The notes beneath the pieces are model-generated. The model saw only the letters and a program-made list of their open reading frames with translations, ran no database searches and had not been told where the DNA came from. The position numbers were made by a program, and so were the translations under genes. Positions 1-64,000 of a DNA stretch of 64,000 nt are shown here, piece after piece. Numbering within the stretch: the stretch's first letter is position 1; each line of letters opens with the position of its first letter. Source of the stretch: Amphiscolops sp. MND2022 (lineage: Eukaryota); the NCBI GenBank assembly GCA_964187785.1, contig OZ076409.1, forward strand, positions 20,772,001 through 20,836,000. Reading direction: 5' to 3'.

Positions 1-934
1 TCCTGTCTCTCAATCTATTTTTTCGTCAGTACTGTTGAAAAACCAAATTTTGAATATTTTTCAATTTCTGATCATTATTTCCACTTCCATTGTCTCACTT
101 CACAGTGGTTTATACATGTAATGTTTTTTTGTAAAAATTGCGGAATGTAAACCAGACAAAAGTCGGAAACGTTTTGAGAAATCCGTAAAATTATTAGGCG
201 TTCGAAACTTCATAACTAAACAGGTTCCATTCTTTTACCACAATACTGTAGAGAAGAGATCGCAGAAATTCAAGGCATGTAATAATCGTGACACTTGTGT
301 GAAAAACTGGATTCTCAGAAATCTGTGACATTTGCGTGTAATCGACAATCGAAAATGATTTTGAAGGCTTTTTGTCGAAATTGTTTAACCGTTTGCCCAA
401 TGACAACTTCATTTTCACCAGTGTGTACGCATATTTTTGCCCAATTAAATTCTTTGATTTCGAGAAGTAAATGCCAATAAACTCTCTCCAAAATGTTTCA
501 TTAAAGCAGGTAAATGTAGATGCTGGAAAAATTGTAATAAAATTGCTGTTACTTGAAAATGTATGTACAAAAAAATAAGGTTTTTGTCCATGAAAACCCG
601 TGATTTTCAAGGTTTTCGGTGAATTTCAGCGTGAAATTGGACTTTTTTCGTCATGAAATGCTCGGTGATATTGATGAAAATTCTCCATGAATTTCTTACA
701 TCCATGAAGTAGAGATAAACCAGTGCGTTGTGAATGAATTGATATTCATGATGATTCAATAGACTGCAGTGCTCCTAAAATGCTTTGTTTGTTGCATCAA
801 TTAGTTTTTACTGGTTTTAGAACAAATCCAACTCAAGAGATTCTCAAGTACCGTATCTATTCAAAAAAGGGTCTCTTTGACTTTTTGCATCAAATCCCTT
901 TACGTTTAGGGTGTTGGCACAAACTGCGATCTAT

Positions 935-1797
935 GGAATAATATGAAACGCACTTCTGTAACTAAGATCTAAAGAACTATTATCTAAATGTCATTTTTCG
1001 TAACTAGGATGTAGAGAATGCCTGCGCTCCCGAATCGAAACGAAGGTCTAAATTTTAGACGTTATTCCCGTTTTTAGATGTTATTCCCGATTTGGAAATG
1101 ATTTAAAGTTTAAAACGTGCCTCAGATATGTCCCCATTTCCTCTAGTGTCCCGCGACCCCTTGGGGCCGCTTATATTCCCATCTTGCTCAGCGAGGTCGA
1201 GCAGGAGCAAATACCTAGCGGGAACGGAGATCGCGAAACAATCGTAGTGGGAGCTGGTCTTTGCGACGGTGAGGTCGAGCGTGCATACACGTATATGACC
1301 CCACATTATTCCTTAGACGTAATTCCTGTCCTTTTTAGACCTTAGTTACGGTGCATGATTTTTTAGTCGGCACTTTTCTTTAGAAAAGAGTCGACTATAG
1401 TCATGGCTTTTCGTCAGTGTTTTTTTAAGACCACCTGAACTGACCAAAATAGTTTTACAAAAGTTCTACAAAATATTATTGCACCATTTGGCCTAGCGAA
1501 CTGAACCAAAAAGGTTTTTCCTGTTTTCCCGCGTAACATACCATACCGAGCGAGACCAAAGGGTCCCCCCTTTCAGTTTTTTTTCGGCATTGTGAGACTT
1601 TTTTCCAAAAAATTTTTTTCATAAAAGGGTCCCCAACTCACCAATACTTTGACATATTGAAGTCCTTTTGCTATTTTTGAGCCTTAGATATGGCGCCGAC
1701 TTGGGCCGTTCCCGGCTTGTTAGATCTTAGTTCTTCTTTAGATCTCAGTTACGAAATTCATTTAGATCTTAATCCTTAGACCTTAGTTATGGTCCCC
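935..1797. mobile_element. Degenerate fold-back/MITE-like element with subterminal TAACTAAGATCTA / TAGA(T/C)CTTAGTTA repeats, interrupted by a HINE
   Basis: taactaagatcta-type motifs at about 960-1010 and their reverse complements at about 1336-1350 and 1722-1790. Boundaries approximate. Confidence 0.4.
1361..1721 (+). mobile_element. HINE-like family A copy
   Basis: TTTT-AGTCGGCAC...GAGTCGACT at the 5' end; GCGCCGACT + GCCG-ttcc-CGGC hairpin + TTGTT at the 3' end. Confidence 0.75.
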
Positions 1798-1968
1798 ATT
1801 TAGGGTCACCTTTATCAGGCGAGATGCCAGTCATAGCTCTTGAAAGGATCGAAATTGACGACACTTGTTCATACACTGTCAATTCTAATAGTTGAGTTGG
1901 ACGATGAGCTGTTAATTGTAATAATTGGTGCCAGTGATGGACAAAAACTTGTTTTTAAGCTCGAGATA

Positions 1969-2450
1969 ATGTTGAACTTTCTGCCAGAACACATATTGCG
2001 TCAAATATTCAGCTATCTATGTCACTACGAAGATCTTTTCTCAATATCATCTGTTAATCGCAAACTTCGTTGCTTGGCACTCGACTGCATTGAAAATGTT
2101 GCATTCAATGTTGGAGATGTTCCCGCTGGTGGCAAGGATGTCGTGGAGCTATTGCGCTTCATTTTCTTTCGTTTCCCCAGAACTCGAAGATTGTATCTTT
2201 ATATTATTGGCTCTTATCGGCCCTTTTTGTGTTCTACTGGAGATTTTGTTAGTGAACAAGTTGTTTATCTGAAATTGGGAGGTTTTCGAACGAACACATA
2301 CATTTTCAACATTATCCGCCAACTTTTTCCCAACTTACTTCAGATTGACCTTGACAATAGTCGTTATGACGCTTCTGACGATGAAATCCATTTTTGTTTC
2401 GAGAAAATGTTCACTTTGAAGCTCCCCGGAAACACAACTCAATATGAAAG
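1969..2450 (+). CDS. F-box/LRR-like protein, exon 1 (N-terminal F-box)
   Basis: ATG at 1969 gives MLNFLPEHILRQIFSYLCHYEDLFSISSVNRKLR, an F-box-like LP.E....IF.YL...DL.....V.R pattern, followed by LRR-like FPRTRRLYL and FPNLLQIDL. Candidate phase-2 donor AG|GTATAC after 2450. Without splicing the ORF stops at 2493. Confidence 0.7.
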
Positions 2451-3079
2451 GTATACGGAAGCTTTTAAATATTCCTCAGGCTGCTTGAGCTGAAATGTTG
2501 TAGAAGTCGTAAATGTAACTGCAAGTCTATTATAGCTAGTTTATTAAATTCTCATGCGATTAATTGCCATTAGTTGTTTTTTTTTCATCAGAACTGTAGA
2601 ATCGTTGTTTTAGAACTGAATCTACAGTAGTCTACCCAAGAGGTTTGAGCACAGCAATTTTTTCCGTTCGAAAAAAGACATGAGATGTCATTTTCCAAAT
2701 TGATTACAACTAGCTTTTGAGCAGATTGATTCGATGGAAGCAATTTATTGATCGGGTTATTTGTTTCGGCAACTTGATATCTTGAAGCCGACAAGTACTG
2801 AGTGAAAAACCAAAGACTCATCCATCAATCTTACACCACAGAAAAACCAACCCGTTCAGGGTTAAAATAAGTTCTTAACATCATTGCAAAAACCGAAAAC
2901 ATGGAACAAGATCAAGTCTGTTTAACAAAGAAGATGTTGAAATTGTTGATAGACATCGTGTCCTCGGGTCGGTAATATGATCAGAATCTGCTTTTGAAAA
3001 GTTCAGAAACTATAAAAATGAATACAATCAGATCGTAGAGAAGTTGTCGTAACACGCAAAAATTTCTCACCAAAATGTA

Positions 3080-3865
3080 TTACACTGCTTTACCAAAGGT
3101 CTCCAAAACAAAGTGACCTTTCTCTAAAGCACGACTGCTAATTTCATAAGAAATCGAAGAAACGGTTACAAAGATCAAGGAAAACCTGATCCCAGCAATA
3201 AGTGGCAAAAATGAAATCACGGACGAGGAACGGTCTTTTTTCGCCCTGCCTGTGAGGGATGGTGGAGTCAACATAGTACATCCCGAAGACAGAGTAGAAG
3301 AATTGAACTGGTCGAGACAAATGGCAGCATGTTAAGACAATGACGATGACGCGGAGGCTCAACAGTCTTTAATCGTGAAACAAATCAGAAAAGAAAAGAC
3401 TGCAAAAGTCAAAGAAGATAACCGATTTGAAAGAAAAACTCAATGAAAATCAACGATATGCACCAGATCTGTTAATTGAAAAAGGTGCATCAAACTGGCT
3501 TAGCATGCTGTCCTTCGAACGATATCATTTTTATTTATCGGAAACGGAATTCTGCGACGGTTTGGCCCTGCGCTATGAGTCGGTAACCCCTGCGAACACC
3601 GGCAATGTGTCCCTGCGGAGAGCTTTTCAGTATCGCATTCCCTCCAATGCAACAAAGGAGGGTACACCCGAATGCGACACAACGAAATTCGCGGCACATT
3701 CGCCTCCGTTGTGGAAGTCTGCTATGATGTTGAAATTGAGCTGAAACTTCAGCCTTTGGAAGGTGAGTCTTTCGTCCATAAAACAACGACAACTGAAGAT
3801 GAGGCGAGATTAGACATTGAAGCAAATGTACTCTGGGACTCTCGTTTCTGTAGAACTTTTTTCGA
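3080..3865 (+). mobile_element. Decayed 3' fragment of an RLE-type (CRE-like) non-LTR retrotransposon
   Basis: Frameshifted pieces LPVRDGGVNI, GASNWLS..., EFCDGLALRY, CPCG...HSLQCNKGGYTRMRHNEIR (zinc knuckle) and LQPLEGE...EDEARLDIEAN.LWDSRF.RTFF (restriction-like endonuclease region). Confidence 0.7.
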
Positions 3866-5487
3866 GCTACAAGCTCTTCTACGTAGTTTCGTCCTGTCTC
3901 AGAGGCTGCAGAGCGACACGCCGCCAACAAGCAATCGTAGAGTTATCTATTTGTGCTATAGTATAGTTCACGAGGGAGAGCTGTCATAAATGTGACAATC
4001 CCCCGGGTGGTTCCCACGGAACCATATAATTTCCGACTATCAATGAAATTTGAGATACAATGTCCTAATTCATAAATTACCCTCCACTTGCCGGTTTTCT
4101 GAATTTGTTTTACAGGACCGTTATTGACACTGTAAGGAGGCTCTGCAGCTTGCAGCGTACTGACATCCAAACTGTTTTCACTGACATGCCCTCCATGTAC
4201 TAAGGGCAAAAAATCCCATCTCTCTACACCAAATCCCGGTTTCAATACGCGCGGTCCTTATCAAGTTATTGAAGTAAGAAAAGGAGGGAAGTATGCGGAG
4301 GGACATTATTGTGAAAATTTCCATAGAGTTTACAGCACCAAAAAATGCCCGAAGATATACCCATAAGACTCGAAAAACTTTTACCCATGATCGCAACATC
4401 AAAAATCCTTTTTTTTCTTATCGGGAAAACGTCCCACAATGCCGAAAACTTCAAAAAAGACCCTTCAAGTTTGCAAAACGAGCCAAAAAAGTGAAGGGGA
4501 TAGGGTGGTGCCCTTGGACCAAATAAATTTATTTGAAGACATAACAGAAAACTTAAATGAAAAGGTTGCAAAAAATTTAAAATCGCTTTGATAAGTCGCA
4601 TAGATCAGTCCCTGAAAAAAAAACAGCTGACTCTCTGTGCTCGCCAAGCTGTTGGTCCTTGCTGAATTCAAAACTTTTCAAGAGAACCCTACAGTAAATG
4701 GAACTTTTTCGAAAAAAATCAGTGTCGAAAAACTCCAAAGTGTGGAGCCTTTGGTCTTTCCTCTACTTTTGGGTTCTGGTTCAGTGCGGCACTCGAACCC
4801 AGTTACCCAGGCAGAAATTGGAGAACAAAATCCCGTTCTGAAACTTAAGATTTTTTGTTTGAGAATATGGAAAATAAAGTCGCCAACAATTGTCTCCAGT
4901 AGTTGTTTTCGCTATTATCGCACATAATCCATGTGATTCAAATTCCCATTACTTGTATTTGAATGCCATGCAATCGAATGCTCAGCAATTGATTGATTGT
5001 TATCGGAGTGAAAGGAAAATCTCACCGGGTATTGTTCATCCTCAGAAATGTCACATAAGAATCCCCCTTTTTTTGATTTTGACAGCGAATTTTTTCGGAA
5101 CCTTCATTTCAACGAAGTGTTTTTCTGATTTTTTTTTCACTGAGAAGCATTTTTAAGCGCAAAGGTTTCAGTCTTGAGACATTTCATGAAATTAGCCATT
5201 TAGTGTTTTTGTAAATTGGAATAAAGCCTTTTCAAGCCTTCAGAGCTTCCCTTTTAATCTTTTCCACTCTGTGAAACTGAGAATTATTGAAAAACAGTTC
5301 CCTAATTCGTCGAAGTACTGTGCACATTTGAGCTTGGGGTGCCGACATCTTGTAGAGATAGTGCTCAATGGTACATACTATTGTTAGTCGGCGCTTTTTG
5401 ACAAAAACTGTCCGACTGATACAGTGGCTAGTTTTTTTTCGTCAGACCACAGAGCTCAGTATGTACCACTTTTTGGCGTAGAGGTTA

Positions 5488-5607
5488 ATCGGTTTAATGA
5501 GAAATTTTCGTAAATTTTGCGCTATTTCCAAACTTTTATCCGAACTATAGTTCGGATAAAAGTTTGGAAATAGCGCAAAATTTACGAAAATTTCTCATTA
5601 AACCGAT
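5488..5607. repeat. Perfect 120-bp palindrome without spacer
   Basis: atcggtttaatgag...ccgaacta|tagttcgg...ctcattaaaccgat, symmetric about 5547/5548. Confidence 0.95.
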
Positions 5608-5852
5608 GTCAATGTGTAGTGGAAAAAAGGCTCTACATGAGCTGGACTCTTTATAAAACGGTGAATGCTGTTTCCCGGCCAAAATGTTTTGAAAAACGTT
5701 AAGTTCAAATTCAAGACGGACAGGGTTGTCGAGGTTACAGCATTCGCCCTGGGAAACATTTTTGGGAAACACATTCTTTCATGTAGTTCCCTTTTGTTTT
5801 TTTGGCTCTCCGGGATCGGAAAGTTTCCATTTTACCCATTTCGTTGAGGTTC

Positions 5853-6710
5853 TTTTTTAGTCGGCGCTTTTTACTAGTGAAAGTGCAAGACACTTACAGT
5901 GTCTACCTTTTTCGTCAGGGACGCTGAAATGACCACTTTTAGATTTAGAAGAGGTCCCGCTTTTTGGCCTATCGGTTAACGCAAATTTTCAGTCCTGGTG
6001 AGGGGGTCTGAAGCAGGAACTTTGGGTTCTAGTCCCGCACTAAACCAATTTTTTATGCATACGAAGGAAAATGCTTTTTTCAGCATTATGCGACTTTTTT
6101 TGCCATTAAACCGAAGCTCTATTTCTATTTTTACCAGACATCGGTGTTTTGCGAGCTTAGAGGGCCCTTAAGGTTTTTCGGCACTATGCGACTTGTCGAA
6201 GACATTTTTTGACCAAAAAGTTGAAATGGTTTTCACTCAATTTTTGATTTTCTAGGTCTTCCTATTGAAGAAAACCGTTTTCTGAGTCTTGAGGGTGACC
6301 TCTTTGGTTATATTTTGGACCGGGAAGACTGATGACCACAGTGTTCTTAATAATTGTGGAAAAAACCTACGGTTATATCGGCACTGTGCGACTTTTTCGA
6401 AAAACATTTACGTTGTCAAATGGTGCTCCCTTCACGTTTTGAAAATTTTCGATTGAAAAAAGCGCTTTGCGAACTTGTAGGGTCTCCTTTTAGGTTTTTC
6501 GGCGCTGTCTTTTAGAGAGAAAAAAAACGATTTTTTCAATCATTAGTTTTTAGTTTTTCCAGGGAAAAGCGGTTTTTGAGTGAGTACTTCAGGTATTTTT
6601 TGCACTGTAAATTTGATAAAAATTCACTATAGTGTCCCTTCGCATATTTATAACACTTTACTCTGTTTGAATTTTGTACAGGGCGTCGACTTGGGCCGTT
6701 TCGGCTTGTT
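5853..6710 (+). mobile_element. HINE-like family A copy (diverged, with tRNA-like segment)
   Basis: ttttttagtcggcgc start; gcgtcgacttgggccgtttcggcttgtt end; TGGCCTATCGG ... GGTTCTAGTCC boxes at about 5965-6036. Confidence 0.65.
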
Positions 6711-7892
6711 CTTTTCTGATGTTATCAGTGAAGAAAAAGCGTTCTAAGAACCTAATTTTTGGGCAGTGTTCTTTTTTAAGTTTCAAATTAGGTGAAAGCG
6801 TTATTAGTCGGCGCTTTTAGAGTAAAAGAGGTCGAGTTTTAACGTAACACACAAAACCGGACGAGACTAAAGGTTCCCTCTTTCGATTTTTTCGGCTTTG
6901 AGATTTTTTTCGAAATTTTTTCAATGTCTCTTAAGGGTCCCCTATTTCACATTTTCGACACTTGGAGACTGTTTCATTAATTCTTGTTTTTCGTTTGTCG
7001 TTATTTTTAACGTTATGTCCGAAGTAATTTGTGTTCCACTAAAGAGGAGGCGGAGTTCAGAAAATTTTGCGCTATATCCGACTTGAGGATACATCCGACG
7101 TAAGTTGCGTTCCATTAAAGAGGCGGTGGACGTTCGAAAATATTGCGCTAAATCTGACTTTTTGACGTTATATCCGAACTATATTGCGTTTCGCTAAGGA
7201 GGAAGCGGAGGTTCGAAAATATTGCTACTTCAGAGGGCCTTGTTTAATTTGACATGTTGGAAACATATGCATGAACTAGTTCTCAGATCTGTTGAGGTAT
7301 TAATTTTGGTTTGATGACCTTTTTTGGATATTTCTTGATTTTTGGTTTCTTTTTCTCTGTGGCTGGTAGGTGTGCCACTTTTTCCCAAAGACGTCTTATG
7401 ACAGTATGTCTAAAATTCCACCGTACCACTGCCTCGTTTTTTGTTGAACTCAAATTGATTGTTTCATTTTGAGCATGAGTGCGCCTAAAAGTACGAGTGT
7501 GCTTCATAGACCGGAATTCTCTTGTTCAAGATTTGCATGTATGTGGTCTATATTTGGGCTTGGCAGTCTACTTGAAAAAAAACTTGTTTCCCGGAAAACT
7601 GCTCAAAACTGAAGCATATCTGCAATTTTATAATTTTTAGAAAGTTTTTTATCCTGGTTGGTTGAAATAAAACCTTGGCAGTCGCAAAATGTTATAGCTC
7701 GATGATTTTTGTTTTTTGGTGAAATTTCATTAGATGGTTAAGAATTAAGTTGTACATGTGCTACGTTTGGCCATAAACATCTGTGAGTTGAAAAGTATAC
7801 CTGCAGTGATGTCAGCAGTTAGGACAGTTTTCTGAAAGAAGTTTTTACTGTTGGCCTTGGAGTGTACACGCAAACGCCGTTTCCTGTTTCAG

Positions 7893-8808
7893 TGGATTCT
7901 TTGACCAGATAACACAATCGTTCCCAGCACTTTCATCATTCACTCTCACAACTTGGATGGGTCGTTCGTTGATTGATAGTTTCCTCACCCACTACAGGTC
8001 ATCGTTGCGATCCCTGTCTTTATGTTTTGAAACACGTGAGATCGACAGAAATCAAGCGAGGTTTCTGGAGATGATTTTGAACGGGTATTTACCGAATTTG
8101 GAGAAGCTTCAAGTTAGTTTTCTAAGTGTCAGCTGCTTCCATGACCCTATCTTGGACATACCACCAGTCGAGGACTCCTCCAGCAAAAAGTTTCGTATTC
8201 CCAACATTCTTGTCGACTTCAGAAGAGGTTACCTTCCTAATTTTAGTTGGATTCTCCCTAGTATGCGGAGTATATCGCGCAACTTTGAAGTGAGGTGTCT
8301 CATCTATCATTCCCAGCTTCTTGGTTATTTTGATTGTGCCCGTAATGTGACCCAGTTGACCCTGTATTCTCCGGTCAATTTTAACGTTTGCTCAGTATTG
8401 AGTCAGTGCCGAAACTTAGTCTATGCTGATTTCCATTCCTCAAAGTACTCTGTATTTCACCATGAATGCGGCTATCGTGGTTTATGTTCTTCCAATAAAT
8501 TGCAGTATCTTTCTTTGTATCTTCAAGCTAATAATCACGAATTCATTTTGAACTTTCTTAAATTTAACACGTTTTTAGGTGATTCAAATCCGAATTCTGT
8601 GTTTGTTATTCCGAAACTAAGCAACAACAATATTATCACCAAAGCAACTTACGATTGGATAACATCAGATGCTTCGACTTTTGACTCAATTAAAGCATTG
8701 AATTATCTCTCAAAAACATGGAAAAAGTTCAGCGAACCCGTACTACCTGAAGCCAGAGAGAGTGGATTTAATCGCGTAATCAAATTTTTCAGATGTGGCA
8801 AATTCTAA
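7893..8808 (+). CDS. F-box/LRR-like protein, exon 2 (LRR-like C-terminal region)
   Basis: Acceptor ttcctgtttcag at 7892 opens a phase-2 exon in frame with the 283-aa ORF 7957..8808 (QITQSFPALSSFTL, SLRSLSL, LPNLEKLQV, RNVTQLTL, RNLVYADF, NKLQYLSL). Phase matches the 2450 donor. Confidence 0.6.
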
Positions 8809-9265
8809 CTCTTTCTGCATTTACATGTACACGAATCCAGGGATGTGAAAAGGAGAGAAACTCTTGACAAAACTGATTTCTGGTGTTATGTACTTAATCA
8901 CCAGGTTTGAGAATTTGTTAAAATTGATGCCTCTTGTTGTATATTGTTTTTCAATTTTGATAGTGGTGATATTGTTTTTTACTGTTTCCACCTGAATATA
9001 TGTACGTTGAAGTCTTGGCTCTCTTTCGGCAACTCATTTAGTTTTATTGAAATTTAAATAGTGTATTTTCGATTTTTAGTCGCCGCTTTCCGGCGAAAAG
9101 ACCCTACTATAGCATTGGCTTTCTTAAGACCAGCGAACTGACCGATTTTATAGCTTAGTAACTTCTAATTACTACTTGTTGATATTTCTGCGTCAGTTGG
9201 AATTCAACTGAAATACTGAAAACAGTCTTTTTTCTGTTATAAAATTCAGCCATCATCAGTTACTA

Positions 9266-10172
9266 ATTACACTTGCGATAAGCAAGTGTTATGGGAAAGT
9301 GCGTGTGCTTTTTTTCCGGGCGACAACTCTCTTGTTTCACGCAGCAAGTCGCACAGTTCAACTGTGCGACTTGCTGCGTGAAACAAGAGAGTTGTCGCCC
9401 GGAAAAAAAAGCACACGCACTTTCCCATAACACTTACCCATTACATAAGTTCACGCGTTCGTGGTCTAGTGGTAAGATATTTGCTTTTCAACCCAGAGGT
9501 TCCGTGTTCGAACCCGTGCGTATGCGCTAATTTTTTTACAAGTATTCCGAAGCAGAATGTTCTCACTTTTTTCGGCACTATGATAGTCCCCCCTTTCGGC
9601 TTTGTGAGACTTTTTTTCGAATATTTTGTAATGTCCCCCAAATGTCCATCCTTCAATTTGTTTGATATTTTGCAACAGAACGAATGTTAAAAATCCCAAA
9701 GGGCCCCCTTTTCCAGATTTTTCGGCACTATGAGACTGTTACAATTTCTCGTTTTTTTTCGAAAATTTTTTAAAGACTCCAAAGGATCCTCGCTTCAATC
9801 TTTTGAAATTTCGCAACAGAATGGATGTTTAAAAATCTCAAAGGCCCCCTTTTCACAGTTTTCGGCATTGTGATATTTTTCAAAAAGAATATATTTTTTC
9901 TCAGGCCCAGCACGCTATATCCGATTTTCGTTTTTTTTAAAGACCGGTGGTTTTTCTATGCGACTTTTTTAAAATTCGTTTTCATCGAAGCCCCCCCCCC
10001 TTAATTTTTACAAGAAACGAAACGTTTTGTGAACGTGAAGGACTCCTCACCGTTTTCGGCACTATGCGACTTACCGGAGACCTTCATCAAAAAAGTTTAC
10101 TTATTTGGTTTTCTTTTGAAAAGTTGAACTTTCTTCGCAAGTGTTTGCGAAGCACGGCTTCGCCTCTGTGTT
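9266..10172 (+). mobile_element. HINE-like family B copy 1 (contains fold-back duplication and tRNA-Glu-like segment)
   Basis: 5' ACACTTGCGA-taa-GCAAGTGT; 3' TCGCAAGTGT + GCGAAGC-acg-GCTTCGC hairpin + ctctgtgTT. Confidence 0.75.
9455..9526 (+). pseudogene. tRNA-Glu(TTC)-derived segment inside family B element
   Basis: A box TGGTCTAGTGG, B box GTTCGAACC, acceptor and D stems recognisable; anticodon and T stems broken. Repeated at 26586-26657 and 59025-59096. Confidence 0.6.
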
Positions 10173-10427
10173 CATACAGCTCTCACACCAGCTAATGACA
10201 GATATTATGGAGTGAGTTTTGATTGTTGCTTAATAAGTCATTTCATGAGGGCTTCGATTACTGCCAAAGTAGTGAATGTATAATTTGCTAGAAACAAATT
10301 AGAAAAAAGTGGCACTGTACCGAAAAAGCGCCGGTCTTGAAACAATTTGGAGTAAATGGATTCGGATTTGAAAAAAAATTATTGGTGGATATGTATTGAG
10401 AAATAATTATTGACATAGTATTAGACA

Positions 10428-11053
10428 AACAAGACGGGAACGTCTAAAGTCGGCGCTATATCTAAGGCTCAAAAAGCTCAGTTTTCTAAATATGCCCAGG
10501 ATGTATTCATGAAAAGCTTTGAAAACACTTTCGAGACACCCAAAGTGTGCCTTTCATGCTCGATATGACTGGAAAATCACTTTTCTCGACTGGAAACAAA
10601 AAAAATTTTGAAATTTTTGAAATTTTTTTTTGAAAAAAATTTTTGAAAAAACTTCGAAAACGTCGCATAGTGCCGAAAAATGAAAAGGGGGACCCTTTGG
10701 GATTCATTAACATATTTTCTGTTGCAAAATATCAAAAAATCCGAAGGGGGGACTCTTTTGAAAAATTGAAAATTTTCGAAAAAAAAATTCGCACAGTGCC
10801 GAAAAAAATTGAAAGGGGGGACCCTTTGGAGTCTTCCGGTTTTGTAGGTTACGTAAAAAAGGTAAAAAACGAAAGGGGGGACCCTTTGCAGTAAGTTTGC
10901 ATTGGTGGAACTTGGCCTGAGTGAACTTATCAGTTTCTGTAAAAAGTGGTACATACGCGATGAGCTCTGTGGTCTGACGAAAAAAAAAGAAAAAAAAACT
11001 AGCCACTGTAATAGTCGGGCTTTTTTCCTTAAAGGAAAATGCGCCGACTAAAA
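10428..11053 (-). mobile_element. HINE-like family A copy, apparently inserted into an older family A copy (about 10300-11423)
   Basis: aacaagacgggaacgtctaaagtcggcgc ... gcgccgactaaaa. The flanks on either side match contiguous internal sequence of the 29272-30000 copy in reverse. Confidence 0.75.
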
Positions 11054-11852
11054 ATGAGAATTTTGAACAGTCTCATAGTGCTGAAAAAATCTGAAAGGGA
11101 TCTTTTAAGATCCATTCTGTTGCAAACTTAAAAAATTGAAGGGGCCCTTTGGGGACATTAAAAAGGTTTCGAAAAAAGTCTCACAAAGCCGAAAAAGGGG
11201 TAGTCTCATAGTTCTGAAAAAAGTAGAAAGGGGGAGGACCTTTGGCTTTGTAATTGTTTTGTATTGCATGTTATTTGGTTTGGATGCGTGAAAAATCAAG
11301 TAAGTACTAAGTACTTACGATAAAAGTGCTTAGTGCACAAAAAGTAGACCGATCGCATTGAACTGACGAAAAAACTAGCCACTGTAAGAGTCGTGCTTTT
11401 TCTTCGAAAACGCTGGCTAAAAACGAAAAGGTTTTTTGTATGACTCGGCCTTCCTCCTACTGGGGTTTTTAACGCCACTCCAAATCAGCCTTTAGAAATT
11501 TTGAACTGACACCCAAAGGTATTGGCCGCATGACGCCAGCTTTATTATCATTCTAACCTCTTGTGGGCTGGAGATCATTTTCAGGCTTTATTTTTTTTAC
11601 TGAAAAGGCATTTGATTCTCGTTGCATCGTGCAACCCAGTCTTGACGTTAATGGGCTTATTAATTAGTTCATACTAAGTTTTTGGCTTCAGTGCGTGTTC
11701 CAAAATTTTTCACCATAAATTGAATTCATTGATGGAACAAATTTGCCTAATTTGCAGATAGTTCGCGAATTTTTGGCAATTGAATTTTTGACTACTAACT
11801 TGAATTTACTAACAGTGAATCAATTTCAGAACTGGGCGATGGATGAAGCCAT

Positions 11853-12148
11853 ATGATTGGTGCCATTAGGCATGTCAGTCGGAAACTAACCAAGATGAAT
11901 CAAATTCAGTGGAATAATTTTGACGTGTTTGGTTTCGATCTTGATCACACATTTGCAGCATACAAGTTTCCCGAACAGCTGGAACTTTGCTACAACTCTC
12001 TTGCCCAATGTGCTATTGAAGACTTCAACTATTCGAAAGATCTTCTCTACCAAGATGGAGTAGCCGAAAAGTACATGAGACGAGGTTTGGTGGGCGATAA
12101 AGACAAAAGCTTGATACTGAAGTTGTCTAAACACGGAAAAATTCTCAG
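11853..12148 (+). CDS. NT5DC1: 5'-nucleotidase domain-containing protein 1-like (HAD family), exon 1
   Basis: DVFGFDLDHT is HAD motif I as in NT5DC1. Phase-2 donor AG|GTAGGC. Confidence 0.85.
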
Positions 12149-12218
12149 GTAGGCAGATCTAGAATAATGTGTTTGATTGAATATAAAGCCTATTTCATGC
12201 AAAGCGGCATGCGGAGAC

Positions 12219-12563
12219 CAGAGTTTTGTTGACATCGCTAATTTCTTTCGCTAAACCGCTAATTTCAAAATTGCTATTTTGTTGAAAAGCTTTTTCTTCA
12301 AACTATTGAATGTTTGAATTCAAGAATGTTTTAAATATAAACGATAATTTAATTCAATTTTTGCAAAAAAACTAGAATTTTTATACTGTGTAGGTTTTAC
12401 AGATGAAGAGTTGGCATTTTTCGTAATCCTTTTGAAATTTCGTGTTTTTTCCGAGGAAATTTTGAGTTAAAACAATCTATTAGTTACCACTAATTTGAAT
12501 CGCCGAAAAAAATTCTGCGCTGCGGTTAGTTTGCTAAATTGCTGATTATCGGTGTCAAAACTG
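12219..12563 (+). mobile_element. hAT-like MITE (CAG..TTTTG..ACA / TGTCAAAACTG ends)
   Basis: Short terminal inverted repeats and gctaa subterminal repeats. Homologous copies start at 42252 and about 50820 (the latter ends at about 53236). Confidence 0.55.
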
Positions 12564-12662
12564 ATGCAGAGCGTCTGGAAGTTATAAGCCTCAAGTTACA
12601 GTTGTCACCCAGTAATGTCAATCAAATTTACAACTGTTGATGATCTTCTGCTGATTTTACAG

Positions 12663-12951
12663 GGCTTCTGAAGGAACAGAGTTGTTATCAGAAGAACAGT
12701 TAATGAAGCAATTCGGACCTGACCTCACATTCTGCCCTGAAAAATTCCAACATCTGTGCAAATATGGAAATAGTGGTCCAGGGTTTAGTTTCATGTCATG
12801 CAACTTCTACGTGCCATCTCTGGCAATGTTTGGCAAAATGCACGACATGAAGGGCGGCAAGGCTGACCAAATCACGCACGAAATGTTCAGATGTGCCGCA
12901 AGAGTTTATGCCAAAGAGAATTTCAAGAACAAAACCAATTTTTACTTTCCG
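12663..12951 (+). CDS. NT5DC1: NT5DC1-like exon 2
   Basis: Acceptor ttttacag; the join gives ILR-ASEGTELL. Ends NFYFP at phase-0 donor GTTAGA. Confidence 0.85.
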
Positions 12952-13693
12952 GTTAGACCACTTTCTCAAATTTACCAGTCAATAAATACTGCTTCTGAAA
13001 AAAAGTGGTTTGGAAAACGTATCCTCTGAGAAAAACTTGAAACTTCAGAACAGGCTTTTAGGGGGTGTGTTTCATGCTCTACATTTTTAGGACGTGTCTA
13101 TTTCATCGCTTCGATGTTCAAGGATTCACTGCAATCAATGTTAAAACTAGGACATACCCCGTACTGAGATTCAATTTTTACCCATCATTGGCCATGGATG
13201 GCCCTATAACAGTTTCATCACTGGCTTGGATCAGCACTGGCGAGGAGTGGAAGCTAAAGTTTGATAAACGAAGGCATTTCAAGCCAAAATAGTAAAAATG
13301 ATTTTCCTGCCATCTCAGTAAAGTGTCTTCGTTTTTTGTCAAAAAATTGTAAAATTTTATCCACAGAAAGTCGTTGACCTTGCATATACCATCCCTGGCC
13401 AATTGATCAGAATTTTATTGTTCACGTGAAACATGATGTACCGAATTGGTTCAGGGCTGCATTGCTTCGATAAAAATGTTCTCGGAACATGTAACTACAT
13501 TAACCTATCCAACAATAGCAAAATAAACGAACTAATGAAACAGCCTAAAATTGCTAATTAGTGGTGTCGGAGCTCTTAAATATTTAACAAGGATGAGTTT
13601 GGAAAAGAGCAAAAAATGTGAAAATAGGAAATATTGTACGTGCCAACGGAACTTTTTGGGGATAACTTTTATTTCTTTCGTGCATTTCCACAG

Positions 13694-13929
13694 GCAGTGC
13701 AAGATAACCCGAGTCAGTACATCAAAGCCAACTCGAACGAGTTCAAGAAGTTTCTGCAAGAGATCCGGTCAGCGGGCAAGGTTGTGTTCATCTGCACCAA
13801 CTCTCACGCAGACTACGCCGTGCATGTTCTCAACACGTGTTTGCAAGACACTAACTGGCACCAGTACATTGACTTCCTCCTCTGCGATGCCGAGAAGCCA
13901 AAGTTCTTCACCGCTCAACAGAATCACTC
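13694..13929 (+). CDS. NT5DC1: NT5DC1-like exon 3
   Basis: Acceptor tttccacag; AGKVVFICTNSHADY (motif II) and DAEKPKFF (motif III). Phase-2 donor GTTAGT at 13930. Confidence 0.85.
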
Positions 13930-14828
13930 GTTAGTTGACAAGTTTATTGAATTGAAATTTAAAACGAAGACATCATTTGGTCGAATGAATTTTATGCAGT
14001 TTCAAGGAATCAACATGGAACGATTTCTACTTCCTACTTTGGACATTTCAGTGTTGACTACAACTTTTTCATTAGTTTTACAAAAAGCGAATACGCGTTA
14101 TCATTGAAAAAATAGTTTTTCCATATTTCATAATCTCTGAATCGCATTTTTATTTTATAAAATTCGCTTTAAAAATTTTGTAGACAGAAAATGGAGCATG
14201 TTCGACCAACAACGAAAATCGATTCGTAGCATATGTATTTTCGAAGATATCTGAACTTGTTTTAAAAAAGTGCCTAAAATGTTTGAAAAGGTTTCCATCT
14301 GTTCGTGGCAAAGTAAGAATTATGGCAACTTTCTCAATATCTGTTCCAAAACATGTTCAAGAGGTTCTCTTCATTAGCTTTGAGCAGGCGCCGTTTTTGT
14401 CTTGTTTTTCAAATCGGATTTTAGAAAAAGTATTTCCCGTTTTCATCAAAAGACAAGTCTTCGCTCCAGCGATCTTTTACTTTTTCAATAGTTTTTGCCT
14501 GAAACTACGAGAAACATGCTGGGAAAGAAACTGGAGATTACCTTGCGCTATTTGGGGAAATTTTCGGTACTGTGGAGAACAGAGTTCTAATAATTGTTCG
14601 TAAGACTTTGCTTTTTGAGCCTGCAGCGGGGTACCGTCTTGGGCCGTTCCCGGTTTGTTTCAAGTTGAACCATCATATCAAAGTATTAACTTTGTTGGTG
14701 AGAAATTGCCAAGCAAAAAGCGGTGGCTATACTAATTTAGAAAATGTCTTTTTGGAACCCTATATGCATGAATAAGTTTTCAGATCTGTAGAAATGTTTT
14801 ATTTTAGTTGAGATTTATTTTAGTTGAG

Positions 14829-15283
14829 ACTAGCCGGACCGAGTCATTGCCATATCTAAGGCTCAAAAATAGCAAAAGGACTTCAAAGTGCCAAAGTATT
14901 CTCTTCTACAGCACTCAATTTTTTTTGAAAAAAGTCTCACAATGCCGAAAAAAACTGAAAAGGAGTTTTTGGGATTTTTCAAGATCCATTCTGTCGCAAA
15001 ACTCCAAAAAAATTGAAGGGGGACCCTTTGGTGGAAAAGAAATTTTCAAAAAAAGTCGCACAATGCCAAAAAACTGGAAGGGGGACTTGCCCCCGGTAAT
15101 GTATGTTACGCGGAAAAAAGGAAAAACTTTTTTGGTTCAGTTTCCTGGGCCAACAGGTTCGATTTAAAATTTTGTAAAACTTTTGGTAGAACGATTTTGG
15201 TCACTTCAGATGTATCTAAAAAACACTGACGAAAAGCCATGGCTATAGTCGACTCTTTTCTTAAGAAAAGCGCCGACTAAAAA
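14829..15283 (-). mobile_element. HINE-like family A copy
   Basis: tatctaaggctcaaaaatagc ... tatagtcgactc...gcgccgactaaaa. The 3' hairpin is partly deleted. Confidence 0.7.
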
Positions 15284-15511
15284 TGCAATGCACCGCAAAG
15301 TAGCTGATTTTCAACTTGACAAAAAGGCCGATTTCTAAAGTGTAACAAACTGGCCTGTTTTGAGAACGTAGCAAAATGGCCGATTTTCAAATGAAGACTT
15401 AGAATTCATCCTTTTATCTCAATTGTTTTCTCAACTTAATTGAGTAAATTAATTTACTGTATGACTCGGCCTTTCTAATCATGGGGCATTTTGCAGCCCT
15501 CCAGGTTGACC

Positions 15512-16052
15512 TTTTTAGTCGGCGCATTTTAGTAGAAAATGAGCCTGACTATTACAGTGGGTAGTTTTTTTAGACGCGTAAGGTCCACTTTTTTGTTCAT
15601 TTGTTCAACAACGTCAAACCTCAACGACTTCAAACCTCAACAACTCCAACCTCAGAAGCGCGTCCAAAACGAAAAGAAAAAAAAACAAAACAGACGTCTA
15701 GAGCCTCGAAAACACACTAAGGATCCCCCCATAGTCCCACTTTTTTTCGGCACTATGAGACTTTTTGGATTGCACCAAAGGGTCCCCCTTCATTTGTTTC
15801 GATATTTTGCAACACAATGGATGTCAAAAAATCGCAAGGGGTCCCCCCTTTTACATTTTTCGGCACTGTGACACTGTTCAAAAATCTCATTTTGAAAATT
15901 TTTTTGAGAAATTTTTTCATGTCCCCAAAGGGCCCCCCTTCAATTTTTTTTATTTTTTGCAACCAGCTGGAGTTTCACAAAGCCCGAAGGGTCCCCCCTT
16001 TTCAATTTTGAGCCTTAGATATGGCGCCGACTTTGGCCGTTCTCGGCTTGTT
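15512..16052 (+). mobile_element. HINE-like family A copy
   Basis: tttttagtcggcgc ... ggcgccgactttggccgttctcggcttgtt. Confidence 0.75.
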
Positions 16053-16315
16053 AGAACTAGCCGCTAGTGAAATGTGGCAAGTCGCACCGCTTCGCTTCGG
16101 CATGATCCTATTTGTTACGCCTGAAAAATTGTTCATTTTGTGACGTTTCAAAATCGGCCGTTTTGTGGCGTCCCCGAAAAATGTGATGGTGCCACCACCT
16201 CTTGTCATGTTCGGGATGAAATTTTAAACTAAAAGATTAAAACAATCTTCATAAGCAATACTGAATTCGTCTCCATCAGAACAAATTGAAAATGAAAGGC
16301 CTCGATGCGATAATA

Positions 16316-16676
16316 AACAAGACGAGAACGTCTAAAATCGGCGCTATATCTAAGGCTCAAGAAGCAAAACATTTTTTTGAGAATTTTTTGAAGTTTTGAA
16401 TTTTTTTGGAAAAAGTCGCACAGTGCCGAAAAAAAATCGAAAACGGGGGACCCTTTACCCTTTAGTCTCGTCCGGTTTTGTGGGTTACCTTAAAAAAGTT
16501 TTAAAAAATGAAAGGGGGACGGACCCTTTGCACTAAGTTTGCATTGGCCGGACTTGGCACTTGGCCTTAGTGGTTTCAGGAGTTTCTTTAAAAAGTGGAC
16601 CGATCAGTGTGAGTCTGAAGAAAAAAGTCAGTTATAGTCGGGCATTTCCCTTGAAAGGAAAACGCGCCGACTAAAA
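16316..16676 (-). mobile_element. HINE-like family A copy
   Basis: aacaagacgagaacgtctaaaatcggcgc ... gcgccgactaaaa. Confidence 0.75.
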
Positions 16677-19600
16677 CAAGCTAGCATCTGTAAGAATCGG
16701 ACACTTTTTGATACAAAAAGCGTCGCCCAAAATTAATTTGGCGTTTCTGTTGAACATATGGAATGTGATCTACTTTATTAATTCTGAAAATTTCTATCTG
16801 AAACCAACTGGTCTTCTATTTTTAGAGAGATCGGCATTAATGGTTTTTCCATAATGATTTTCAGAAGAACTGAAACAATGTCCCATTTCAGTCAACCCTT
16901 TTCGTGAGAAAAAAACCGACTATAGCAGTGACATTTTTCAAGACCAGCGAACTGACGATTTCTATGAGCATTTCCATGGGTTGTGATTTCTAACTGCCAG
17001 TTGGTCTAGAGTAAAGATAAACCCGGCTTTTCTGAGTGCTGCTGGTGACCATTTTGAATACGTTTTGATCCTGTGGATCTGATGAGAGTTTTCTCAATGA
17101 TAAAGAAGAAGTTAATTTCCCCATTTCCGCGACGTCGGCGCTGAATGAGCAGTTATGCTTTTCTAATTCGGCGCCCTCCCGGATACTATCTCCCCATAGC
17201 AAGCTATGGTACTATATTTGCAGCCAAGTGGTCAAGCATTGGTGGACTTGAAGCTGTGGTTTCAAAGTGACTTGCTCAAGGTCACAAAGATCTGACTGCT
17301 CAGTGCTCACCGTTGCTCTTTGTTTTTGCTTTTCTCTGCCAAATGCACTGTTTTTGTCATTTACCATAACACTAAGCTAGGGATGAAGGACTTTCTTAAG
17401 GACCAACAATGGTGAAGTTGAGAGAGATTCGAACCTGATACTGCCCCAATACAGGCTGAATGCTTTATTGTTCAGAATCAGTTTTGTTCTTGTTTTGCGC
17501 AAGTAAAGAGTAGTGAAGAAGTGAAGTCAAATGTGAGAAGGTTCTTTTTTAAAACATCGTAGAGATGTTTTTGAAGAGGGATTTCATCTTGGTTAGGAGG
17601 AGAATTACTCCTGTCACCATGTCATATGGCAAAATAGGTTGGACAGAGCGGTAGCATTTATATTAGAGCTTTCTTGAATGCTTCAGGGTTTCTCTCCTTA
17701 GATTAACTCAAGGAACAAAGAGATGATGAAAGTTGTGTATTTTAGATAGAATGAAGTTCTTGAAGAAAGTAACATTGAGAAGATAATAATTTACAAGAGT
17801 GAAACTTTATAGTTTACGCGATTCGATGTCTGGTTGATATCGCAGTTGATTTGTTTTGTGTTTGAGTATATACAAGTCAACGTCCCTGCTTCAGAGGCTC
17901 ACTCTAGGTCTTGTGCTGCGCTGTGATTGGGTGTTGCATCTCTTTGGTCCACATCTGCCACGGGTGTCTGGAACTTCGAAATTTTGAATAAGTATACATG
18001 ATGAATATCATGACAACGCTTTTTACCAAAATGTGCAAGACTTGGCAGTGTCAAGTTTTCTAGGTGTCTGAGTGAAGGTCTTTTTTAATAATTTGACTAG
18101 ACGAATTTTTCAACATGTAAAACTCGACGACATAGTAATAGACGTTAGAGCAGTGTCAAAGAAAGCCAACGTACATGAGTTCGAATCCCACTCAGGGCAA
18201 GTTTTTCGTTTTCAAATTGAAATACGCAAATAGCGTTTTCCGATATAACGTTCATAAAGTAATATAATTCGGATGTTTGTGTGAACATTTCGGAAATGTT
18301 CCGGTTTTTGCTTTGGCCAAGAGGAAGGTGGGGGACTGTATATATCTAATTTTTCATTTTTTCATGAAATATCCTAATTGCATTACGATGCATAAACCGC
18401 AAAAGTGGTTTTTATCATCAAGTGTACAGTGTTTTTTTGCGTAAAACAAGAGCGAATGTATTTTAGTCAAATAGTTTAATGTGTTCATCGCGCATTCTGA
18501 TGCACCGTGTAATGAGAATTTGCGGATTTTGATCATTGAGCGTAATTAGAGAAAGTGTAAACCAGCAAGTAATTTTCAACCTAAAATTGGTTCAATTTCG
18601 TTTAATGCGTAAATTAGTCAATCTTTGACTAGAATTCAGTTTGACTAGATGTTCTCATATGATGCATATAACATGAAAATATTTTAGCTATAAGGTATCC
18701 GGTTGTGAATTTTTTCACTAGCTTTGGCTCAATTTCTTGAAGGCATCTAAAGCCCAACTTTTGGTATGATTATTTTACCTTAAATAACAAAATTGAGGGA
18801 TACGAAAGGATCGCCCCCCTTTTTGAATGCTTTTATATTTTGCAATCTCTTGGGAAAGAAACAAGCCCAAAAAAATGCCCATCTTTTGATTTATTCGGCA
18901 ATGTGACGTTTTCAAATTCCACAAAAACAGACCCTTTGCAATGTTGCAACAAGTTATTCTTTAGAATGAGAAGCGTTAGGGACGAACTTTGAATTTGATG
19001 AAAAAATGAATTTTAATTACACGTGCAACAAAACGAGTTGTTTCATGGAGTTCCTTATAAACGATGCAAGAATTCTTTTCCTGTAAATTAATCAAGCTAA
19101 GCGAGCGCAATCTCCAAATGTTGGCGAAGTCTTTCCTCTTTAATTTCCTTTGGAACTAGAACAGCCAAAATCTGTTCACTTCTCGGTGGTCTTCTGATAT
19201 CACGTGACCGTGATTACATTGTGAATGAAAGCTGCAAAGTAGTACATATAGAAATAATGAATTTCCACGGTGGAAATTAGATGACTTTTTCACCTGATGC
19301 CATTTCATTTTCTTTACTGACTTTAATCGATTAACTTTACTACAAAAAGGCGTCAAGTACCATGTAAGAAATAAATCGAACCTTTATTTGTGACAAAAAA
19401 ACTATAACAAAAATGCAATACTGTTAAGAAATCGTCCCCGGGTTTATTCTAGAGTTGAATTTCTCAAAAGCGGTTGAAAAACATCAAAAAGAGTTTCTTA
19501 CAATTTCATATTTGCGCAAATTTTTAAAATCAATTAGCGCCCCTAAATCCACTGAAGTAATTGAGATGCTTTGTTTTTGAAAATATGAAACCCTTTTAGA

Positions 19601-20771
19601 AATATCATGCTCAAAAATCTAAAATATAATTATTAGTTGATAAAGACGCTTGGCACGTAGGCGGACGATTTCTTGATCATAGTGTTGTATGTCGGTCTAA
19701 TTTCAACTATCAAATTGCAAAGAAACTTTCAGTTTCTTTTCTCATCGAATGGAACGTCATTTTAGCCTATTTTGCAATGTTTGACACCTTGTTTCAAGTT
19801 TTTCCGAGTGCTATTGATTGTTTCGAAATATTAATTATTTCGAATTCAATATTTCAGTTCCATTATTCCTATTTTCTGATTCAGTTAGATTTTTCTGAAT
19901 ACAAAGTAAGTTCCAATTTTCCAAAAGATAGGGTCCTAAAAAGTTTTTCTGTTTAGTTTGATAAATTTGTATTGCTGCTGCGTAAATGGCACATAGTGTT
20001 CCAAAAGTTTTCAATGATCCGGTTGCCCAAAGTGAGGAACTTTTTCAAGACCCATTTTCTCTCAATGTGCATTCTCCGTTTCTTTATCCGTAGTTATTTT
20101 GCTAAAATAACTCAAGTTTAACTTCACCTCCGGTAAGAAAATCCTGAGTTCAATTCATTTGTTAATGAATTTTACCCAGGATTTTCTGATATTTACATTT
20201 TTATTTAGTAACAGAGAGTTCAATTAGATTTGCCTGATAATACCTTGACCTTTGTTTTTCGGAATGTTGTAACTGGTGGTTACTCTCGAATTCTGTTAAA
20301 TGCTTATTTTAATTCATGGAATAATGTTGTTGCAACGTAGCGGAACGATCATTTTGTCTTTGACAGGTGCTTCCACATCCTCATAAGGATATTTGACTGT
20401 TTTGTTTCAAGAAATTTTGTACGTATTTGTACTTGTATGCGGGTTACCTACAACTAAAATTTTTTCCTATCCTTATGTGCCGGATTCGGTGTTTTCTGTT
20501 TTCTTCCCACTTGAAAATTTTTGCAAGACTTTTTAAAAATCTTTTATAAATTTTCCAAGATGAAGTCGTTTTGTGATACCAGATGTTTAACATCATGTGG
20601 AATAAGATTTTCATTAGAACAAAAATTTTCACACTTTTTGGTTATGAGTTTCATTGAAATAACTCACTGTTTCATGTGACTCAAAAGATAGTCGATGACT
20701 TTTTTAATTACTCAAGTTTTGAGTCATAACGGAAACTATCGTGACTTTTCTATCTAAAAAGGATTATTATA

Positions 20772-20930
20772 CAGTTGAATTCGCCTAATTCGCATCGCTA
20801 GGGACCCAATAAAATGGTACGGTTAATGAGAAAGACGAATTAACCGAATAATATTGCTTAGGTCGTCGCGAAACGGGGGTTTCCGATACATACGAATTAA
20901 ACGAAGATCCGAATTAACCGAAGTTGACTG
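20772..20930. mobile_element. Tc1/pogo-type MITE with TA target duplication
   Basis: TA-CAGTTGAATTCG...CGAAGTTGACTG-TA. A second, inverted copy lies at 22963-23125. Confidence 0.7.
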
Positions 20931-22326
20931 TATGTCAGAATAATGGAGAGTTTCAACAGTTGAGTTGCATTCAGAATATTTTAGAATTTGAAAAAAATAT
21001 ACATCAGTGTCAATTTCGAAAAAAGTGTAGGTGCGTAAAAAAATGGCAGGAAAGATACCGGATTTACCTGTTCACGCAAAGAATGTCGATTTTTCGATTG
21101 ATTTTTGGGTACATTTTCTACAAAAGTGATATCAATAGAATCTAAAACATTCCTAGTTGAGACTGCTGGAACTTTTTACTTGCTGCAGGCCTGCATACAT
21201 TGTAATTTTATTATAAAACCTAGAAAATTCAGTGGGGTTCTTGTAATAAATCTTGTAGAAATGGACTGCGTTTTCCACTACTGCAACTAAATTTGAAAAT
21301 ATTTCCGCTTTTTTACGGACACAATCACGTATTCACACATTGATTTCTCAACTACTCATCTGATATAATCACCGCTTCTCAAATAGGATGCTAAAGATGA
21401 CGCTAGTTTGTTGTTTACATTGTGAATGAAATTAATTTGCATTAAAATGGCGCCAAAATTGTTGACGTCGCAACTGCATATAAAAGTAGGACCGGCGGTT
21501 ATTACCGCATTAAAGTTTCCGCAAGAGGTTTACAAAATCATTATAAAAGTTGCTGGCAACTTTAAAGAACATGAAAAAAGTTCAAGCATGTTCAACGTGG
21601 GATTCCATTCGTCTTTTTAAAACCCAAATGATTCGGGGAAAAATAAAAGTCCGTCTTTTTTCTCAAAAGTTCGGTGTTTTTTGTACACTATAGACGTTTT
21701 CAAGAGCATTTTAATGCTTATCAATCGCAACTGTCCTACTTCATTGTATCGTCTATTTTAGTTATTTTAGTGGTAGTTCTTTCTGAGCAGTTAGTTGGGA
21801 ATGTTTCTTCGGTTTTTCATCTGGGCTTAAGTCATGATGTAAGACTTGTTCTCTGAATATGTCTTCAAAAATTCTCTTTTTTGCATGAATTTTATTCATG
21901 CTATACTTTTTTGCTTTATTTCTATCCAAACAGTTACGTTACCGAGTTTGCGTTTCCGATGATATGGAAATGTTTGAAAATGCAGACGTAAAGTTCAATG
22001 GTTGTTAGTAAGCTCACACGATGTTCTATGGAAACTTCCTAGCATTCATCCTGCACTCACTTCCATTCTTGGCCTTCTTTCAGTGTCGTTGTTATTTGAT
22101 CATCTCTCAACCAATCAATCGCAAGGGCCTTTTTCTCATGGCTGGATTTATCCATTGGATTGAGTGAATGTAAACTTAGCAGGTCCCAACTATTTACCCT
22201 TTCTGTTTGTTCGTCGTTCATCTTGTGGCATGATCGTGGATAAAAGATTGCGATGGATCATCAATTATTTGTCTAATATCACCATAATCATCATCGAAAG
22301 CAGAGCAGTCGCAAAAAGTGTGAGAT

Positions 22327-22741
22327 ATGGAGAGAAATAACAACGTGAAGACGAGTAAAGCCGATTACAAAGTTAATATTCTTTTTCTCTACAGGTTCTT
22401 CTATATTCTCAAAACAGCCAACTCCTGGTTAAGTGTCATTCTTGCTCTGCTGATTCTGTTTCTGTGTTTGGGTCAACAGATTCTAGTCTATTACGTTGGT
22501 CTTTTAGCATCACAGTTCTCTAAAGTGTTGGTGGACCAAGACTCAGATGGTTTCAAACACGTTTTATTCCGGGCTCTGGCTCTCACAGTGGGCGTATCTT
22601 TTGCCAACTCTTTCGTACAGTATGCTTATCAGACATTGTATCTTCACTGGAGGCAGAAAATGTGTTTCAAACTTCACAAATTGTATTTCACACGCTACAA
22701 TTATTATCACATCAACAACTGTTCTACCTCCTCACCAGCTG
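22327..22741 (+). CDS. ABCD4: ABC transporter subfamily D member 4-like (lysosomal cobalamin exporter family), exon 1
   Basis: Hydrophobic TM segments, QILVYYVGLLASQF, LYLHWRQKMCFKLHKLYF...YYHIN typical of the ABCD4 N-terminal TMD. Phase-1 donor G|GTATTT. Confidence 0.85.
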
Positions 22742-22962
22742 GTATTTATATTGTTTTTCACATCCAATCAATTAAATGCTCCTTTGTTTCGAACTTGGTG
22801 CTTTTAGTACATCAATTTTTAACTACTATATTGCGTATCAGTCTAAGTTTTACTAGCTTCCGAAAATTTTAGCTGTAATATTTGATCAGAATTTACTTGG
22901 AAATTTTTTCAAATATCATGTTCGTTTCACTGCTTTTATGAAATATTCGTATTTTAGCCATA

Positions 22963-23125
22963 CTGTCAACTCCGGTTAGTTCGTAGCCGGATCTTCGTTT
23001 AATTCATACGTATCTGAGAATCCATTTCGCGCCGACCAAAATAATATCATCCGGTTAATTCGTATCACTCCTTATTCGTACTGTTTCATCGGTCCATAGC
23101 GATACGAATTAGGCGGATTCCTCTG
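22963..23125. mobile_element. Tc1/pogo-type MITE, inverted copy of 20772-20930, in the ABCD4 intron
   Basis: Aligns by eye along its length to the reverse complement of 20772-20930. Confidence 0.7.
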
Positions 23126-23241
23126 CATTACAGATACTTCTTTCGTCGAATTTCCCGTTAATTGATTGGGCAATACACATTTTCCAAGTTTTTATAAAAG
23201 AGGAATTGAGTTTGATTGATGTGAAAAACAAACATGGTAAG

Positions 23242-24746
23242 GTTTCAATGTGGACAACGTGGATCAGCGTGTAACGGCAGACACGGACAAACTTCTTCTG
23301 ACCACTGCCCAGATTTACCCTACTCTCATTTTGTCGCCTTTCACTATCGCGTATTACACTTACAAGTGCTACAATGCTACGGGTTTCATGGGTCCTCTGG
23401 TCATATTCGGCGTCTTCGTTGTCGGCACCGTATGCAACAAGTTTTTGATGGGTCCTGTTGTTTCAAAAACAGTCAAACAAGAAGCAGCTGAAGGAGACTT
23501 TCGTTACTTCCATATGAAAGTCCGGTCTTGTAGCCAAAGTATAGCTTTCTACGACGGGGGACCTTTTGAACTCAGAACAGGCAATCAGTCAATCACTGCT
23601 TTGGTGAAAGTACAAGCTTCATTGTTTCTTCGCCAATTTGTTGTCAAATGCTTCACATCATTCTATGACTACATGGGCGCTATACAAAGCTATTTAGTCA
23701 TAGCTGTTCCTATTTTCGGAGGTCATTTCAAAGGCAAAACTGAAGGGGAACTTATCGAGATTGTCTCGGCATATTCGTTTCAGTCCATGTATCTCATTTA
23801 CTGTTTCAGTAATTTGATAGATCTTTCCAATAAAATTTCTGAGATTGCTGGAGTTACTCACAGAGTTGGCGAATTAGTTGAGGCTTTTCAGATCATTGAA
23901 GCTCAACACGAGCTGGTTTTTACCAAAGATGAGTCTGATGATTTTAACGACTGTTCATTGGACATTCAAGGAAACGAAATGGAGAATAGGAAACGACCTC
24001 CTGGAATTCAATCGGAACCTTTGATATCAGTGAAGAACCTCACTTTTGGAGTGCCTGCGGAAAGTCTTCTTGGCACTGAGATACAGGACGCAGATTTTAT
24101 GGTGTCATTGGTGGATAACCTGTCTCTAAAACTATTCTCAGGGGACCGTCTTTTGATAACAGGGCCAAATGGGGTCGGGAAGTCCTCCCTTTTACGTATT
24201 TTTGCTTCGATGTGGACTCCAAAAAGTGGCGAAATTTCAATTGCCACTGACAATGTTCTTTTCTTGCCTCAAGTACCTTATTTTTGCAGGGGTTCTTTGT
24301 TGGATCAACTGTATTACCCTCAGATAATAAAATCGCCCTCTGAGAGTGAAGTAGCTGAAGCTATGAAAGTTTTGAAAGAACTGGGTCTTGATTACATCCT
24401 AGATCGGTGCAATGGCTCTATCACCGACACGCAGAGTTGGAACTGGACTTCCGAATTGTCTCAAGGTGAAGCTCAGAAGTTGTCATTTGGCCGCGTCTTT
24501 TTGAACAAACCCACTGTTTTGTTTATGGACGAGGCAACCAGTGCCATAAGTACTGACGAGGAGTTGAGAATTTTCGAGATGCTCAACAAATTCGAGTCTC
24601 TGCAATTGTTTGTCAGCATAGCACATTCCATGACGGTACTAAAACATCATAATATTGTGTTGCACCTCTCCCCAGACCAAACTTGGGAGATGAAGCGGAG
24701 CTGTACAACTTCATCTGAAAACATCGACCTTTTTGTTGAAGAATGA
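23242..24746 (+). CDS. ABCD4: ABCD4-like exon 2 (rest of TMD plus nucleotide-binding domain)
   Basis: DNVDQRVTAD, EAA-like EGDFRYFH, Walker A GPNGVGKSS, FLPQ.PY, signature LSQGEAQKL, Walker B LFMDEATSA, H-loop SIAH. Only AG giving phase 1 after the in-frame TAA is 23240-23241. Spliced CDS 1920 nt (639 aa). Confidence 0.9.
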
Positions 24747-25485
24747 AATTGATCTTGATTAAAACGTGTACATTGTACTGACTTGACAGCTCTTGTATAT
24801 GTATTTATTTTTTGTATCACTAAACGGAACAATCATAAATTGCTGATCAAGTGATCTTTTTATTTGTATGCAGCATCATTAGCTACTGTCTGTCTCTCTG
24901 GGAGAAGAATTATCGAAGTGAGTGTATTTTTTAAATTGAATCTCTAACAAGAGTCTTTATGAGCGGCAACAACAATATTTTTAGGATCAAGCGAAACCAT
25001 TCGAAACTCTTACAAAAAGTTCGAAAGATAGTTTTTAAAAGGCACCTTTTGGTTCATAATGACTTTTTTTGGCTAATCTGGCACTTTTTGACTAAATTTG
25101 GCACCTTTCTATAAATACATTTTGAAAGGAATCGAAAGCAGCACGTGTGAAATAATTAGCCTGTTGTTCATTTGATCTGGCTTCGCACGATGAGAGTCTT
25201 CTCTGAAACAGCGCTGTGATTCGTCGTGATGAGGAAGCGGCCTCAATTTTCTTTCAATACGAACGATTATATCAGCTTGAAAAACGTGTTCGTGAAAATA
25301 TGCGTCAAACAGGTTCTTTCAAGAATTTTCCGTTATTCTCAACCACTTCTTTTTAGTCGACCCTTTTTGTGAATGAAATGGTCCGACTCTTACAATGGCA
25401 AGTTTTTTTCCAGACATAACCGCTTTTTGAACAGACTTTGTTCACGCTGCCACTTGGCCCAGTGATCACCGTGTCTTTCTTTATT

Positions 25486-25990
25486 ATTTCTGCTTTAGCA
25501 GGAAAAGTATTGTAACCTCAAACTGTCTACTTTTTTTCAGTACAATTTTTCGTACGATACTGAATAATTCGGCAGTGACTGTAAGCGTGGGAATTAAATT
25601 TCTCAAGCTGCCGACGACACTTCAATTCTAGTGCGATGGAACGAGCGAGTGGTAATTATCCATTCGTATGCTGACGTCATTGAGATGAAGCGAGCGAATG
25701 TTCGTAATTGTGCTTTCGTTGCCCCGAGTTATTGAGATGAAGCGAATGAGAGTTATTATTCGTTCGTTGAGAGCTTCGCCTGCATTCAAATGCGAATGCG
25801 AAACTTCGTCTACGCTTAGTAGTTATATTTTCTTTAGTCCGAGAAGAATTAAAGGCGGTGTAAACTTGTACAGTGATTAATTGTGCGCTAAATAATGATT
25901 AAACAAGAGTGTATTGGTATTCCAGATATGATTCTATTATTAATGAAAGATTAAAGCTGAAATAGTACTGAGCCCCGGAGGGGCCTATTT
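25486..25990 (+). mobile_element. HINE-like family C copy, inserted in a degenerate family A copy (about 25350-26220)
   Basis: 5' ATTTCTGCTTTA-GCAGGAA; 3' TAAAGCTGAAAT + GCCCC-gga-GGGGC hairpin + ctaTTTT. Confidence 0.7.
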
Positions 25991-26488
25991 TGTAGAATCC
26001 CTGCTTACCAAGCAAGAGGTCGCGGACTCGAATCCAACACAGAACTAAAATCTTTCACTGTTTGCAGTTCTTGACGAGTCAAGGCTATCTGAAGGTTTTT
26101 TCAACACTGTGCCACTGTTTTAAAAGAAAGAATTAAAAGTTATTTTTGTTTTTACTTTCGTTTCGAGGCCACTTCAGATGTTTTTTGGCACTGTGAAATT
26201 TATGAAAATGGGGCGGCTACTTGATACGTTTTCGTCTTATTAGTATTTCTCCGTAAGCTGGAATGTTATTAAAACAGTAGAGTGGACCTTTTATTTTTCC
26301 CTCATTTTGTTCACCAGAATATTACCGCGTGTTCTCTTTCCGCAGTAGTCGAACTGAATTTCGTTGGCAATGTGCCTCTGTCTGTTGTAATTGATCGTTA
26401 GCTGAGAGCTTTCAAGTAAATGCAAAATTTAGTTTACCCTTCTTGTAGAATCGTCTTTTGTTCAACTGTACGAAGTAGATTGTCCTTA

Positions 26489-27489
26489 ATTACACTTGCG
26501 ATAAGCAAGTGTTATGGGAAAGTGCGGGTGCTTTTTTTTCCGCGCGACAACTCTCTGATTTCGCGCGGCAACTCGCACGTTTCACGCGTTCGTGGTCTAG
26601 TGGTAAGATGCTTGCTTTTCAACCCAGAGGTTTCGTGTTCGAACCCGTGGGTATGCGCTAATTTTTTTTACAAGTATTCCGAAGCAGAAGGTTCTGACTT
26701 TTTTCGGCACTATGAGACTTTTCGGCTTTGTGAGACTTTTTTTTCGAAATTTTTTAAATGTCCCCAAAGAGTCCTCCTTTCAATTTTTTTGATATTTTGC
26801 AAGAGAACGAATGTTAAAAAATCCCAAAGGGTCCCTTTTTTCAGAATTTTCGGCACTATGAGACTGTTCAAAATTCTAATTTTTTTTTTCAAAAATTTTT
26901 TAGACTCCCTTATTTTTTTCAAAAATTTTTTGTAAATGTCCCCAAAGCGTCCTCCTTTCAATTTTTTGATATCTTGCAACAGAACGAATGTTATAAAATC
27001 CTAAAGCGTCCCTTTTTCACATTTTTCTGCACTATGCGACTTGGCGGAAACTTTTTTCTCAATTTTTAGTTTTAAAAGACCGTTTTTTTAAAGACCGATC
27101 TTTTTTCTTTGCGACTTTTTTAAAATTTGTTTTCACCGAAGCCCCTGCTCAATTTTTACAAGAAACAAAACGTTTTGCGAGAGAACTCCTCAAGGCTTTG
27201 CGACTTACCGGAGACCATCAAAAATGTTTTCGAAAAATTTTGAATTTTTTTTCTATTTTCTGTTTAAGGTTTTCCGTTGAGAAAGAATGGGTTTTTTGCT
27301 GTTTTCAGTTGTGGAAGAATGGTTTTCGAGGCTTACGCGTATCCCTTCGGGTATTTTTTGGCGCTGTAAAATTGTAAAATTGATGAAATTTTAATCTCCT
27401 TTTACCCTTGGTTTTCCGTATGATATTGCTTATTTGGTTTTCTTCAAAAGTTCGCAAGTGTTTGCGAAGCACGGCTTCGCCTCTGTGTT
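26489..27489 (+). mobile_element. HINE-like family B copy 2
   Basis: Same termini as 9266-10172; near-identical by eye to 58928-59963. Confidence 0.8.
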
Positions 27490-28187
27490 GAATATTGTCG
27501 TTACTTCAAGTGACAAGGTTAATAGTCTCAGATTTGGAATTTTCAGTGCAACTGTAAATGTTTTAGATGCTCCGTATTAAGTTATTTATCTATCCCTAGT
27601 CAACTAGAATTTTCTGCGAAGTCTTTGAAGTTTGGTTGTTTCTATTGAAACTGCGATTTCACTTCTCTCAGAAGTATCAGAAATTATGGAATTTAAAAAA
27701 ATGACTCGTGGAAATCACATTTTTGGCAAATCTGTCTGGTGACGCTGGATTTACTCCTTGAAGTTTATGTTGAACTTTTTGCACTTGCAAAAATATCATT
27801 GAGGCAGAGAGGCAATTTTGTTTTTGAAACGTCGTTTCTAACCTCATGCATAGCTGGGTCAAATCTTGAATGAGCCATTCAACTAGACGCTGAAAATGAA
27901 CCGTTGCTTATTTGAGTAGTTTCGCCAAGTATGAATGAATAAAAGTTTTTTTCCGATAAACTGTTGAAAAAGTCATGCAGAATACTTCTGAATTTTCATT
28001 AAATGAAAAAGCCCTCGCATGACTTGAAAGTTTCACTGCGTCATCAGTTTTGTGAAAGGTTGAATCAAAGATAACATAAATCCTAAAACGTCTTTGAATG
28101 ATCTCATAGTGCAGAAACGGCCAAGATATTTCATGAAAGCTAAATTTTTTCTTGCAGTTGCGGAATTTGTCATTTGTCTTTGTTTAG

Positions 28188-28713
28188 ACCGTTTTACGAG
28201 TGGAACATGAAAGTTGATCAAATGGGCGACACTCCAGCAGCGTCACTTGAAGGTGGACGGGTATACGTGAAAGGAAACATACACACTTTGCATGAAGCTT
28301 TGAAGAAGATGACAGGGAAAGAATCGTACAGCTGTGCGTACTTCGGGGATAGTATATCTTCCGACATAGTTCCCTGTAAGACCGCCGGTCTTTTCCATCC
28401 AATCGCAGTTGTGGAAGAAATGGAGAGTGAAACTGACGACATTGTGATCAAGGAAAAGCTCACTTTCTCAACATCACCCACTGCTGGTCCATGGGGATCG
28501 ATTTTCGCGGATCAATCAAAAGGCGAAGATGGGGCCAAAGTTGCAGAAAAAACAGTTTTGACTCATTTAATCGAACAGAACGCACTTGTTTGTATACCCA
28601 GTGTAGAAGTGCTTCCCAAAACGTACAAAGATGCATTGCCCATTCAAACTTTCAATAACGATGACCCTGCCAAAGGCTGGTTCCCGGGACCCCCAGAAGC
28701 TTTATTAAAATAA
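28188..28713 (+). CDS. NT5DC1: NT5DC1-like exon 4 (terminal)
   Basis: Acceptor ttgtttag, phase 2, gives NHS-PFYEW; GNIHTLHEALKKMTGK..YFGDSISSDI (motif IV), VVEEM, WGSIF. Spliced CDS 1347 nt (448 aa). AATAAA at about 28854. Confidence 0.88.
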
Positions 28714-29271
28714 TGACTATACAATGATTTATATATTTTGACTATACAATATTACACTATTTTTACCCGGATTTTTTCTAATGGCTACGTTATAGTAAAC
28801 TTATATATTTATATATCGTATAATTGACTTTCCGTATTTTTTTCAAGTGAAGTAATAAAGATTTTAAAAGCAACACTCGGCTTCAGAATAGACCTCAGTA
28901 GAGAGCCAGTGCGGTGGTTAGCTAGTAAACGATTTCATTGCGTAATTTCATTCAATTTTTTACTCAAATTGTTCGGCAGAATTTTCAAAAGTGAAGAATT
29001 TGTCTATATAAGAAAATTTTGTGTCTTCAGTCTAAATCGTTTGACATCTTTTATCGCAATTTTGATTGACTTTTGACACATTTGAAAGAAAATTATAATG
29101 CAATTTATTGCGGGCTCTGTTGATAAGACCTTGTACATCCAGTACGAATGCGAAACGTCATCTGCAATTAGTAGTTGTATTTCTGTAGTCCGAGAAGAAT
29201 CAAAGGCGTTGTAAATTGTGCGCTGTATATTTAATTAAAGCAGCGTATAGTTATTTCAGATACATTGTATG

Positions 29272-30000
29272 TTTTTAGTCGGCGCATTTTAGTAGAAAAT
29301 GTGACCGACTCTTACAGTGGGTAGTTTTTTTACTCGCGTAAGGTCCACTTTTTTGTTCATTTGTTCAACTTGACCAAAACATACCGCAAACCCCAGAACC
29401 TCATCCAAAATTATAAAACCGACGTCCAGAACCTCGAAAACAACTAAGGATCCCCACTTTGGTTATCTGGGTGTTTTTAACTTGGATTTTTTTCGGCACT
29501 ATGAGACTTTTTTCGAAAAGTTTTTGATTGTACCAAAGGGCCCCTTCAATTTTTTTTGATATTTTAGAACATAATAGATGTTTGAAAATCCCTAAGGGTC
29601 CCCCCTTTCAGATTTTTCGGCACTATGAGACTGTTCAAAATTGTCATTTTTCATCAGACGTTAGGTTTTTTCAATACATATCCACCAATATATTTTTTAA
29701 ATACTATCCGAAATTTGAACGTAATATCCGGAGTAAAGCGCTATATCCGAATTTTTGACGTTAATTTCCGAAGTATATTCCGTTTTACTGAGGAGGAGGC
29801 GGAGGTTCGAAAACAAGTGCTCGCATTTGTCCCAGCCGCTATATCCGAACTTTTGAAGCGTTTTCCCAGCACGGAAGGCTTCTTTTGGGTGAATCTTTTT
29901 TGTGAGTTTTTCATAAAAAAAACGTCATGAGCATATTTTGAAAATTTTGCACTTTTTGAGCCTTAGATACAGCACCGACTTTGGCCGTTCTCGGCTTGTT
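29272..30000 (+). mobile_element. HINE-like family A copy
   Basis: tttttagtcggcgc ... gcaccgactttggccgttctcggcttgtt. Confidence 0.75.
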
Positions 30001-30115
30001 ATTCTTGAACATTGAAGTTGGCAGTTATTGTAGCTTAAAGCAGAACTATAACTGTGCCTCTCAGTGTCCTATTTTCCTCAGGAAAGGAACTCTTCCCACT
30101 GGTGTTCTTAAAAAG

Positions 30116-30425
30116 TTTTATTCGGCGCTTTTAGAATACTGTCACTCGTTTTTTTGGAAAGGTACCTCTTGTAGAAAATTTTTCTGCGTATTGAGATTTT
30201 TTCGAACATTTTTTTGTCTCCAAAGGGTCCCCTTCGATTTTACGAGGGGTTCCCCTCGTAATATCCTGAATAAAGCGCTATATCCGAACTATTATAGCGT
30301 TTTAGTAAGGAGGAGGTGGAGGTTCGAAAACGGGAGTTTTTCATGAAAAGGTCCTACTCATATTTTAAAAACTGCGCTTTTTCAGCCTTAGATATAGCGC
30401 CGACTTGAGACGTTCCCGTCTTGTT
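30116..30425 (+). mobile_element. HINE-like family A copy (short)
   Basis: ttttattcggcgc ... gcgccgacttgagacgttcccgtcttgtt. Confidence 0.7.
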
Positions 30426-30917
30426 CATTATCATATCCCTTTACTGGAGCAAGAAAGTCTGTCACTTTACAGGGCAATAAAATAATCTCATCAACATTAG
30501 TTATACAGATGCCCTCATCAACATTAGTTATACAGATGACAATGTTTTTGTTGCAACGAAGGATGTGGACCTGCAAAAAACTGTTTTCAGACAGACCAAA
30601 CGATGCGTTCTCTGGGTTTGTTTAGACTTTTCGACGTTTCGTTACCTTTGGTTTTTTGACCTTTTGTGCTAAAAAAGCCCTCTTCTAATTTTTTACCAAC
30701 GGCATTGCTTTCGGATTTTTATGGAAAACAGCATTTTAGTATGTTTGAAAGACAGCTTCTTGGGCCTTAAAGGGGACGTCAGCTTATGCCGTATCCGGCT
30801 TGTTGATCAATGTTCAGAGCTGCTTTTCAGGGCGGCCAATGTTTCACTAATTACTATATAAAATGGATTAACAGTGTATTGGGTGAAAAGGAGAGAGGGT
30901 TGTGCTAGGTTGTTGAA

Positions 30918-31049
30918 ATGCTGGGCCAGAATCTGCTGTCTGTTGTGAAGAAGTATGCATATCCATTCTGTGACTGGTGCGATGTTCTCAACTCCAGAGT
31001 TGCTGCAATTGTCATCGCTGTCTGCTGCCTCATAGTTACCGGCAAACAG
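30918..31049 (+). CDS. Innexin, exon 1 (N-terminus and TM1; not in the ORF track)
   Basis: MLGQNLLSVVKKYAYPFCDWCDVLNSRVAAIVIAVCCLIVTGKQ matches the innexin D..D.L...(TM1)..KQ pattern. Phase-0 donor CAG|GT matches exon 2. Confidence 0.75.
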
Positions 31050-31978
31050 GTCCTGTCAAATTGCATTTCGCTAAAGAGTCCGTATGTTTAAACAGGGCCC
31101 GTGTAATTTCTCGGCCTTTGAAAAATTAACTTCATCTTTTTAGGACCCTGTTGAGTCTGTATTACTATCTTAGTTAATTAGGAACATTTGGAGTGTATTC
31201 GATTCTTGCCAACCAGTTGTCTCTATAGGACTTGTGAGCTACTCTTTATTGAAACTTCTCACCTCTACCAAAAGACAAATTCATTGAATTGTGTTTTTCA
31301 ACCATTGTAGCTAGTTCTTATTTACAAATTTTATAAGAAAATGTGCCCGACTGTTACAGTGACTAGTTTTTTCATAAGACCCAGAATATATGTGAATGGT
31401 CCACTTTTCAACACAGTTTCAATACCCCAGAAATTGAACCCCAGTAAACATGCGCGTTTCCCAAGCAGACGAACGTCGATTCGATGTCTGCCTAGGACTA
31501 AAAATATTTGCTTGCAAACCCGTGACTTGTCAAAGGGCCCCCTTTGTGTTTTTTTTCGAATTCAATTCATCGAAGGGCGGCTAATTTTTCAGAAATGTAG
31601 CAATGAACGTTGTTTATTCATTTCCAACATGAAAAATTTTCTTCTAAAGAGCAACAAGTAAGTATCGGGGCGTGGCGTCATAGGGCGAGATCTAAGGGAA
31701 TTTGAGAGCTAACTTTATTTCAGAAATGTTCGACTGGTGCTAAAATTCATAACAAATGATCAACTTGCTCAGTTGAAGTGTTGTTAGTCTTCGATGAGAT
31801 TTTCGAGCATTCTGGCGGTCCTGTTTCGGAACTATTTTTTATTATTTTAGTTCATTTTTTTCAGGATCTAATGCGGCATATGTAGGGTTGCATAAGTTTG
31901 ATATGGTTGTTGTGATCAACTTATTCAATAGCTTTTGCTTGTAAAGCATCTGCTATTTAATAGGCCAACTTCAGGTCT

Positions 31979-33470
31979 TGTTTGGTGGTTTGTGAGCCAT
32001 ACGACTTATTAATTATAAAAAAGGAGAAAGGTTAAAACGAAGATTACTTGATACCTGTAAGACGGCAGTCTCCAAATAGCAGAATTAAAATAGTGTAAAA
32101 TTAATGAAAGACTATAATAGTAGATTTTCGGGTTTGGCAAAGGCTAAGAAATGCTTCATTTACATTAGGCTTATTTCAGGGTAAAATGTTTTACAAATGA
32201 CGATAAAAGTAAGGACTGGGAAAACAACCTTGAACGTCTTTTCTGGGTGTATGTCATTCTTTCGAAGATCCATGAGCGGGACATTACTTCAATTTCATAA
32301 ACTGGCTGACTCAATACAAGTATGATTCATTCAAACATAAGTCAAAGTCATTCATTAGTCAAAATTCATCAATGAGTAATGCAATGCATAACATGGCCGG
32401 CCCCATTTGCAGGAGGCAAATAAGAAGAGTTTGGTAACGAAAGGTTGATAGTCAACGTCAGTGTTGAGAAAGTTTAGTCGTGATTATCGACGAAGAGTTT
32501 TGAAAGTTTTATGACAGGTCTTTTGATGTTCCAAAAGAAGTAATGAGCTCACACGAGCCAGCCACGTTGTCTGTGCCTTTGGTGACTAACTTGACTTTTC
32601 CGACCAGCCATATTGCACGGGCTGTGTAATCATCTAAGATCCAAACTAAATCTCCAGGTATCAGTTCATCGGAATGTTTCGTACACCTTGATCTTGTGTG
32701 CAGAGATGGCATGTATTCTTTGATGAAACTTGACCAAAAACTGTGTTAAAGATTGGGCATTCTGCGAGCTGTAGGGCTCCGTGTCACTCTCGAAGATACC
32801 TGTCGGTACGATTGCTTGAGGTCTACCAAGTAGTAGATGATTCAGTGTGAGAGGCTTCATGTCGATGATGTCCGAAGAAACTTGGAAGAGAGGTCGATTG
32901 TTCTTTCTTGACTCTACTTCTCAGGCAAAGGTGTAAAGCGTCGAACCGCGCAATCCGATCCAACAATTTTGTAGAAGGTATCTTTGAAAGAGCGGATTAA
33001 CCGCTCCCATGCGCCCCCGTAATGAGGGGCTGCTGTTGGGTTGAAATTTCAGGCGATACGCTGCACACCAAGGCGAGCAGAAATATCAGGTGAAGCTTTC
33101 TCAAGCTTCGTTAGTTCGGCTTTGAGGTCTTTATTGGCAGAGATGAAGGTTGTTGCGTTGTCGGATCTGCAGTGAGGCTGCCCTCTTCGGCAAATAAATT
33201 TCGGATAGCTAAAATTGATTCGACGGTGTTCAGTTTCTCTGTAATTTCAATATGGATTGCTCTGGTGACGAGGCAAGTGACGAGAAGGATAAATCGTTTT
33301 TCGACACGCGTTGCTTTGATGAAAAATTGTCTCAGATGATCAACTCCAGTTGTACGGAATGGAAAGTTGATCGAGGAAGGGAGTCTTTCTTTCGGCAAGT
33401 AAGCCATGATGGGCTGGATGACATCCTGCTGTTGTCTGCGGCAAGTGATGCAATGTCGAATGAGTTGTCG
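31979..33470 (-). mobile_element. BEL/Pao LTR retrotransposon fragment (integrase, C-terminal domain, PPT and probable 3' LTR)
   Basis: CITCRR, LPKERL..PF..TGVD, TCLVTRAIHIE, FNPTAAPHYGGAWERLIRSFK, PLTLNHLLLG, GDLVWI. PPT-like GGGGCCGGCCA then TGT at 32393. Distal LTR end (31979) is uncertain. Confidence 0.85.
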
Positions 33471-33650
33471 TATAGTATAGTATAGTATGGTATAGTATAG
33501 TATAGTATAGTATAGTATAGTATAGTATAGTATATAGTATAGTATAGTATAGTATAGTATAGTATAGTATAGTATAGTATAGTATAGTATAGTATGGTAT
33601 AATATATTATGGTATAGTATAGTATAGTATAGTATAAATTAGTATAGTAT
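33471..33650. repeat. (TATAG)n pentanucleotide microsatellite
   Basis: Direct reading of about 180 bp of tatag units with few variants. Confidence 0.97.
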
Positions 33651-33659
33651 ACACACAGC

Positions 33660-36600
33660 TATATCAGAAAACCAGTCTTCGATATCTACTGTACCGCCGA
33701 CAGAGCAACTGACGGCTATCATCTTGGGGAGTGAACATTTGGAAGACAATGTCAAACGAGTACTAGGGCAATTGGTCAGAGACGATGAAGTAAAAACTCA
33801 ACCAATTGCCAAACTGGAATCGGATGTGCGTCATCTCAATATCAAAGTCAATGAACTGGAAAGATACCTATCAAAAGATTCTCATTTTCCGAATAATGCC
33901 AATTGGTTCGAATGGCTCGATCCTTGAAGATACCTTCGCCTTCATTCGTAATATGTATGTGGACATCCAAGCGTGTGATCTCAAAGCCTGTCATGCTTTA
34001 GGCCCAGTTGTGTTCGATAAACCTCCCGCCATTATTGCAAAATTTGTCTATTTTGACCAAAAGGACCTTATTTGGTCACGGCAGTGATTTCTGAAGAACT
34101 TTGTCAACCCTAACAACAACAGCCCAGTATACATTCACACGAGACTTAGTAAATGTGACAAGGATCTGAAAGAACTAGCCGAAACGAATGGGATGTATGT
34201 TAATACGAATTCAGCGCCCGTTCTACATATCCAACAAGATAATGGAAGTGATAACCCCACGTAATTAATTCAAGATGAGCAAGATGTGATGGAGCTCAAG
34301 CATAAAGCTACAAAGAAGAGACAACGGTCGAGACCCATTTCCAATTTCACGAACAAAAGAGCGGACGGCGTGAAGACAAGACTAGAGAAACACCATATCC
34401 TACCGCTAACAAAATCAATCTTGCCTCCGTGCACACCGCTCACTCCAAGTATCCCAGCATAGTAACGTGGATGCAATAACTTCTCCCCGCCTTCCTTATT
34501 CGATGAGGAGAATATTTTAGTTGAACTGAACGCTCGAATAGACAACATCATTGATTTACCCGACTATTTGAAAGGTCTTCTCAGTGGAACGCCAACTGCC
34601 AAACAACAATCGCTGCAATTGGACGAGATTTTTCGTGTCGAAACGGAAAAACAAGTGGAAACAGTTGAAACCCTGTACCAAATACCGTATTCTCTTGTTC
34701 AAGAGCTGCCTTCGAAAATGAGCCGCACAAATTTTTGAAATTAATAAATAAGAGCTGCCTTCGAATAAGAGCGGCATTTCTTTCGAATTCAGGGATCATC
34801 AAAAGATTTTGTTCATTTTGCGAACAATGAATTACACGGGAAACAACAAAGACTCAAAACAAAGATACACAAATGTATTACACAACCACTCCACAACGAA
34901 GATAATATCCAAATCTAAACTTTCGTCATCAATATCGTCCAAAATTAGATCACCATCGAAATTTTCTTTAGGTTCTTCGATTAGAATAATGCCAACTCGG
35001 GGATCAGTGACTGTAATTAATAAATATGCAGCCTCAGCAGCTTTCCAGGCTGGATACAGGAAATTTTCGACTTGTCAATTGTGGTTATTCCGCAACATTC
35101 GAATGATTTTTTGATATCTGGCTTGACAGTTTCCCAGGCGTCAAGCACCCATTTTGTTTGTTTTTCATAGGCGGGTAACATTGCCCCGTTTTGTGTACTC
35201 AAAAATACCTTCACGATTCCCAGCATCATACTTTTCTCGAAAAAATTCCTTGAAAGGTTTGTTGATAGGGACGTCCAGGGGCTGTAGAAACTTAGTACAC
35301 GCTCCAGGAATAACAGCCATAATACTCATTTGCGTTTTAACTATTGTTTTGACTTCTTCGTTGATGTGACATTGAAACTATCCCACACTTACATTCGCCT
35401 ATTGAACGGAAAGCTGTCGTATATTTCCTTAACCCACTGCAGAGTCAGTTCGTCATTCATCCATCCGTTTTCAGAGCACACCACTTTGAACCCCTTATAG
35501 CTTATAGTTTTCGGAACTTTTGCACCAGGTATAACGACAAACGGGGGTAATTTTGTGCCGTCGCCCCTGACTGCTAGGCAAACTGTGATCCTCTGTTTTT
35601 CGTGGCCAGTGGTTTTGATGGGCACTATTTTTGCACCAACAGATTCAATGGTTGTTGCAGATGGCAATCAGCCCCAATAGGGGTTTCATCCATATTTATG
35701 ATCATTCCAGGTTTGAGGTCGAATATTTGGGCTTGCTCGGCACAGTAGTTAATAAAATTGGATACTTTCAAAATGAAATCTCGAGGAATTGTTTGACCAC
35801 TCGTAGTTGTCCGTCGCAGCGAAAAATTAGTCCGTCTCAAGTATTTTACTAACCATCCTCGGGAAGCCGAAACTTCATGCAGTCCAGCTTTTGACGCCAT
35901 TTCTAGTGCCCAGGTCTGCACTAGCTTGCATGGAACTTGTTGTTGTTCACGTTCGTGGATTATTTTCTTCATCAGTTCCTCCTCAATTGCACCAAGAACT
36001 GGTTTTCGACCACCACCTTGAAGTTTTCGTCGTTTGGCATCAGTTTCGGATAAAAAACTTTTTTTCTTTTGTCTCCATCTTCTAACTTGAGACTCGTCCA
36101 CATTGAATTTCCTGCCTGCCTCACGATTATTTTCCCCCGCAAAATTGATGATTTTTAGCTTAAAGTTAATATCGTCAGATTTTTTCGTATTTGTTGCACT
36201 CATTGTCCAAAATGAAATGACAAATTCCGCGCTGGATTTCTCAGAAACGAGAATGTTTCTGAGAAATGTATTTCTCAGAAATGGGAATGTTTCTGAGAAA
36301 GGTATTTCCGAGAAAATATTTTAAGAGCCGCCTTCGAATAAAAGCCGCCTTCGAACAAGAGCCGCGGAAAAAAGTCGTCGAAAAAATTAGGAGCCGCGGC
36401 TTTTAATCGAGAAAATACGGTACTCAAACTAAATAATAGTAAGCCAGTGTGAAAAATTATTCATCTTGAATGTTACTATCAGATCTTTAGATAAACACTT
36501 CAACGAGTTAGAAGCTGACTTACAAGTAAAAATAATCCTCTAATAGGCTTCACCGAGACCTTTAGCAAGGACGACAAGGCAGCATAATCATTCAATTTAC

Positions 36601-39250
36601 CTGGTTATCATAAGTTGATCACCGGTAACACAACTGACCGTCAACAAGGGGGTCACTTCATGGATAAGTAACAGAATAGGCCACCGCGTGCTTTTGAAAG
36701 ACTACCAGGGAGTGATTAGTCGTAGAAATCCTGTCCCTTCAAAGTTTTAGTTGGGGTCACGTATAGGCGCGAAGGTAAAATCGCCCAAAAAAGCGAGTGT
36801 CTAGATGAAGAATTACAAAACTTGGGTAGTGCCACAGCCAGTGTTATCGCATGTGGAGATTTTAGTATTAATATCTTGAAACGAATTGTCGTTCCACGGA
36901 ACTCGAAGACATAATGAAAAGTAGTAATATTTTTCTTGTAAGCCCAAGAGAAAGTTACCCGCAGATTCAGTCTTTCCGGTGGCTGAGAAAATAGTTTATC
37001 AAAGCTCAATAACCATGTGATGATCAGTTATTGAGCTTTGATAAACTATCATGGTATGGACCGAGTTCGAAAAACATCTAGAGCCAATCATGTCAACAGC
37101 AATGTGGTATGAAAATTTTGAGCCTTTATTGCAACCCCAAACTCTATCAAGTTTGCAAAATGGAATAAGTATGTAACTGGAAAACATTGGTTGGACTAAA
37201 AGTAGCATAGATCAATGTCCCGTTAGTTTGAATGAAATCATTTTGGAAGAAACTGTTATCTATGCACCTCATAAAAGAGTTTTGGTTTGTAAGAACAACT
37301 GGTTAGACAACACGGTGAAGCGTTCCATTAACAAACGTGATGAAATGCATAAGATGATGTGTGATCTCCCTAACGATCCAGAAGTAAAGCATGCATTCAC
37401 CAATCAACGGAATAAGGTGAAATCTTTGATTAGAAATAAGAAACGTCAGCATTTACAATCAAGGTTTGACCAGAGCATAGGAGACCCTAAAGTATTTCAT
37501 CGAAATCTGAATGAAGTTTTCGACAAAGTTGAAGAACCGATACTCCCAACGTTCGATGATGAAAAAACGCTAGATGACTTCAATAAGTTTTCCGCTCTAG
37601 TTGATATTAGGAATCGCGAGTTTATCACTCCGACCAGTGCAACTTTCAACATGAAAGACCAAGAAATGTCTCTATTCATGAAACCTACGAATGAAAACGA
37701 AGTTTCTTGTACAATTGAAACAAAAAACACATCGATGGTATCCGCAGTAAGCTATTGAAGTTTTTGCTTTCCTGCTATTTTGCATGCAATAACTACATTG
37801 TACAACCGCTTCATACGCCAGGGTTTTTTGCCGGATCGATTGAAAGTTGCAATAAACACCCGGTATACAAAAAAAGGGTATCGGGAAAACTTCGTGAAAT
37901 ATAGACCAGTCTCACTGCTACCTTGTATTTCTAAAGTCTTCGAAAACGTTATATACGCCAGGTTGATCAACTACGTAGAAAAGTTTGACCTATTGTCCCA
38001 CCATCAGTATGGACATAGGAAGAAGCGGAGTACTATTGACACATTGACCAATAATATTGAGCAGATCAGGTGCGCAAGTGTCGATGAGAAGCCAACTTTG
38101 CATTTTCTTAGACCTCAAGAAAGCTTTTGATACCATCGATCACTCTTCATTATTGGAAAAGCTATATTGCCTTGGCATCCGTGGTCCTGCCTGTGAACTG
38201 CTCAAATCATATCTCACAAACACGTTGCAATGTGTCTGCATCAAAGGGTTATCTACTCAGATGGAACAAATCAATTGTGGTGTGCCACTAGGTTCTGTAC
38301 TTGGCGCTCTGCTCTTCATCATCTTTATCGATTATCTACCCTCTGTAATTGAAAATCTCACATTGTTCGCTGACGACATTAATATCTTCGAACGAGTACC
38401 TAAAAACGATTACAATGGAGTGTCGAAAACACTGGATACAATTGACAAGTGGATGAAGTTCAACCAAGTCAAATGTAAAGTGGATAAGTCAGAAGCTGTC
38501 ATGTTTGGTAAAAATAAATCCTCCAATTTTACCTTCGGTGATTTGGAATTTAATGTGAAGAGTTCACTTAATACCTGGGCGTGATAATTGATGAAAATCT
38601 TTCCTTCACTGATCATGTGGATAGTACAGAAAACAAGCTCTTATATCATAACAATCTACTCAGAGTTAGACCTCTCCTGGCTCGAGAACAAATGCTGTTA
38701 TATTACCGAACTAGAGTGAATCTCATCATTCAATACGGTGTTCTTTTATACGGTAGTGCTCCCTTCAGCAGATACATAGAACTCAGAGAAAATTTTTTCT
38801 TCCAAAATGTGCCAATGTACAACATTTGATGGCTAGGCATGAACTGCCAACTGTCTATGAGCTCCATATTTACGAATTTATCAAGATGTTAATCGATGCG
38901 ATTTGCGCAAAGCAATCAGTGCCATTCTTGAACCACCTTTTTGAACAACAAAGTAAACCTTATTAATTACGGAAAACGCGTTGAACACTCCACCGTGACA
39001 TATTCTCGCTATGCGAGTGACAAGCAGTCGCTCAATTTCAGAATCCCGTTACTTCTGGATAAACTGTATAAGTGGACTGTTATTCCTGAATCATCAGCAA
39101 TAAAGAGCTGGACACCTCATTATCAACAATTCTGAAAAATTAGATCATAGTTAACCAAGAATTCATAGATGCTGTGTATGGACTATCTCGAAATAAATGA
39201 ATTCGTGCTACCGTCTGCTTCCAAAAACTCCAAGAGATTATCATGAATAA
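33660..39250 (+). mobile_element. Decayed CR1/L2-group LINE (ORF1 about 33720-34600; APE+RT ORF2 about 36440-39190), split by a pogo insertion
   Basis: ORF1 coiled coil plus DLKACHALG..IIAKFVYF; ORF2 LNVTIRSL, GFTET, CGDFSI, YRPVSLLPCISKVFE, FLDLKKAFDTIDH, GVPLGSVLG, FADD. Many stops and frameshifts. Confidence 0.9.
34685..36420 (-). mobile_element. pogo-family DNA transposon (POGK-like: Brinker-type DBD, CENP-B HTH, DDE_1), frameshifted
   Basis: TA-CCGTATTCTC... and ...GAAAATACGG-TA termini, subterminal gagc(c/t)gccttcgaa repeats. ORF pieces FKLKII...VRRWR, SASRGWL, NMDETP, TTGHEKQRITVCL...GTKLPP, SENGWM, LQPLDV. Confidence 0.92.
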
Positions 39251-39705
39251 AGTTTTGTGATAATTGCCTGACACAGTTGTTTTTTTTTGCGATCAGATAA
39301 GATATGTTAGCCACACTAGAAACATTGGTGAAACATCGATCCTTCACATCGGGATCCCAAAACTTCTGGCAGTTTTGGGTTATCGAGTGTTTCTAGTGCA
39401 AGTCTAACATCGCTTGGAATAGTTGATGAATGATCAACATCGCTCGTAGAAACAGTTTTCCCAATTTGAGATATCATCGATCGTTTTCTCAAATTGGGAA
39501 ACATCATTTTTTCGGCGAAAGTATTTACAAAATCGCCCTAGGAGTTAACATATGCCCAAATTTACACCTCTCAATTTTTTTAAAATTTCAATGCTGTTCA
39601 TACAGGCGGTCTAAGGCTATAGCTACAGGTCATAAAATCGAGTAGCACTGATCTCATGTGTCAACAGGTGTAAAACCTTTACTATAACCCAAACACTGGC
39701 TTATG

Positions 39706-40174
39706 AACAAGCAGGGACCGGCCCAAGTCGGCGCCATATCTAAGGCTCAAAAATAGCAAAAGGACTTCAGAATTGTCGAAGTATTGGTGAATTGGGGACC
39801 CTTTTATGGAAAAAAATGAAAGTCTCAAAATGCCGACAAGAGGGGAGGACTTTTTGGGATTTTTCAACATCCATTTTGTCGCAAAACTCGAAAAAAATCT
39901 TTCCGAAATGGGGGCCCTTTGCTGGAAAAAAATCGAGAAAAGTCGCACAATGCCGCACAAATTTGAAAGGGGGGACCCTTTAGTCTCGCCCGGTAATGTA
40001 TGTTACGCGGAATGAAAACTCTTTTTGGTTTAGTTCCCTGGGCCAACAGGTGAAATTTGAAATTTGGTAGAACTATTTTGGTCACTTCAGGTGGTCTTAA
40101 AAAATAAAAAAAAAACACTGACGAAAGTCCATGACTATAGTCGACTCTTTTGAGGAAAAGCCCCGACTAAAAAA
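39706..40174 (-). mobile_element. HINE-like family A copy
   Basis: aacaagcagggaccggcccaagtcggcgcc ... tagtcgactc...ccccgactaaaa; close to the reverse complement of 1361-1721. Confidence 0.75.
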
Positions 40175-41550
40175 TTTAAATTTAGAGTTTGTTGAGGAAG
40201 CTGCTGTTTGATATTCTGATACCAAGGTCCTCTTGAGCGGGCATTAGCCCTTGAGGGTCTTTTCTGGCTCTTTGCATATGGGTATCATTGCGTGAAAAAG
40301 CCAGATAAATATTAATGATAATAATGATTTCAAACTTCAGGTTCCATACGTTCCATAGCATTCATGAAACCATATATTTTATGCATGTAAACGCATGGGT
40401 GTCATGGTTCCATCGATGAAATAGCAATAGCATATAACTGTCGAACATGTGGTTTCAGATCCGGATAAAAATTCATCGCCTTTTCCTGCTCCACGTTTCT
40501 GATTGACCGTTTTCCCATCAAAAATAACAATTTGAACCAGGTGAGAGCATTTGTTGGATGCAGGGACAGTTTCTGTCAAATAGTTTCAAAATCGTATCTT
40601 TTTGCTGGAACTTATCTGGCTTTCGAAAAAGTAGGTAGAGTCAATTATAACTTTTATATCTTGTAGTGTTAGTGTCTGTATTAACCACTATTGGGTCCAA
40701 ACTTTTTGCAAGTTTTTAACACCACAAGCGCTCATGTTAATTTTGATTCAGACGTGAACAAAGTGCCACCAAAGTTTTACATCTGTTCATTAGATCAGCC
40801 GAGTTGAATATTCCCACTTTCTGGGGCTCTTTGATATCATATGGTTTTGCAGTTTAAGTAAAATTTTGAAATACTTTTTGGGCCTTTTTGGGTACGTTTC
40901 AGATCTTATGTGCAAAGTCCGTAAAAACTTTTTTTTTCAATGTGAGTTCTGTGTTCTGGAAGAAATTATTCAGTTATAGTCAGGCATATTTCGAGTCAAA
41001 TTGCGCGGACTAAAAAGTGACTAAAAATGCTTTTAGCGGGCTTATTCGACTGGACGGAATTTTTGCAACATACTCAACGCATTAAAAGAATTCTTTCTTT
41101 GATGCCTCAGTAATTTACACCAAGCTTTAAACAAAAGTTTCTTCGAATTGAAGGACAATTACATTTTTTCCGAAGTTGTTCGAAATCATCTGGAAACTCT
41201 GTTGCCGAGCTAGAAATGTATTCGAAATATTTACTTCATATCCGAAATTTTTTTATGCTACACTTTTTACAGAATCTGCGTCTACAATCTCTAGCGTTCC
41301 CAAAAAGGCCTAACATTTTCATTTCCCTCTGATTTTTCAGTTAAGACCCGTCTTTTTCGAGGCCAAGGCCGTTTGATAATTTTCGGCTTCGTACAATTTT
41401 TCGGAATTCTTTTCGCCCTTTACTGACTTTGCACTTTTAGGGCCTTGAACGTGGCGCCGACTTTGGCCGTTCCAGTGTTGTTATTCTGTATGCTTTACAC
41501 GGATAGAAAAGATTTGATTTGCGTTGTTTTGGAATTGCTTAATATTGCAG

Positions 41551-41734
41551 GTTTTCGGTGACGTCATTCGGTGCATTCCTGTGAACCAAGCTGCAATTTC
41601 AAACTACATTGTGTCATATGCAGAGGTCTCTTGTTGGGCTAACTACACCGTGCATATCCCCTTAGAGGACCATTTCAATGACTCGCACCATTATAAAATA
41701 TCCTATTATCAATGGGCCCATTACTTTCTGGCAG
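41551..41734 (+). CDS. Innexin exon 2
   Basis: VFGDVIRC...SCWA...SYYQWAHYFL: first extracellular loop with two Cys and the YYQW signature. Acceptor ttgcag, phase-1 donor GTTAGT. Confidence 0.92.
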
Positions 41735-42009
41735 GTTAGTAAATAAATATCTAAGCTATTACTTCGTGGAGATGCAGATGATTTAGCACATTTATCGATT
41801 TGGTGCTTTCTATAGGAAGAGTACTAACACACAGCTTTTGTGCTCAGTCTTAACATATTTTTCGAATTCTCAGGGATGCAAATTAGGTTTCGCTAGAATA
41901 TGGAATATTGGAAACAATTTCCTTTCATTTCCAAGTATCTTCGGAATAGATTCTTTGAGGATGATTTTCAGAAGCGTTCTTTGTCTTATATTAGTTTGTT
42001 TTTCTTCAG

Positions 42010-42172
42010 CCCAAGCACTTGCTTTTTTCTTGCCCAGTTTGGTGTGGTACTACATGGCTGAGAGTCACTTCCCATTTGCTTCCACGGTGCGCAAGAGCAG
42101 TGATGACGAGATAGCCGTCAACTTGGAGAAGAGACAGAAGCTTATCAAAGCTATTTGTCGAAGCCTTCACTG
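42010..42172 (+). CDS. Innexin exon 3
   Basis: QALAFFLPSLVW (TM2 with conserved Pro). Acceptor tttcttcag, phase-2 donor GTACGT. Confidence 0.9.
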
Positions 42173-42486
42173 GTACGTTTAAAATCATGCATCGTTTTAT
42201 CGATCGCATCGAAGCCTTGAAATGGTGGAGAATGGTACAATTGTCTATACAGCAGGGTTTTGACATCTCCAATTTTTTTCGCTAAACCGCTAACTTCGAA
42301 TTCGCTATTTCGCTGAAAAAGTTTTCCAAACTATTGAATGATTGACTTCAGGAATTTAAAAAATAAATGGTGACTTAATTCAGTTTTTGCAAGAAAAATG
42401 ACGAGATTTTCATACTGTGTGGGTTCTACAAAAGTAAGTGTCAGAATTTTTCGTAGTTCAATATGATACCAGTGTATACTCTGAGG

Positions 42487-45400
42487 ACGCTTTGATTTTG
42501 GACATTACAATAATTGAAAATTTTTAAAGTTGTTATTTTTGACCGACCTCTAGAAAGCAAAATAAAAAGCCATCTTGCGTATTTTGGGAATTCTTCGAAA
42601 TTCGAACCATTAGCATTTCAGAAGATGGATCTTTATTGCCATGCAGAATTAGGTTTTTGTCGAATTTGTTTTGATGTTTGTTATTATTTCTGCGATAGCA
42701 GGAATATTATTGAAACCTCAAGTTGCCTACTTTTTTTCAGTAAAATTTTTGTCGCGATACTGAATAATTCAGATATTTTGTTCGGGAGTGACTATAAGCG
42801 TGAGAATTAACTTTCTCAAGCTGCCGACGACAATTCAATTTTCGTGCGATGGAACCAGCGAGTGGTAATTATGCATTCGTACGCTGACGTCATTGTGATG
42901 AAGCGAGCGATTGTTCGTAATTATGCTTTCGTACGCCGAGTTAGAGATGAAGCGAATGAGTGTTAATTATTCGTTCGGCGAGAGCTCCGCCTGCATTCAA
43001 AGTCGAATGCGAAACTTCGTTTACGCTTAGCAGATATATTTGTTGGGGACGATTCAAATCGTAGAGTATCCAAAGCGTCGAAAGCATGTTGAAATTGAAT
43101 TAAGTCAACTAATCAATTTCCAGTAAGTTGCTGCAAAAGAGCGAAAGGCATTTCTGTTACGAAAAATACCTAATACTGTATTGAATATAAAATAATGTAT
43201 TGAAGTACTGTACAGTATTGAATTACTGTACTGAATTGAATTTACAAAATACCATTGTTCAATTCACAAGAGCGATCGCCATTTCTGTTACAATATATTG
43301 AATTTACATGAACCACTGGCCAATTCACACATTTCTTTTAACGAAATGACGAGAATTCGACTTTGTTTGACGACACTTTGACAACAATTGGTTCTCACAA
43401 CGATATTAATATCGCTCACCGTGGTTTTCGTGATAAAATTACAAAATAGAAATACAACAAATAGTATTTGAGGTGCTTGAAGAAATGTGGAAGTACTAAG
43501 ATTGTTAATACTTTATTAGCGGAAATGATTAAATTGCCAACTGATCACAGCCATGATGAAGCAATTGAGGAAATTGACCGGTCCACTTTTATTGGCAACG
43601 CAGTTCAAAGTATCAAGGCAGATCCAACACAACGGCTAAAACCTGCTATTTGAGAGAAATTACAATTATAATTTGTCGATTTTTTCTATTCCGACTGATC
43701 TGTCAATAGAAAGCAAATTTCATCAAGCGAGAGCTGGAGAAATGCCACCATTACCAAGGAAAGATGAACTCAAAACACGAATTAAAGGAAGATGGGCACG
43801 GACAATCAATAATCAACGATTTATGTTGAAATACAACCATGAGGAGTTATAATGTTTGTGAGTGATTCATCTCTGGAAACAATTTCAAAATACCAAATTC
43901 TATTGTGTGATGGTACATTCAAATGCTACCCGAGGCCTTTCTATCAATTGTATGTTATATTCGTGATATACATTGGTGTACCAATTCTTCTTGTCTTTAC
44001 ATTTCTGGACGGCAAATCCGCCCGTCACTATTGGATTATGTTTAAAACGTTGAAAAAATTGTGAAACGCTTTGATTTTGGACATTACAATAATTGAAAAT
44101 TTTTAAAGTTGTTATTTTTGACCGACCTCTAGAAAGCAAAATAAAAAGCCATCTTGCGTATTTTGGGAATTCTTCGAAATTCGAACCATTAGCATTTCAG
44201 AAGATGGATCTTTATTGCAATGCAGAATTAGGTTTTTGTCGAATTTGTTTTGATGTTTGTTATTATTTCTGCGATAGCAGGAATATTATTGAAACCTCAA
44301 GTTGCCTACTTTTTTTCAGTAAAATTTTTGTCGCGATACTGAATAATTCAGATATTTTGTTCGGGAGTGACTATAAGCGTGAGAATTAACTTTCTCAAGC
44401 TGCCGACGACAATTCAATTTTCGTGCGATGGAACGAGCGAGTGGTAATTATGCATTCGTACGCTGACGTCATTGTGATGAAGCGAGCGATTGTTCGTAAT
44501 TATGCTTTCGTACGCCGAGTTAGAGATGAAGCGAATGAGTGTTAATTATTCGTTCGGCGAGAGCTCCGCCTGCATTCAAAGTCGAATGCGAAACTTCGTT
44601 TACGCTTAGCAGATATATTTGTTGGGGACGATTCAAATCGTAGAGTATCCAAAGCGTCGAAAGCATGTTGAAATTGAATTAAGTCAACTAATCAATTTCC
44701 AGTAAGTTGCTGCAAAAGAGCGAAAGGCATTTCTGTTACGAAAAATACCTAATACTGTATTGAATATAAAATAATGTATTGAAGTACTGTACAGTATTGA
44801 ATTACTGTACTGAATTGAATTTACAAAATACCATTGTTCAATTCACAAGAGCGATCGCCATTTCTGTTACAATATATTGAATTTACATGAACCACTGGCC
44901 AATTCACACATTTCTTTTAACGAAATGACGAGAATTCGACTTTGTTTGACGACACTTTGACAACAATTGGTTCTCACAACGATATTAATATCGCTCACCG
45001 TGGTTTTCGTGATAAAATTACAAAATAGAAATACAACAAATAGTATTTGAGGTGCTTGAAGAAATGTGGAAGTACTAAGATTGTTAATACTTTATTAGCG
45101 GAAATGATTAAATTGCCAACTGATCACAGCCATGATGAAGCAATTGAGGAAATTGACCGGTCCACTTTTATTGGCAACGCAGTTCAAAGTATCAAGGCAG
45201 ATCCAACACAACGGCTAAAACCTGCTATTTGAGAGAAATTACAATTATAATTTGTCGATTTTTTCTATTCCGACTGATCGGTCAATAGAAAGCAAATTTC
45301 ATCAAGCGAGAGCTGGAGAAATGCCACCATTACCAAGGAAAGATGAACTCAAAACACGAATTAAAGGAAGATGGGCACGGACAATCAATAATCAACGATT

Positions 45401-45644
45401 TATGTTGAAATACAACCATGAGGAGTTATAATGTTTGTGAGTGATTCATCTCTGGAAACAATTTCAAAATACCAAATTCTATTGTGTGATGGTACATTCA
45501 AATGCTACCCGAGGCCTTTCTATCAATTGTATGTTATATTCGTGATATACATTGGTGTACCAATTCTTCTTGTCTTTACATTTCTGGACGGCAAATCCGC
45601 CCGTCACTATTGGATTATGTTTAAAACGTTGAAAAAATTGTGAA
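42487..45644 (+). repeat. Direct tandem duplication, 2 x 1579 bp
   Basis: 42487-44065 repeats at 44066-45644; identical ORFs offset by 1579; ACG microhomology at the junction. Confidence 0.95.
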
Positions 45645-46605
45645 ACGAATTACACGCCTCAAATTCAGGCCCACTACCATCGTTACTGATTACGAGACCG
45701 GCATCATCAGTGCTGTTTCATGTGAATTTCCGGCTGCTGATCACCTCTGATGTTATTCGAATTATGTGCAGGCTATATATCGCAAAGTGCAAGAACTGGG
45801 CCTCAGCTGTGATTATACAGTTGACCCTTTCGTTCGGAATATGGTCCGAAAACTGTATGCCGTGCCATTTTTGCCCCCAGATCTCATTGATGAGTGCATT
45901 GTGGAATTCATAGCATCGGAATCGTTCAAAGTTGCAAAGCGGTTATACCCTGCTTTAGTAACCCTGATCAATTGTTTGCACACTCAATGGTATGCAAATC
46001 CCGTGATGCCTTTCAAAATGTGGAATGTGTGAGAGGAGTGACCAAACTCGAACAACAAATATTTGCGAGGGCTGGAATTGCAAGTGGAACAGCGAATTGG
46101 GGAAAAAACTGCCAAATTTTGGGTGGCTATAAGATGCCTAAAACAGGAAGAAATGGAAGTAAGAGTTAACATCATTACTTGGGAAACACTGAATAACAAG
46201 GGCAGGCGCAGTTTTCGTGATAAATGTAGGCAAATTGACAACATAAAAAAGTTTTATGCGAGAAATACCAGAAGTTTGATGGACTACTGGGAAACCATGA
46301 GTCTTGTATGTGGCCGAAAATAATTGGTTTGTTGATTGCAATATGTTGATTTATAATGTTGTTTTTGTTTTGATTTTTGTGATAATTGATTTTTCCACGC
46401 TTTGAATAGTTTTAACTTTTTCGACGCTTTGAATAGCTTAATTTTTTTCGACGCTTTGAATAGCTTATTTTTTTCGATGCTTTGAATAACTTAATTTTTC
46501 TCGACGCTTCAATTAGCTTAATTTTTTTGACGTTTTGTTTAGCCTATTTTTTTCGACGTTTTAATTATTCTACGCTTATATAATACTATAATACGAATAG
46601 TCACC
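44624..46605 (+). mobile_element. Mutator-like (MULE) DNA transposon with decayed FLYWCH+MULE transposase; its 5' half is duplicated at 43045-44065
   Basis: 9-bp TSD ATATTTGTT/ATATTTGCT, degenerate TIRs GGGGACGATTC / GAATAGTCACC. Peptides LRC...HSHD, CDGTFK..PRPFYQLY, TDYE, QAIYRKVQELGL, WNV. About 6 subterminal ttcgacgctttgaatagctta repeats at 46390-46570. Confidence 0.88.
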
Positions 46606-46900
46606 ATATTTGCTTTAGTCCGAGATTTAAAGGCGGTTTAAAGTTTTACAGTGATTAATTGTGCGCTAAATAATGATTAAACAGGAGTGTATTGGTATTC
46701 CAGATATGATTCCATTATTAATGAAAGATTAAAGCGGAGGGGCCTATTTTTCAATTTTCATTTATTCTGTAGATTGTTTCAAAAGGTCCCCCAAATCGTA
46801 CCTTGAATGCTACCTTTATTCCAGTTATTCTTTGGCCTCGGAAATGTTCAGTTCCAACAAATTCCGTTGTCATGTCATTACCCATGTTACATTTTTTCAG

Positions 46901-47225
46901 GTACTTTCAACAACGCAGGAAGAAGTTTTTGCCTAAAATGCACGATTCTTTGCCCAAGAAGACTTGGGTACGCTTTGCAACATATCAAGTGAAGCAGTTC
47001 TTTCTCAGCTTCGCCCCTAGTGGCTGTCGTCTAATCTGGTGCTACTTATTCGTCAAAGTGTTGTTTTTGGCCAACCTGGCATCACAGTTCTACATGATGC
47101 AATCTTTCATTGGCAATCGCTTCTCGCATGTTTATGGATTCAGCTGGGTCATGCAAAGGCTTTGCAATACAAAATGGGAGCCAAATCTTTTACCATTTCC
47201 TCTGCAAACATTGTGTGTGGTTCAA
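46901..47225 (+). CDS. Innexin exon 4
   Basis: YLFVKVLFLANLASQFYMMQSFIG (TM3) and PFPLQTLC. Acceptor ttttttcag, phase-0 donor GTTAGT. Confidence 0.92.
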
Positions 47226-47630
47226 GTTAGTTTTCGTATCTATTCCTAGCACAAGACGTTCCGTTTCAGCTACTTTATTATCAGATGAATACGATTCTTG
47301 AGGTTATAATACAAAAATTCTTCTAAACGCTTATTCATTTCGAAAAAAAGAACACTCGTTACAATCTTTAGAGTTCAAAATCAAGCGACATTCATAACGG
47401 AAGCAGTAGATTTATTATTCTGTTGTGAAAAAAATTGCTGAAAATGTGAATCTGCATTTTTGAAAGCAACAGCTTGTTCCATACTGTATAGGTCCTCCAA
47501 TACAATGTCGCATGAATTTTGCAGACGATCAGCATTTACTTTCGGGTAAAAATGATCATTGGGCAAGACGTATTCCAAGGTAGATTTTGGTTGGCATCAT
47601 ATATCTTGTTTTTAGTTCTTGTTGTTCCAG

Positions 47631-47722
47631 GTTAAAACTCATGAAGTGGAAAACAAATTGTTCCAATGCTTTCTTACGCTCAACCTTCTGTACAACAGAA
47701 TGTTCACTTACATATCTTTTCT
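47631..47722 (+). CDS. Innexin exon 5
   Basis: FQCFLTLNLLYNRMFTYISF corresponds to the QC.L..N....K.F.F.. motif. Acceptor gttccag, phase-2 donor GTTAGT. Confidence 0.88.
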
Positions 47723-48239
47723 GTTAGTACATAACTTTTACAAGACAACACTGGGACCATGTATCTTATTACCCCTAAGGTACACCGTGTTTCTTATACC
47801 CCAACACGAAAACACCTTTTAATCTTGAGAAGAAATCTTGCAATAATGAAAATTTTATATGGTTTCAATTACCTAAAAGATTATCTTTTGGGACTGTTTT
47901 GACACTTCCAGTAGAACATGACACTGATTTTTTCATCTTATTGTCCAAAATCGCAAAAATTCACGCCTGAAACAAAGCAAAATTGTATAGCTATACTATA
48001 TCGCAAATTTTCTCCTGAACAAAATAAAATTAGCAACTTTTAAGTTTGTGACACATAGGATTATTTCGACATCAATTATTTATTATTTAATTGGGCCAGA
48101 ATTTCATCGCATCGTGGTATTCGAATCGTGTTTTTCTTATTTCCCAAACGTAACCTCCCCGCGACCGCTTGGGGGGCAATGAAACATGGTCCCAACACTA
48201 TTGCGGCCCAATTATTGTTGATTTAATAAACTTTTGCAG

Positions 48240-48423
48240 CTTGGCAATCATGACGGTCGCTACCTTGTGTAACTTTATTTGCTGGATCATTTGGATGATT
48301 TTGATGCCAGCGAGATACTGCTACGTGAGGTCTCTTCTTGTGGAACATCGTGACCGGCATTCTTTTGTGGAAAACCACCCAAACTTTTGTTCCATAAACG
48401 GTCAATCAAGCTCATTATTCAAG
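48240..48423 (+). CDS. Innexin exon 6
   Basis: TM4 LAIMTVATLCNFICWIIW..R..YVRSLL. Acceptor ttttgcag, phase-0 donor GTGAGA. Confidence 0.88.
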
Positions 48424-48792
48424 GTGAGATTTTCTGTACTTTGAATATATCCTTATTTGAGATTTCACGAAGCCAGCGACAGTCCAGAAATTATGAGTTT
48501 ATAATGAGGTGGGTTCCATTAAAGTGAGCAACCACTTCTGAATTGTCAGTTTTTTTTGTTCTGCGTAGTTTATTCTGCGATTCTTCTGAAGACCATTAGG
48601 CATGCATCTTTCATTACTATTCTTCATTAATGCTTGGTGTATTTCAAATTTGCACATGAATTTGTTTTGTTGCCTATGGTTTTATCGTCTAACTAAACCT
48701 TGGGGTGAAAACGTTTAAACGCATAAAAATCTGTCCAAGAATATTCGACGACTTCTTGATAGCACTATTTTCGAACCTTATGAATGTTTCAG

Positions 48793-49218
48793 GATTCGGT
48801 GCACATTTTCGTTCACAAATACTTACAACAAGATGGGGTGCTGATCATCAAGCTTCTCACGTCTGCAACCAGCTCGTTCTTCGGGTTTGAAGTTTGCAAC
48901 GCCTTGTTTCTCCATTTCGTGTCCATCGCCCAATCGGGTTCTGAAAGAAGCATGAGCTGCGAAAACAACGTGGAGGTTGACAGCTTGCCTCTACACTTTG
49001 CCAATGATGGTTTCGAAGTTGGCAATGGATGTGAAAACGAAAGGGATAAGAAGCATTGGGCGTTTGTCGAGAGTGCTATGAAAGAAGAGATTGTGTTAGA
49101 TGAGAAGCCAACGCGTGACAATAGACTGCATCGGTGGTTTGAACATGCCACCAATGAGAAGAAAACTTTGGCCTTGGAACACTTTAGCACGTCAGGTACT
49201 TTTGAAAATGTGAGTTGA
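48793..49218 (+). CDS. Innexin exon 7 (terminal if unspliced; internal donors after 49195 and 49209)
   Basis: FVHKYLQQDGVLIIKLL is the conserved innexin C-terminal F...YL..DGV....L motif. Seven-exon CDS 1506 nt (501 aa). Confidence 0.85.
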   Translation, partial: DSVHIFVHKYLQQDGVLIIKLLTSATSSFFGFEVCNALFLHFVSIAQSGSERSMSCENNVEVDSLPLHFANDGFEVGNGCENERDKKHWAFVESAMKEEIVLDEKPTRDNRLHRWFEHATNEKKTLALEHFSTSGTFENVS

Positions 49219-49555
49219 GGTTTTCACCATGCTCTCTTCAATACCGAAGGAAGTTACTTTTCGCCGTCTTTGCTGAGTATCGAACTAATTTTTTCGTTCC
49301 CAAAGTATGGTAACGAAAGTTCATTGGAACAACTAAATTTATGCTGTCGAGTAAGGCCTATGTTAAGAATAAAATTCGTTGCTGACAGCTTGAATGTTTG
49401 AAACAACACTTGATTTTTTCTGCGTTTAACGTTTTTGATAACATTAGAGTAGAAAAATACATTGAAACCTCGTTCTTAATGTTATTAAATGTTTTTTTAA
49501 AATATTCAGAACGTTATTAAATGCCGTTTTCATAAGTGTAAATCTGAAACCCATG

Positions 49556-49927
49556 TTTTTAGTCGGCGCCTTTTCGAAAATTTTTAATGTCTCATAAGAG
49601 TCCCCCCTTCGGATTTTTTGATATTTTGCAACAGAAAGTATGTTAATGAATCCCAAAGGGTCCCCCCTTTTCATTTTTCGGCACTATGCGACGTTTTCAA
49701 AGTTTTTTTCAAAAAAAAAATCAAAATTTTTTTTCGAAAAAATTTTCAACTTTTTTTGTTTCCAGTCGGGAAAAGTGATTCTCCAGTCATATCGAGCATG
49801 AAAGGCACACTTTGGGTGTCTCGAAAGTGTTTTCAAAGCTTTTCATGAATACATCCTGGGCACATTTAGAAAACTGCGCTTTTTGAGCCTTAGATATAGC
49901 GCCGACTTTAGACGCTCCCGTCTTGTT
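49556..49927 (+). mobile_element. HINE-like family A copy, internally deleted
   Basis: tttttagtcggcgcc ... gcgccgactttagacgctcccgtcttgtt; near-identical to the reverse complement of 10428-10770. Confidence 0.75.
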
Positions 49928-50032
49928 ATTTATTGCACATGACGAAGTCAATGTGCATTGCAGTCCAGATAAGTAAGTTCTTTTTTCCACTATAGTCAAC
50001 TTCATAATGAGCGCCTTTTAGATAAAAGCCAA

Positions 50033-50105
50033 AACCCCAGAGAGATTCGAACCTGCAGCCTCCCGATTGCACGGCATAAGTGTTGACCACTGTGCCATAG
50101 GGACG
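50033..50105 (-). pseudogene. Degenerate tRNA-like sequence near a family-B-like 3' hairpin (50199-50224)
   Basis: Minus strand TGGCACAGTGG ... GGTTCGAATCT A/B boxes; stems imperfect. Confidence 0.45.
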
Positions 50106-50544
50106 TTATTGAACAAAGTTGAACTGTTGAATATATACGCATGCGATTAAAATAATATATATACGCATATTAAAATAATCGATGTCTTCGTCATGTGTTG
50201 CGAAGCACCGCTTCGCCTCTGTGTGAAATTTCCAATTTCCGTATATATAATTTTGTGATTTTTTGGGGCAATTCTGGGATGGAAAAACATTGCCAATTAG
50301 CGGAAGGGTAAAAAACATTTGTAGCCGAATTTTTGAAATGACGTTAGAAGCACTGTTACAACTTTAACTGTTTTGTTCGTGGCTGTGCAAAAACCAATGA
50401 GATTTGAGAAGCAACGCCCAAACATCCAATGGGGTTTGAGAATCGCTGTCACTTCGCACTGCTTAATCGCATTCTCTAAGGGCATCACTGTAGATGTTTT
50501 CTATTGGTTGTAATTCTCGGATTCTTTTCAGCCCATTTCCTCAG

Positions 50545-50799
50545 ATGAAGTATCTAAAACGTGTCGAAGAGACTCCAGTTGTGGTGGTGACTTGTCGTAC
50601 AGGTCTCATCTTCTGTCGAATACGAAATGCCCGAGTGATAGCTGTTCGGAGCCTGTACACAGTTCCGAAAGCTGTATCGGGGAACCAATGCCTTTGAAGT
50701 TATCACAAAATATCCGTCATTCTCACCGGATCGTTTCGCCACCGCCTGAAGACAGAAAAAGGCTCACATTCTCGGAGAAGATCGTGGAAAAAGGAAACG
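50545..50799 (+). CDS. Candidate innexin exon 8 (C-terminal tail)
   Basis: Acceptor tttcctcag, 255-nt open phase1-phase1 exon, donor G|GTGAGA, raised GC. No homology support. Confidence 0.5.
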
Positions 50800-51424
50800 G
50801 TGAGAACTTCATTGATGCAATGGCTTTGACATCGCTATTTTTTTGCTAATCGCTAAAGCGCTAATTTAAAAATCACTGTTTTGTTGAAAAGGTTTTCCTC
50901 CTAGCTATTAAATGTTAGATCCAGTATCTTTCAAAATTAAATAACCTAGTTTAGTTTTGCAACAAAAAAAATTGAATTTTTCATACTGTGTGGGTTCTAC
51001 AAGAGTAAGCATTTTTTGTAATTCATTTTGAAACTCCGAGTAGGCTCAGAGGAAATTTTGAATTTGAACATTCTTTCTATTGAGGGCGGCTCACTATGCA
51101 GAGGGTTCACCGAGCCGACCAAATAAATTCATTGTCAGCGCGTGATTAGGATTAAATTCATATTGAACGCGCGCTTAAATTCATTCTCAAATTTGATTGG
51201 ACAAAAATATATGCGGATAATGTAAACAAAAGTGTCAATTGAATTTTACGATAACGTAGTCAGCTATTGTCACATATCTCTAGTGCCCTAAATGAAGGAG
51301 CGAAGCGAAGCGGAGCGACGTACCATATGACCATGCTTCAATGTTGCTACTTGGCGAAGGGAGCGAAGCGACCGATTCATACAACAAATATGCCAACCTC
51401 TTCAAAGAAATCAATAATAATGAT

Positions 51425-52203
51425 AACAAGACGCCCGCGGACCAGCGGGATATTTTCCGCCCCAAATCTCTTCGAAAAAGACTACTGGACAACAAATTTG
51501 TTCCTTGTTGACTCTTTTCAACATTCCAATCTACGAAGTCTGTCGAAAATTTGACAAAAATTGCATAAAAAACTTTGAAAATTGGAAAATTTTGGGTTTT
51601 TTGTCATTTTCGGTTTCAATTTGATATATTTTTCATTTAGAAAACAGTCATTATCTCTTCGGAAAAGTATACTGGACAACGAATTCCTGCCATTCCTGTC
51701 ACGTTAAACGTTTTCAACATTCTAATCCACGAAGTCTATCGAAAATTTGACAAAAATTGCATAAAAACGTTAAAAATGAAAAATTTTGGAATTTTTTAAT
51801 CATTTTTTTGGTAATTTTTCTTTTAAAAAACCGCATTTATCTCTTCAGAATACTATTGGACAACGAATTCGTGCCTTGTTGAACGTTTTCAACATTCTAA
51901 TCGACGATGTTTATCGGAAAAATGGCAAAAAATGCATGAAAACTGTGAAAATTGGGAAAGTTTTGAATTTTTGTCATTTTCGGGGTCATTTTTGGGTCAT
52001 TATGGGGTCATTTCCGTCATTCCCAAAAAAGTCCAAAAATCTTTACAAATACATATCGCATGGAACTAAATTTATGTCAGTTGAATTCTGTGAATGTACT
52101 TCTTCATATTACGTAAACAATAATTCTTGGCAAATTTTGTAAAAAAAACCCGTTTGATTTAAATATTTTCCTTTCCCATACGAAATATGGGCGGAAAATA
52201 ATA
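51425..52203 (-). mobile_element. HINE-like family D copy with about 190-bp internal tandem repeats
   Basis: subTIR TATTTTCCGCCC at 51451-51462 and its complement at 52189-52200; partial IR at 52164-52178; hairpin CCCGC-ggacca-GCGGG plus aacaa terminus. Confidence 0.7.
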
Positions 52204-52209
52204 ATTAAT

Positions 52210-52942
52210 AATACTAATTCGAATTTATCTGTTGTTCAATGAAAAGAAACGCAAGCAAATACAAATCATTTACAATCATCAAACAACAGAACAGACTCCC
52301 TAAGGCATATGCCCGCTTAACGGAAGCGTGATAACAAGCAATTCATAACATCAAAACAAAAATATGAGGAATGTCATTTTTTTAATTTTTCAAAATTATT
52401 TGAATTGAATAAAGTATGTAAGGAATCGTTTAATACTGTGCACTTAGATGTATTTCCAATATAGGGGACAAACATGCCCTGTGTGGTGAACCTGGTGTCT
52501 ACTGGGAACTCCCACTGGAAACCATGCAACCCAAGCATGAAGAGTGCACACAGTACCTACTTCGAGCATGGTTCCTAACAAGGGAGACCCCAGCAGACAC
52601 CGCATAGTGCAACTTTCGTGTACAGCATTGAATGAATGAATGAGTTTTTTTGATTTTCCGAAGGGAACATGTACTTCCCTCCTAGTGACTGATCTAAGTC
52701 CAAAACCAACATCACTAAATTGGAAGTAGCAGTCTTTTTTATCATGGACATGTTCAGATCTTACGCATCCTATAATAGTTTTTAGCAGCTCATATATATG
52801 CAATTCGTAAACAGTTGGTAATTCATTCTCAACCATGAATTGATGGACACTGGCATATTTAGGAAGAAAACATATCGCTCTGACTATTCGTTTTTGGATC
52901 TTCAGAACGGGATCAAGATTCGAATATGACGTACATCCATAT
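52210..52942 (-). mobile_element. 3' fragment of a CR1/L2-group LINE
   Basis: YGCTSYSNL...IQKRIVRAI...ELPTVYELHIYELLK, homologous to the ORF2 tail at 38730-38890 (HELPTVYELHIYEF). Confidence 0.8.
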
Positions 52943-53367
52943 TCGCGCTCTGATTGGACAAAAATCGAACTAGCAGGATCCTGCTAGTTCGTTACCGGGA
53001 TAGGTCTCGTAATGATGTATTAGGACGCCGACATCCATATTATATTATATTTTATATAATATATAAAATCAATTTATTTGATGAATTTATTTGGTCGGCT
53101 TAGTGAACCGTCGGCACTGTGTACCGCCCCCTTTCTATTAGTTGCTGCTAATCTGCATAGTTGATGAAATCGGTGAAAATTTCCTGCGTGGGTCGCTAAT
53201 TTGCTAAATCGCTAATCAGCGGCGGTGTCAAAACTGATTTATGCTGTTAATGAATGTGAAAATTAAAAATGAAATTACGCTAAATTAAAACGCGGAAAAG
53301 TTGTCACAAAATGACTCATCTAAAATTGAACTACAGTCGAACTCGGATAAAAAACATTTGGATATAA

Positions 53368-53563
53368 GAAACGTTTTCACTCATTCGTTTTCATGCAAGA
53401 CAAACTTTATATGTTGACAGGATAACTGATAAAAAAATTATGGATAAAAGAAACTCTTCTCTGACCGCCCTATCAGTTTCTTTTATCCATAATTTTTTTA
53501 ATCAGTTATCCTGTCAACATATAAAGTTTGTCTTGCATGAAAACGAATGAGTGAAAACGTTTC
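53368..53563. repeat. Inverted repeat, arms about 88 bp with 19-bp spacer, in a TA-CAGT-type MITE remnant starting at 53334
   Basis: gaaacgttttcactc...aaagaaact [cttctctgaccgccctatc] agtttcttt...gagtgaaaacgtttc. Confidence 0.9.
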
Positions 53564-53721
53564 CAAACGGACATACTTCCATATTTACAAAACTACGAAC
53601 TTTGCATTCAGCATTTAAAAAATTTGGGTCTTTTGCCACGAAGTTTAAATTCACGCGTTTGTTAATATTTGTAAGCATATCAACTTGTTTTATTCATTCA
53701 ATAATTAATATACTTGTTAAT

Positions 53722-54198
53722 ATTTCTGCTTTAGCAGGAATGTTATTGTAACCTCAAAGTTGGTCCTTTTTTTTTTTTTAGTCGTCAAATTTCGTCCTAC
53801 TGAATAATTCAGATATTTTGTTCGGCAGTGAGTGTAAGCGTGGGAAAGCTGCCGACAACAATTCAATTCTAGTGCGATAGAACGAGCGAGTGGTAATTAT
53901 CCATTCGTATGCTGACGTCATTGAGATGAAGCGAATGAGTGTTAATTATTCGTTCGTTGAGAGCTTCGCCTGCATTCAAATGCGAATGCGAAACTTCGTC
54001 TACGCTTAGTTATATTTTCTTTAGTCCGAGAAGAATTAAAGGCGGTGTAAACTTGTACAGTGATTAATTGTGCTCTAAGTAATGATTAAACAGGAGTGTA
54101 TTGGTATTCCAGATATGATTCTTTTATTAATGATTTTTTGTTTTAAAAAAATAAAGATTAAAGCAGAAATAGTACTGAGCCCCGGAGGGGCCTATTTT
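53722..54198 (+). mobile_element. HINE-like family C copy
   Basis: Perfect 12-bp subTIR ATTTCTGCTTTA (53722) / TAAAGCAGAAAT (54159) plus GCCCC-gga-GGGGC hairpin. Confidence 0.75.
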
Positions 54199-55687
54199 GA
54201 AAAAGCCGTTTTCGTTTTGGGGGGAAATTCCTAACAAGGTGTACCTGGGGGGGAATAGGGAGGATAAAGCACATGGACCAAACTTCGTTTTTAGTTCAAT
54301 AATTCAAGATCGGTATTCCATAAACTACTGTTTTCGGTTTGATAAAGTTTCAACTTCGTATAGACTATTTGTTACAACTTTTCTTGATGTTGCTCACGAC
54401 AGGGATCAAAATAGATCCTTGCCAATCCCCTTGCTCAAAATACCCAGACCAAAACAACAAGTTATCCAATCATTCCGGTGACTATGCTCACGACAGGCAC
54501 CAAAATTAAAATTAGTTAGGCAACTATTAATGAGGGCTGCTTTGAAATTATGTTTTGTTAAAATAGGAAACCTGTTGACAGATCAATCAATTGTACTAAT
54601 TAGAAGCTACAAGGTATTTTATTTGCACGTAAATGCGTGGATGAAACACACGTGTTCACGTGTGCAACTTGCATTGAATGCAGTTTATACGTACTATGCA
54701 CGGTAGAGCTTTGTAATGATAACTAATTTATTGAATCCTTGTTTACTTTGACTGGTTTACGATGCTGTGGTATGAATTGGAATTAAAATGAACACTGAGT
54801 TTTGAATGCATATAAACATGGTGTAAGTTAGTCAAAACTTTGACTAACTTCCACTTATTGTAAGTATAGCGATCTGCATAGATTTGTAAGTATAGCGATC
54901 TGCATAGATAACTTCCACTTTTCACTAACTACGTGTTTTGACTAGCTTACACTATTTTCCATTACGCGCGTTGACACAGCTACACCGTTGAAGCATAGAC
55001 CGTCTTGACTAACTTACGCTGAATGACCATTTTACGGATTACACAGATTACGCTGCTTGACTGAAATGCAGCTTACCGGTACGTCGTAATGGAGTTTGAC
55101 TGTAACGCTATCCGTCTCTCAAAACCGTCGCTTTCAACTTGTGCTAATTGTTTGTGATGTGATTAACTAAGTAATATTCCAATTTATAATCCAGTAATAT
55201 AAAAATGAGCATTATAACATGACCGCGAAGATTTGACTTCCGCATTGTAAATTGCGACAAGTTTTCTCAAATCCCTTTCCTTAATTTTTGGTTTCTGAAG
55301 TTTCGGAACCTATAACTTAGCTGAAAATCCTTGGAGGTTGTGCTTTCTACATTAAAGGCTATCAATGCGCCCTGCCAGTTTTCATCAAAAACTGAAAATT
55401 TTTACCATTCCTCCATCTGCATACTTGCTCAAAAGTGATAATTTTGAAGCGGTCAAATACAAATACATTTGACAACCAAAGTTTTCGAACAATCAACAGA
55501 ACGTTGATATCAACGCTTCAGCTTCAATCATTCACAAAGATAACAAATTTTGGCCACCAGTTTTTGGCCTTAGTTGTATCAATCTTGAACAATATCTTGA
55601 TTTTTTGCATGTATAAATTTTACAATGATCCAGTTTTGTTAATCCATTACATCTTTAATCACTTTTTCTGAAAATCCTTGTCTTCAG

Positions 55688-55836
55688 ATTCTAAACCAAC
55701 TGGAAGACCCAAGGTTCCTGTGCCACTTCTGAAGTTGGAGAGAAGACGTCACGAGTATGTGGACGACGACAGTACAATTGTTGGTGCCGGTGACAGCAGT
55801 GCTTACTCCCGCCGCAGTTTCGGCTCTTCTACCTGA
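55688..55836 (+). CDS. Candidate innexin exon 9 (terminal)
   Basis: Acceptor tgtcttcag, phase 1 matching the 50799 donor, open to TGA (SKPTGRPKVPVPLLKLERRRHEYVDDD...GSST). GC-rich island; ATTAAA at about 56063. Confidence 0.45.
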
Positions 55837-56562
55837 TGAGATACAACCCCCTACTCAGTTGTATGAACAGTTTGTACATCTGATAAAAAAAGGTACGATC
55901 ACAACATCTAATCGAATCGACTTTTGAGTTTCCTTCGTTAGAAATGCTGTCTTAGCATCCTACCATCGGTTCAAACAAAGAAATTTTTGTTGTTGTTGTT
56001 GTTAGCTGCTTAGATTGTTGATAGTATTTAGCTGCCAATTTATGAAATTTATGAATTTTGTATTAAAATACGAACTTTGTTTGACAATTGTTAGTTCATT
56101 TGAAGTGAAGCTTTGAGTTCTTGTTTTCATCTAAATGCTTTGAAATATATCTTGCGTTCTTTATTGAATATGTTGTTATTTATTGAATATGTTGTTAATT
56201 TACAAGTTTTGAACCAAGTTTTAAAAAATTTATGTTTAAACAAAACAATTTTTCATGTGATAGGCATTAGAAATACAGACAGGTTTGAGTTCCAGACACA
56301 AGTCCTCAAGCGAATTCCACCCTGTTCAAAAAGAAATGCGCATTTTCTCGGGAGACACACTTCCCCACAGACGTCATCTATTCACATGCGCCCTTTTTTC
56401 TGTCTTCAAGCTGAGTAAAATTCAAAGATAACTTTCACCGTACATTCATCAAGAATTAAAGTTTATGTGGCGGTAATCAGTAGATCATGAATTTTCAAGG
56501 CTCAAGCGTTGCCAAAAAAAACTTATGCCTGCAGAAACGTTCAAATTTAGTACGAAAAAATT

Positions 56563-57094
56563 AACAAGCAGGGACGGCCCGAATCGGCACCCCGCTCAAG
56601 GTTCAAAATGAGCAAAGAAATTGAAATATTCAAGGAACGACTTCAATATCATACAGGCCAAAAATACTCAAAGGAGTACCCTTGAGACTCATTTTTTTTT
56701 CTGAACAGGAAACAGAAAACCCCAATTTTTTGAAGTTTTTGTCTTATACTGCCGAGAAACTCAAAAGGAGAGCCCGGAGGCACGCTAAATGCTTTTTCCG
56801 AATTGACAACTTCAAAAAACTAAAAATGTTACCATTTGATGAAATTGAAAACTTCGAAAAATAGTCACAGAGCGCCGGAAAAAGCCAGAGGGTTAAAAAA
56901 AATTTGGTCTCGTTTTGCTTTGTGCAAATCAGAAAAATTGACCATCCGGGGATTCGAACCCGTGCACATACACCCTTGCTTTACATCTTTTATCCGCTGC
57001 GCCACTGGAGCAACTAATAGAAATCTGTCAGTTCGCTTGTCTTAAAAAGCCACTGATATAGTTGGCTTTTTCTAACGAAAGCGTCGACTAAAAA
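56563..57094 (-). mobile_element. HINE-like family A copy (diverged) with tRNA-like segment at about 56940-57011
   Basis: aacaagcagggacggcccgaatcggcac ... gcgtcgactaaaa; minus-strand TGGCGCAGCGG and GGTTCGAATCC boxes. Confidence 0.65.
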
Positions 57095-58801
57095 TTAGAA
57101 ACCGACTTTTGCTAATTTTGAGACGTTTCAATTTAAGCATTTTCTTTCCCCCTTGTGAAAAGTCTAGGGGCTAATTGTTTTGTCCCTGGTTAATGTATGC
57201 CGATGATAGTGAAAAATTGTAATAAATTTGTTTTAAAAAGTCAGATTGAAAGATTTTTACCATTTTTCATGCCACGTCTTTGTTAAATAAAGCTCACTTT
57301 TTCATAACTACATATGCTCTATTGTATACAAACTTATTGTATCGATCGAGGAAATTCTGGAAGGTAATTATACTTGGAATCATTTGAGCAGGCCAACTTT
57401 GTACTTTCAAAAATTTTGTTTAGCTTCTCACTGCATTTCTGGCAGTGGTCCCAGTCGATAGCAACTTCTAGATTGATCGGAGTCGAGCTCATTTTTGAGA
57501 TTTTGTTTCATTTTTGAGAAATAGGCAGAAATTACTACTTTTTGACATATTTAGAAACATTGCAAGTGTTTTATTCAAATTCTTCAAAATAGCGCCTAAT
57601 CAAAAGCGTTTGATACGTTGATTCATTTAAATGGAATCCAGCCTAAGCAATTTGGCTCTTCGAATTTTTTTAGACGGACAACTGAAGAAATAGGCTGTGA
57701 CCGTTACCACGCATTCATTTAGCAAAATTGTTTTTTAAATAATGTTTTATTTGATTGCTCCGGTATTAGTGTCCTTGAAAAGTGAACCACCGTTTTTTTG
57801 CTAAAGGCTTGATATTGTTATAAATATAAATATAAATATAAATATAAAATATATTAATAATAATAAATAATAAATATTGTTATAATAAGCCTTTTTTGAG
57901 TTGTTTCTGGGACTTTGTTTCTATTCGCATGTCGATTTTTTACTCCCAAAAAATCCTCCACAGAGACGTTTCAATTTTGACGCTGGCATCTCAACTGACC
58001 TTTTTCCTCCCACTGGTTCTGTCCACTTTCATTGGCTCAACAAAGTATATACTTTTAGTGAATCAGCAACGCCTGCATAGAATACCCTATATGGCAATTT
58101 CAGATTAAAGAGACGAGCTGCTTTTTAATTTTTTTCCTAATTGTGTTTGAACAAAATCAAAACATTCAGCGCTTTTTGAGTTTATAGTAGGCATCAAACC
58201 GAGGATTTCATTGGGTTAATTTGTCACAGGTTGAGTTTGAAGCTGCCAGAAAAAATGGAAGTCTTTTTATTACCTTTTGCCATTCTGAATAAAACACCTC
58301 CTTCGGCATCTCGACATCAGTAAGATTTGAGCCCAAGTGTTTGAAAAAGCTCACTTATTCAATTTCTTTTCTGCTCAATGAGGAGTTCACTTGATTTTCT
58401 TGGTTTCTTGGTATCAAAAAGTCTCACATTTTTGGTTCTCATTTCTGCCATTTTCAGATTATTCAGGAAGTTTGCAAATCTTAATCCTTCGTTGCAACAA
58501 AAACATTGTCATCTCCATATCTATCGTTGACAAGATTGCTCTCAACTGAAACGCCATCTTGCTCTGAGTATTATTTCCTAGCAGAGAGAAAAGATAGAAC
58601 GACACGTTATCACCATCCCAGATGTCTATCGAAATCTCTGCGGGAAATGTAGCTTACTGTAGTCACTGCATGCTGGTCGAAATACTGGTCTTGCTCAAAT
58701 CTCGTTTCTGAGTCAATCAAGTATCTCTCGACCTATTTCCACCACAAAATTTCTTGCATTCGATTGAATGTGATCGTGTAGTCTATAAAGTAGCAGAATC
58801 T

Positions 58802-60250
58802 AGGAAAACTCGTCGAAAACAACTCGTCGAAAATTCTCCGGAAGAAAACTCGTCGCAAAAACAAAATAACCTTATGCAAATATAGTGCCAACTTGGTGAT
58901 CATACTGTTTTATGAAGTTCTAAATTATTACACTTGCGATAAGCAAGTGTTATGGGAAAGTGCGGGTGCTTTTTTTTTCCGCGCGACAACTCTCTGATTT
59001 CACGCGGCAACTCGCACGTTTCACGCGTTCGTGGTCTAGTGGTAAGATGCTTGCCTTTCAACCCAGAGGTTTCGTGTTCGAACCCGTGGGTATGCGCTAA
59101 TTTTTTTACAAGTATTCCGAAGCAGAAGGTTCTGACTTTTTTCGGCACTATGAGACTTTTCGGCTTTGTGAGACTTTTTTTGGCTTTGTTAGACTTTTTT
59201 TCGAAATTTTTTAAATGTCCCCAAAGAGTCCTCCTTTCAATTTTTTGATATTTTGCAAGAGAACGAATGTTAAAAAATCCCAAAGGGTCCTTTTTTTCAG
59301 AATTTTTGGCACTATGAGACTGTTCAAAATTCTAATTTTTTTCAAAAATTTTTTAGACACCCTTATTTTTTTCAAAAATTTTTTAATGTCCCCAAAGCGT
59401 CCTCCTTTCAATTTTTTGATATCTTGCAACAGAACGAATGTTATAAAATCCTAAAGGGTCCCTTTTTCACATTTTTCGGCACTATGCGACTTAGCGGAAA
59501 CTTCAAAAAAATTCGAAAAAATTCGGAAAATTTTTCCTCAATTTTTAGTTTTAAAAGACCGTTTTTTTTAAAGACCGATCTTTTTTCTATGCGACTTTTT
59601 TAAAATTTGTTTTCACCGAAGCCCCTGCTCAATTTTTACAAGAAACGAAACGTTTTGCGAGAGAACTCCTCAAGGCTTTGCGACTTACCGGAGACCATCA
59701 AAAATGTTTTCGAAAAATTTTGAAATTTTTTTTCTTTTTTCTGTTTAAGGTTTTCCGTTGAGAAAGAATGGGTTTTTTTGCTGTTTTCAGTTGGGGAAGA
59801 ATGGTTTTCGAGGCTTACGCGTTTGACTTCGGGTATTTTTTGGCGCTGTAAAATTGATGAAATTTCAATCTCCTTTTACCCTTGGTTTTTCGTATGATAT
59901 TGCTTATTTGGTTTTCTTCAAAAGTTCGCAAGTGTTTGCGAAGCACGGCTTCGCCTCTGTGTTATGAAGTACTGCACTGTAAACTAGAAAAGTGAAACAT
60001 TTAAAGCAATTATATAACTAAAAAAGCTTTCATTATGCGTAAGACTGAAAATTTCAGGCATTAATTAACAAAAATAAATCCCTTATTATCACTGGATAAT
60101 CCGTGCGGGTAATCTGCAATATTCGACGAGTTTGCACTCAATTAATGTTCGACGAGTTAGTTTTCGACCAGTTTTCCGCCCTTTAATTTCGTCAAGTTGT
60201 TTTTGACGAGTTGCATTTGGCGAGTTGTTTCCGACGAGTTTCCGCATACC
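58802..60250. mobile_element. MITE-like element with AACTCGTCGAA / TTCGACGAGTT subterminal repeats, interrupted by family B copy 3
   Basis: Three aactcgtcg repeats at 58807-58856 and several gacgagtt repeats at 60123-60241. Confidence 0.55.
58928..59963 (+). mobile_element. HINE-like family B copy 3
   Basis: Same termini and tRNA-like segment as copies 1 and 2. Confidence 0.8.
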
Positions 60251-61089
60251 TAAATAGCAAAACAGATTGATATCAACCTCCCGAACTCGTCAGACAAGAG
60301 TCGAGATTATCAATAGCTTTTGCGACTATATCTGGTAAGAGATCAAACTGGATTCCATTTGTTTCTGATGCCAACTCCTATTTTTCCAGAACATTTCTGG
60401 AGTACTTTCATCACGTGGCCTTTGGTCTCGCCTTGTATTGTATGAATTTTTTGGAACAACTTTCATATTCTCATTTTCAGTTTCTTGTGTGCCAAATGGT
60501 CCAATTTGTCACCTTAAAGTTTCGTAGCACTTCATAGAACTATTTTTGTAAGTTCGTGGATTGAAAAAAGTCGCTATTACAGTCGCGTTTCACTTCATGA
60601 AGTGCCGACTAAAAGACGTTTTTGCCAGCTCTTCGGTAAAATAACACTCTACGTTCATTTCTATAGTTGAGCATAACAAATTTATGAATCGACACCAGGG
60701 TTTAGTGCTAATTCTGCTTGCGGATTGACTTCGTTTCACCAGGCCAATTGAACAAATTCTCAAATCGACATCAAAAGAATGTCATCTCTTGAAAAAATAT
60801 CAGACCAAAATATCAAAAAAATGAAAGGCGACCGTTTGGAGACAGTAAAATATTTTTGAGAAAATGTCTCAGTGTCGGAAAACAATTGAAAGGGGACCCT
60901 TTACTCTCGTCCGGTTTTGTGTATTACGCTGAAAAAGGAACAACTATCATAGTTCAGTTCCCTCGGCCAAATGTTACAATTCTGCCCCTTAAAAATTTAT
61001 AGAATTTATATAGCCTAATTGTTGTGATAAACTTATTAAATAGGTTGTTTTGGTGCTTGTGTCTGCTATCACAGATTCTGTTCTTGGGT

Positions 61090-64000
61090 AGCCCAATGGG
61101 GGATTTTAGAGGCAGTCAAGAAAGTGACCAAATTGGAAGCCCCGCAACGCTTATTGAGCAATGACATGGTTGACAGGATGTGAAAAATGTATTACAAAAT
61201 TTGATGACCGAGCACAAGCAAAAAGATATTAAAATTGCCAATCTGGAAGGACAGATGAGACAAATGGAGATCAAAATAAACGAAATTGAACGATATCAAT
61301 CGAAAAATTGCCCAGTTTTCAGAAACCTGCCAGTCGGAAGTTATGGATCAATTATCAATGACACTGTTGAATTCATCAAGTTTTCAGAAACCTGCCAGTC
61401 GGAAGTTATGGATCAATTATCAATGACACTGTTGAATTCATCAACCAAGTGATGAAAGTGACCATCGATCCAGCTGACCTGAAAGCGTGCCATCCTTTGG
61501 GACCCATTAAATTTAAAGGTCAAACAACAGTGGTCGTGAAATTCATCTACTTTGATCGAAAAGAAAGAATTGATAGCAGAAAGAAGTTTTTGAAATTTTA
61601 TTGTCATCCCACGAACAAGAAACTGTCTACATCAGTGAACGCCTTACCAAATTTGACATGCAACTGAAAGAAGCAGCTGAAGCCGAATCTATTTTTGTGT
61701 CAACGAAAAATTCAGCACCCATCATTCATGTGGTACAAGAGGGTGTTCGAACCCAGAATGGTATCAATAGCTTCGAAGATGTGATGGAACTGAAGAATGT
61801 GGCGGTTAAAAGGAAGCAGCCTGTGATGTCTACGCATACGAAGTTGCCAATGTCTGACGCGAATAATCTGAAGACTCCGATGCCGACTCTTGAAAGAGCC
61901 CAAGTTGTTATCCCTGCCACGCCGCTAACAACCCGTGTACCCACAATGAAAAGAGGTCGGGTCTTGACTCCCACTCAAGACAGTGATATTAAAGAGTTTC
62001 GCGAAGAGAAAAAAGCAAGGCAAAGCAACAAAGAGGAATTATTAGATTATGTACTGGGATTGATTTCAACGTCCCCGGATCCCAAACAAATGATGGTGGC
62101 TTTCACAGCCTTTTGTGGTTGAGGAAAATAGAGTGGATTTTGAGCAGTAAGAATAAAACTACAGGTCAACTTGAAGAACAAAAATTTTTATTCGAAAATG
62201 AGGAGTGTGTGTCTGAGAATCTCACGTGCTTGAACGTAAACATTCGTTCTTTGAGTAAAAACTTCGATGAATTACAGGCGCTGCTAATAACCAAAACAAT
62301 GAAACCTACTGTTATAGGGTTGACTGAAACATGGCTTGAAACGAACGACATGGCAAAGATGTTCAGGTTAAAGGGCTATCACAAATTAATTACTTGCAAT
62401 AGGGATTGGGCTAAGCGAGGAGGAGTAGGTTTTTACATCGATGATAAACTCAAATTTCGAGTACTTCTGAAAGATACAACTAGAGAATGGTTGATGGTGG
62501 AAATTCTTTCTCCATTCAAAGCAATTTTAGCTGTTACCTATAGATGTGAGAAGTGATATTCCAGAAATGAATATTGCGAGTGGCTTCCCGAGGAACTATC
62601 CTCAACTAAGTCGAAAAATAAAGCATTGATAGTTAAGGGCGACTTCAGTATTGACCTTCTGATTGAAAACTCTCATTCAACCGAACTAATAGATGTAATG
62701 AAAGAGTTCAATCTTGAACTGAGTAGTCCCTTGGAGGTTACGAGGGAGTTCAAAAATTCAAAATCCTGTCTGGATTACATATACTCGGATATCATTGTTT
62801 TGCAGAAAGAAGTTATCAAGTGTACTATATCAGATGATTATTTTGTTTGAACTGAATTGAATAAGAACCTATCTTTTGCGAAAGAATCGAGAATCTATAG
62901 GAGTTTTCATATTCTATCCAAAGATTCAATTCTATTACAATACAGGTTGAACCTAGAACATTCGTTAAGGTATGCTGATTGGGAAAATATCTCTCTGGAA
63001 GATGGCTTTCAAAAATTCATCAAAACGTTTCTTACCACCAGCAACCAATTTGCGCCAATGAGAGTTATTCGTGAACGCGATACCAACTGGACCAATAACA
63101 AAATTAAACGCCAACTCGATAGACGTGATCAGTTGTTTAAAAGTTGGTTGAAAAATCTATCTAATCGAGCCGAATCATTGAAGTATAAGACACAAAGGAA
63201 TAGGGTCAAAAATTTGATAAGGCAGAGGAAGAAAGAATATATACAAAGCTCCTTTGATAATTGTCGCGATTTGAAATCATTTCATTGCCAATTGAATTTG
63301 ATCACTGGGAAAAATACGGATGCTGTGTATCCAAGTTTCACGGAAACAACTAATATCGATAGGTTCAATGAATTTTACGTTAACGTTTGTCCCAATATGC
63401 ACGAAGTTATTCCGACAAAAACCCGATCAATTTGAAAAGAAGTGAAGTTCAATCAATGATTTTAGAGCCGTTTAATGAGGCCGAATTAGCAACAGTTATG
63501 AATAATTTGAAAAATAAAACATCCACAGGGCCCTATGGTATATCGAATAAATTAACGGCAATAGCAGCACCGGCAATAGTAGCGCCTCTCAATACTCTCA
63601 TTAATAGATGTTCCAGTGAATCCTATTTTCCAGACATTCTCAAGCTAGCTAAAGTGATTCCAGTAGACAAAAACAATGACCCCAATAACTTCTCAAATTA
63701 TAGACCGATCTCTCTGGTGTCCCCCATCGGAAAGTTAGTCGAGATTGTACTTTACAATAGAATGATCAACTACATCAACAAGTTTGATCTACTTCATCCG
63801 AACCAATTTGGATTCCGTAAAAAGCATAAAACAGTAGACGCACTTGCGTGTGTAATAAAACTAGTACGGCTGGCTATTGACGATAAAAAACGGGCTTGTT
63901 GTATTTTCCTTGATCTCTCTAAAGCATTCGATAGCATTCACCATGACATATTGCTGTCCATTTTGTTCAATTATGGTTTTCGAGGGCCAGTACATCACCT
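61090..64000 (+). mobile_element. Decayed CR1/L2-group LINE (ORF1, APE, start of RT), runs off the window
   Basis: ORF1 homologous to 33724-34087 (NEIERYQSK, DLKACHPLGP..VVKFIYFD), with a 65-bp tandem duplication at 61314-61443. ORF2 LNVNIRSL, IGLTETWL, RGGVGFY, GDFSID, SCLDYI, ISDD, NYRPISL, FLDLSKAFDSIHH. Confidence 0.92.

Follow-up and report, generated by a model that had tools for sequence, protein, structure and literature searches.

Probable HINE/DINE-1-like non-autonomous elements with exchangeable inner modules in a gene-bearing window of an acoel genome

Elements present in the window

The window, i.e., the whole 64,000-bp stretch of Amphiscolops sp. MND2022 contig OZ076409.1 (positions 20,772,001–20,836,000) that was analysed, contains genes, remnants of DDE transposases, TIR-type elements, and a set of elements with a shared anatomy: a T-run, a 5' subTIR that folds back onto an inverted copy close by, central repeats, the reverse subTIR, a short hairpin and TT. 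The latter cover 16.8% of the window, or 21.9% when fragments are counted, and, at 17–22% of a gene-bearing region, matter for repeat annotation. As to the proposal that they make up a large part of the intronic DNA, element sequence accounts for 20–22% of the inferred 14-kb intron of a 5'-nucleotidase gene; only 6 of the 18 full copies lie inside inferable introns. The elements, assigned to types A–E, are as follows.

1363..1721, + strand: A1, family A, both ends
5379..5856, + strand: A-type 5' end lacking a 3' end of its own, followed by A2
5857..6710, + strand: A2, both ends, central units decayed
6799..7225, + strand: A-type 5' end with internal repeats, 3' end not found
9267..10172, + strand: B1, with subTIR ACACTTGCGA, left-block inverted duplication, tRNA-like segment, two central units, 3' hairpin and TT
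9455..9530, + strand: tRNA-like segment of B1 (A box 9462–9472, B box 9505–9515, then a T-run)
10370..11425, − strand: older host of A type (5' end, 11423), broken by A3
10428..11051, − strand: A3, both ends, 91% identical to A9, in a T-run of the older A-type element
14833..15280, − strand: A4, 5' end intact, 3' subTIR and hairpin damaged
15515..16052, + strand: A5, both ends, two central units
16316..16674, − strand: A6, both ends
25484..25989, + strand: C1, both ends, subTIR 12/13, without the A/B central repeat
26490..27489, + strand: B2, both ends, tRNA-like segment at 26586–26661
29110..30075, + strand: C4, decayed C copy interrupted by A7, 3' end near 30033–30075
29275..30000, + strand: A7, both ends, inserted within C4
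39706..40170, − strand: A8, both ends
42684..46748, + strand: C2, both ends, 3' subTIR partly deleted, split by a probable MULE-type insertion (43045–46605)
49559..49927, + strand: A9, both subTIRs, 5' inverted copy lost
49933..50225, + strand: E, fifth type, with its own subTIR (14/15 match), a B-type 3' hairpin and an antisense tRNA-like segment at 50029–50104
51425..52202, − strand: D, both ends, its own ~180-bp central repeats
53720..54196, + strand: C3, both ends
56563..57091, − strand: A10, divergent copy of an A subfamily, both ends, tRNA-like segment at 56935–57011 in sense
58928..59963, + strand: B3, 92% identical to B2, tRNA-like segment at 59025–59100

The whole-window motif count revealed 8 forward and 8 reverse exact 9-mers of family A, and profile searches of the window for both A ends gave about 20 places for the 5' end and about 14 for the 3' end, with no matches in the reversed window. 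Beyond A7, a further A 3' end lies at about 30370–30425. The sequence-only reading had counted at least 11 two-ended A copies; end pairing lowers this number to nine, or nine to ten if A4 with its damaged 3' end is considered, and a perfect 9/9 subTIR pair was found in only three of the nine. The counts for the other families (three copies of B, three of C, with C2 split by the insertion, and one of D) were confirmed, the exact terminal motifs in forward and reverse orientation numbering 3 + 3, 2 + 1 and 1 + 1 in the window, respectively. The C fragment noticed at about 29145 turned out to be the 5' half of the decayed copy interrupted by A7.

A perfect 120-bp palindrome (5488–5607) lies inside the A-type piece at 5379..5856; the Rfam miRNA and snoRNA matches there merely reflect this palindrome and were discarded. 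The CTAG-like end of A4 was rejected as a Helitron1 end, being a decayed A end.

Termini, folds and insertion sites

The two subTIRs pair over 8–14 matching bases in 15 of the 17 full copies, the exceptions being A10 (decayed) and C2 (deleted); the 9-bp subTIR of family A is short for the HINE class (about 11–15 bp). In 16 of the 17 copies, the 3' subTIR is subterminal, 17–26 bp inside the end. The 5' fold-back has z values from −2.4 to −5.8 when one representative end each of A, B, C, D and E is considered, and 7 of 18 A 5' ends fall below −3. A GC-rich 3' hairpin had been ascribed to each family. Stems were indeed found in all of them (7 bp in B and E, 5–6 bp in C and D, 4–5 bp in A), but the short hairpins of A and D are no stabler than shuffles (z, +0.2 to −1.7). 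Over 12 ends, 88% of the pair cells of the A hairpin are kept, and a single C–G to A–T double change is seen, a covariation that probably represents one inherited event (4/12 ends).

TT precedes the 5' end at 24 of 26 junctions and follows the 3' end at 19 of 20, and TTNTT is found at 20 of the 26 5' junctions compared with a window background of 2%, although these counts are partly circular, as the A seeds and 3' anchor contained Ts and the D anchor lay inside its own subTIR. No constant target duplication was detected in the flanks of the 17 full copies: the best flank repeat is 2–4 bp long in 15 of them, with a mean of 3.5 versus 3.2 in mismatched pairs. T-rich flank repeats of 7 and 8 bp occur at A2 and A10 (P ~0.025 against mismatched pairs, uncorrected). 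The element copies in the window have neither a terminal TIR at the 3' end nor a poly(A) tail. All three of these signs, a constant TSD included, had been named as contrary to a HINE/DINE-1 identity.

For two nested insertions, A3 in the older A-type element and A7 in C4, the paralogous empty sites are T-runs. The empty site of A3 is provided by A7, which is colinear with the older host element, and both sites are too diverged to tell whether the Ts belong to the element or to a TT duplication of 2 bp. In the flank-junction search with 17 copies, the A3 site was the one real empty site, the other spanning rows being short and of low complexity. A de novo end detector, which was tuned on these same elements, missed A and C and returned one false pair.

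Central repeats and module exchange

The families had been described as unrelated, which fails for A and B. A ~143-bp central repeat is common to these two, with 75% identity between A and B units and 74% among A units, and B and E have a 3' hairpin in common. The central units measure 143 bp in A and B, ~180 bp in D and 52 bp in C. A link of D to A or B, based on weak low-complexity BLAST matches and a 10-mer shared by eye, was not accepted. The anatomy of the elements, insertion into T-runs, nesting, and sharing of modules between families are directly observed, and the repeat common to A and B is a clear example of end types exchanging a module. The families are best described, as part of the highly probable HINE explanation given below, as at least four end types (A, B/E, C and D) with exchangeable inner modules; the sequence-only reading had proposed at least four Helentron lineages.

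tRNA-like segments

Segments were called with an A-box/B-box consensus that we take to be that of tRNA-type promoters. Five such box pairs occur in the window, with 0.1 expected from shuffles, and all five lie inside elements (B1, B2, B3, E and A10), three of them in the conserved left block of B. The sequence-only reading had overlooked these segments. The spacing between the boxes (43–44 bp) is that of tRNA. The B1 segment reaches an Rfam tRNA score of 27.8 bits against a gathering score of 29; all three B copies give such matches, all under the gathering score, and neither ARAGORN nor Rfam at the gathering score gave any call in the window. A possible decayed segment near 17000 was not counted (score within the top 3% of random windows).

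Most likely, these segments arose simply by capture of a piece of SINE or tRNA. B may have acquired such a piece on one occasion, after which it multiplied as a passenger. Helitrons are documented to capture retrotransposons and promoters (PMC4224331, available text). Alternatively, the segment might be a functional module of the elements, gained more than once, such as a pol III promoter or TFIIIC site by the 5' fold-back that aids copying or resists silencing. The confinement of all box pairs to HINEs points in this direction, as do the presence of three distinct segments in three element types (40–45 of 76 positions identical between types) and the conservation of the B segment, which at 93–95% (B1 vs. 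B2/B3) matches that of the terminal block and exceeds that of the central repeats (82%). However, conservation equal to that of the flanking block also fits hitch-hiking, only three independent events are involved, and E and A10 are single copies, so their segments may be later insertions. In addition, part of the E segment recurs at 17421–17437, outside any defined HINE, the tRNA fold of the segments is not significant, and C, D and most of family A spread lacking such a segment. A functional module is doubtful. Still less probable is the fuller proposal that acoel HINEs repeatedly acquired tRNA-type pol III promoters that work as a module beside the 5' fold-back, where pol III/TFIIIC binding would open or mark the donor for the Rep-helicase or shield it from silencing. 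If true, this would be a rolling-circle DNA element using a SINE-type promoter, and would tie pol III promoters to rolling-circle transposition. No description of tRNA-like promoters inside Helitrons or Helentrons was found in the available portions of the literature searched, with subscription papers and Repbase/Dfam outside the search.

Coding capacity and classification

None of the 272 window ORFs encodes a Rep-helicase, and no Helitron, PIF1 or DUF6570 Pfam match was obtained with stop-to-stop ORFs of at least 62 aa, a threshold that shorter or broken remnants would escape. Pfam revealed no known domains in the element reading frames. As no Rep-helicase partner was found among these ORFs, rolling-circle movement is something that we infer. 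DINE-1-type elements, by comparison, are tied to Helentron partners with 95–98% identity in the available text of PMC4067079. Exact scans gave no A 3' motif in metagenome or viral contigs and no B/E hairpin in metagenome contigs; two B/E hairpin matches in viral contigs, lacking subTIR, terminal sequence and TT, were put down to chance.

With the definitions of HINE, DINE-1 and HLE2 taken from the available parts of PMC4067079, PMC2374699 and PMC11417382, the elements are, with a probability of roughly 85%, non-autonomous HLE2 elements (HINEs, DINE-1-like) of an acoel. The terminal architecture proposed from the sequence is borne out by the motifs at both ends, the empty reversed control for A and the flanking TT, and all testable structural features fit HINE/DINE-1 as described in the sections available of PMC4067079, PMC2374699 and PMC7492417. 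The assignment is to non-autonomous HLE2 as a whole, as the ends alone do not separate Helentron (RepHel with a C-terminal AP endonuclease) from other HLE2. According to the literature, the Rep(HUH)-helicase of an autonomous Helentron elsewhere would recognise the element ends, displace one strand and stop at the 3' hairpin, and the copy would be joined at a TT site without real duplication. Since only the ends would matter, the middle would be free to vary, and the ~143-bp repeat could have passed between A and B. Helitron1 (HLE1; 5' TC, 3' CTRR, A/T insertion) was rejected, as the ends here are TT-subTIR and CTTG/CTGTG/CCTA followed by T.

According to an older reading of DINE-1, pearl and DTC84, such elements would be MITEs that a DDE transposase cuts and pastes, duplicating a 2-bp TT/AA target. 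The net TT on both sides is here indistinguishable from a TT duplication, an ambiguity also described by Yang and Barbash (PMC2374699, available text), and DDE transposase remnants lie in the window. The position of the 3' repeat inside the end, followed by a conserved hairpin, is nevertheless unusual for a MITE according to the same source, and led us to reject a DDE-transposon MITE with repeats at both extreme ends. The published Helentron partners of DINE-1-type elements also speak against it, as do the TIR-type elements of the window, whose repeats are terminal and whose flanks differ (TA around a pogo-like element; a duplication matching at 8 of 9 bp around a probable MULE). The MITE reading is quite improbable. 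It is very unlikely that the terminal repeats of B, E and A10 are incidental and that these elements represent SINEs or SINE-like retroposons. Their A and B boxes are complete and spaced as in a tRNA, and every B copy gives a tRNA match, but a 5' tRNA head, a simple-repeat or poly(A) tail and a variable TSD are absent. The tRNA-like part is internal in B, lying about 100 bp inside B2 and B3 and 190 bp inside B1, and it runs antisense in E. A T-run directly after the B segment would end a pol III transcript, the three B copies share precise ends, and no free copy of the B segment occurs in the window.

Comparison with known systems

The comparisons below refer to the available sections of the cited papers. 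Relative to HINE/DINE-1 (Thomas et al. 2014, PMC4067079; Yang and Barbash 2008, PMC2374699), the HINE-type elements of the window have subTIRs of 9–14 bp instead of 13 bp and no GTCY-type microsatellite in the left block; DINE-1 is described without a pol III promoter or tRNA similarity (PMC2374699), whereas B has complete A and B boxes. Such boxes were not found in bivalve pearl/DTC84 elements either (PMC3879986), which otherwise resemble the elements here in their modular build, subterminal inverted repeats, AA/TT ends and core repeats. HLE2 elements (HELIANO, PMC11417382) likewise have short terminal inverted repeats, a 3' stem-loop, T-T insertion and tandem alternative left ends, but that group is defined via its RepHel transposase, whereas the elements here are known from ends alone.

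Several HINE families per genome are already published for oyster. The elements described here extend HINE/DINE-1-type elements to an acoel, the nearest named protein match of the window being to Symsagittifera (54%). No acoel Helitron study was found in the literature searched, a Helitron class does not figure in the available repeat summaries of Symsagittifera and Praesagittifera (20.4% of the Praesagittifera genome is unclassified), and six xenacoelomorph names gave no match in the HELIANO supplement (PMC11417382). Automated tools could misfile family B as a SINE.

The elements also resemble the Cg_HINEs of Crassostrea gigas (PMC7492417), with many families per genome (11), some unrelated in all modules, an 11–12 bp subTIR, a 7–12 bp IR, a 3' palindrome and module mixing. 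The left flank carries a microsatellite in Cg_HINE and a tRNA-like segment in B. Cg_HINE group 2 combines related flanks with unrelated repeats, whereas A and B combine unrelated flanks with the same repeat. In length, the central repeats here (143 and ~180 bp) agree with the 140–180 bp of those in the oyster elements.

Copy Inventory and Terminal Structure

In total, four families of non-autonomous elements (A–D) had been named in the sequence-only reading, and the positions of their motifs were reproduced by our search; all element counts refer to the 64 kb window. Profile searches for the ends of family A returned about 20 5′ ends and 14 3′ ends, with no matches in a reversed-window control, and pairing of the ends yielded nine two-ended copies and one with a damaged 3′ end. 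Family B is represented by three complete copies, family C by three copies, one of which carries an insertion, and by a further, decayed copy into which the A copy A7 (29275–30000, plus strand) is inserted, and family D by one minus-strand copy with inner repeats of ~180 bp. The follow-up added a further type:

49933–50225, type E, with its own subterminal inverted repeat (subTIR) and a 3′ hairpin of the B type

Full copies occupy 16.8% of the window, or 21.9% when fragments are counted.

The 5′ end of every type consists of a T-run followed by a subTIR able to fold on a nearby inverted copy, and in the A subfamilies this fold-back is kept although the spacer sequence differs. At the other end, 16 of 17 copies have the reverse subTIR 17–26 bp inward of the 3′ terminus, with a short hairpin after it. 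In the A hairpin, 88% of cells are paired across 12 ends, four of which carry a C–G to A–T change, probably a single event.

Long near-perfect palindromes are found at 5488–5607, 9283–9435 and 53368–53563, the first two close to 5′ ends of copies, as fold-back duplications. Divergent C-like 5′ ends occur at 9184 and 26245, with no matching 3′ end recognised. A second GC-rich motif akin to the B/E hairpin, located near an element 3′ end at both 16081–16099 (plus strand) and 51301–51319 (minus strand), is possibly the end of another family. The third B copy (B3) is flanked by inverted arrays of a 14-bp unit (58790–60235) and probably sits within a fold-back-type element.

Insertion Sites

TT precedes 24 of 26 5′ ends (TTNTT, 20 of 26; background 2%) and follows 19 of 20 3′ ends, although for A and D there is some circularity in these counts. 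The best flank repeat is 2–4 bp in 15 of 17 copies, similar to mismatched pairs; A2 (5857–6710, plus strand) and A10 (56563–57091, minus strand) have T-rich flank repeats of 7–8 bp (P about 0.025). Two nested insertions were compared with empty sites: A3 (10428–11051, minus strand) interrupts an A-type element that is older and is colinear with A7, and A7 itself interrupts a C copy. Both lie in T-runs without a long duplication, at a divergence that precludes a base-exact T count.

Relations between Families

The four families had been described as unrelated. Four end types are indeed present, but not four unrelated families, because A and B share a central unit of ~143 bp, and E and B share ~40 bp of the 3′ end. 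Mean central-unit identity is 74.7% between A and B (48 pairs) and 73.5% within A (28 pairs), and a small tree with weak support does not place all B units together. In comparisons among the families, C matched no other family and D gave weak matches only.

tRNA-Like Segments

Using consensus patterns for the A and B boxes of pol III promoters, five box pairs spaced 43–44 bp apart were detected in the window (0.1 in 30 shuffles), all of them inside the elements: B1, B2, B3, A10 and E. A relaxed scan added two pairs of poor quality outside these elements. The Rfam tRNA model scored the three B segments at 21–28 bits, under the cut-off of 29; ARAGORN reported no tRNA in the window, and the tRNA-like fold was not significant. 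The B segment is located in the conserved left block, with a T-run immediately after it; between B1 and B2/B3 this block is 93–95% identical, versus 82% for the central repeats. The B, A10 and E segments are identical at only 40–45 of 76 positions and are thus separate gains.

Decayed B-box-like or tRNA-like pieces also occur at 17400–17490, 18120–18200 and 25987–26050; the last follows the C copy C1 and may be part of an A-type element beginning at 25350.

Class and Comparison with Known Systems

The elements have the anatomy described, are inserted in T-runs and in one another, and have modules in common; some show a doubled 5′ or 3′ end, or a long fold-back duplication close to the 5′ end. 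They are real and, with a probability of roughly 0.85, ordinary HINEs (non-autonomous, DINE-1-like Helentrons), a class assigned from their ends, no Rep-helicase partner having been seen: Pfam placed a Helitron domain in 0 of 272 window ORFs, and scans of public contigs with element motifs gave nothing useful. By analogy with the class, a Rep-helicase acting in trans would mobilise them, a single strand being transferred up to the 3′ hairpin and the copy joined at TT.

The elements agree with the HINE/DINE-1 definition, the DINE-1 description and the HLE2 features in the accessible text of PMC4067079, PMC2374699 and PMC11417382, respectively; the nearest parallel in such text is the oyster, with 11 Cg_HINE families and central repeats of 140–180 bp (PMC7492417). 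Family B, with its pol III A and B boxes, differs from DINE-1 (PMC2374699) and pearl/DTC84 (PMC3879986), since both are described, in the parts available, without complete boxes. Bat Helitrons are known to capture retrotransposons and promoters (PMC4224331); the accessible part of that account mentions neither SINE nor tRNA, and those of PMC5139131, PMC8010984, PMC9659126 and PMC10565955 hold nothing further on such capture. The repeat summaries of two acoel genomes, as far as available, name no Helitron class (PMC9911081, PMC6451197), and no published account of HINEs was found for this lineage. The sharing of a module between A and B, like the tRNA-like segments, merits a genome-wide survey.

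Other Transposons and Repeats

12220–12565, 42250–42510, 50820–51075 and 53160–53238, TIR-MITE-like family of repeats, apparently bounded by terminal inverted repeats
32400–33470, LTR-retrotransposon remnant with a DUF5641 match
33650–34740, 36500–39100 and 61170–64000, broken LINE-like remnants with endonuclease and reverse-transcriptase matches and ORF1-like pieces in common
34684–36422, Pogo/Tigger-like element with CENP-B-type HTH and DDE_1 matches, terminal inverted repeats, TA flanks and a broken frame
43045–46605, probable MULE-type DNA transposon inside the C copy C2, with imperfect inverted ends

The LTR-retrotransposon remnant is cut by a GTATA microsatellite (36 copies, 33470–33651). 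The insert in C2, which we take to be a probable MULE, has a flank duplication (8 of 9 bp), and a CDGTF motif occurs in its transposase-like frames, which are broken; Pfam gave no match on it. A near-perfect (99.8%) tandem duplication of 1579 bp at 42487–45647, either a recent event or an assembly artefact, covers the 5′ half of C2 and the start of this insert.

Genes and Host

The window (GC content, 37.6%) contains short genes amid numerous repeats, with Pfam matches to F-box, 5′-nucleotidase, a nested ABC-D transporter, innexin, and reverse-transcriptase and DDE remnants.

11847–28713, 5′-nucleotidase, at least three pieces (Pfam)

The elements occupy 20–22% of an inferred 14-kb intron of this gene. 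The host is probably an acoel, as judged from the ABC-D protein, because its closest named relative is from Symsagittifera roscoffensis (54%; three unnamed matches score above it); the remaining named animal and fungal matches share 29–38%, and one partial match 46%. The ABC-D (ABCD4-like) gene (22324–24746) is nested in the same intron on the same strand. An intronless F-box ORF and a 332-aa ORF without a Pfam match lie at 1837–2493 and 7810–8808, respectively.

Follow-up and report, generated by a model that had tools for sequence, protein, structure and literature searches.

An ABCD4-like gene lies on the same strand within a predicted long intron of an NT5DC1-like gene in an acoel genome

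The window analysed here is a stretch of 64,000 nt from Amphiscolops sp. MND2022, in which an NT5DC1-like gene is predicted on the + strand with four coding exons. Exon 1 (11853..12148) carries HAD motif I (DLDHT at residue 29), exon 2 (12663..12951) has no Pfam match of its own, exon 3 (13694..13929) holds motif II (TNS) and motif III (K263), and exon 4 (28188..28713) contains motif IV (GDSISSD at residue 327) and the stop codon. All three introns are of the GT-AG type. Intron 3 (13930..28187, + strand) is 14,258 nt long, lies in phase 2, is bounded by CTC/gttagt...tttgtttag/ACC and contains the ABCD4-like gene; at least 3,490 nt of it resemble repeats found elsewhere in the window. The joined CDS encodes 448 residues with a single terminal stop, and PF05761 runs continuously across the junction of exons 3 and 4 (profile positions 177-257 in the former and 257-339 in the latter), which agrees with the original prediction that these exons join in phase to restore a HAD protein of this length. 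This model, which uses the acceptor at 13693, gave one HSP spanning the exon 3/4 junction in nine of nine hand-picked homologues, and in seven of these the spacing at residues 267-275 was within 0-3 residues; a 470-aa model using the acceptor at 13627 scored lower against all nine and was rejected. A candidate AATAAA follows at 28854..28859 (+ strand), and 24 nt upstream of the ATG, at 11829 (+ strand), the sequence offers a candidate 5' acceptor for either cis-splicing or SL trans-splicing, with TACTAAC nearby at 11793 and 11807.

The host protein has PF05761 and HAD motifs I-IV. Judged by best hits, it is nearer to NT5DC1 than to NT5C2 or NT5DC2/3, as the named matches looked up were NT5DC1. 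The closest of them, from Branchiostoma, Phallusia and salmonids, share its domain order and motifs, and the C3 paralogue, at 33-36%, is encoded by a gene of its own. NT5DC1 proteins of named acoels were not found: there was no match among longer proteins and none was named among the matches looked up. A metagenome scan returned 12 loci, with best segments 25-44% identical and none of them acoel-like. As a check on the ancestry of intron 3, the short ORFs of 150 matches were found to end at scattered places.

The ABCD4-like gene consists of coding exon 1 (22327..22741) and exon 2 (23242..24746), both on the + strand, which together encode 639 residues without internal stop. PF06472 continues across the exon join, at profile positions 11-111 and then 112-269, followed by PF00005. 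Exon 2 holds the remaining membrane domain and the ATPase, with Walker A at 446, the signature at 544, Walker B at 567 and the H-loop at 597. This half-transporter architecture and the top matches, which are ABCD4 among the best hits, place the protein in the ABCD4 class. The relevant Pfam E-values in the two predicted proteins range from 1e-7 to 1e-35, and the domain matches are not a matter of chance. Joining at donor 22741 scored best against four full-length homologues, with donor 22721 nearly equal (2717 vs 2712). Frames, Pfam domains and motifs thus bear out the intact two-exon CDS that had been proposed in the same orientation within the 14.3-kb intron. Two acoel ABCD4 proteins (XP_063713222.1 and XP_075238742.1) are 54-57% identical to it and alike in domain order and motifs. 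ABCD4 exports cobalamin from the lysosome together with LMBD1, and from the names of its homologues the protein is predicted to be a vitamin B12 transporter. Candidate 5' acceptors occur on the + strand at 22083, 22303 and 22308 (22083..22308): the first has 17 of 20 pyrimidines and is followed by four upstream ATGs, and the other two have 9/20 and 7/20 with no upstream ATG. Candidate non-canonical poly(A) signals lie at 24758..24839 (+ strand; ATTAAA at 24758, CATAAA at 24834), and AATAAA is absent from the ABCD4 stop through 27938.

The single intron of ABCD4 (22742..23241, + strand, 500 nt, phase 1) has a purine-rich acceptor, GGT at both flanks and base-paired ends (22751-22798 with 23184-23231). 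The end pairing scored 36, a value reached in none of 300 shuffles, and the fold z was -3.04, compared with -0.53 for host intron 1. With 6 of 20 pyrimidines, its acceptor is the lowest of the 10 junctions scored (others 10-15), a set in which six junctions were predicted from distant homologues and three of the six ABCD3-like junctions lacked a candidate. The apparent absence from relatives is a likeness to introners (PMC9860276), and the inverted-repeat ends and the GGT flanks may be another; the paired arms are sub-terminal and GGT is also a common splice context. Introners form multi-copy families, whereas a DNA search that skips very common words gave one match each time and no second copy of this intron in the genome, and an introner family was rejected on this basis. 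A short repeat at 20769..20934 is a 77% inverted partner of a copy within the intron (22959-23128), so that ABCD4 exon 1 lies between the two. A looping-out of ABCD4 by inverted repeats was rejected as an explanation: six pairs span the gene, which is not special, since among the 14.3-kb segments compared those starting at 1 and 6001 contain 14 and 24 long-range inverted pairs, and the other seven 0-3.

Because ABCD4 sits on the same strand between host exons 3 and 4, the host RNA probably needs to be spliced over this gene. The host transcript is likely joined from 13929 to 28188, a splice that appears to be required because motif IV lies in exon 4 and all other joins tested truncate the protein. 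When host exon 3 was connected to any of six acceptors within the intron (ABCD4's own and five that lie before ABCD4), the product had 278-356 residues and lacked motif IV, and connecting ABCD4 exon 1 to host exon 4 gave only 145-155. The proposal that the host must skip ABCD4 finds support in sequence and in homology. We consider it somewhat more probable than its competitors taken together that a single-copy ABCD4 gene is nested on the same strand in a single-copy NT5DC1 gene and that the two would be made as separate mRNAs. ABCD4 would be transcribed from a start of its own inside intron 3, with an inferred promoter, and its 5' end would probably be trimmed by SL trans-splicing or by removal of a 5' UTR intron. 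The host could pass over it because the ABCD4 signals are weak, namely the purine-rich acceptor and the non-canonical poly(A) hexamer, and this acceptor would likely become active only once the paired intron ends draw its own donor close. The weak acceptor and the base-paired ends may thus keep the host from splicing into the ABCD4 intron. A special role for these weak signals is nevertheless weakened by 19 other pyrimidine-rich YAG sites and eight AATAAA within intron 3, which the host would ignore anyway.

An ABCD4 start had been suggested near 21400. The promoter-like motifs there (21444-21490) lie inside a high-copy dispersed repeat (21300..21600) with 3,480 candidates, and were rejected as the ABCD4 promoter; they form the sole motif cluster found. 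The genome also contains SL RNA genes, which are arranged with 5S rRNA in a tandem unit of 904 bp and show an SL exon, a GTAAGT donor and a run resembling an Sm site. LINE retrotransposons in this genome begin with the SL exon, and these SL-headed LINEs may merit more attention than the nesting. A search for structured RNA in 11-30 kb found no Rfam family at threshold and one weak match (E 0.067).

Given the SL RNA genes, ABCD4 could also be excised from the host transcript by trans-splicing, a route to its mRNA that is introduced here, as the earlier reading left SL trans-splicing out. The NT5DC1 promoter alone would then drive a transcript that is either cis-spliced into NT5DC1 or SL trans-spliced shortly before the ABCD4 ATG and polyadenylated after 24746 into ABCD4. 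In the acoel S. roscoffensis, 30.2% of genes are SL trans-spliced (bioRxiv 10.1101/2022.08.27.505549). An AG lies 24 nt upstream of the ABCD4 ATG with no upstream ATG after it, the same distance as in NT5DC1, and no ABCD4 promoter was found. The ABCD4 start is, however, 8.4 kb past host exon 3, the acceptors near its ATG are weak (7-9/20 pyrimidines), and in nematodes an unpaired upstream donor tends to convert a trans-splice site to a cis site. On balance this operon-like arrangement is unlikely. In its most explicit form, which could be called an "either-or operon" of acoels, both genes would depend on the promoter of NT5DC1, and the folded, weak-acceptor intron would block the host donor from the last exon of ABCD4, a scheme we put forward only tentatively and regard as doubtful. 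With ABCD4 inside NT5DC1 and 8.4 kb downstream, the products would be alternatives rather than successive cistrons; a literature search for nematode "alternative operons" gave no match.

It is confirmed at the level of the gene models that the ABCD4-like gene lies wholly between NT5DC1 coding exons 3 and 4 on the same strand, with the guest CDS between consecutive host exons and both genes intact. Nevertheless, ABCD4 and exon 4 might in reality stand in another order, with a local misjoin mimicking nesting. Short repeats related to one another flank the blocks that hold ABCD4 and exon 4 (15512, 25350 and 29272), although they are only 60-100 nt long and 70-94% alike. The window contains no N and hence no marked gap. 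In a genome search, host exons 1, 3 and 4 and both ABCD4 exons each came up only once (next matches 24-40% identity), and no alternative partner for exon 4 was found. Host exons 1, 3 and 4 and ABCD4 exons 1 and 2 are each recorded on one 429,264-bp contig of a second assembly record (ENA), where records state contig size rather than gene order and which may share reads with the main assembly. In a relative, ABCD4 exon 2 (78% identity) and NT5DC1 exon 4 (70%) are each on a 246,700-bp contig, and their ORFs start at the same exon borders. Five pieces on one contig in the second record, together with the linkage in the relative, make a misassembly improbable.

Host exons 1-3 might also be cis-spliced to a site before ABCD4, for example 22083 with its 17 of 20 pyrimidines, which would yield a chimeric mRNA with ABCD4 translated downstream. 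Every such join meets a stop 5-19 codons past the junction, four upstream ATGs follow 22083, and no in-frame NT5DC1-ABCD4 fusion was open among the acceptors tried, so that such a fusion was rejected. Because of the early stops and the upstream ATGs, ABCD4 would be poorly translated from such an mRNA, and shared upstream exons are quite improbable. Finally, exon 4 might sit on a different RNA, such as an ABCD4 read-through, with genic trans-splicing attaching it to exons 1-3. The organism does have trans-splicing machinery, but colinear, same-strand, in-phase GT-AG sites make the extra step needless, and no pairing was seen between the two ends of intron 3; this reading is very improbable.

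Returning to two genes with separate mRNAs, an intronless ABCD4 would have moved into the intron long ago, possibly via retroposition, with loss of the old copy, and its single intron would have been gained after the move. Of the earlier suggestion that ABCD4 was relocated or retroposed, relocation fits, as this is the sole copy in the genome, and retroposition is possible and would be ancient if true. A recent retrocopy is not indicated, because no intron-bearing parent copy was found in the genome, no leader relic was detected and the gene is apparently intronless in two other acoels (for the proteins cited above, and in the clusters of S. roscoffensis and of C. macropyga), compared with one intron here. 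A search for an SL relic upstream of ABCD4 scored 20 against a shuffle mean of 20.1 and was matched or exceeded by 106 of 200 shuffles, and none was found before NT5DC1. ABCD4 is a possible orphan retrogene. Its one intron contrasts with at least seven coding segments in the ABCD3-like paralogue, although uninterrupted frames of 954 and 1,171 aa also occur in other genes of the genome.

Nesting on the host's own strand is a recognised but less frequent arrangement and, as a class, an ordinary one. In Drosophila, 71.27% of the nested genes described in PMC3814207 are antisense and about 29% same-strand, in line with the earlier statement that antisense nesting prevails, and human data list 75 parallel against 152 antiparallel pairs, 22 of the 75 being kept in mouse (PMC2330155, Table 2). 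Parallel nested genes in both sources place a whole gene in one long intron, as here. In flies, most genes nested on the host's strand consist of a single exon, and those with several exons have a median of one intron, a pattern that has been read as selection against mis-splicing (PMC3814207; Lee and Chang 2013); the one intron of ABCD4 equals the median of the multi-exon class, and the mis-splicing risk is shared. In contrast, fly nested genes are described there as fast-evolving and narrowly expressed, whereas both partners here are conserved and single-copy, and unlike fly and human pairs, the SL RNA genes open another way of producing the nested mRNA. The locus could serve as a test case of host RNA passing an intron-bearing same-strand gene, with no spare copy of either gene, in an SL trans-splicing animal, and in acoel annotation, gene callers will break NT5DC1 apart or merge it with ABCD4. 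SL-resolved operons of C. elegans (PMC2330155) also consist of genes on one strand in an animal with SL trans-splicing, but here one gene lies within another, 8.4 kb past the upstream exon. Lastly, the vertebrate NT5DC1/COL10A1 pair shares the host family and a gene in a long intron, with human COL10A1 antisense in NT5DC1, as had been stated, in intron 6 (PMC6759074); its guest is a different gene on the opposite strand, and the comparison with that account gives no sign of the same intron or a common origin.

The NT5DC1-like host gene comprised four forward-strand exons (11853-12148, 12663-12951, 13694-13929 and 28188-28713), which joined in frame across GT-AG introns to encode 448 aa with a single terminal stop. 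HAD motifs were located at residues 29, 229, 263 and 327, the last being encoded by exon 4. In a Pfam search, exon 3 carried PF05761 up to profile position 257 and exon 4 took it up again at 257, and one HSP spanned the exon 3/4 junction in 9/9 homologues (eight chosen out of 150 matches, plus the collection protein P0129). The nearest homologue, P0132, had no break over this junction. A 470-aa host model was rejected, being outscored by the 448-aa model against all nine. Exons 1, 3 and 4, the three searched, had no second copy in the 1.07-Gb assembly, where exons 1 and 3 otherwise matched only a separate gene on contig C3 at 33-36% identity; therefore, exon 4 does not belong to a separate paralogue. 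An alternative in-frame acceptor at 28157, 30 nt 5' of exon 4, would add 10 residues (458 aa), and two out-of-frame ATGs (11839-11853) lie between a candidate acceptor at 11829 and the NT5DC1 ATG.

The ABCD4-like guest (22327-22741 and 23242-24746, forward strand) encoded 639 aa containing Walker A, Q-loop, signature, Walker B and H-loop. PF06472 was matched at 11-111 and 112-269 on either side of its intron in the Pfam search, and both exons were single-copy in the assembly. Reading frames, Pfam continuity, homologue alignments and copy number bore out the original prediction of an intact ABCD4 gene nested on the same strand in NT5DC1 intron 3.

Among the joins tried, only the long splice 13929-28188 yielded the full host enzyme. 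When exon 3 was instead connected to any of five candidate acceptors 5' of ABCD4 (278-292 aa) or to ABCD4's own acceptor (356 aa), or when intron 3 was retained (332 aa), the product lacked motif IV; ABCD4 exon 1 joined to host exon 4 gave 145-155 aa. The truncated product of every other join tested supports the claim that the host must skip the ABCD4 exons; the long splice itself we infer from sequence. The ABCD4 acceptor had 6/20 pyrimidines, fewer than any of the nine other junctions compared with it (10-15 each), of which six had been predicted by means of distant homologues. The ends of the ABCD4 intron base-pair through 48-nt arms (0/300 shuffles, fold z -3.04), and the three host introns carried no such end pairing. 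This acceptor probably depends mainly on its own donor, and its use mainly with that donor would shield the host from mis-splicing. However, intron 3 contains 19 further pyrimidine-rich YAG sites and eight AATAAA hexamers that the host must skip too, which counts against special shielding by ABCD4 signals. Downstream of the ABCD4 stop, ATTAAA occurs at 24758 and no AATAAA was found before 27938. A 170-nt repeat within the ABCD4 intron (22742-23241) has an inverted partner at 20769-20934, and the purine-rich acceptor of this intron shares bases with a donor-like G|GTAAG at 23237.

The nearest named ABCD4 homologues were those of the acoels Symsagittifera roscoffensis and Convolutriloba macropyga (54-57% identity; approximately 570 bits, whereas the next animal reached 339), which points to an acoel as the source of the window. 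ENA, given as a source of both acoel RefSeq proteins, holds full-length entries of 635 and 645 aa in the clusters of these species. ENA protein entries for the window are unspliced ORFs, one per exon, and this way of calling entries implies that ABCD4 would be intronless in both acoels. The ABCD3-like paralogue in the assembly has at least seven coding segments, so intron loss was probably selective to ABCD4. Such selective loss fits old retroposition or selection acting on a same-strand guest. The suggestion of a relocated or retroposed copy was thus partly upheld: the few introns suit old retroposition, but neither a parent copy in the assembly nor an SL relic upstream of ABCD4 was found, and other genes also have open frames, of 954 and 1,171 aa. 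The single intron appears to have been acquired later, perhaps out of an inverted-repeat element, and no relatives of it were found in the assembly; alternatively, its absence elsewhere may reflect loss in the other lineage.

In S. roscoffensis, 30.2% of genes are reported as SL trans-spliced (bioRxiv 10.1101/2022.08.27.505549). The 21-nt core of its leader occurred at 2,817 places in our assembly, against seven for the reversed control. A tandem array at 16.22-16.41 Mb of contig C1 is built from a 904-bp unit that holds a single SL RNA gene beside a single 5S rRNA gene; its SL core is identical to the published one. One unit included a 31-nt SL exon, a GTAAGT donor, a Sm-site-like run and the adjoining 5S rRNA gene. 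Because leader-core copies and an SL RNA gene unit are present, SL trans-splicing is very likely active in this organism. An AG lies 24 nt 5' of the ATG in NT5DC1 and ABCD4 alike. ABCD4 mRNA might be cut out of the host transcript by SL trans-splicing, although we consider such a shared transcript unlikely; we somewhat favor an ABCD4 promoter of its own followed by an outron. Promoter-like motifs at 21444-21490 were set aside, being part of a repeat whose candidate copies number in the thousands; the same repeat search gave no other match in 21610-22330. Elsewhere on contig C1 (80.61-80.62 Mb), approximately 1 kb separates the ABCD3-like gene from a downstream kinase-like gene on the same strand, which has a single 954-aa frame; the two may be an SL-resolved pair.

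LINE retrotransposons starting exactly with the 31-nt SL exon were also observed (window 61013-64000, forward strand; loci L015-L024 and L049-L053). The sequence after the SL differed from the SL RNA gene at 10/10 dispersed loci viewed, and all five extended loci encoded reverse transcriptase, two with a PHD-finger ORF1 and three with an endonuclease match. These elements belong to several distinct families, which suggests that LINE RNAs undergo trans-splicing and are then reinserted, leader included; dinoflagellate SL-tagged retrogenes are the nearest precedent among the literature matches listed. A degenerate SL exon at 31900-31931 (forward strand; two mismatches in the 21-nt core) is probably the start of an insertion that has since decayed. 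Other features of the window were an F-box ORF (1837-2490) and, 5' of NT5DC1, a 332-aa ORF without clear Pfam match (7810-8808), both forward and perhaps one gene; a reverse-strand CENP-B/Brinker-type HTH ORF (35628-36320); forward-strand LINE reverse transcriptase fragments (37177-38581); and a forward-strand 144-aa ORF (48784-49215) without Pfam match, which we take to resemble an innexin C-terminus.

Each of the five ENA ORFs for host exons 1, 3 and 4 and ABCD4 exons 1 and 2 is recorded on a contig of 429,264 bp, a record distinct from the 104-Mb C1, although both may go back to one set of reads. The ORFs of ABCD4 exon 2 (78%) and NT5DC1 exon 4 (70%) in a relative are each on a 246,700-bp contig and start at identical exon borders. 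These records indicate linkage and common introns, without bearing on gene order. The window has no assembly gap (0 N), and we regard the nesting as very unlikely to be a misassembly.

The expectation that nested genes are mostly antisense agrees with the fly, for which 71.27% is reported; among fly same-strand nested genes, 72.53% are single-exon, with a median intron number of one in the rest (PMC3814207). Human coding pairs are given as 75 nested parallel versus 152 antiparallel (PMC2330155), and a survey from 2024 that took in every gene type describes only a slight antisense bias (PMC11694760). Human NT5DC1 does host COL10A1 antisense, specifically in intron 6 (PMC6759074). Nested genes may also provoke exonisation and cryptic polyadenylation in their hosts (PMC3192792). 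Two acoels are reported to have 4.2-6.4 exons per gene (PMC10565955). The present pair would be a further instance of the known class of same-strand nested genes, to which an SL-based route may be added as a possibility.
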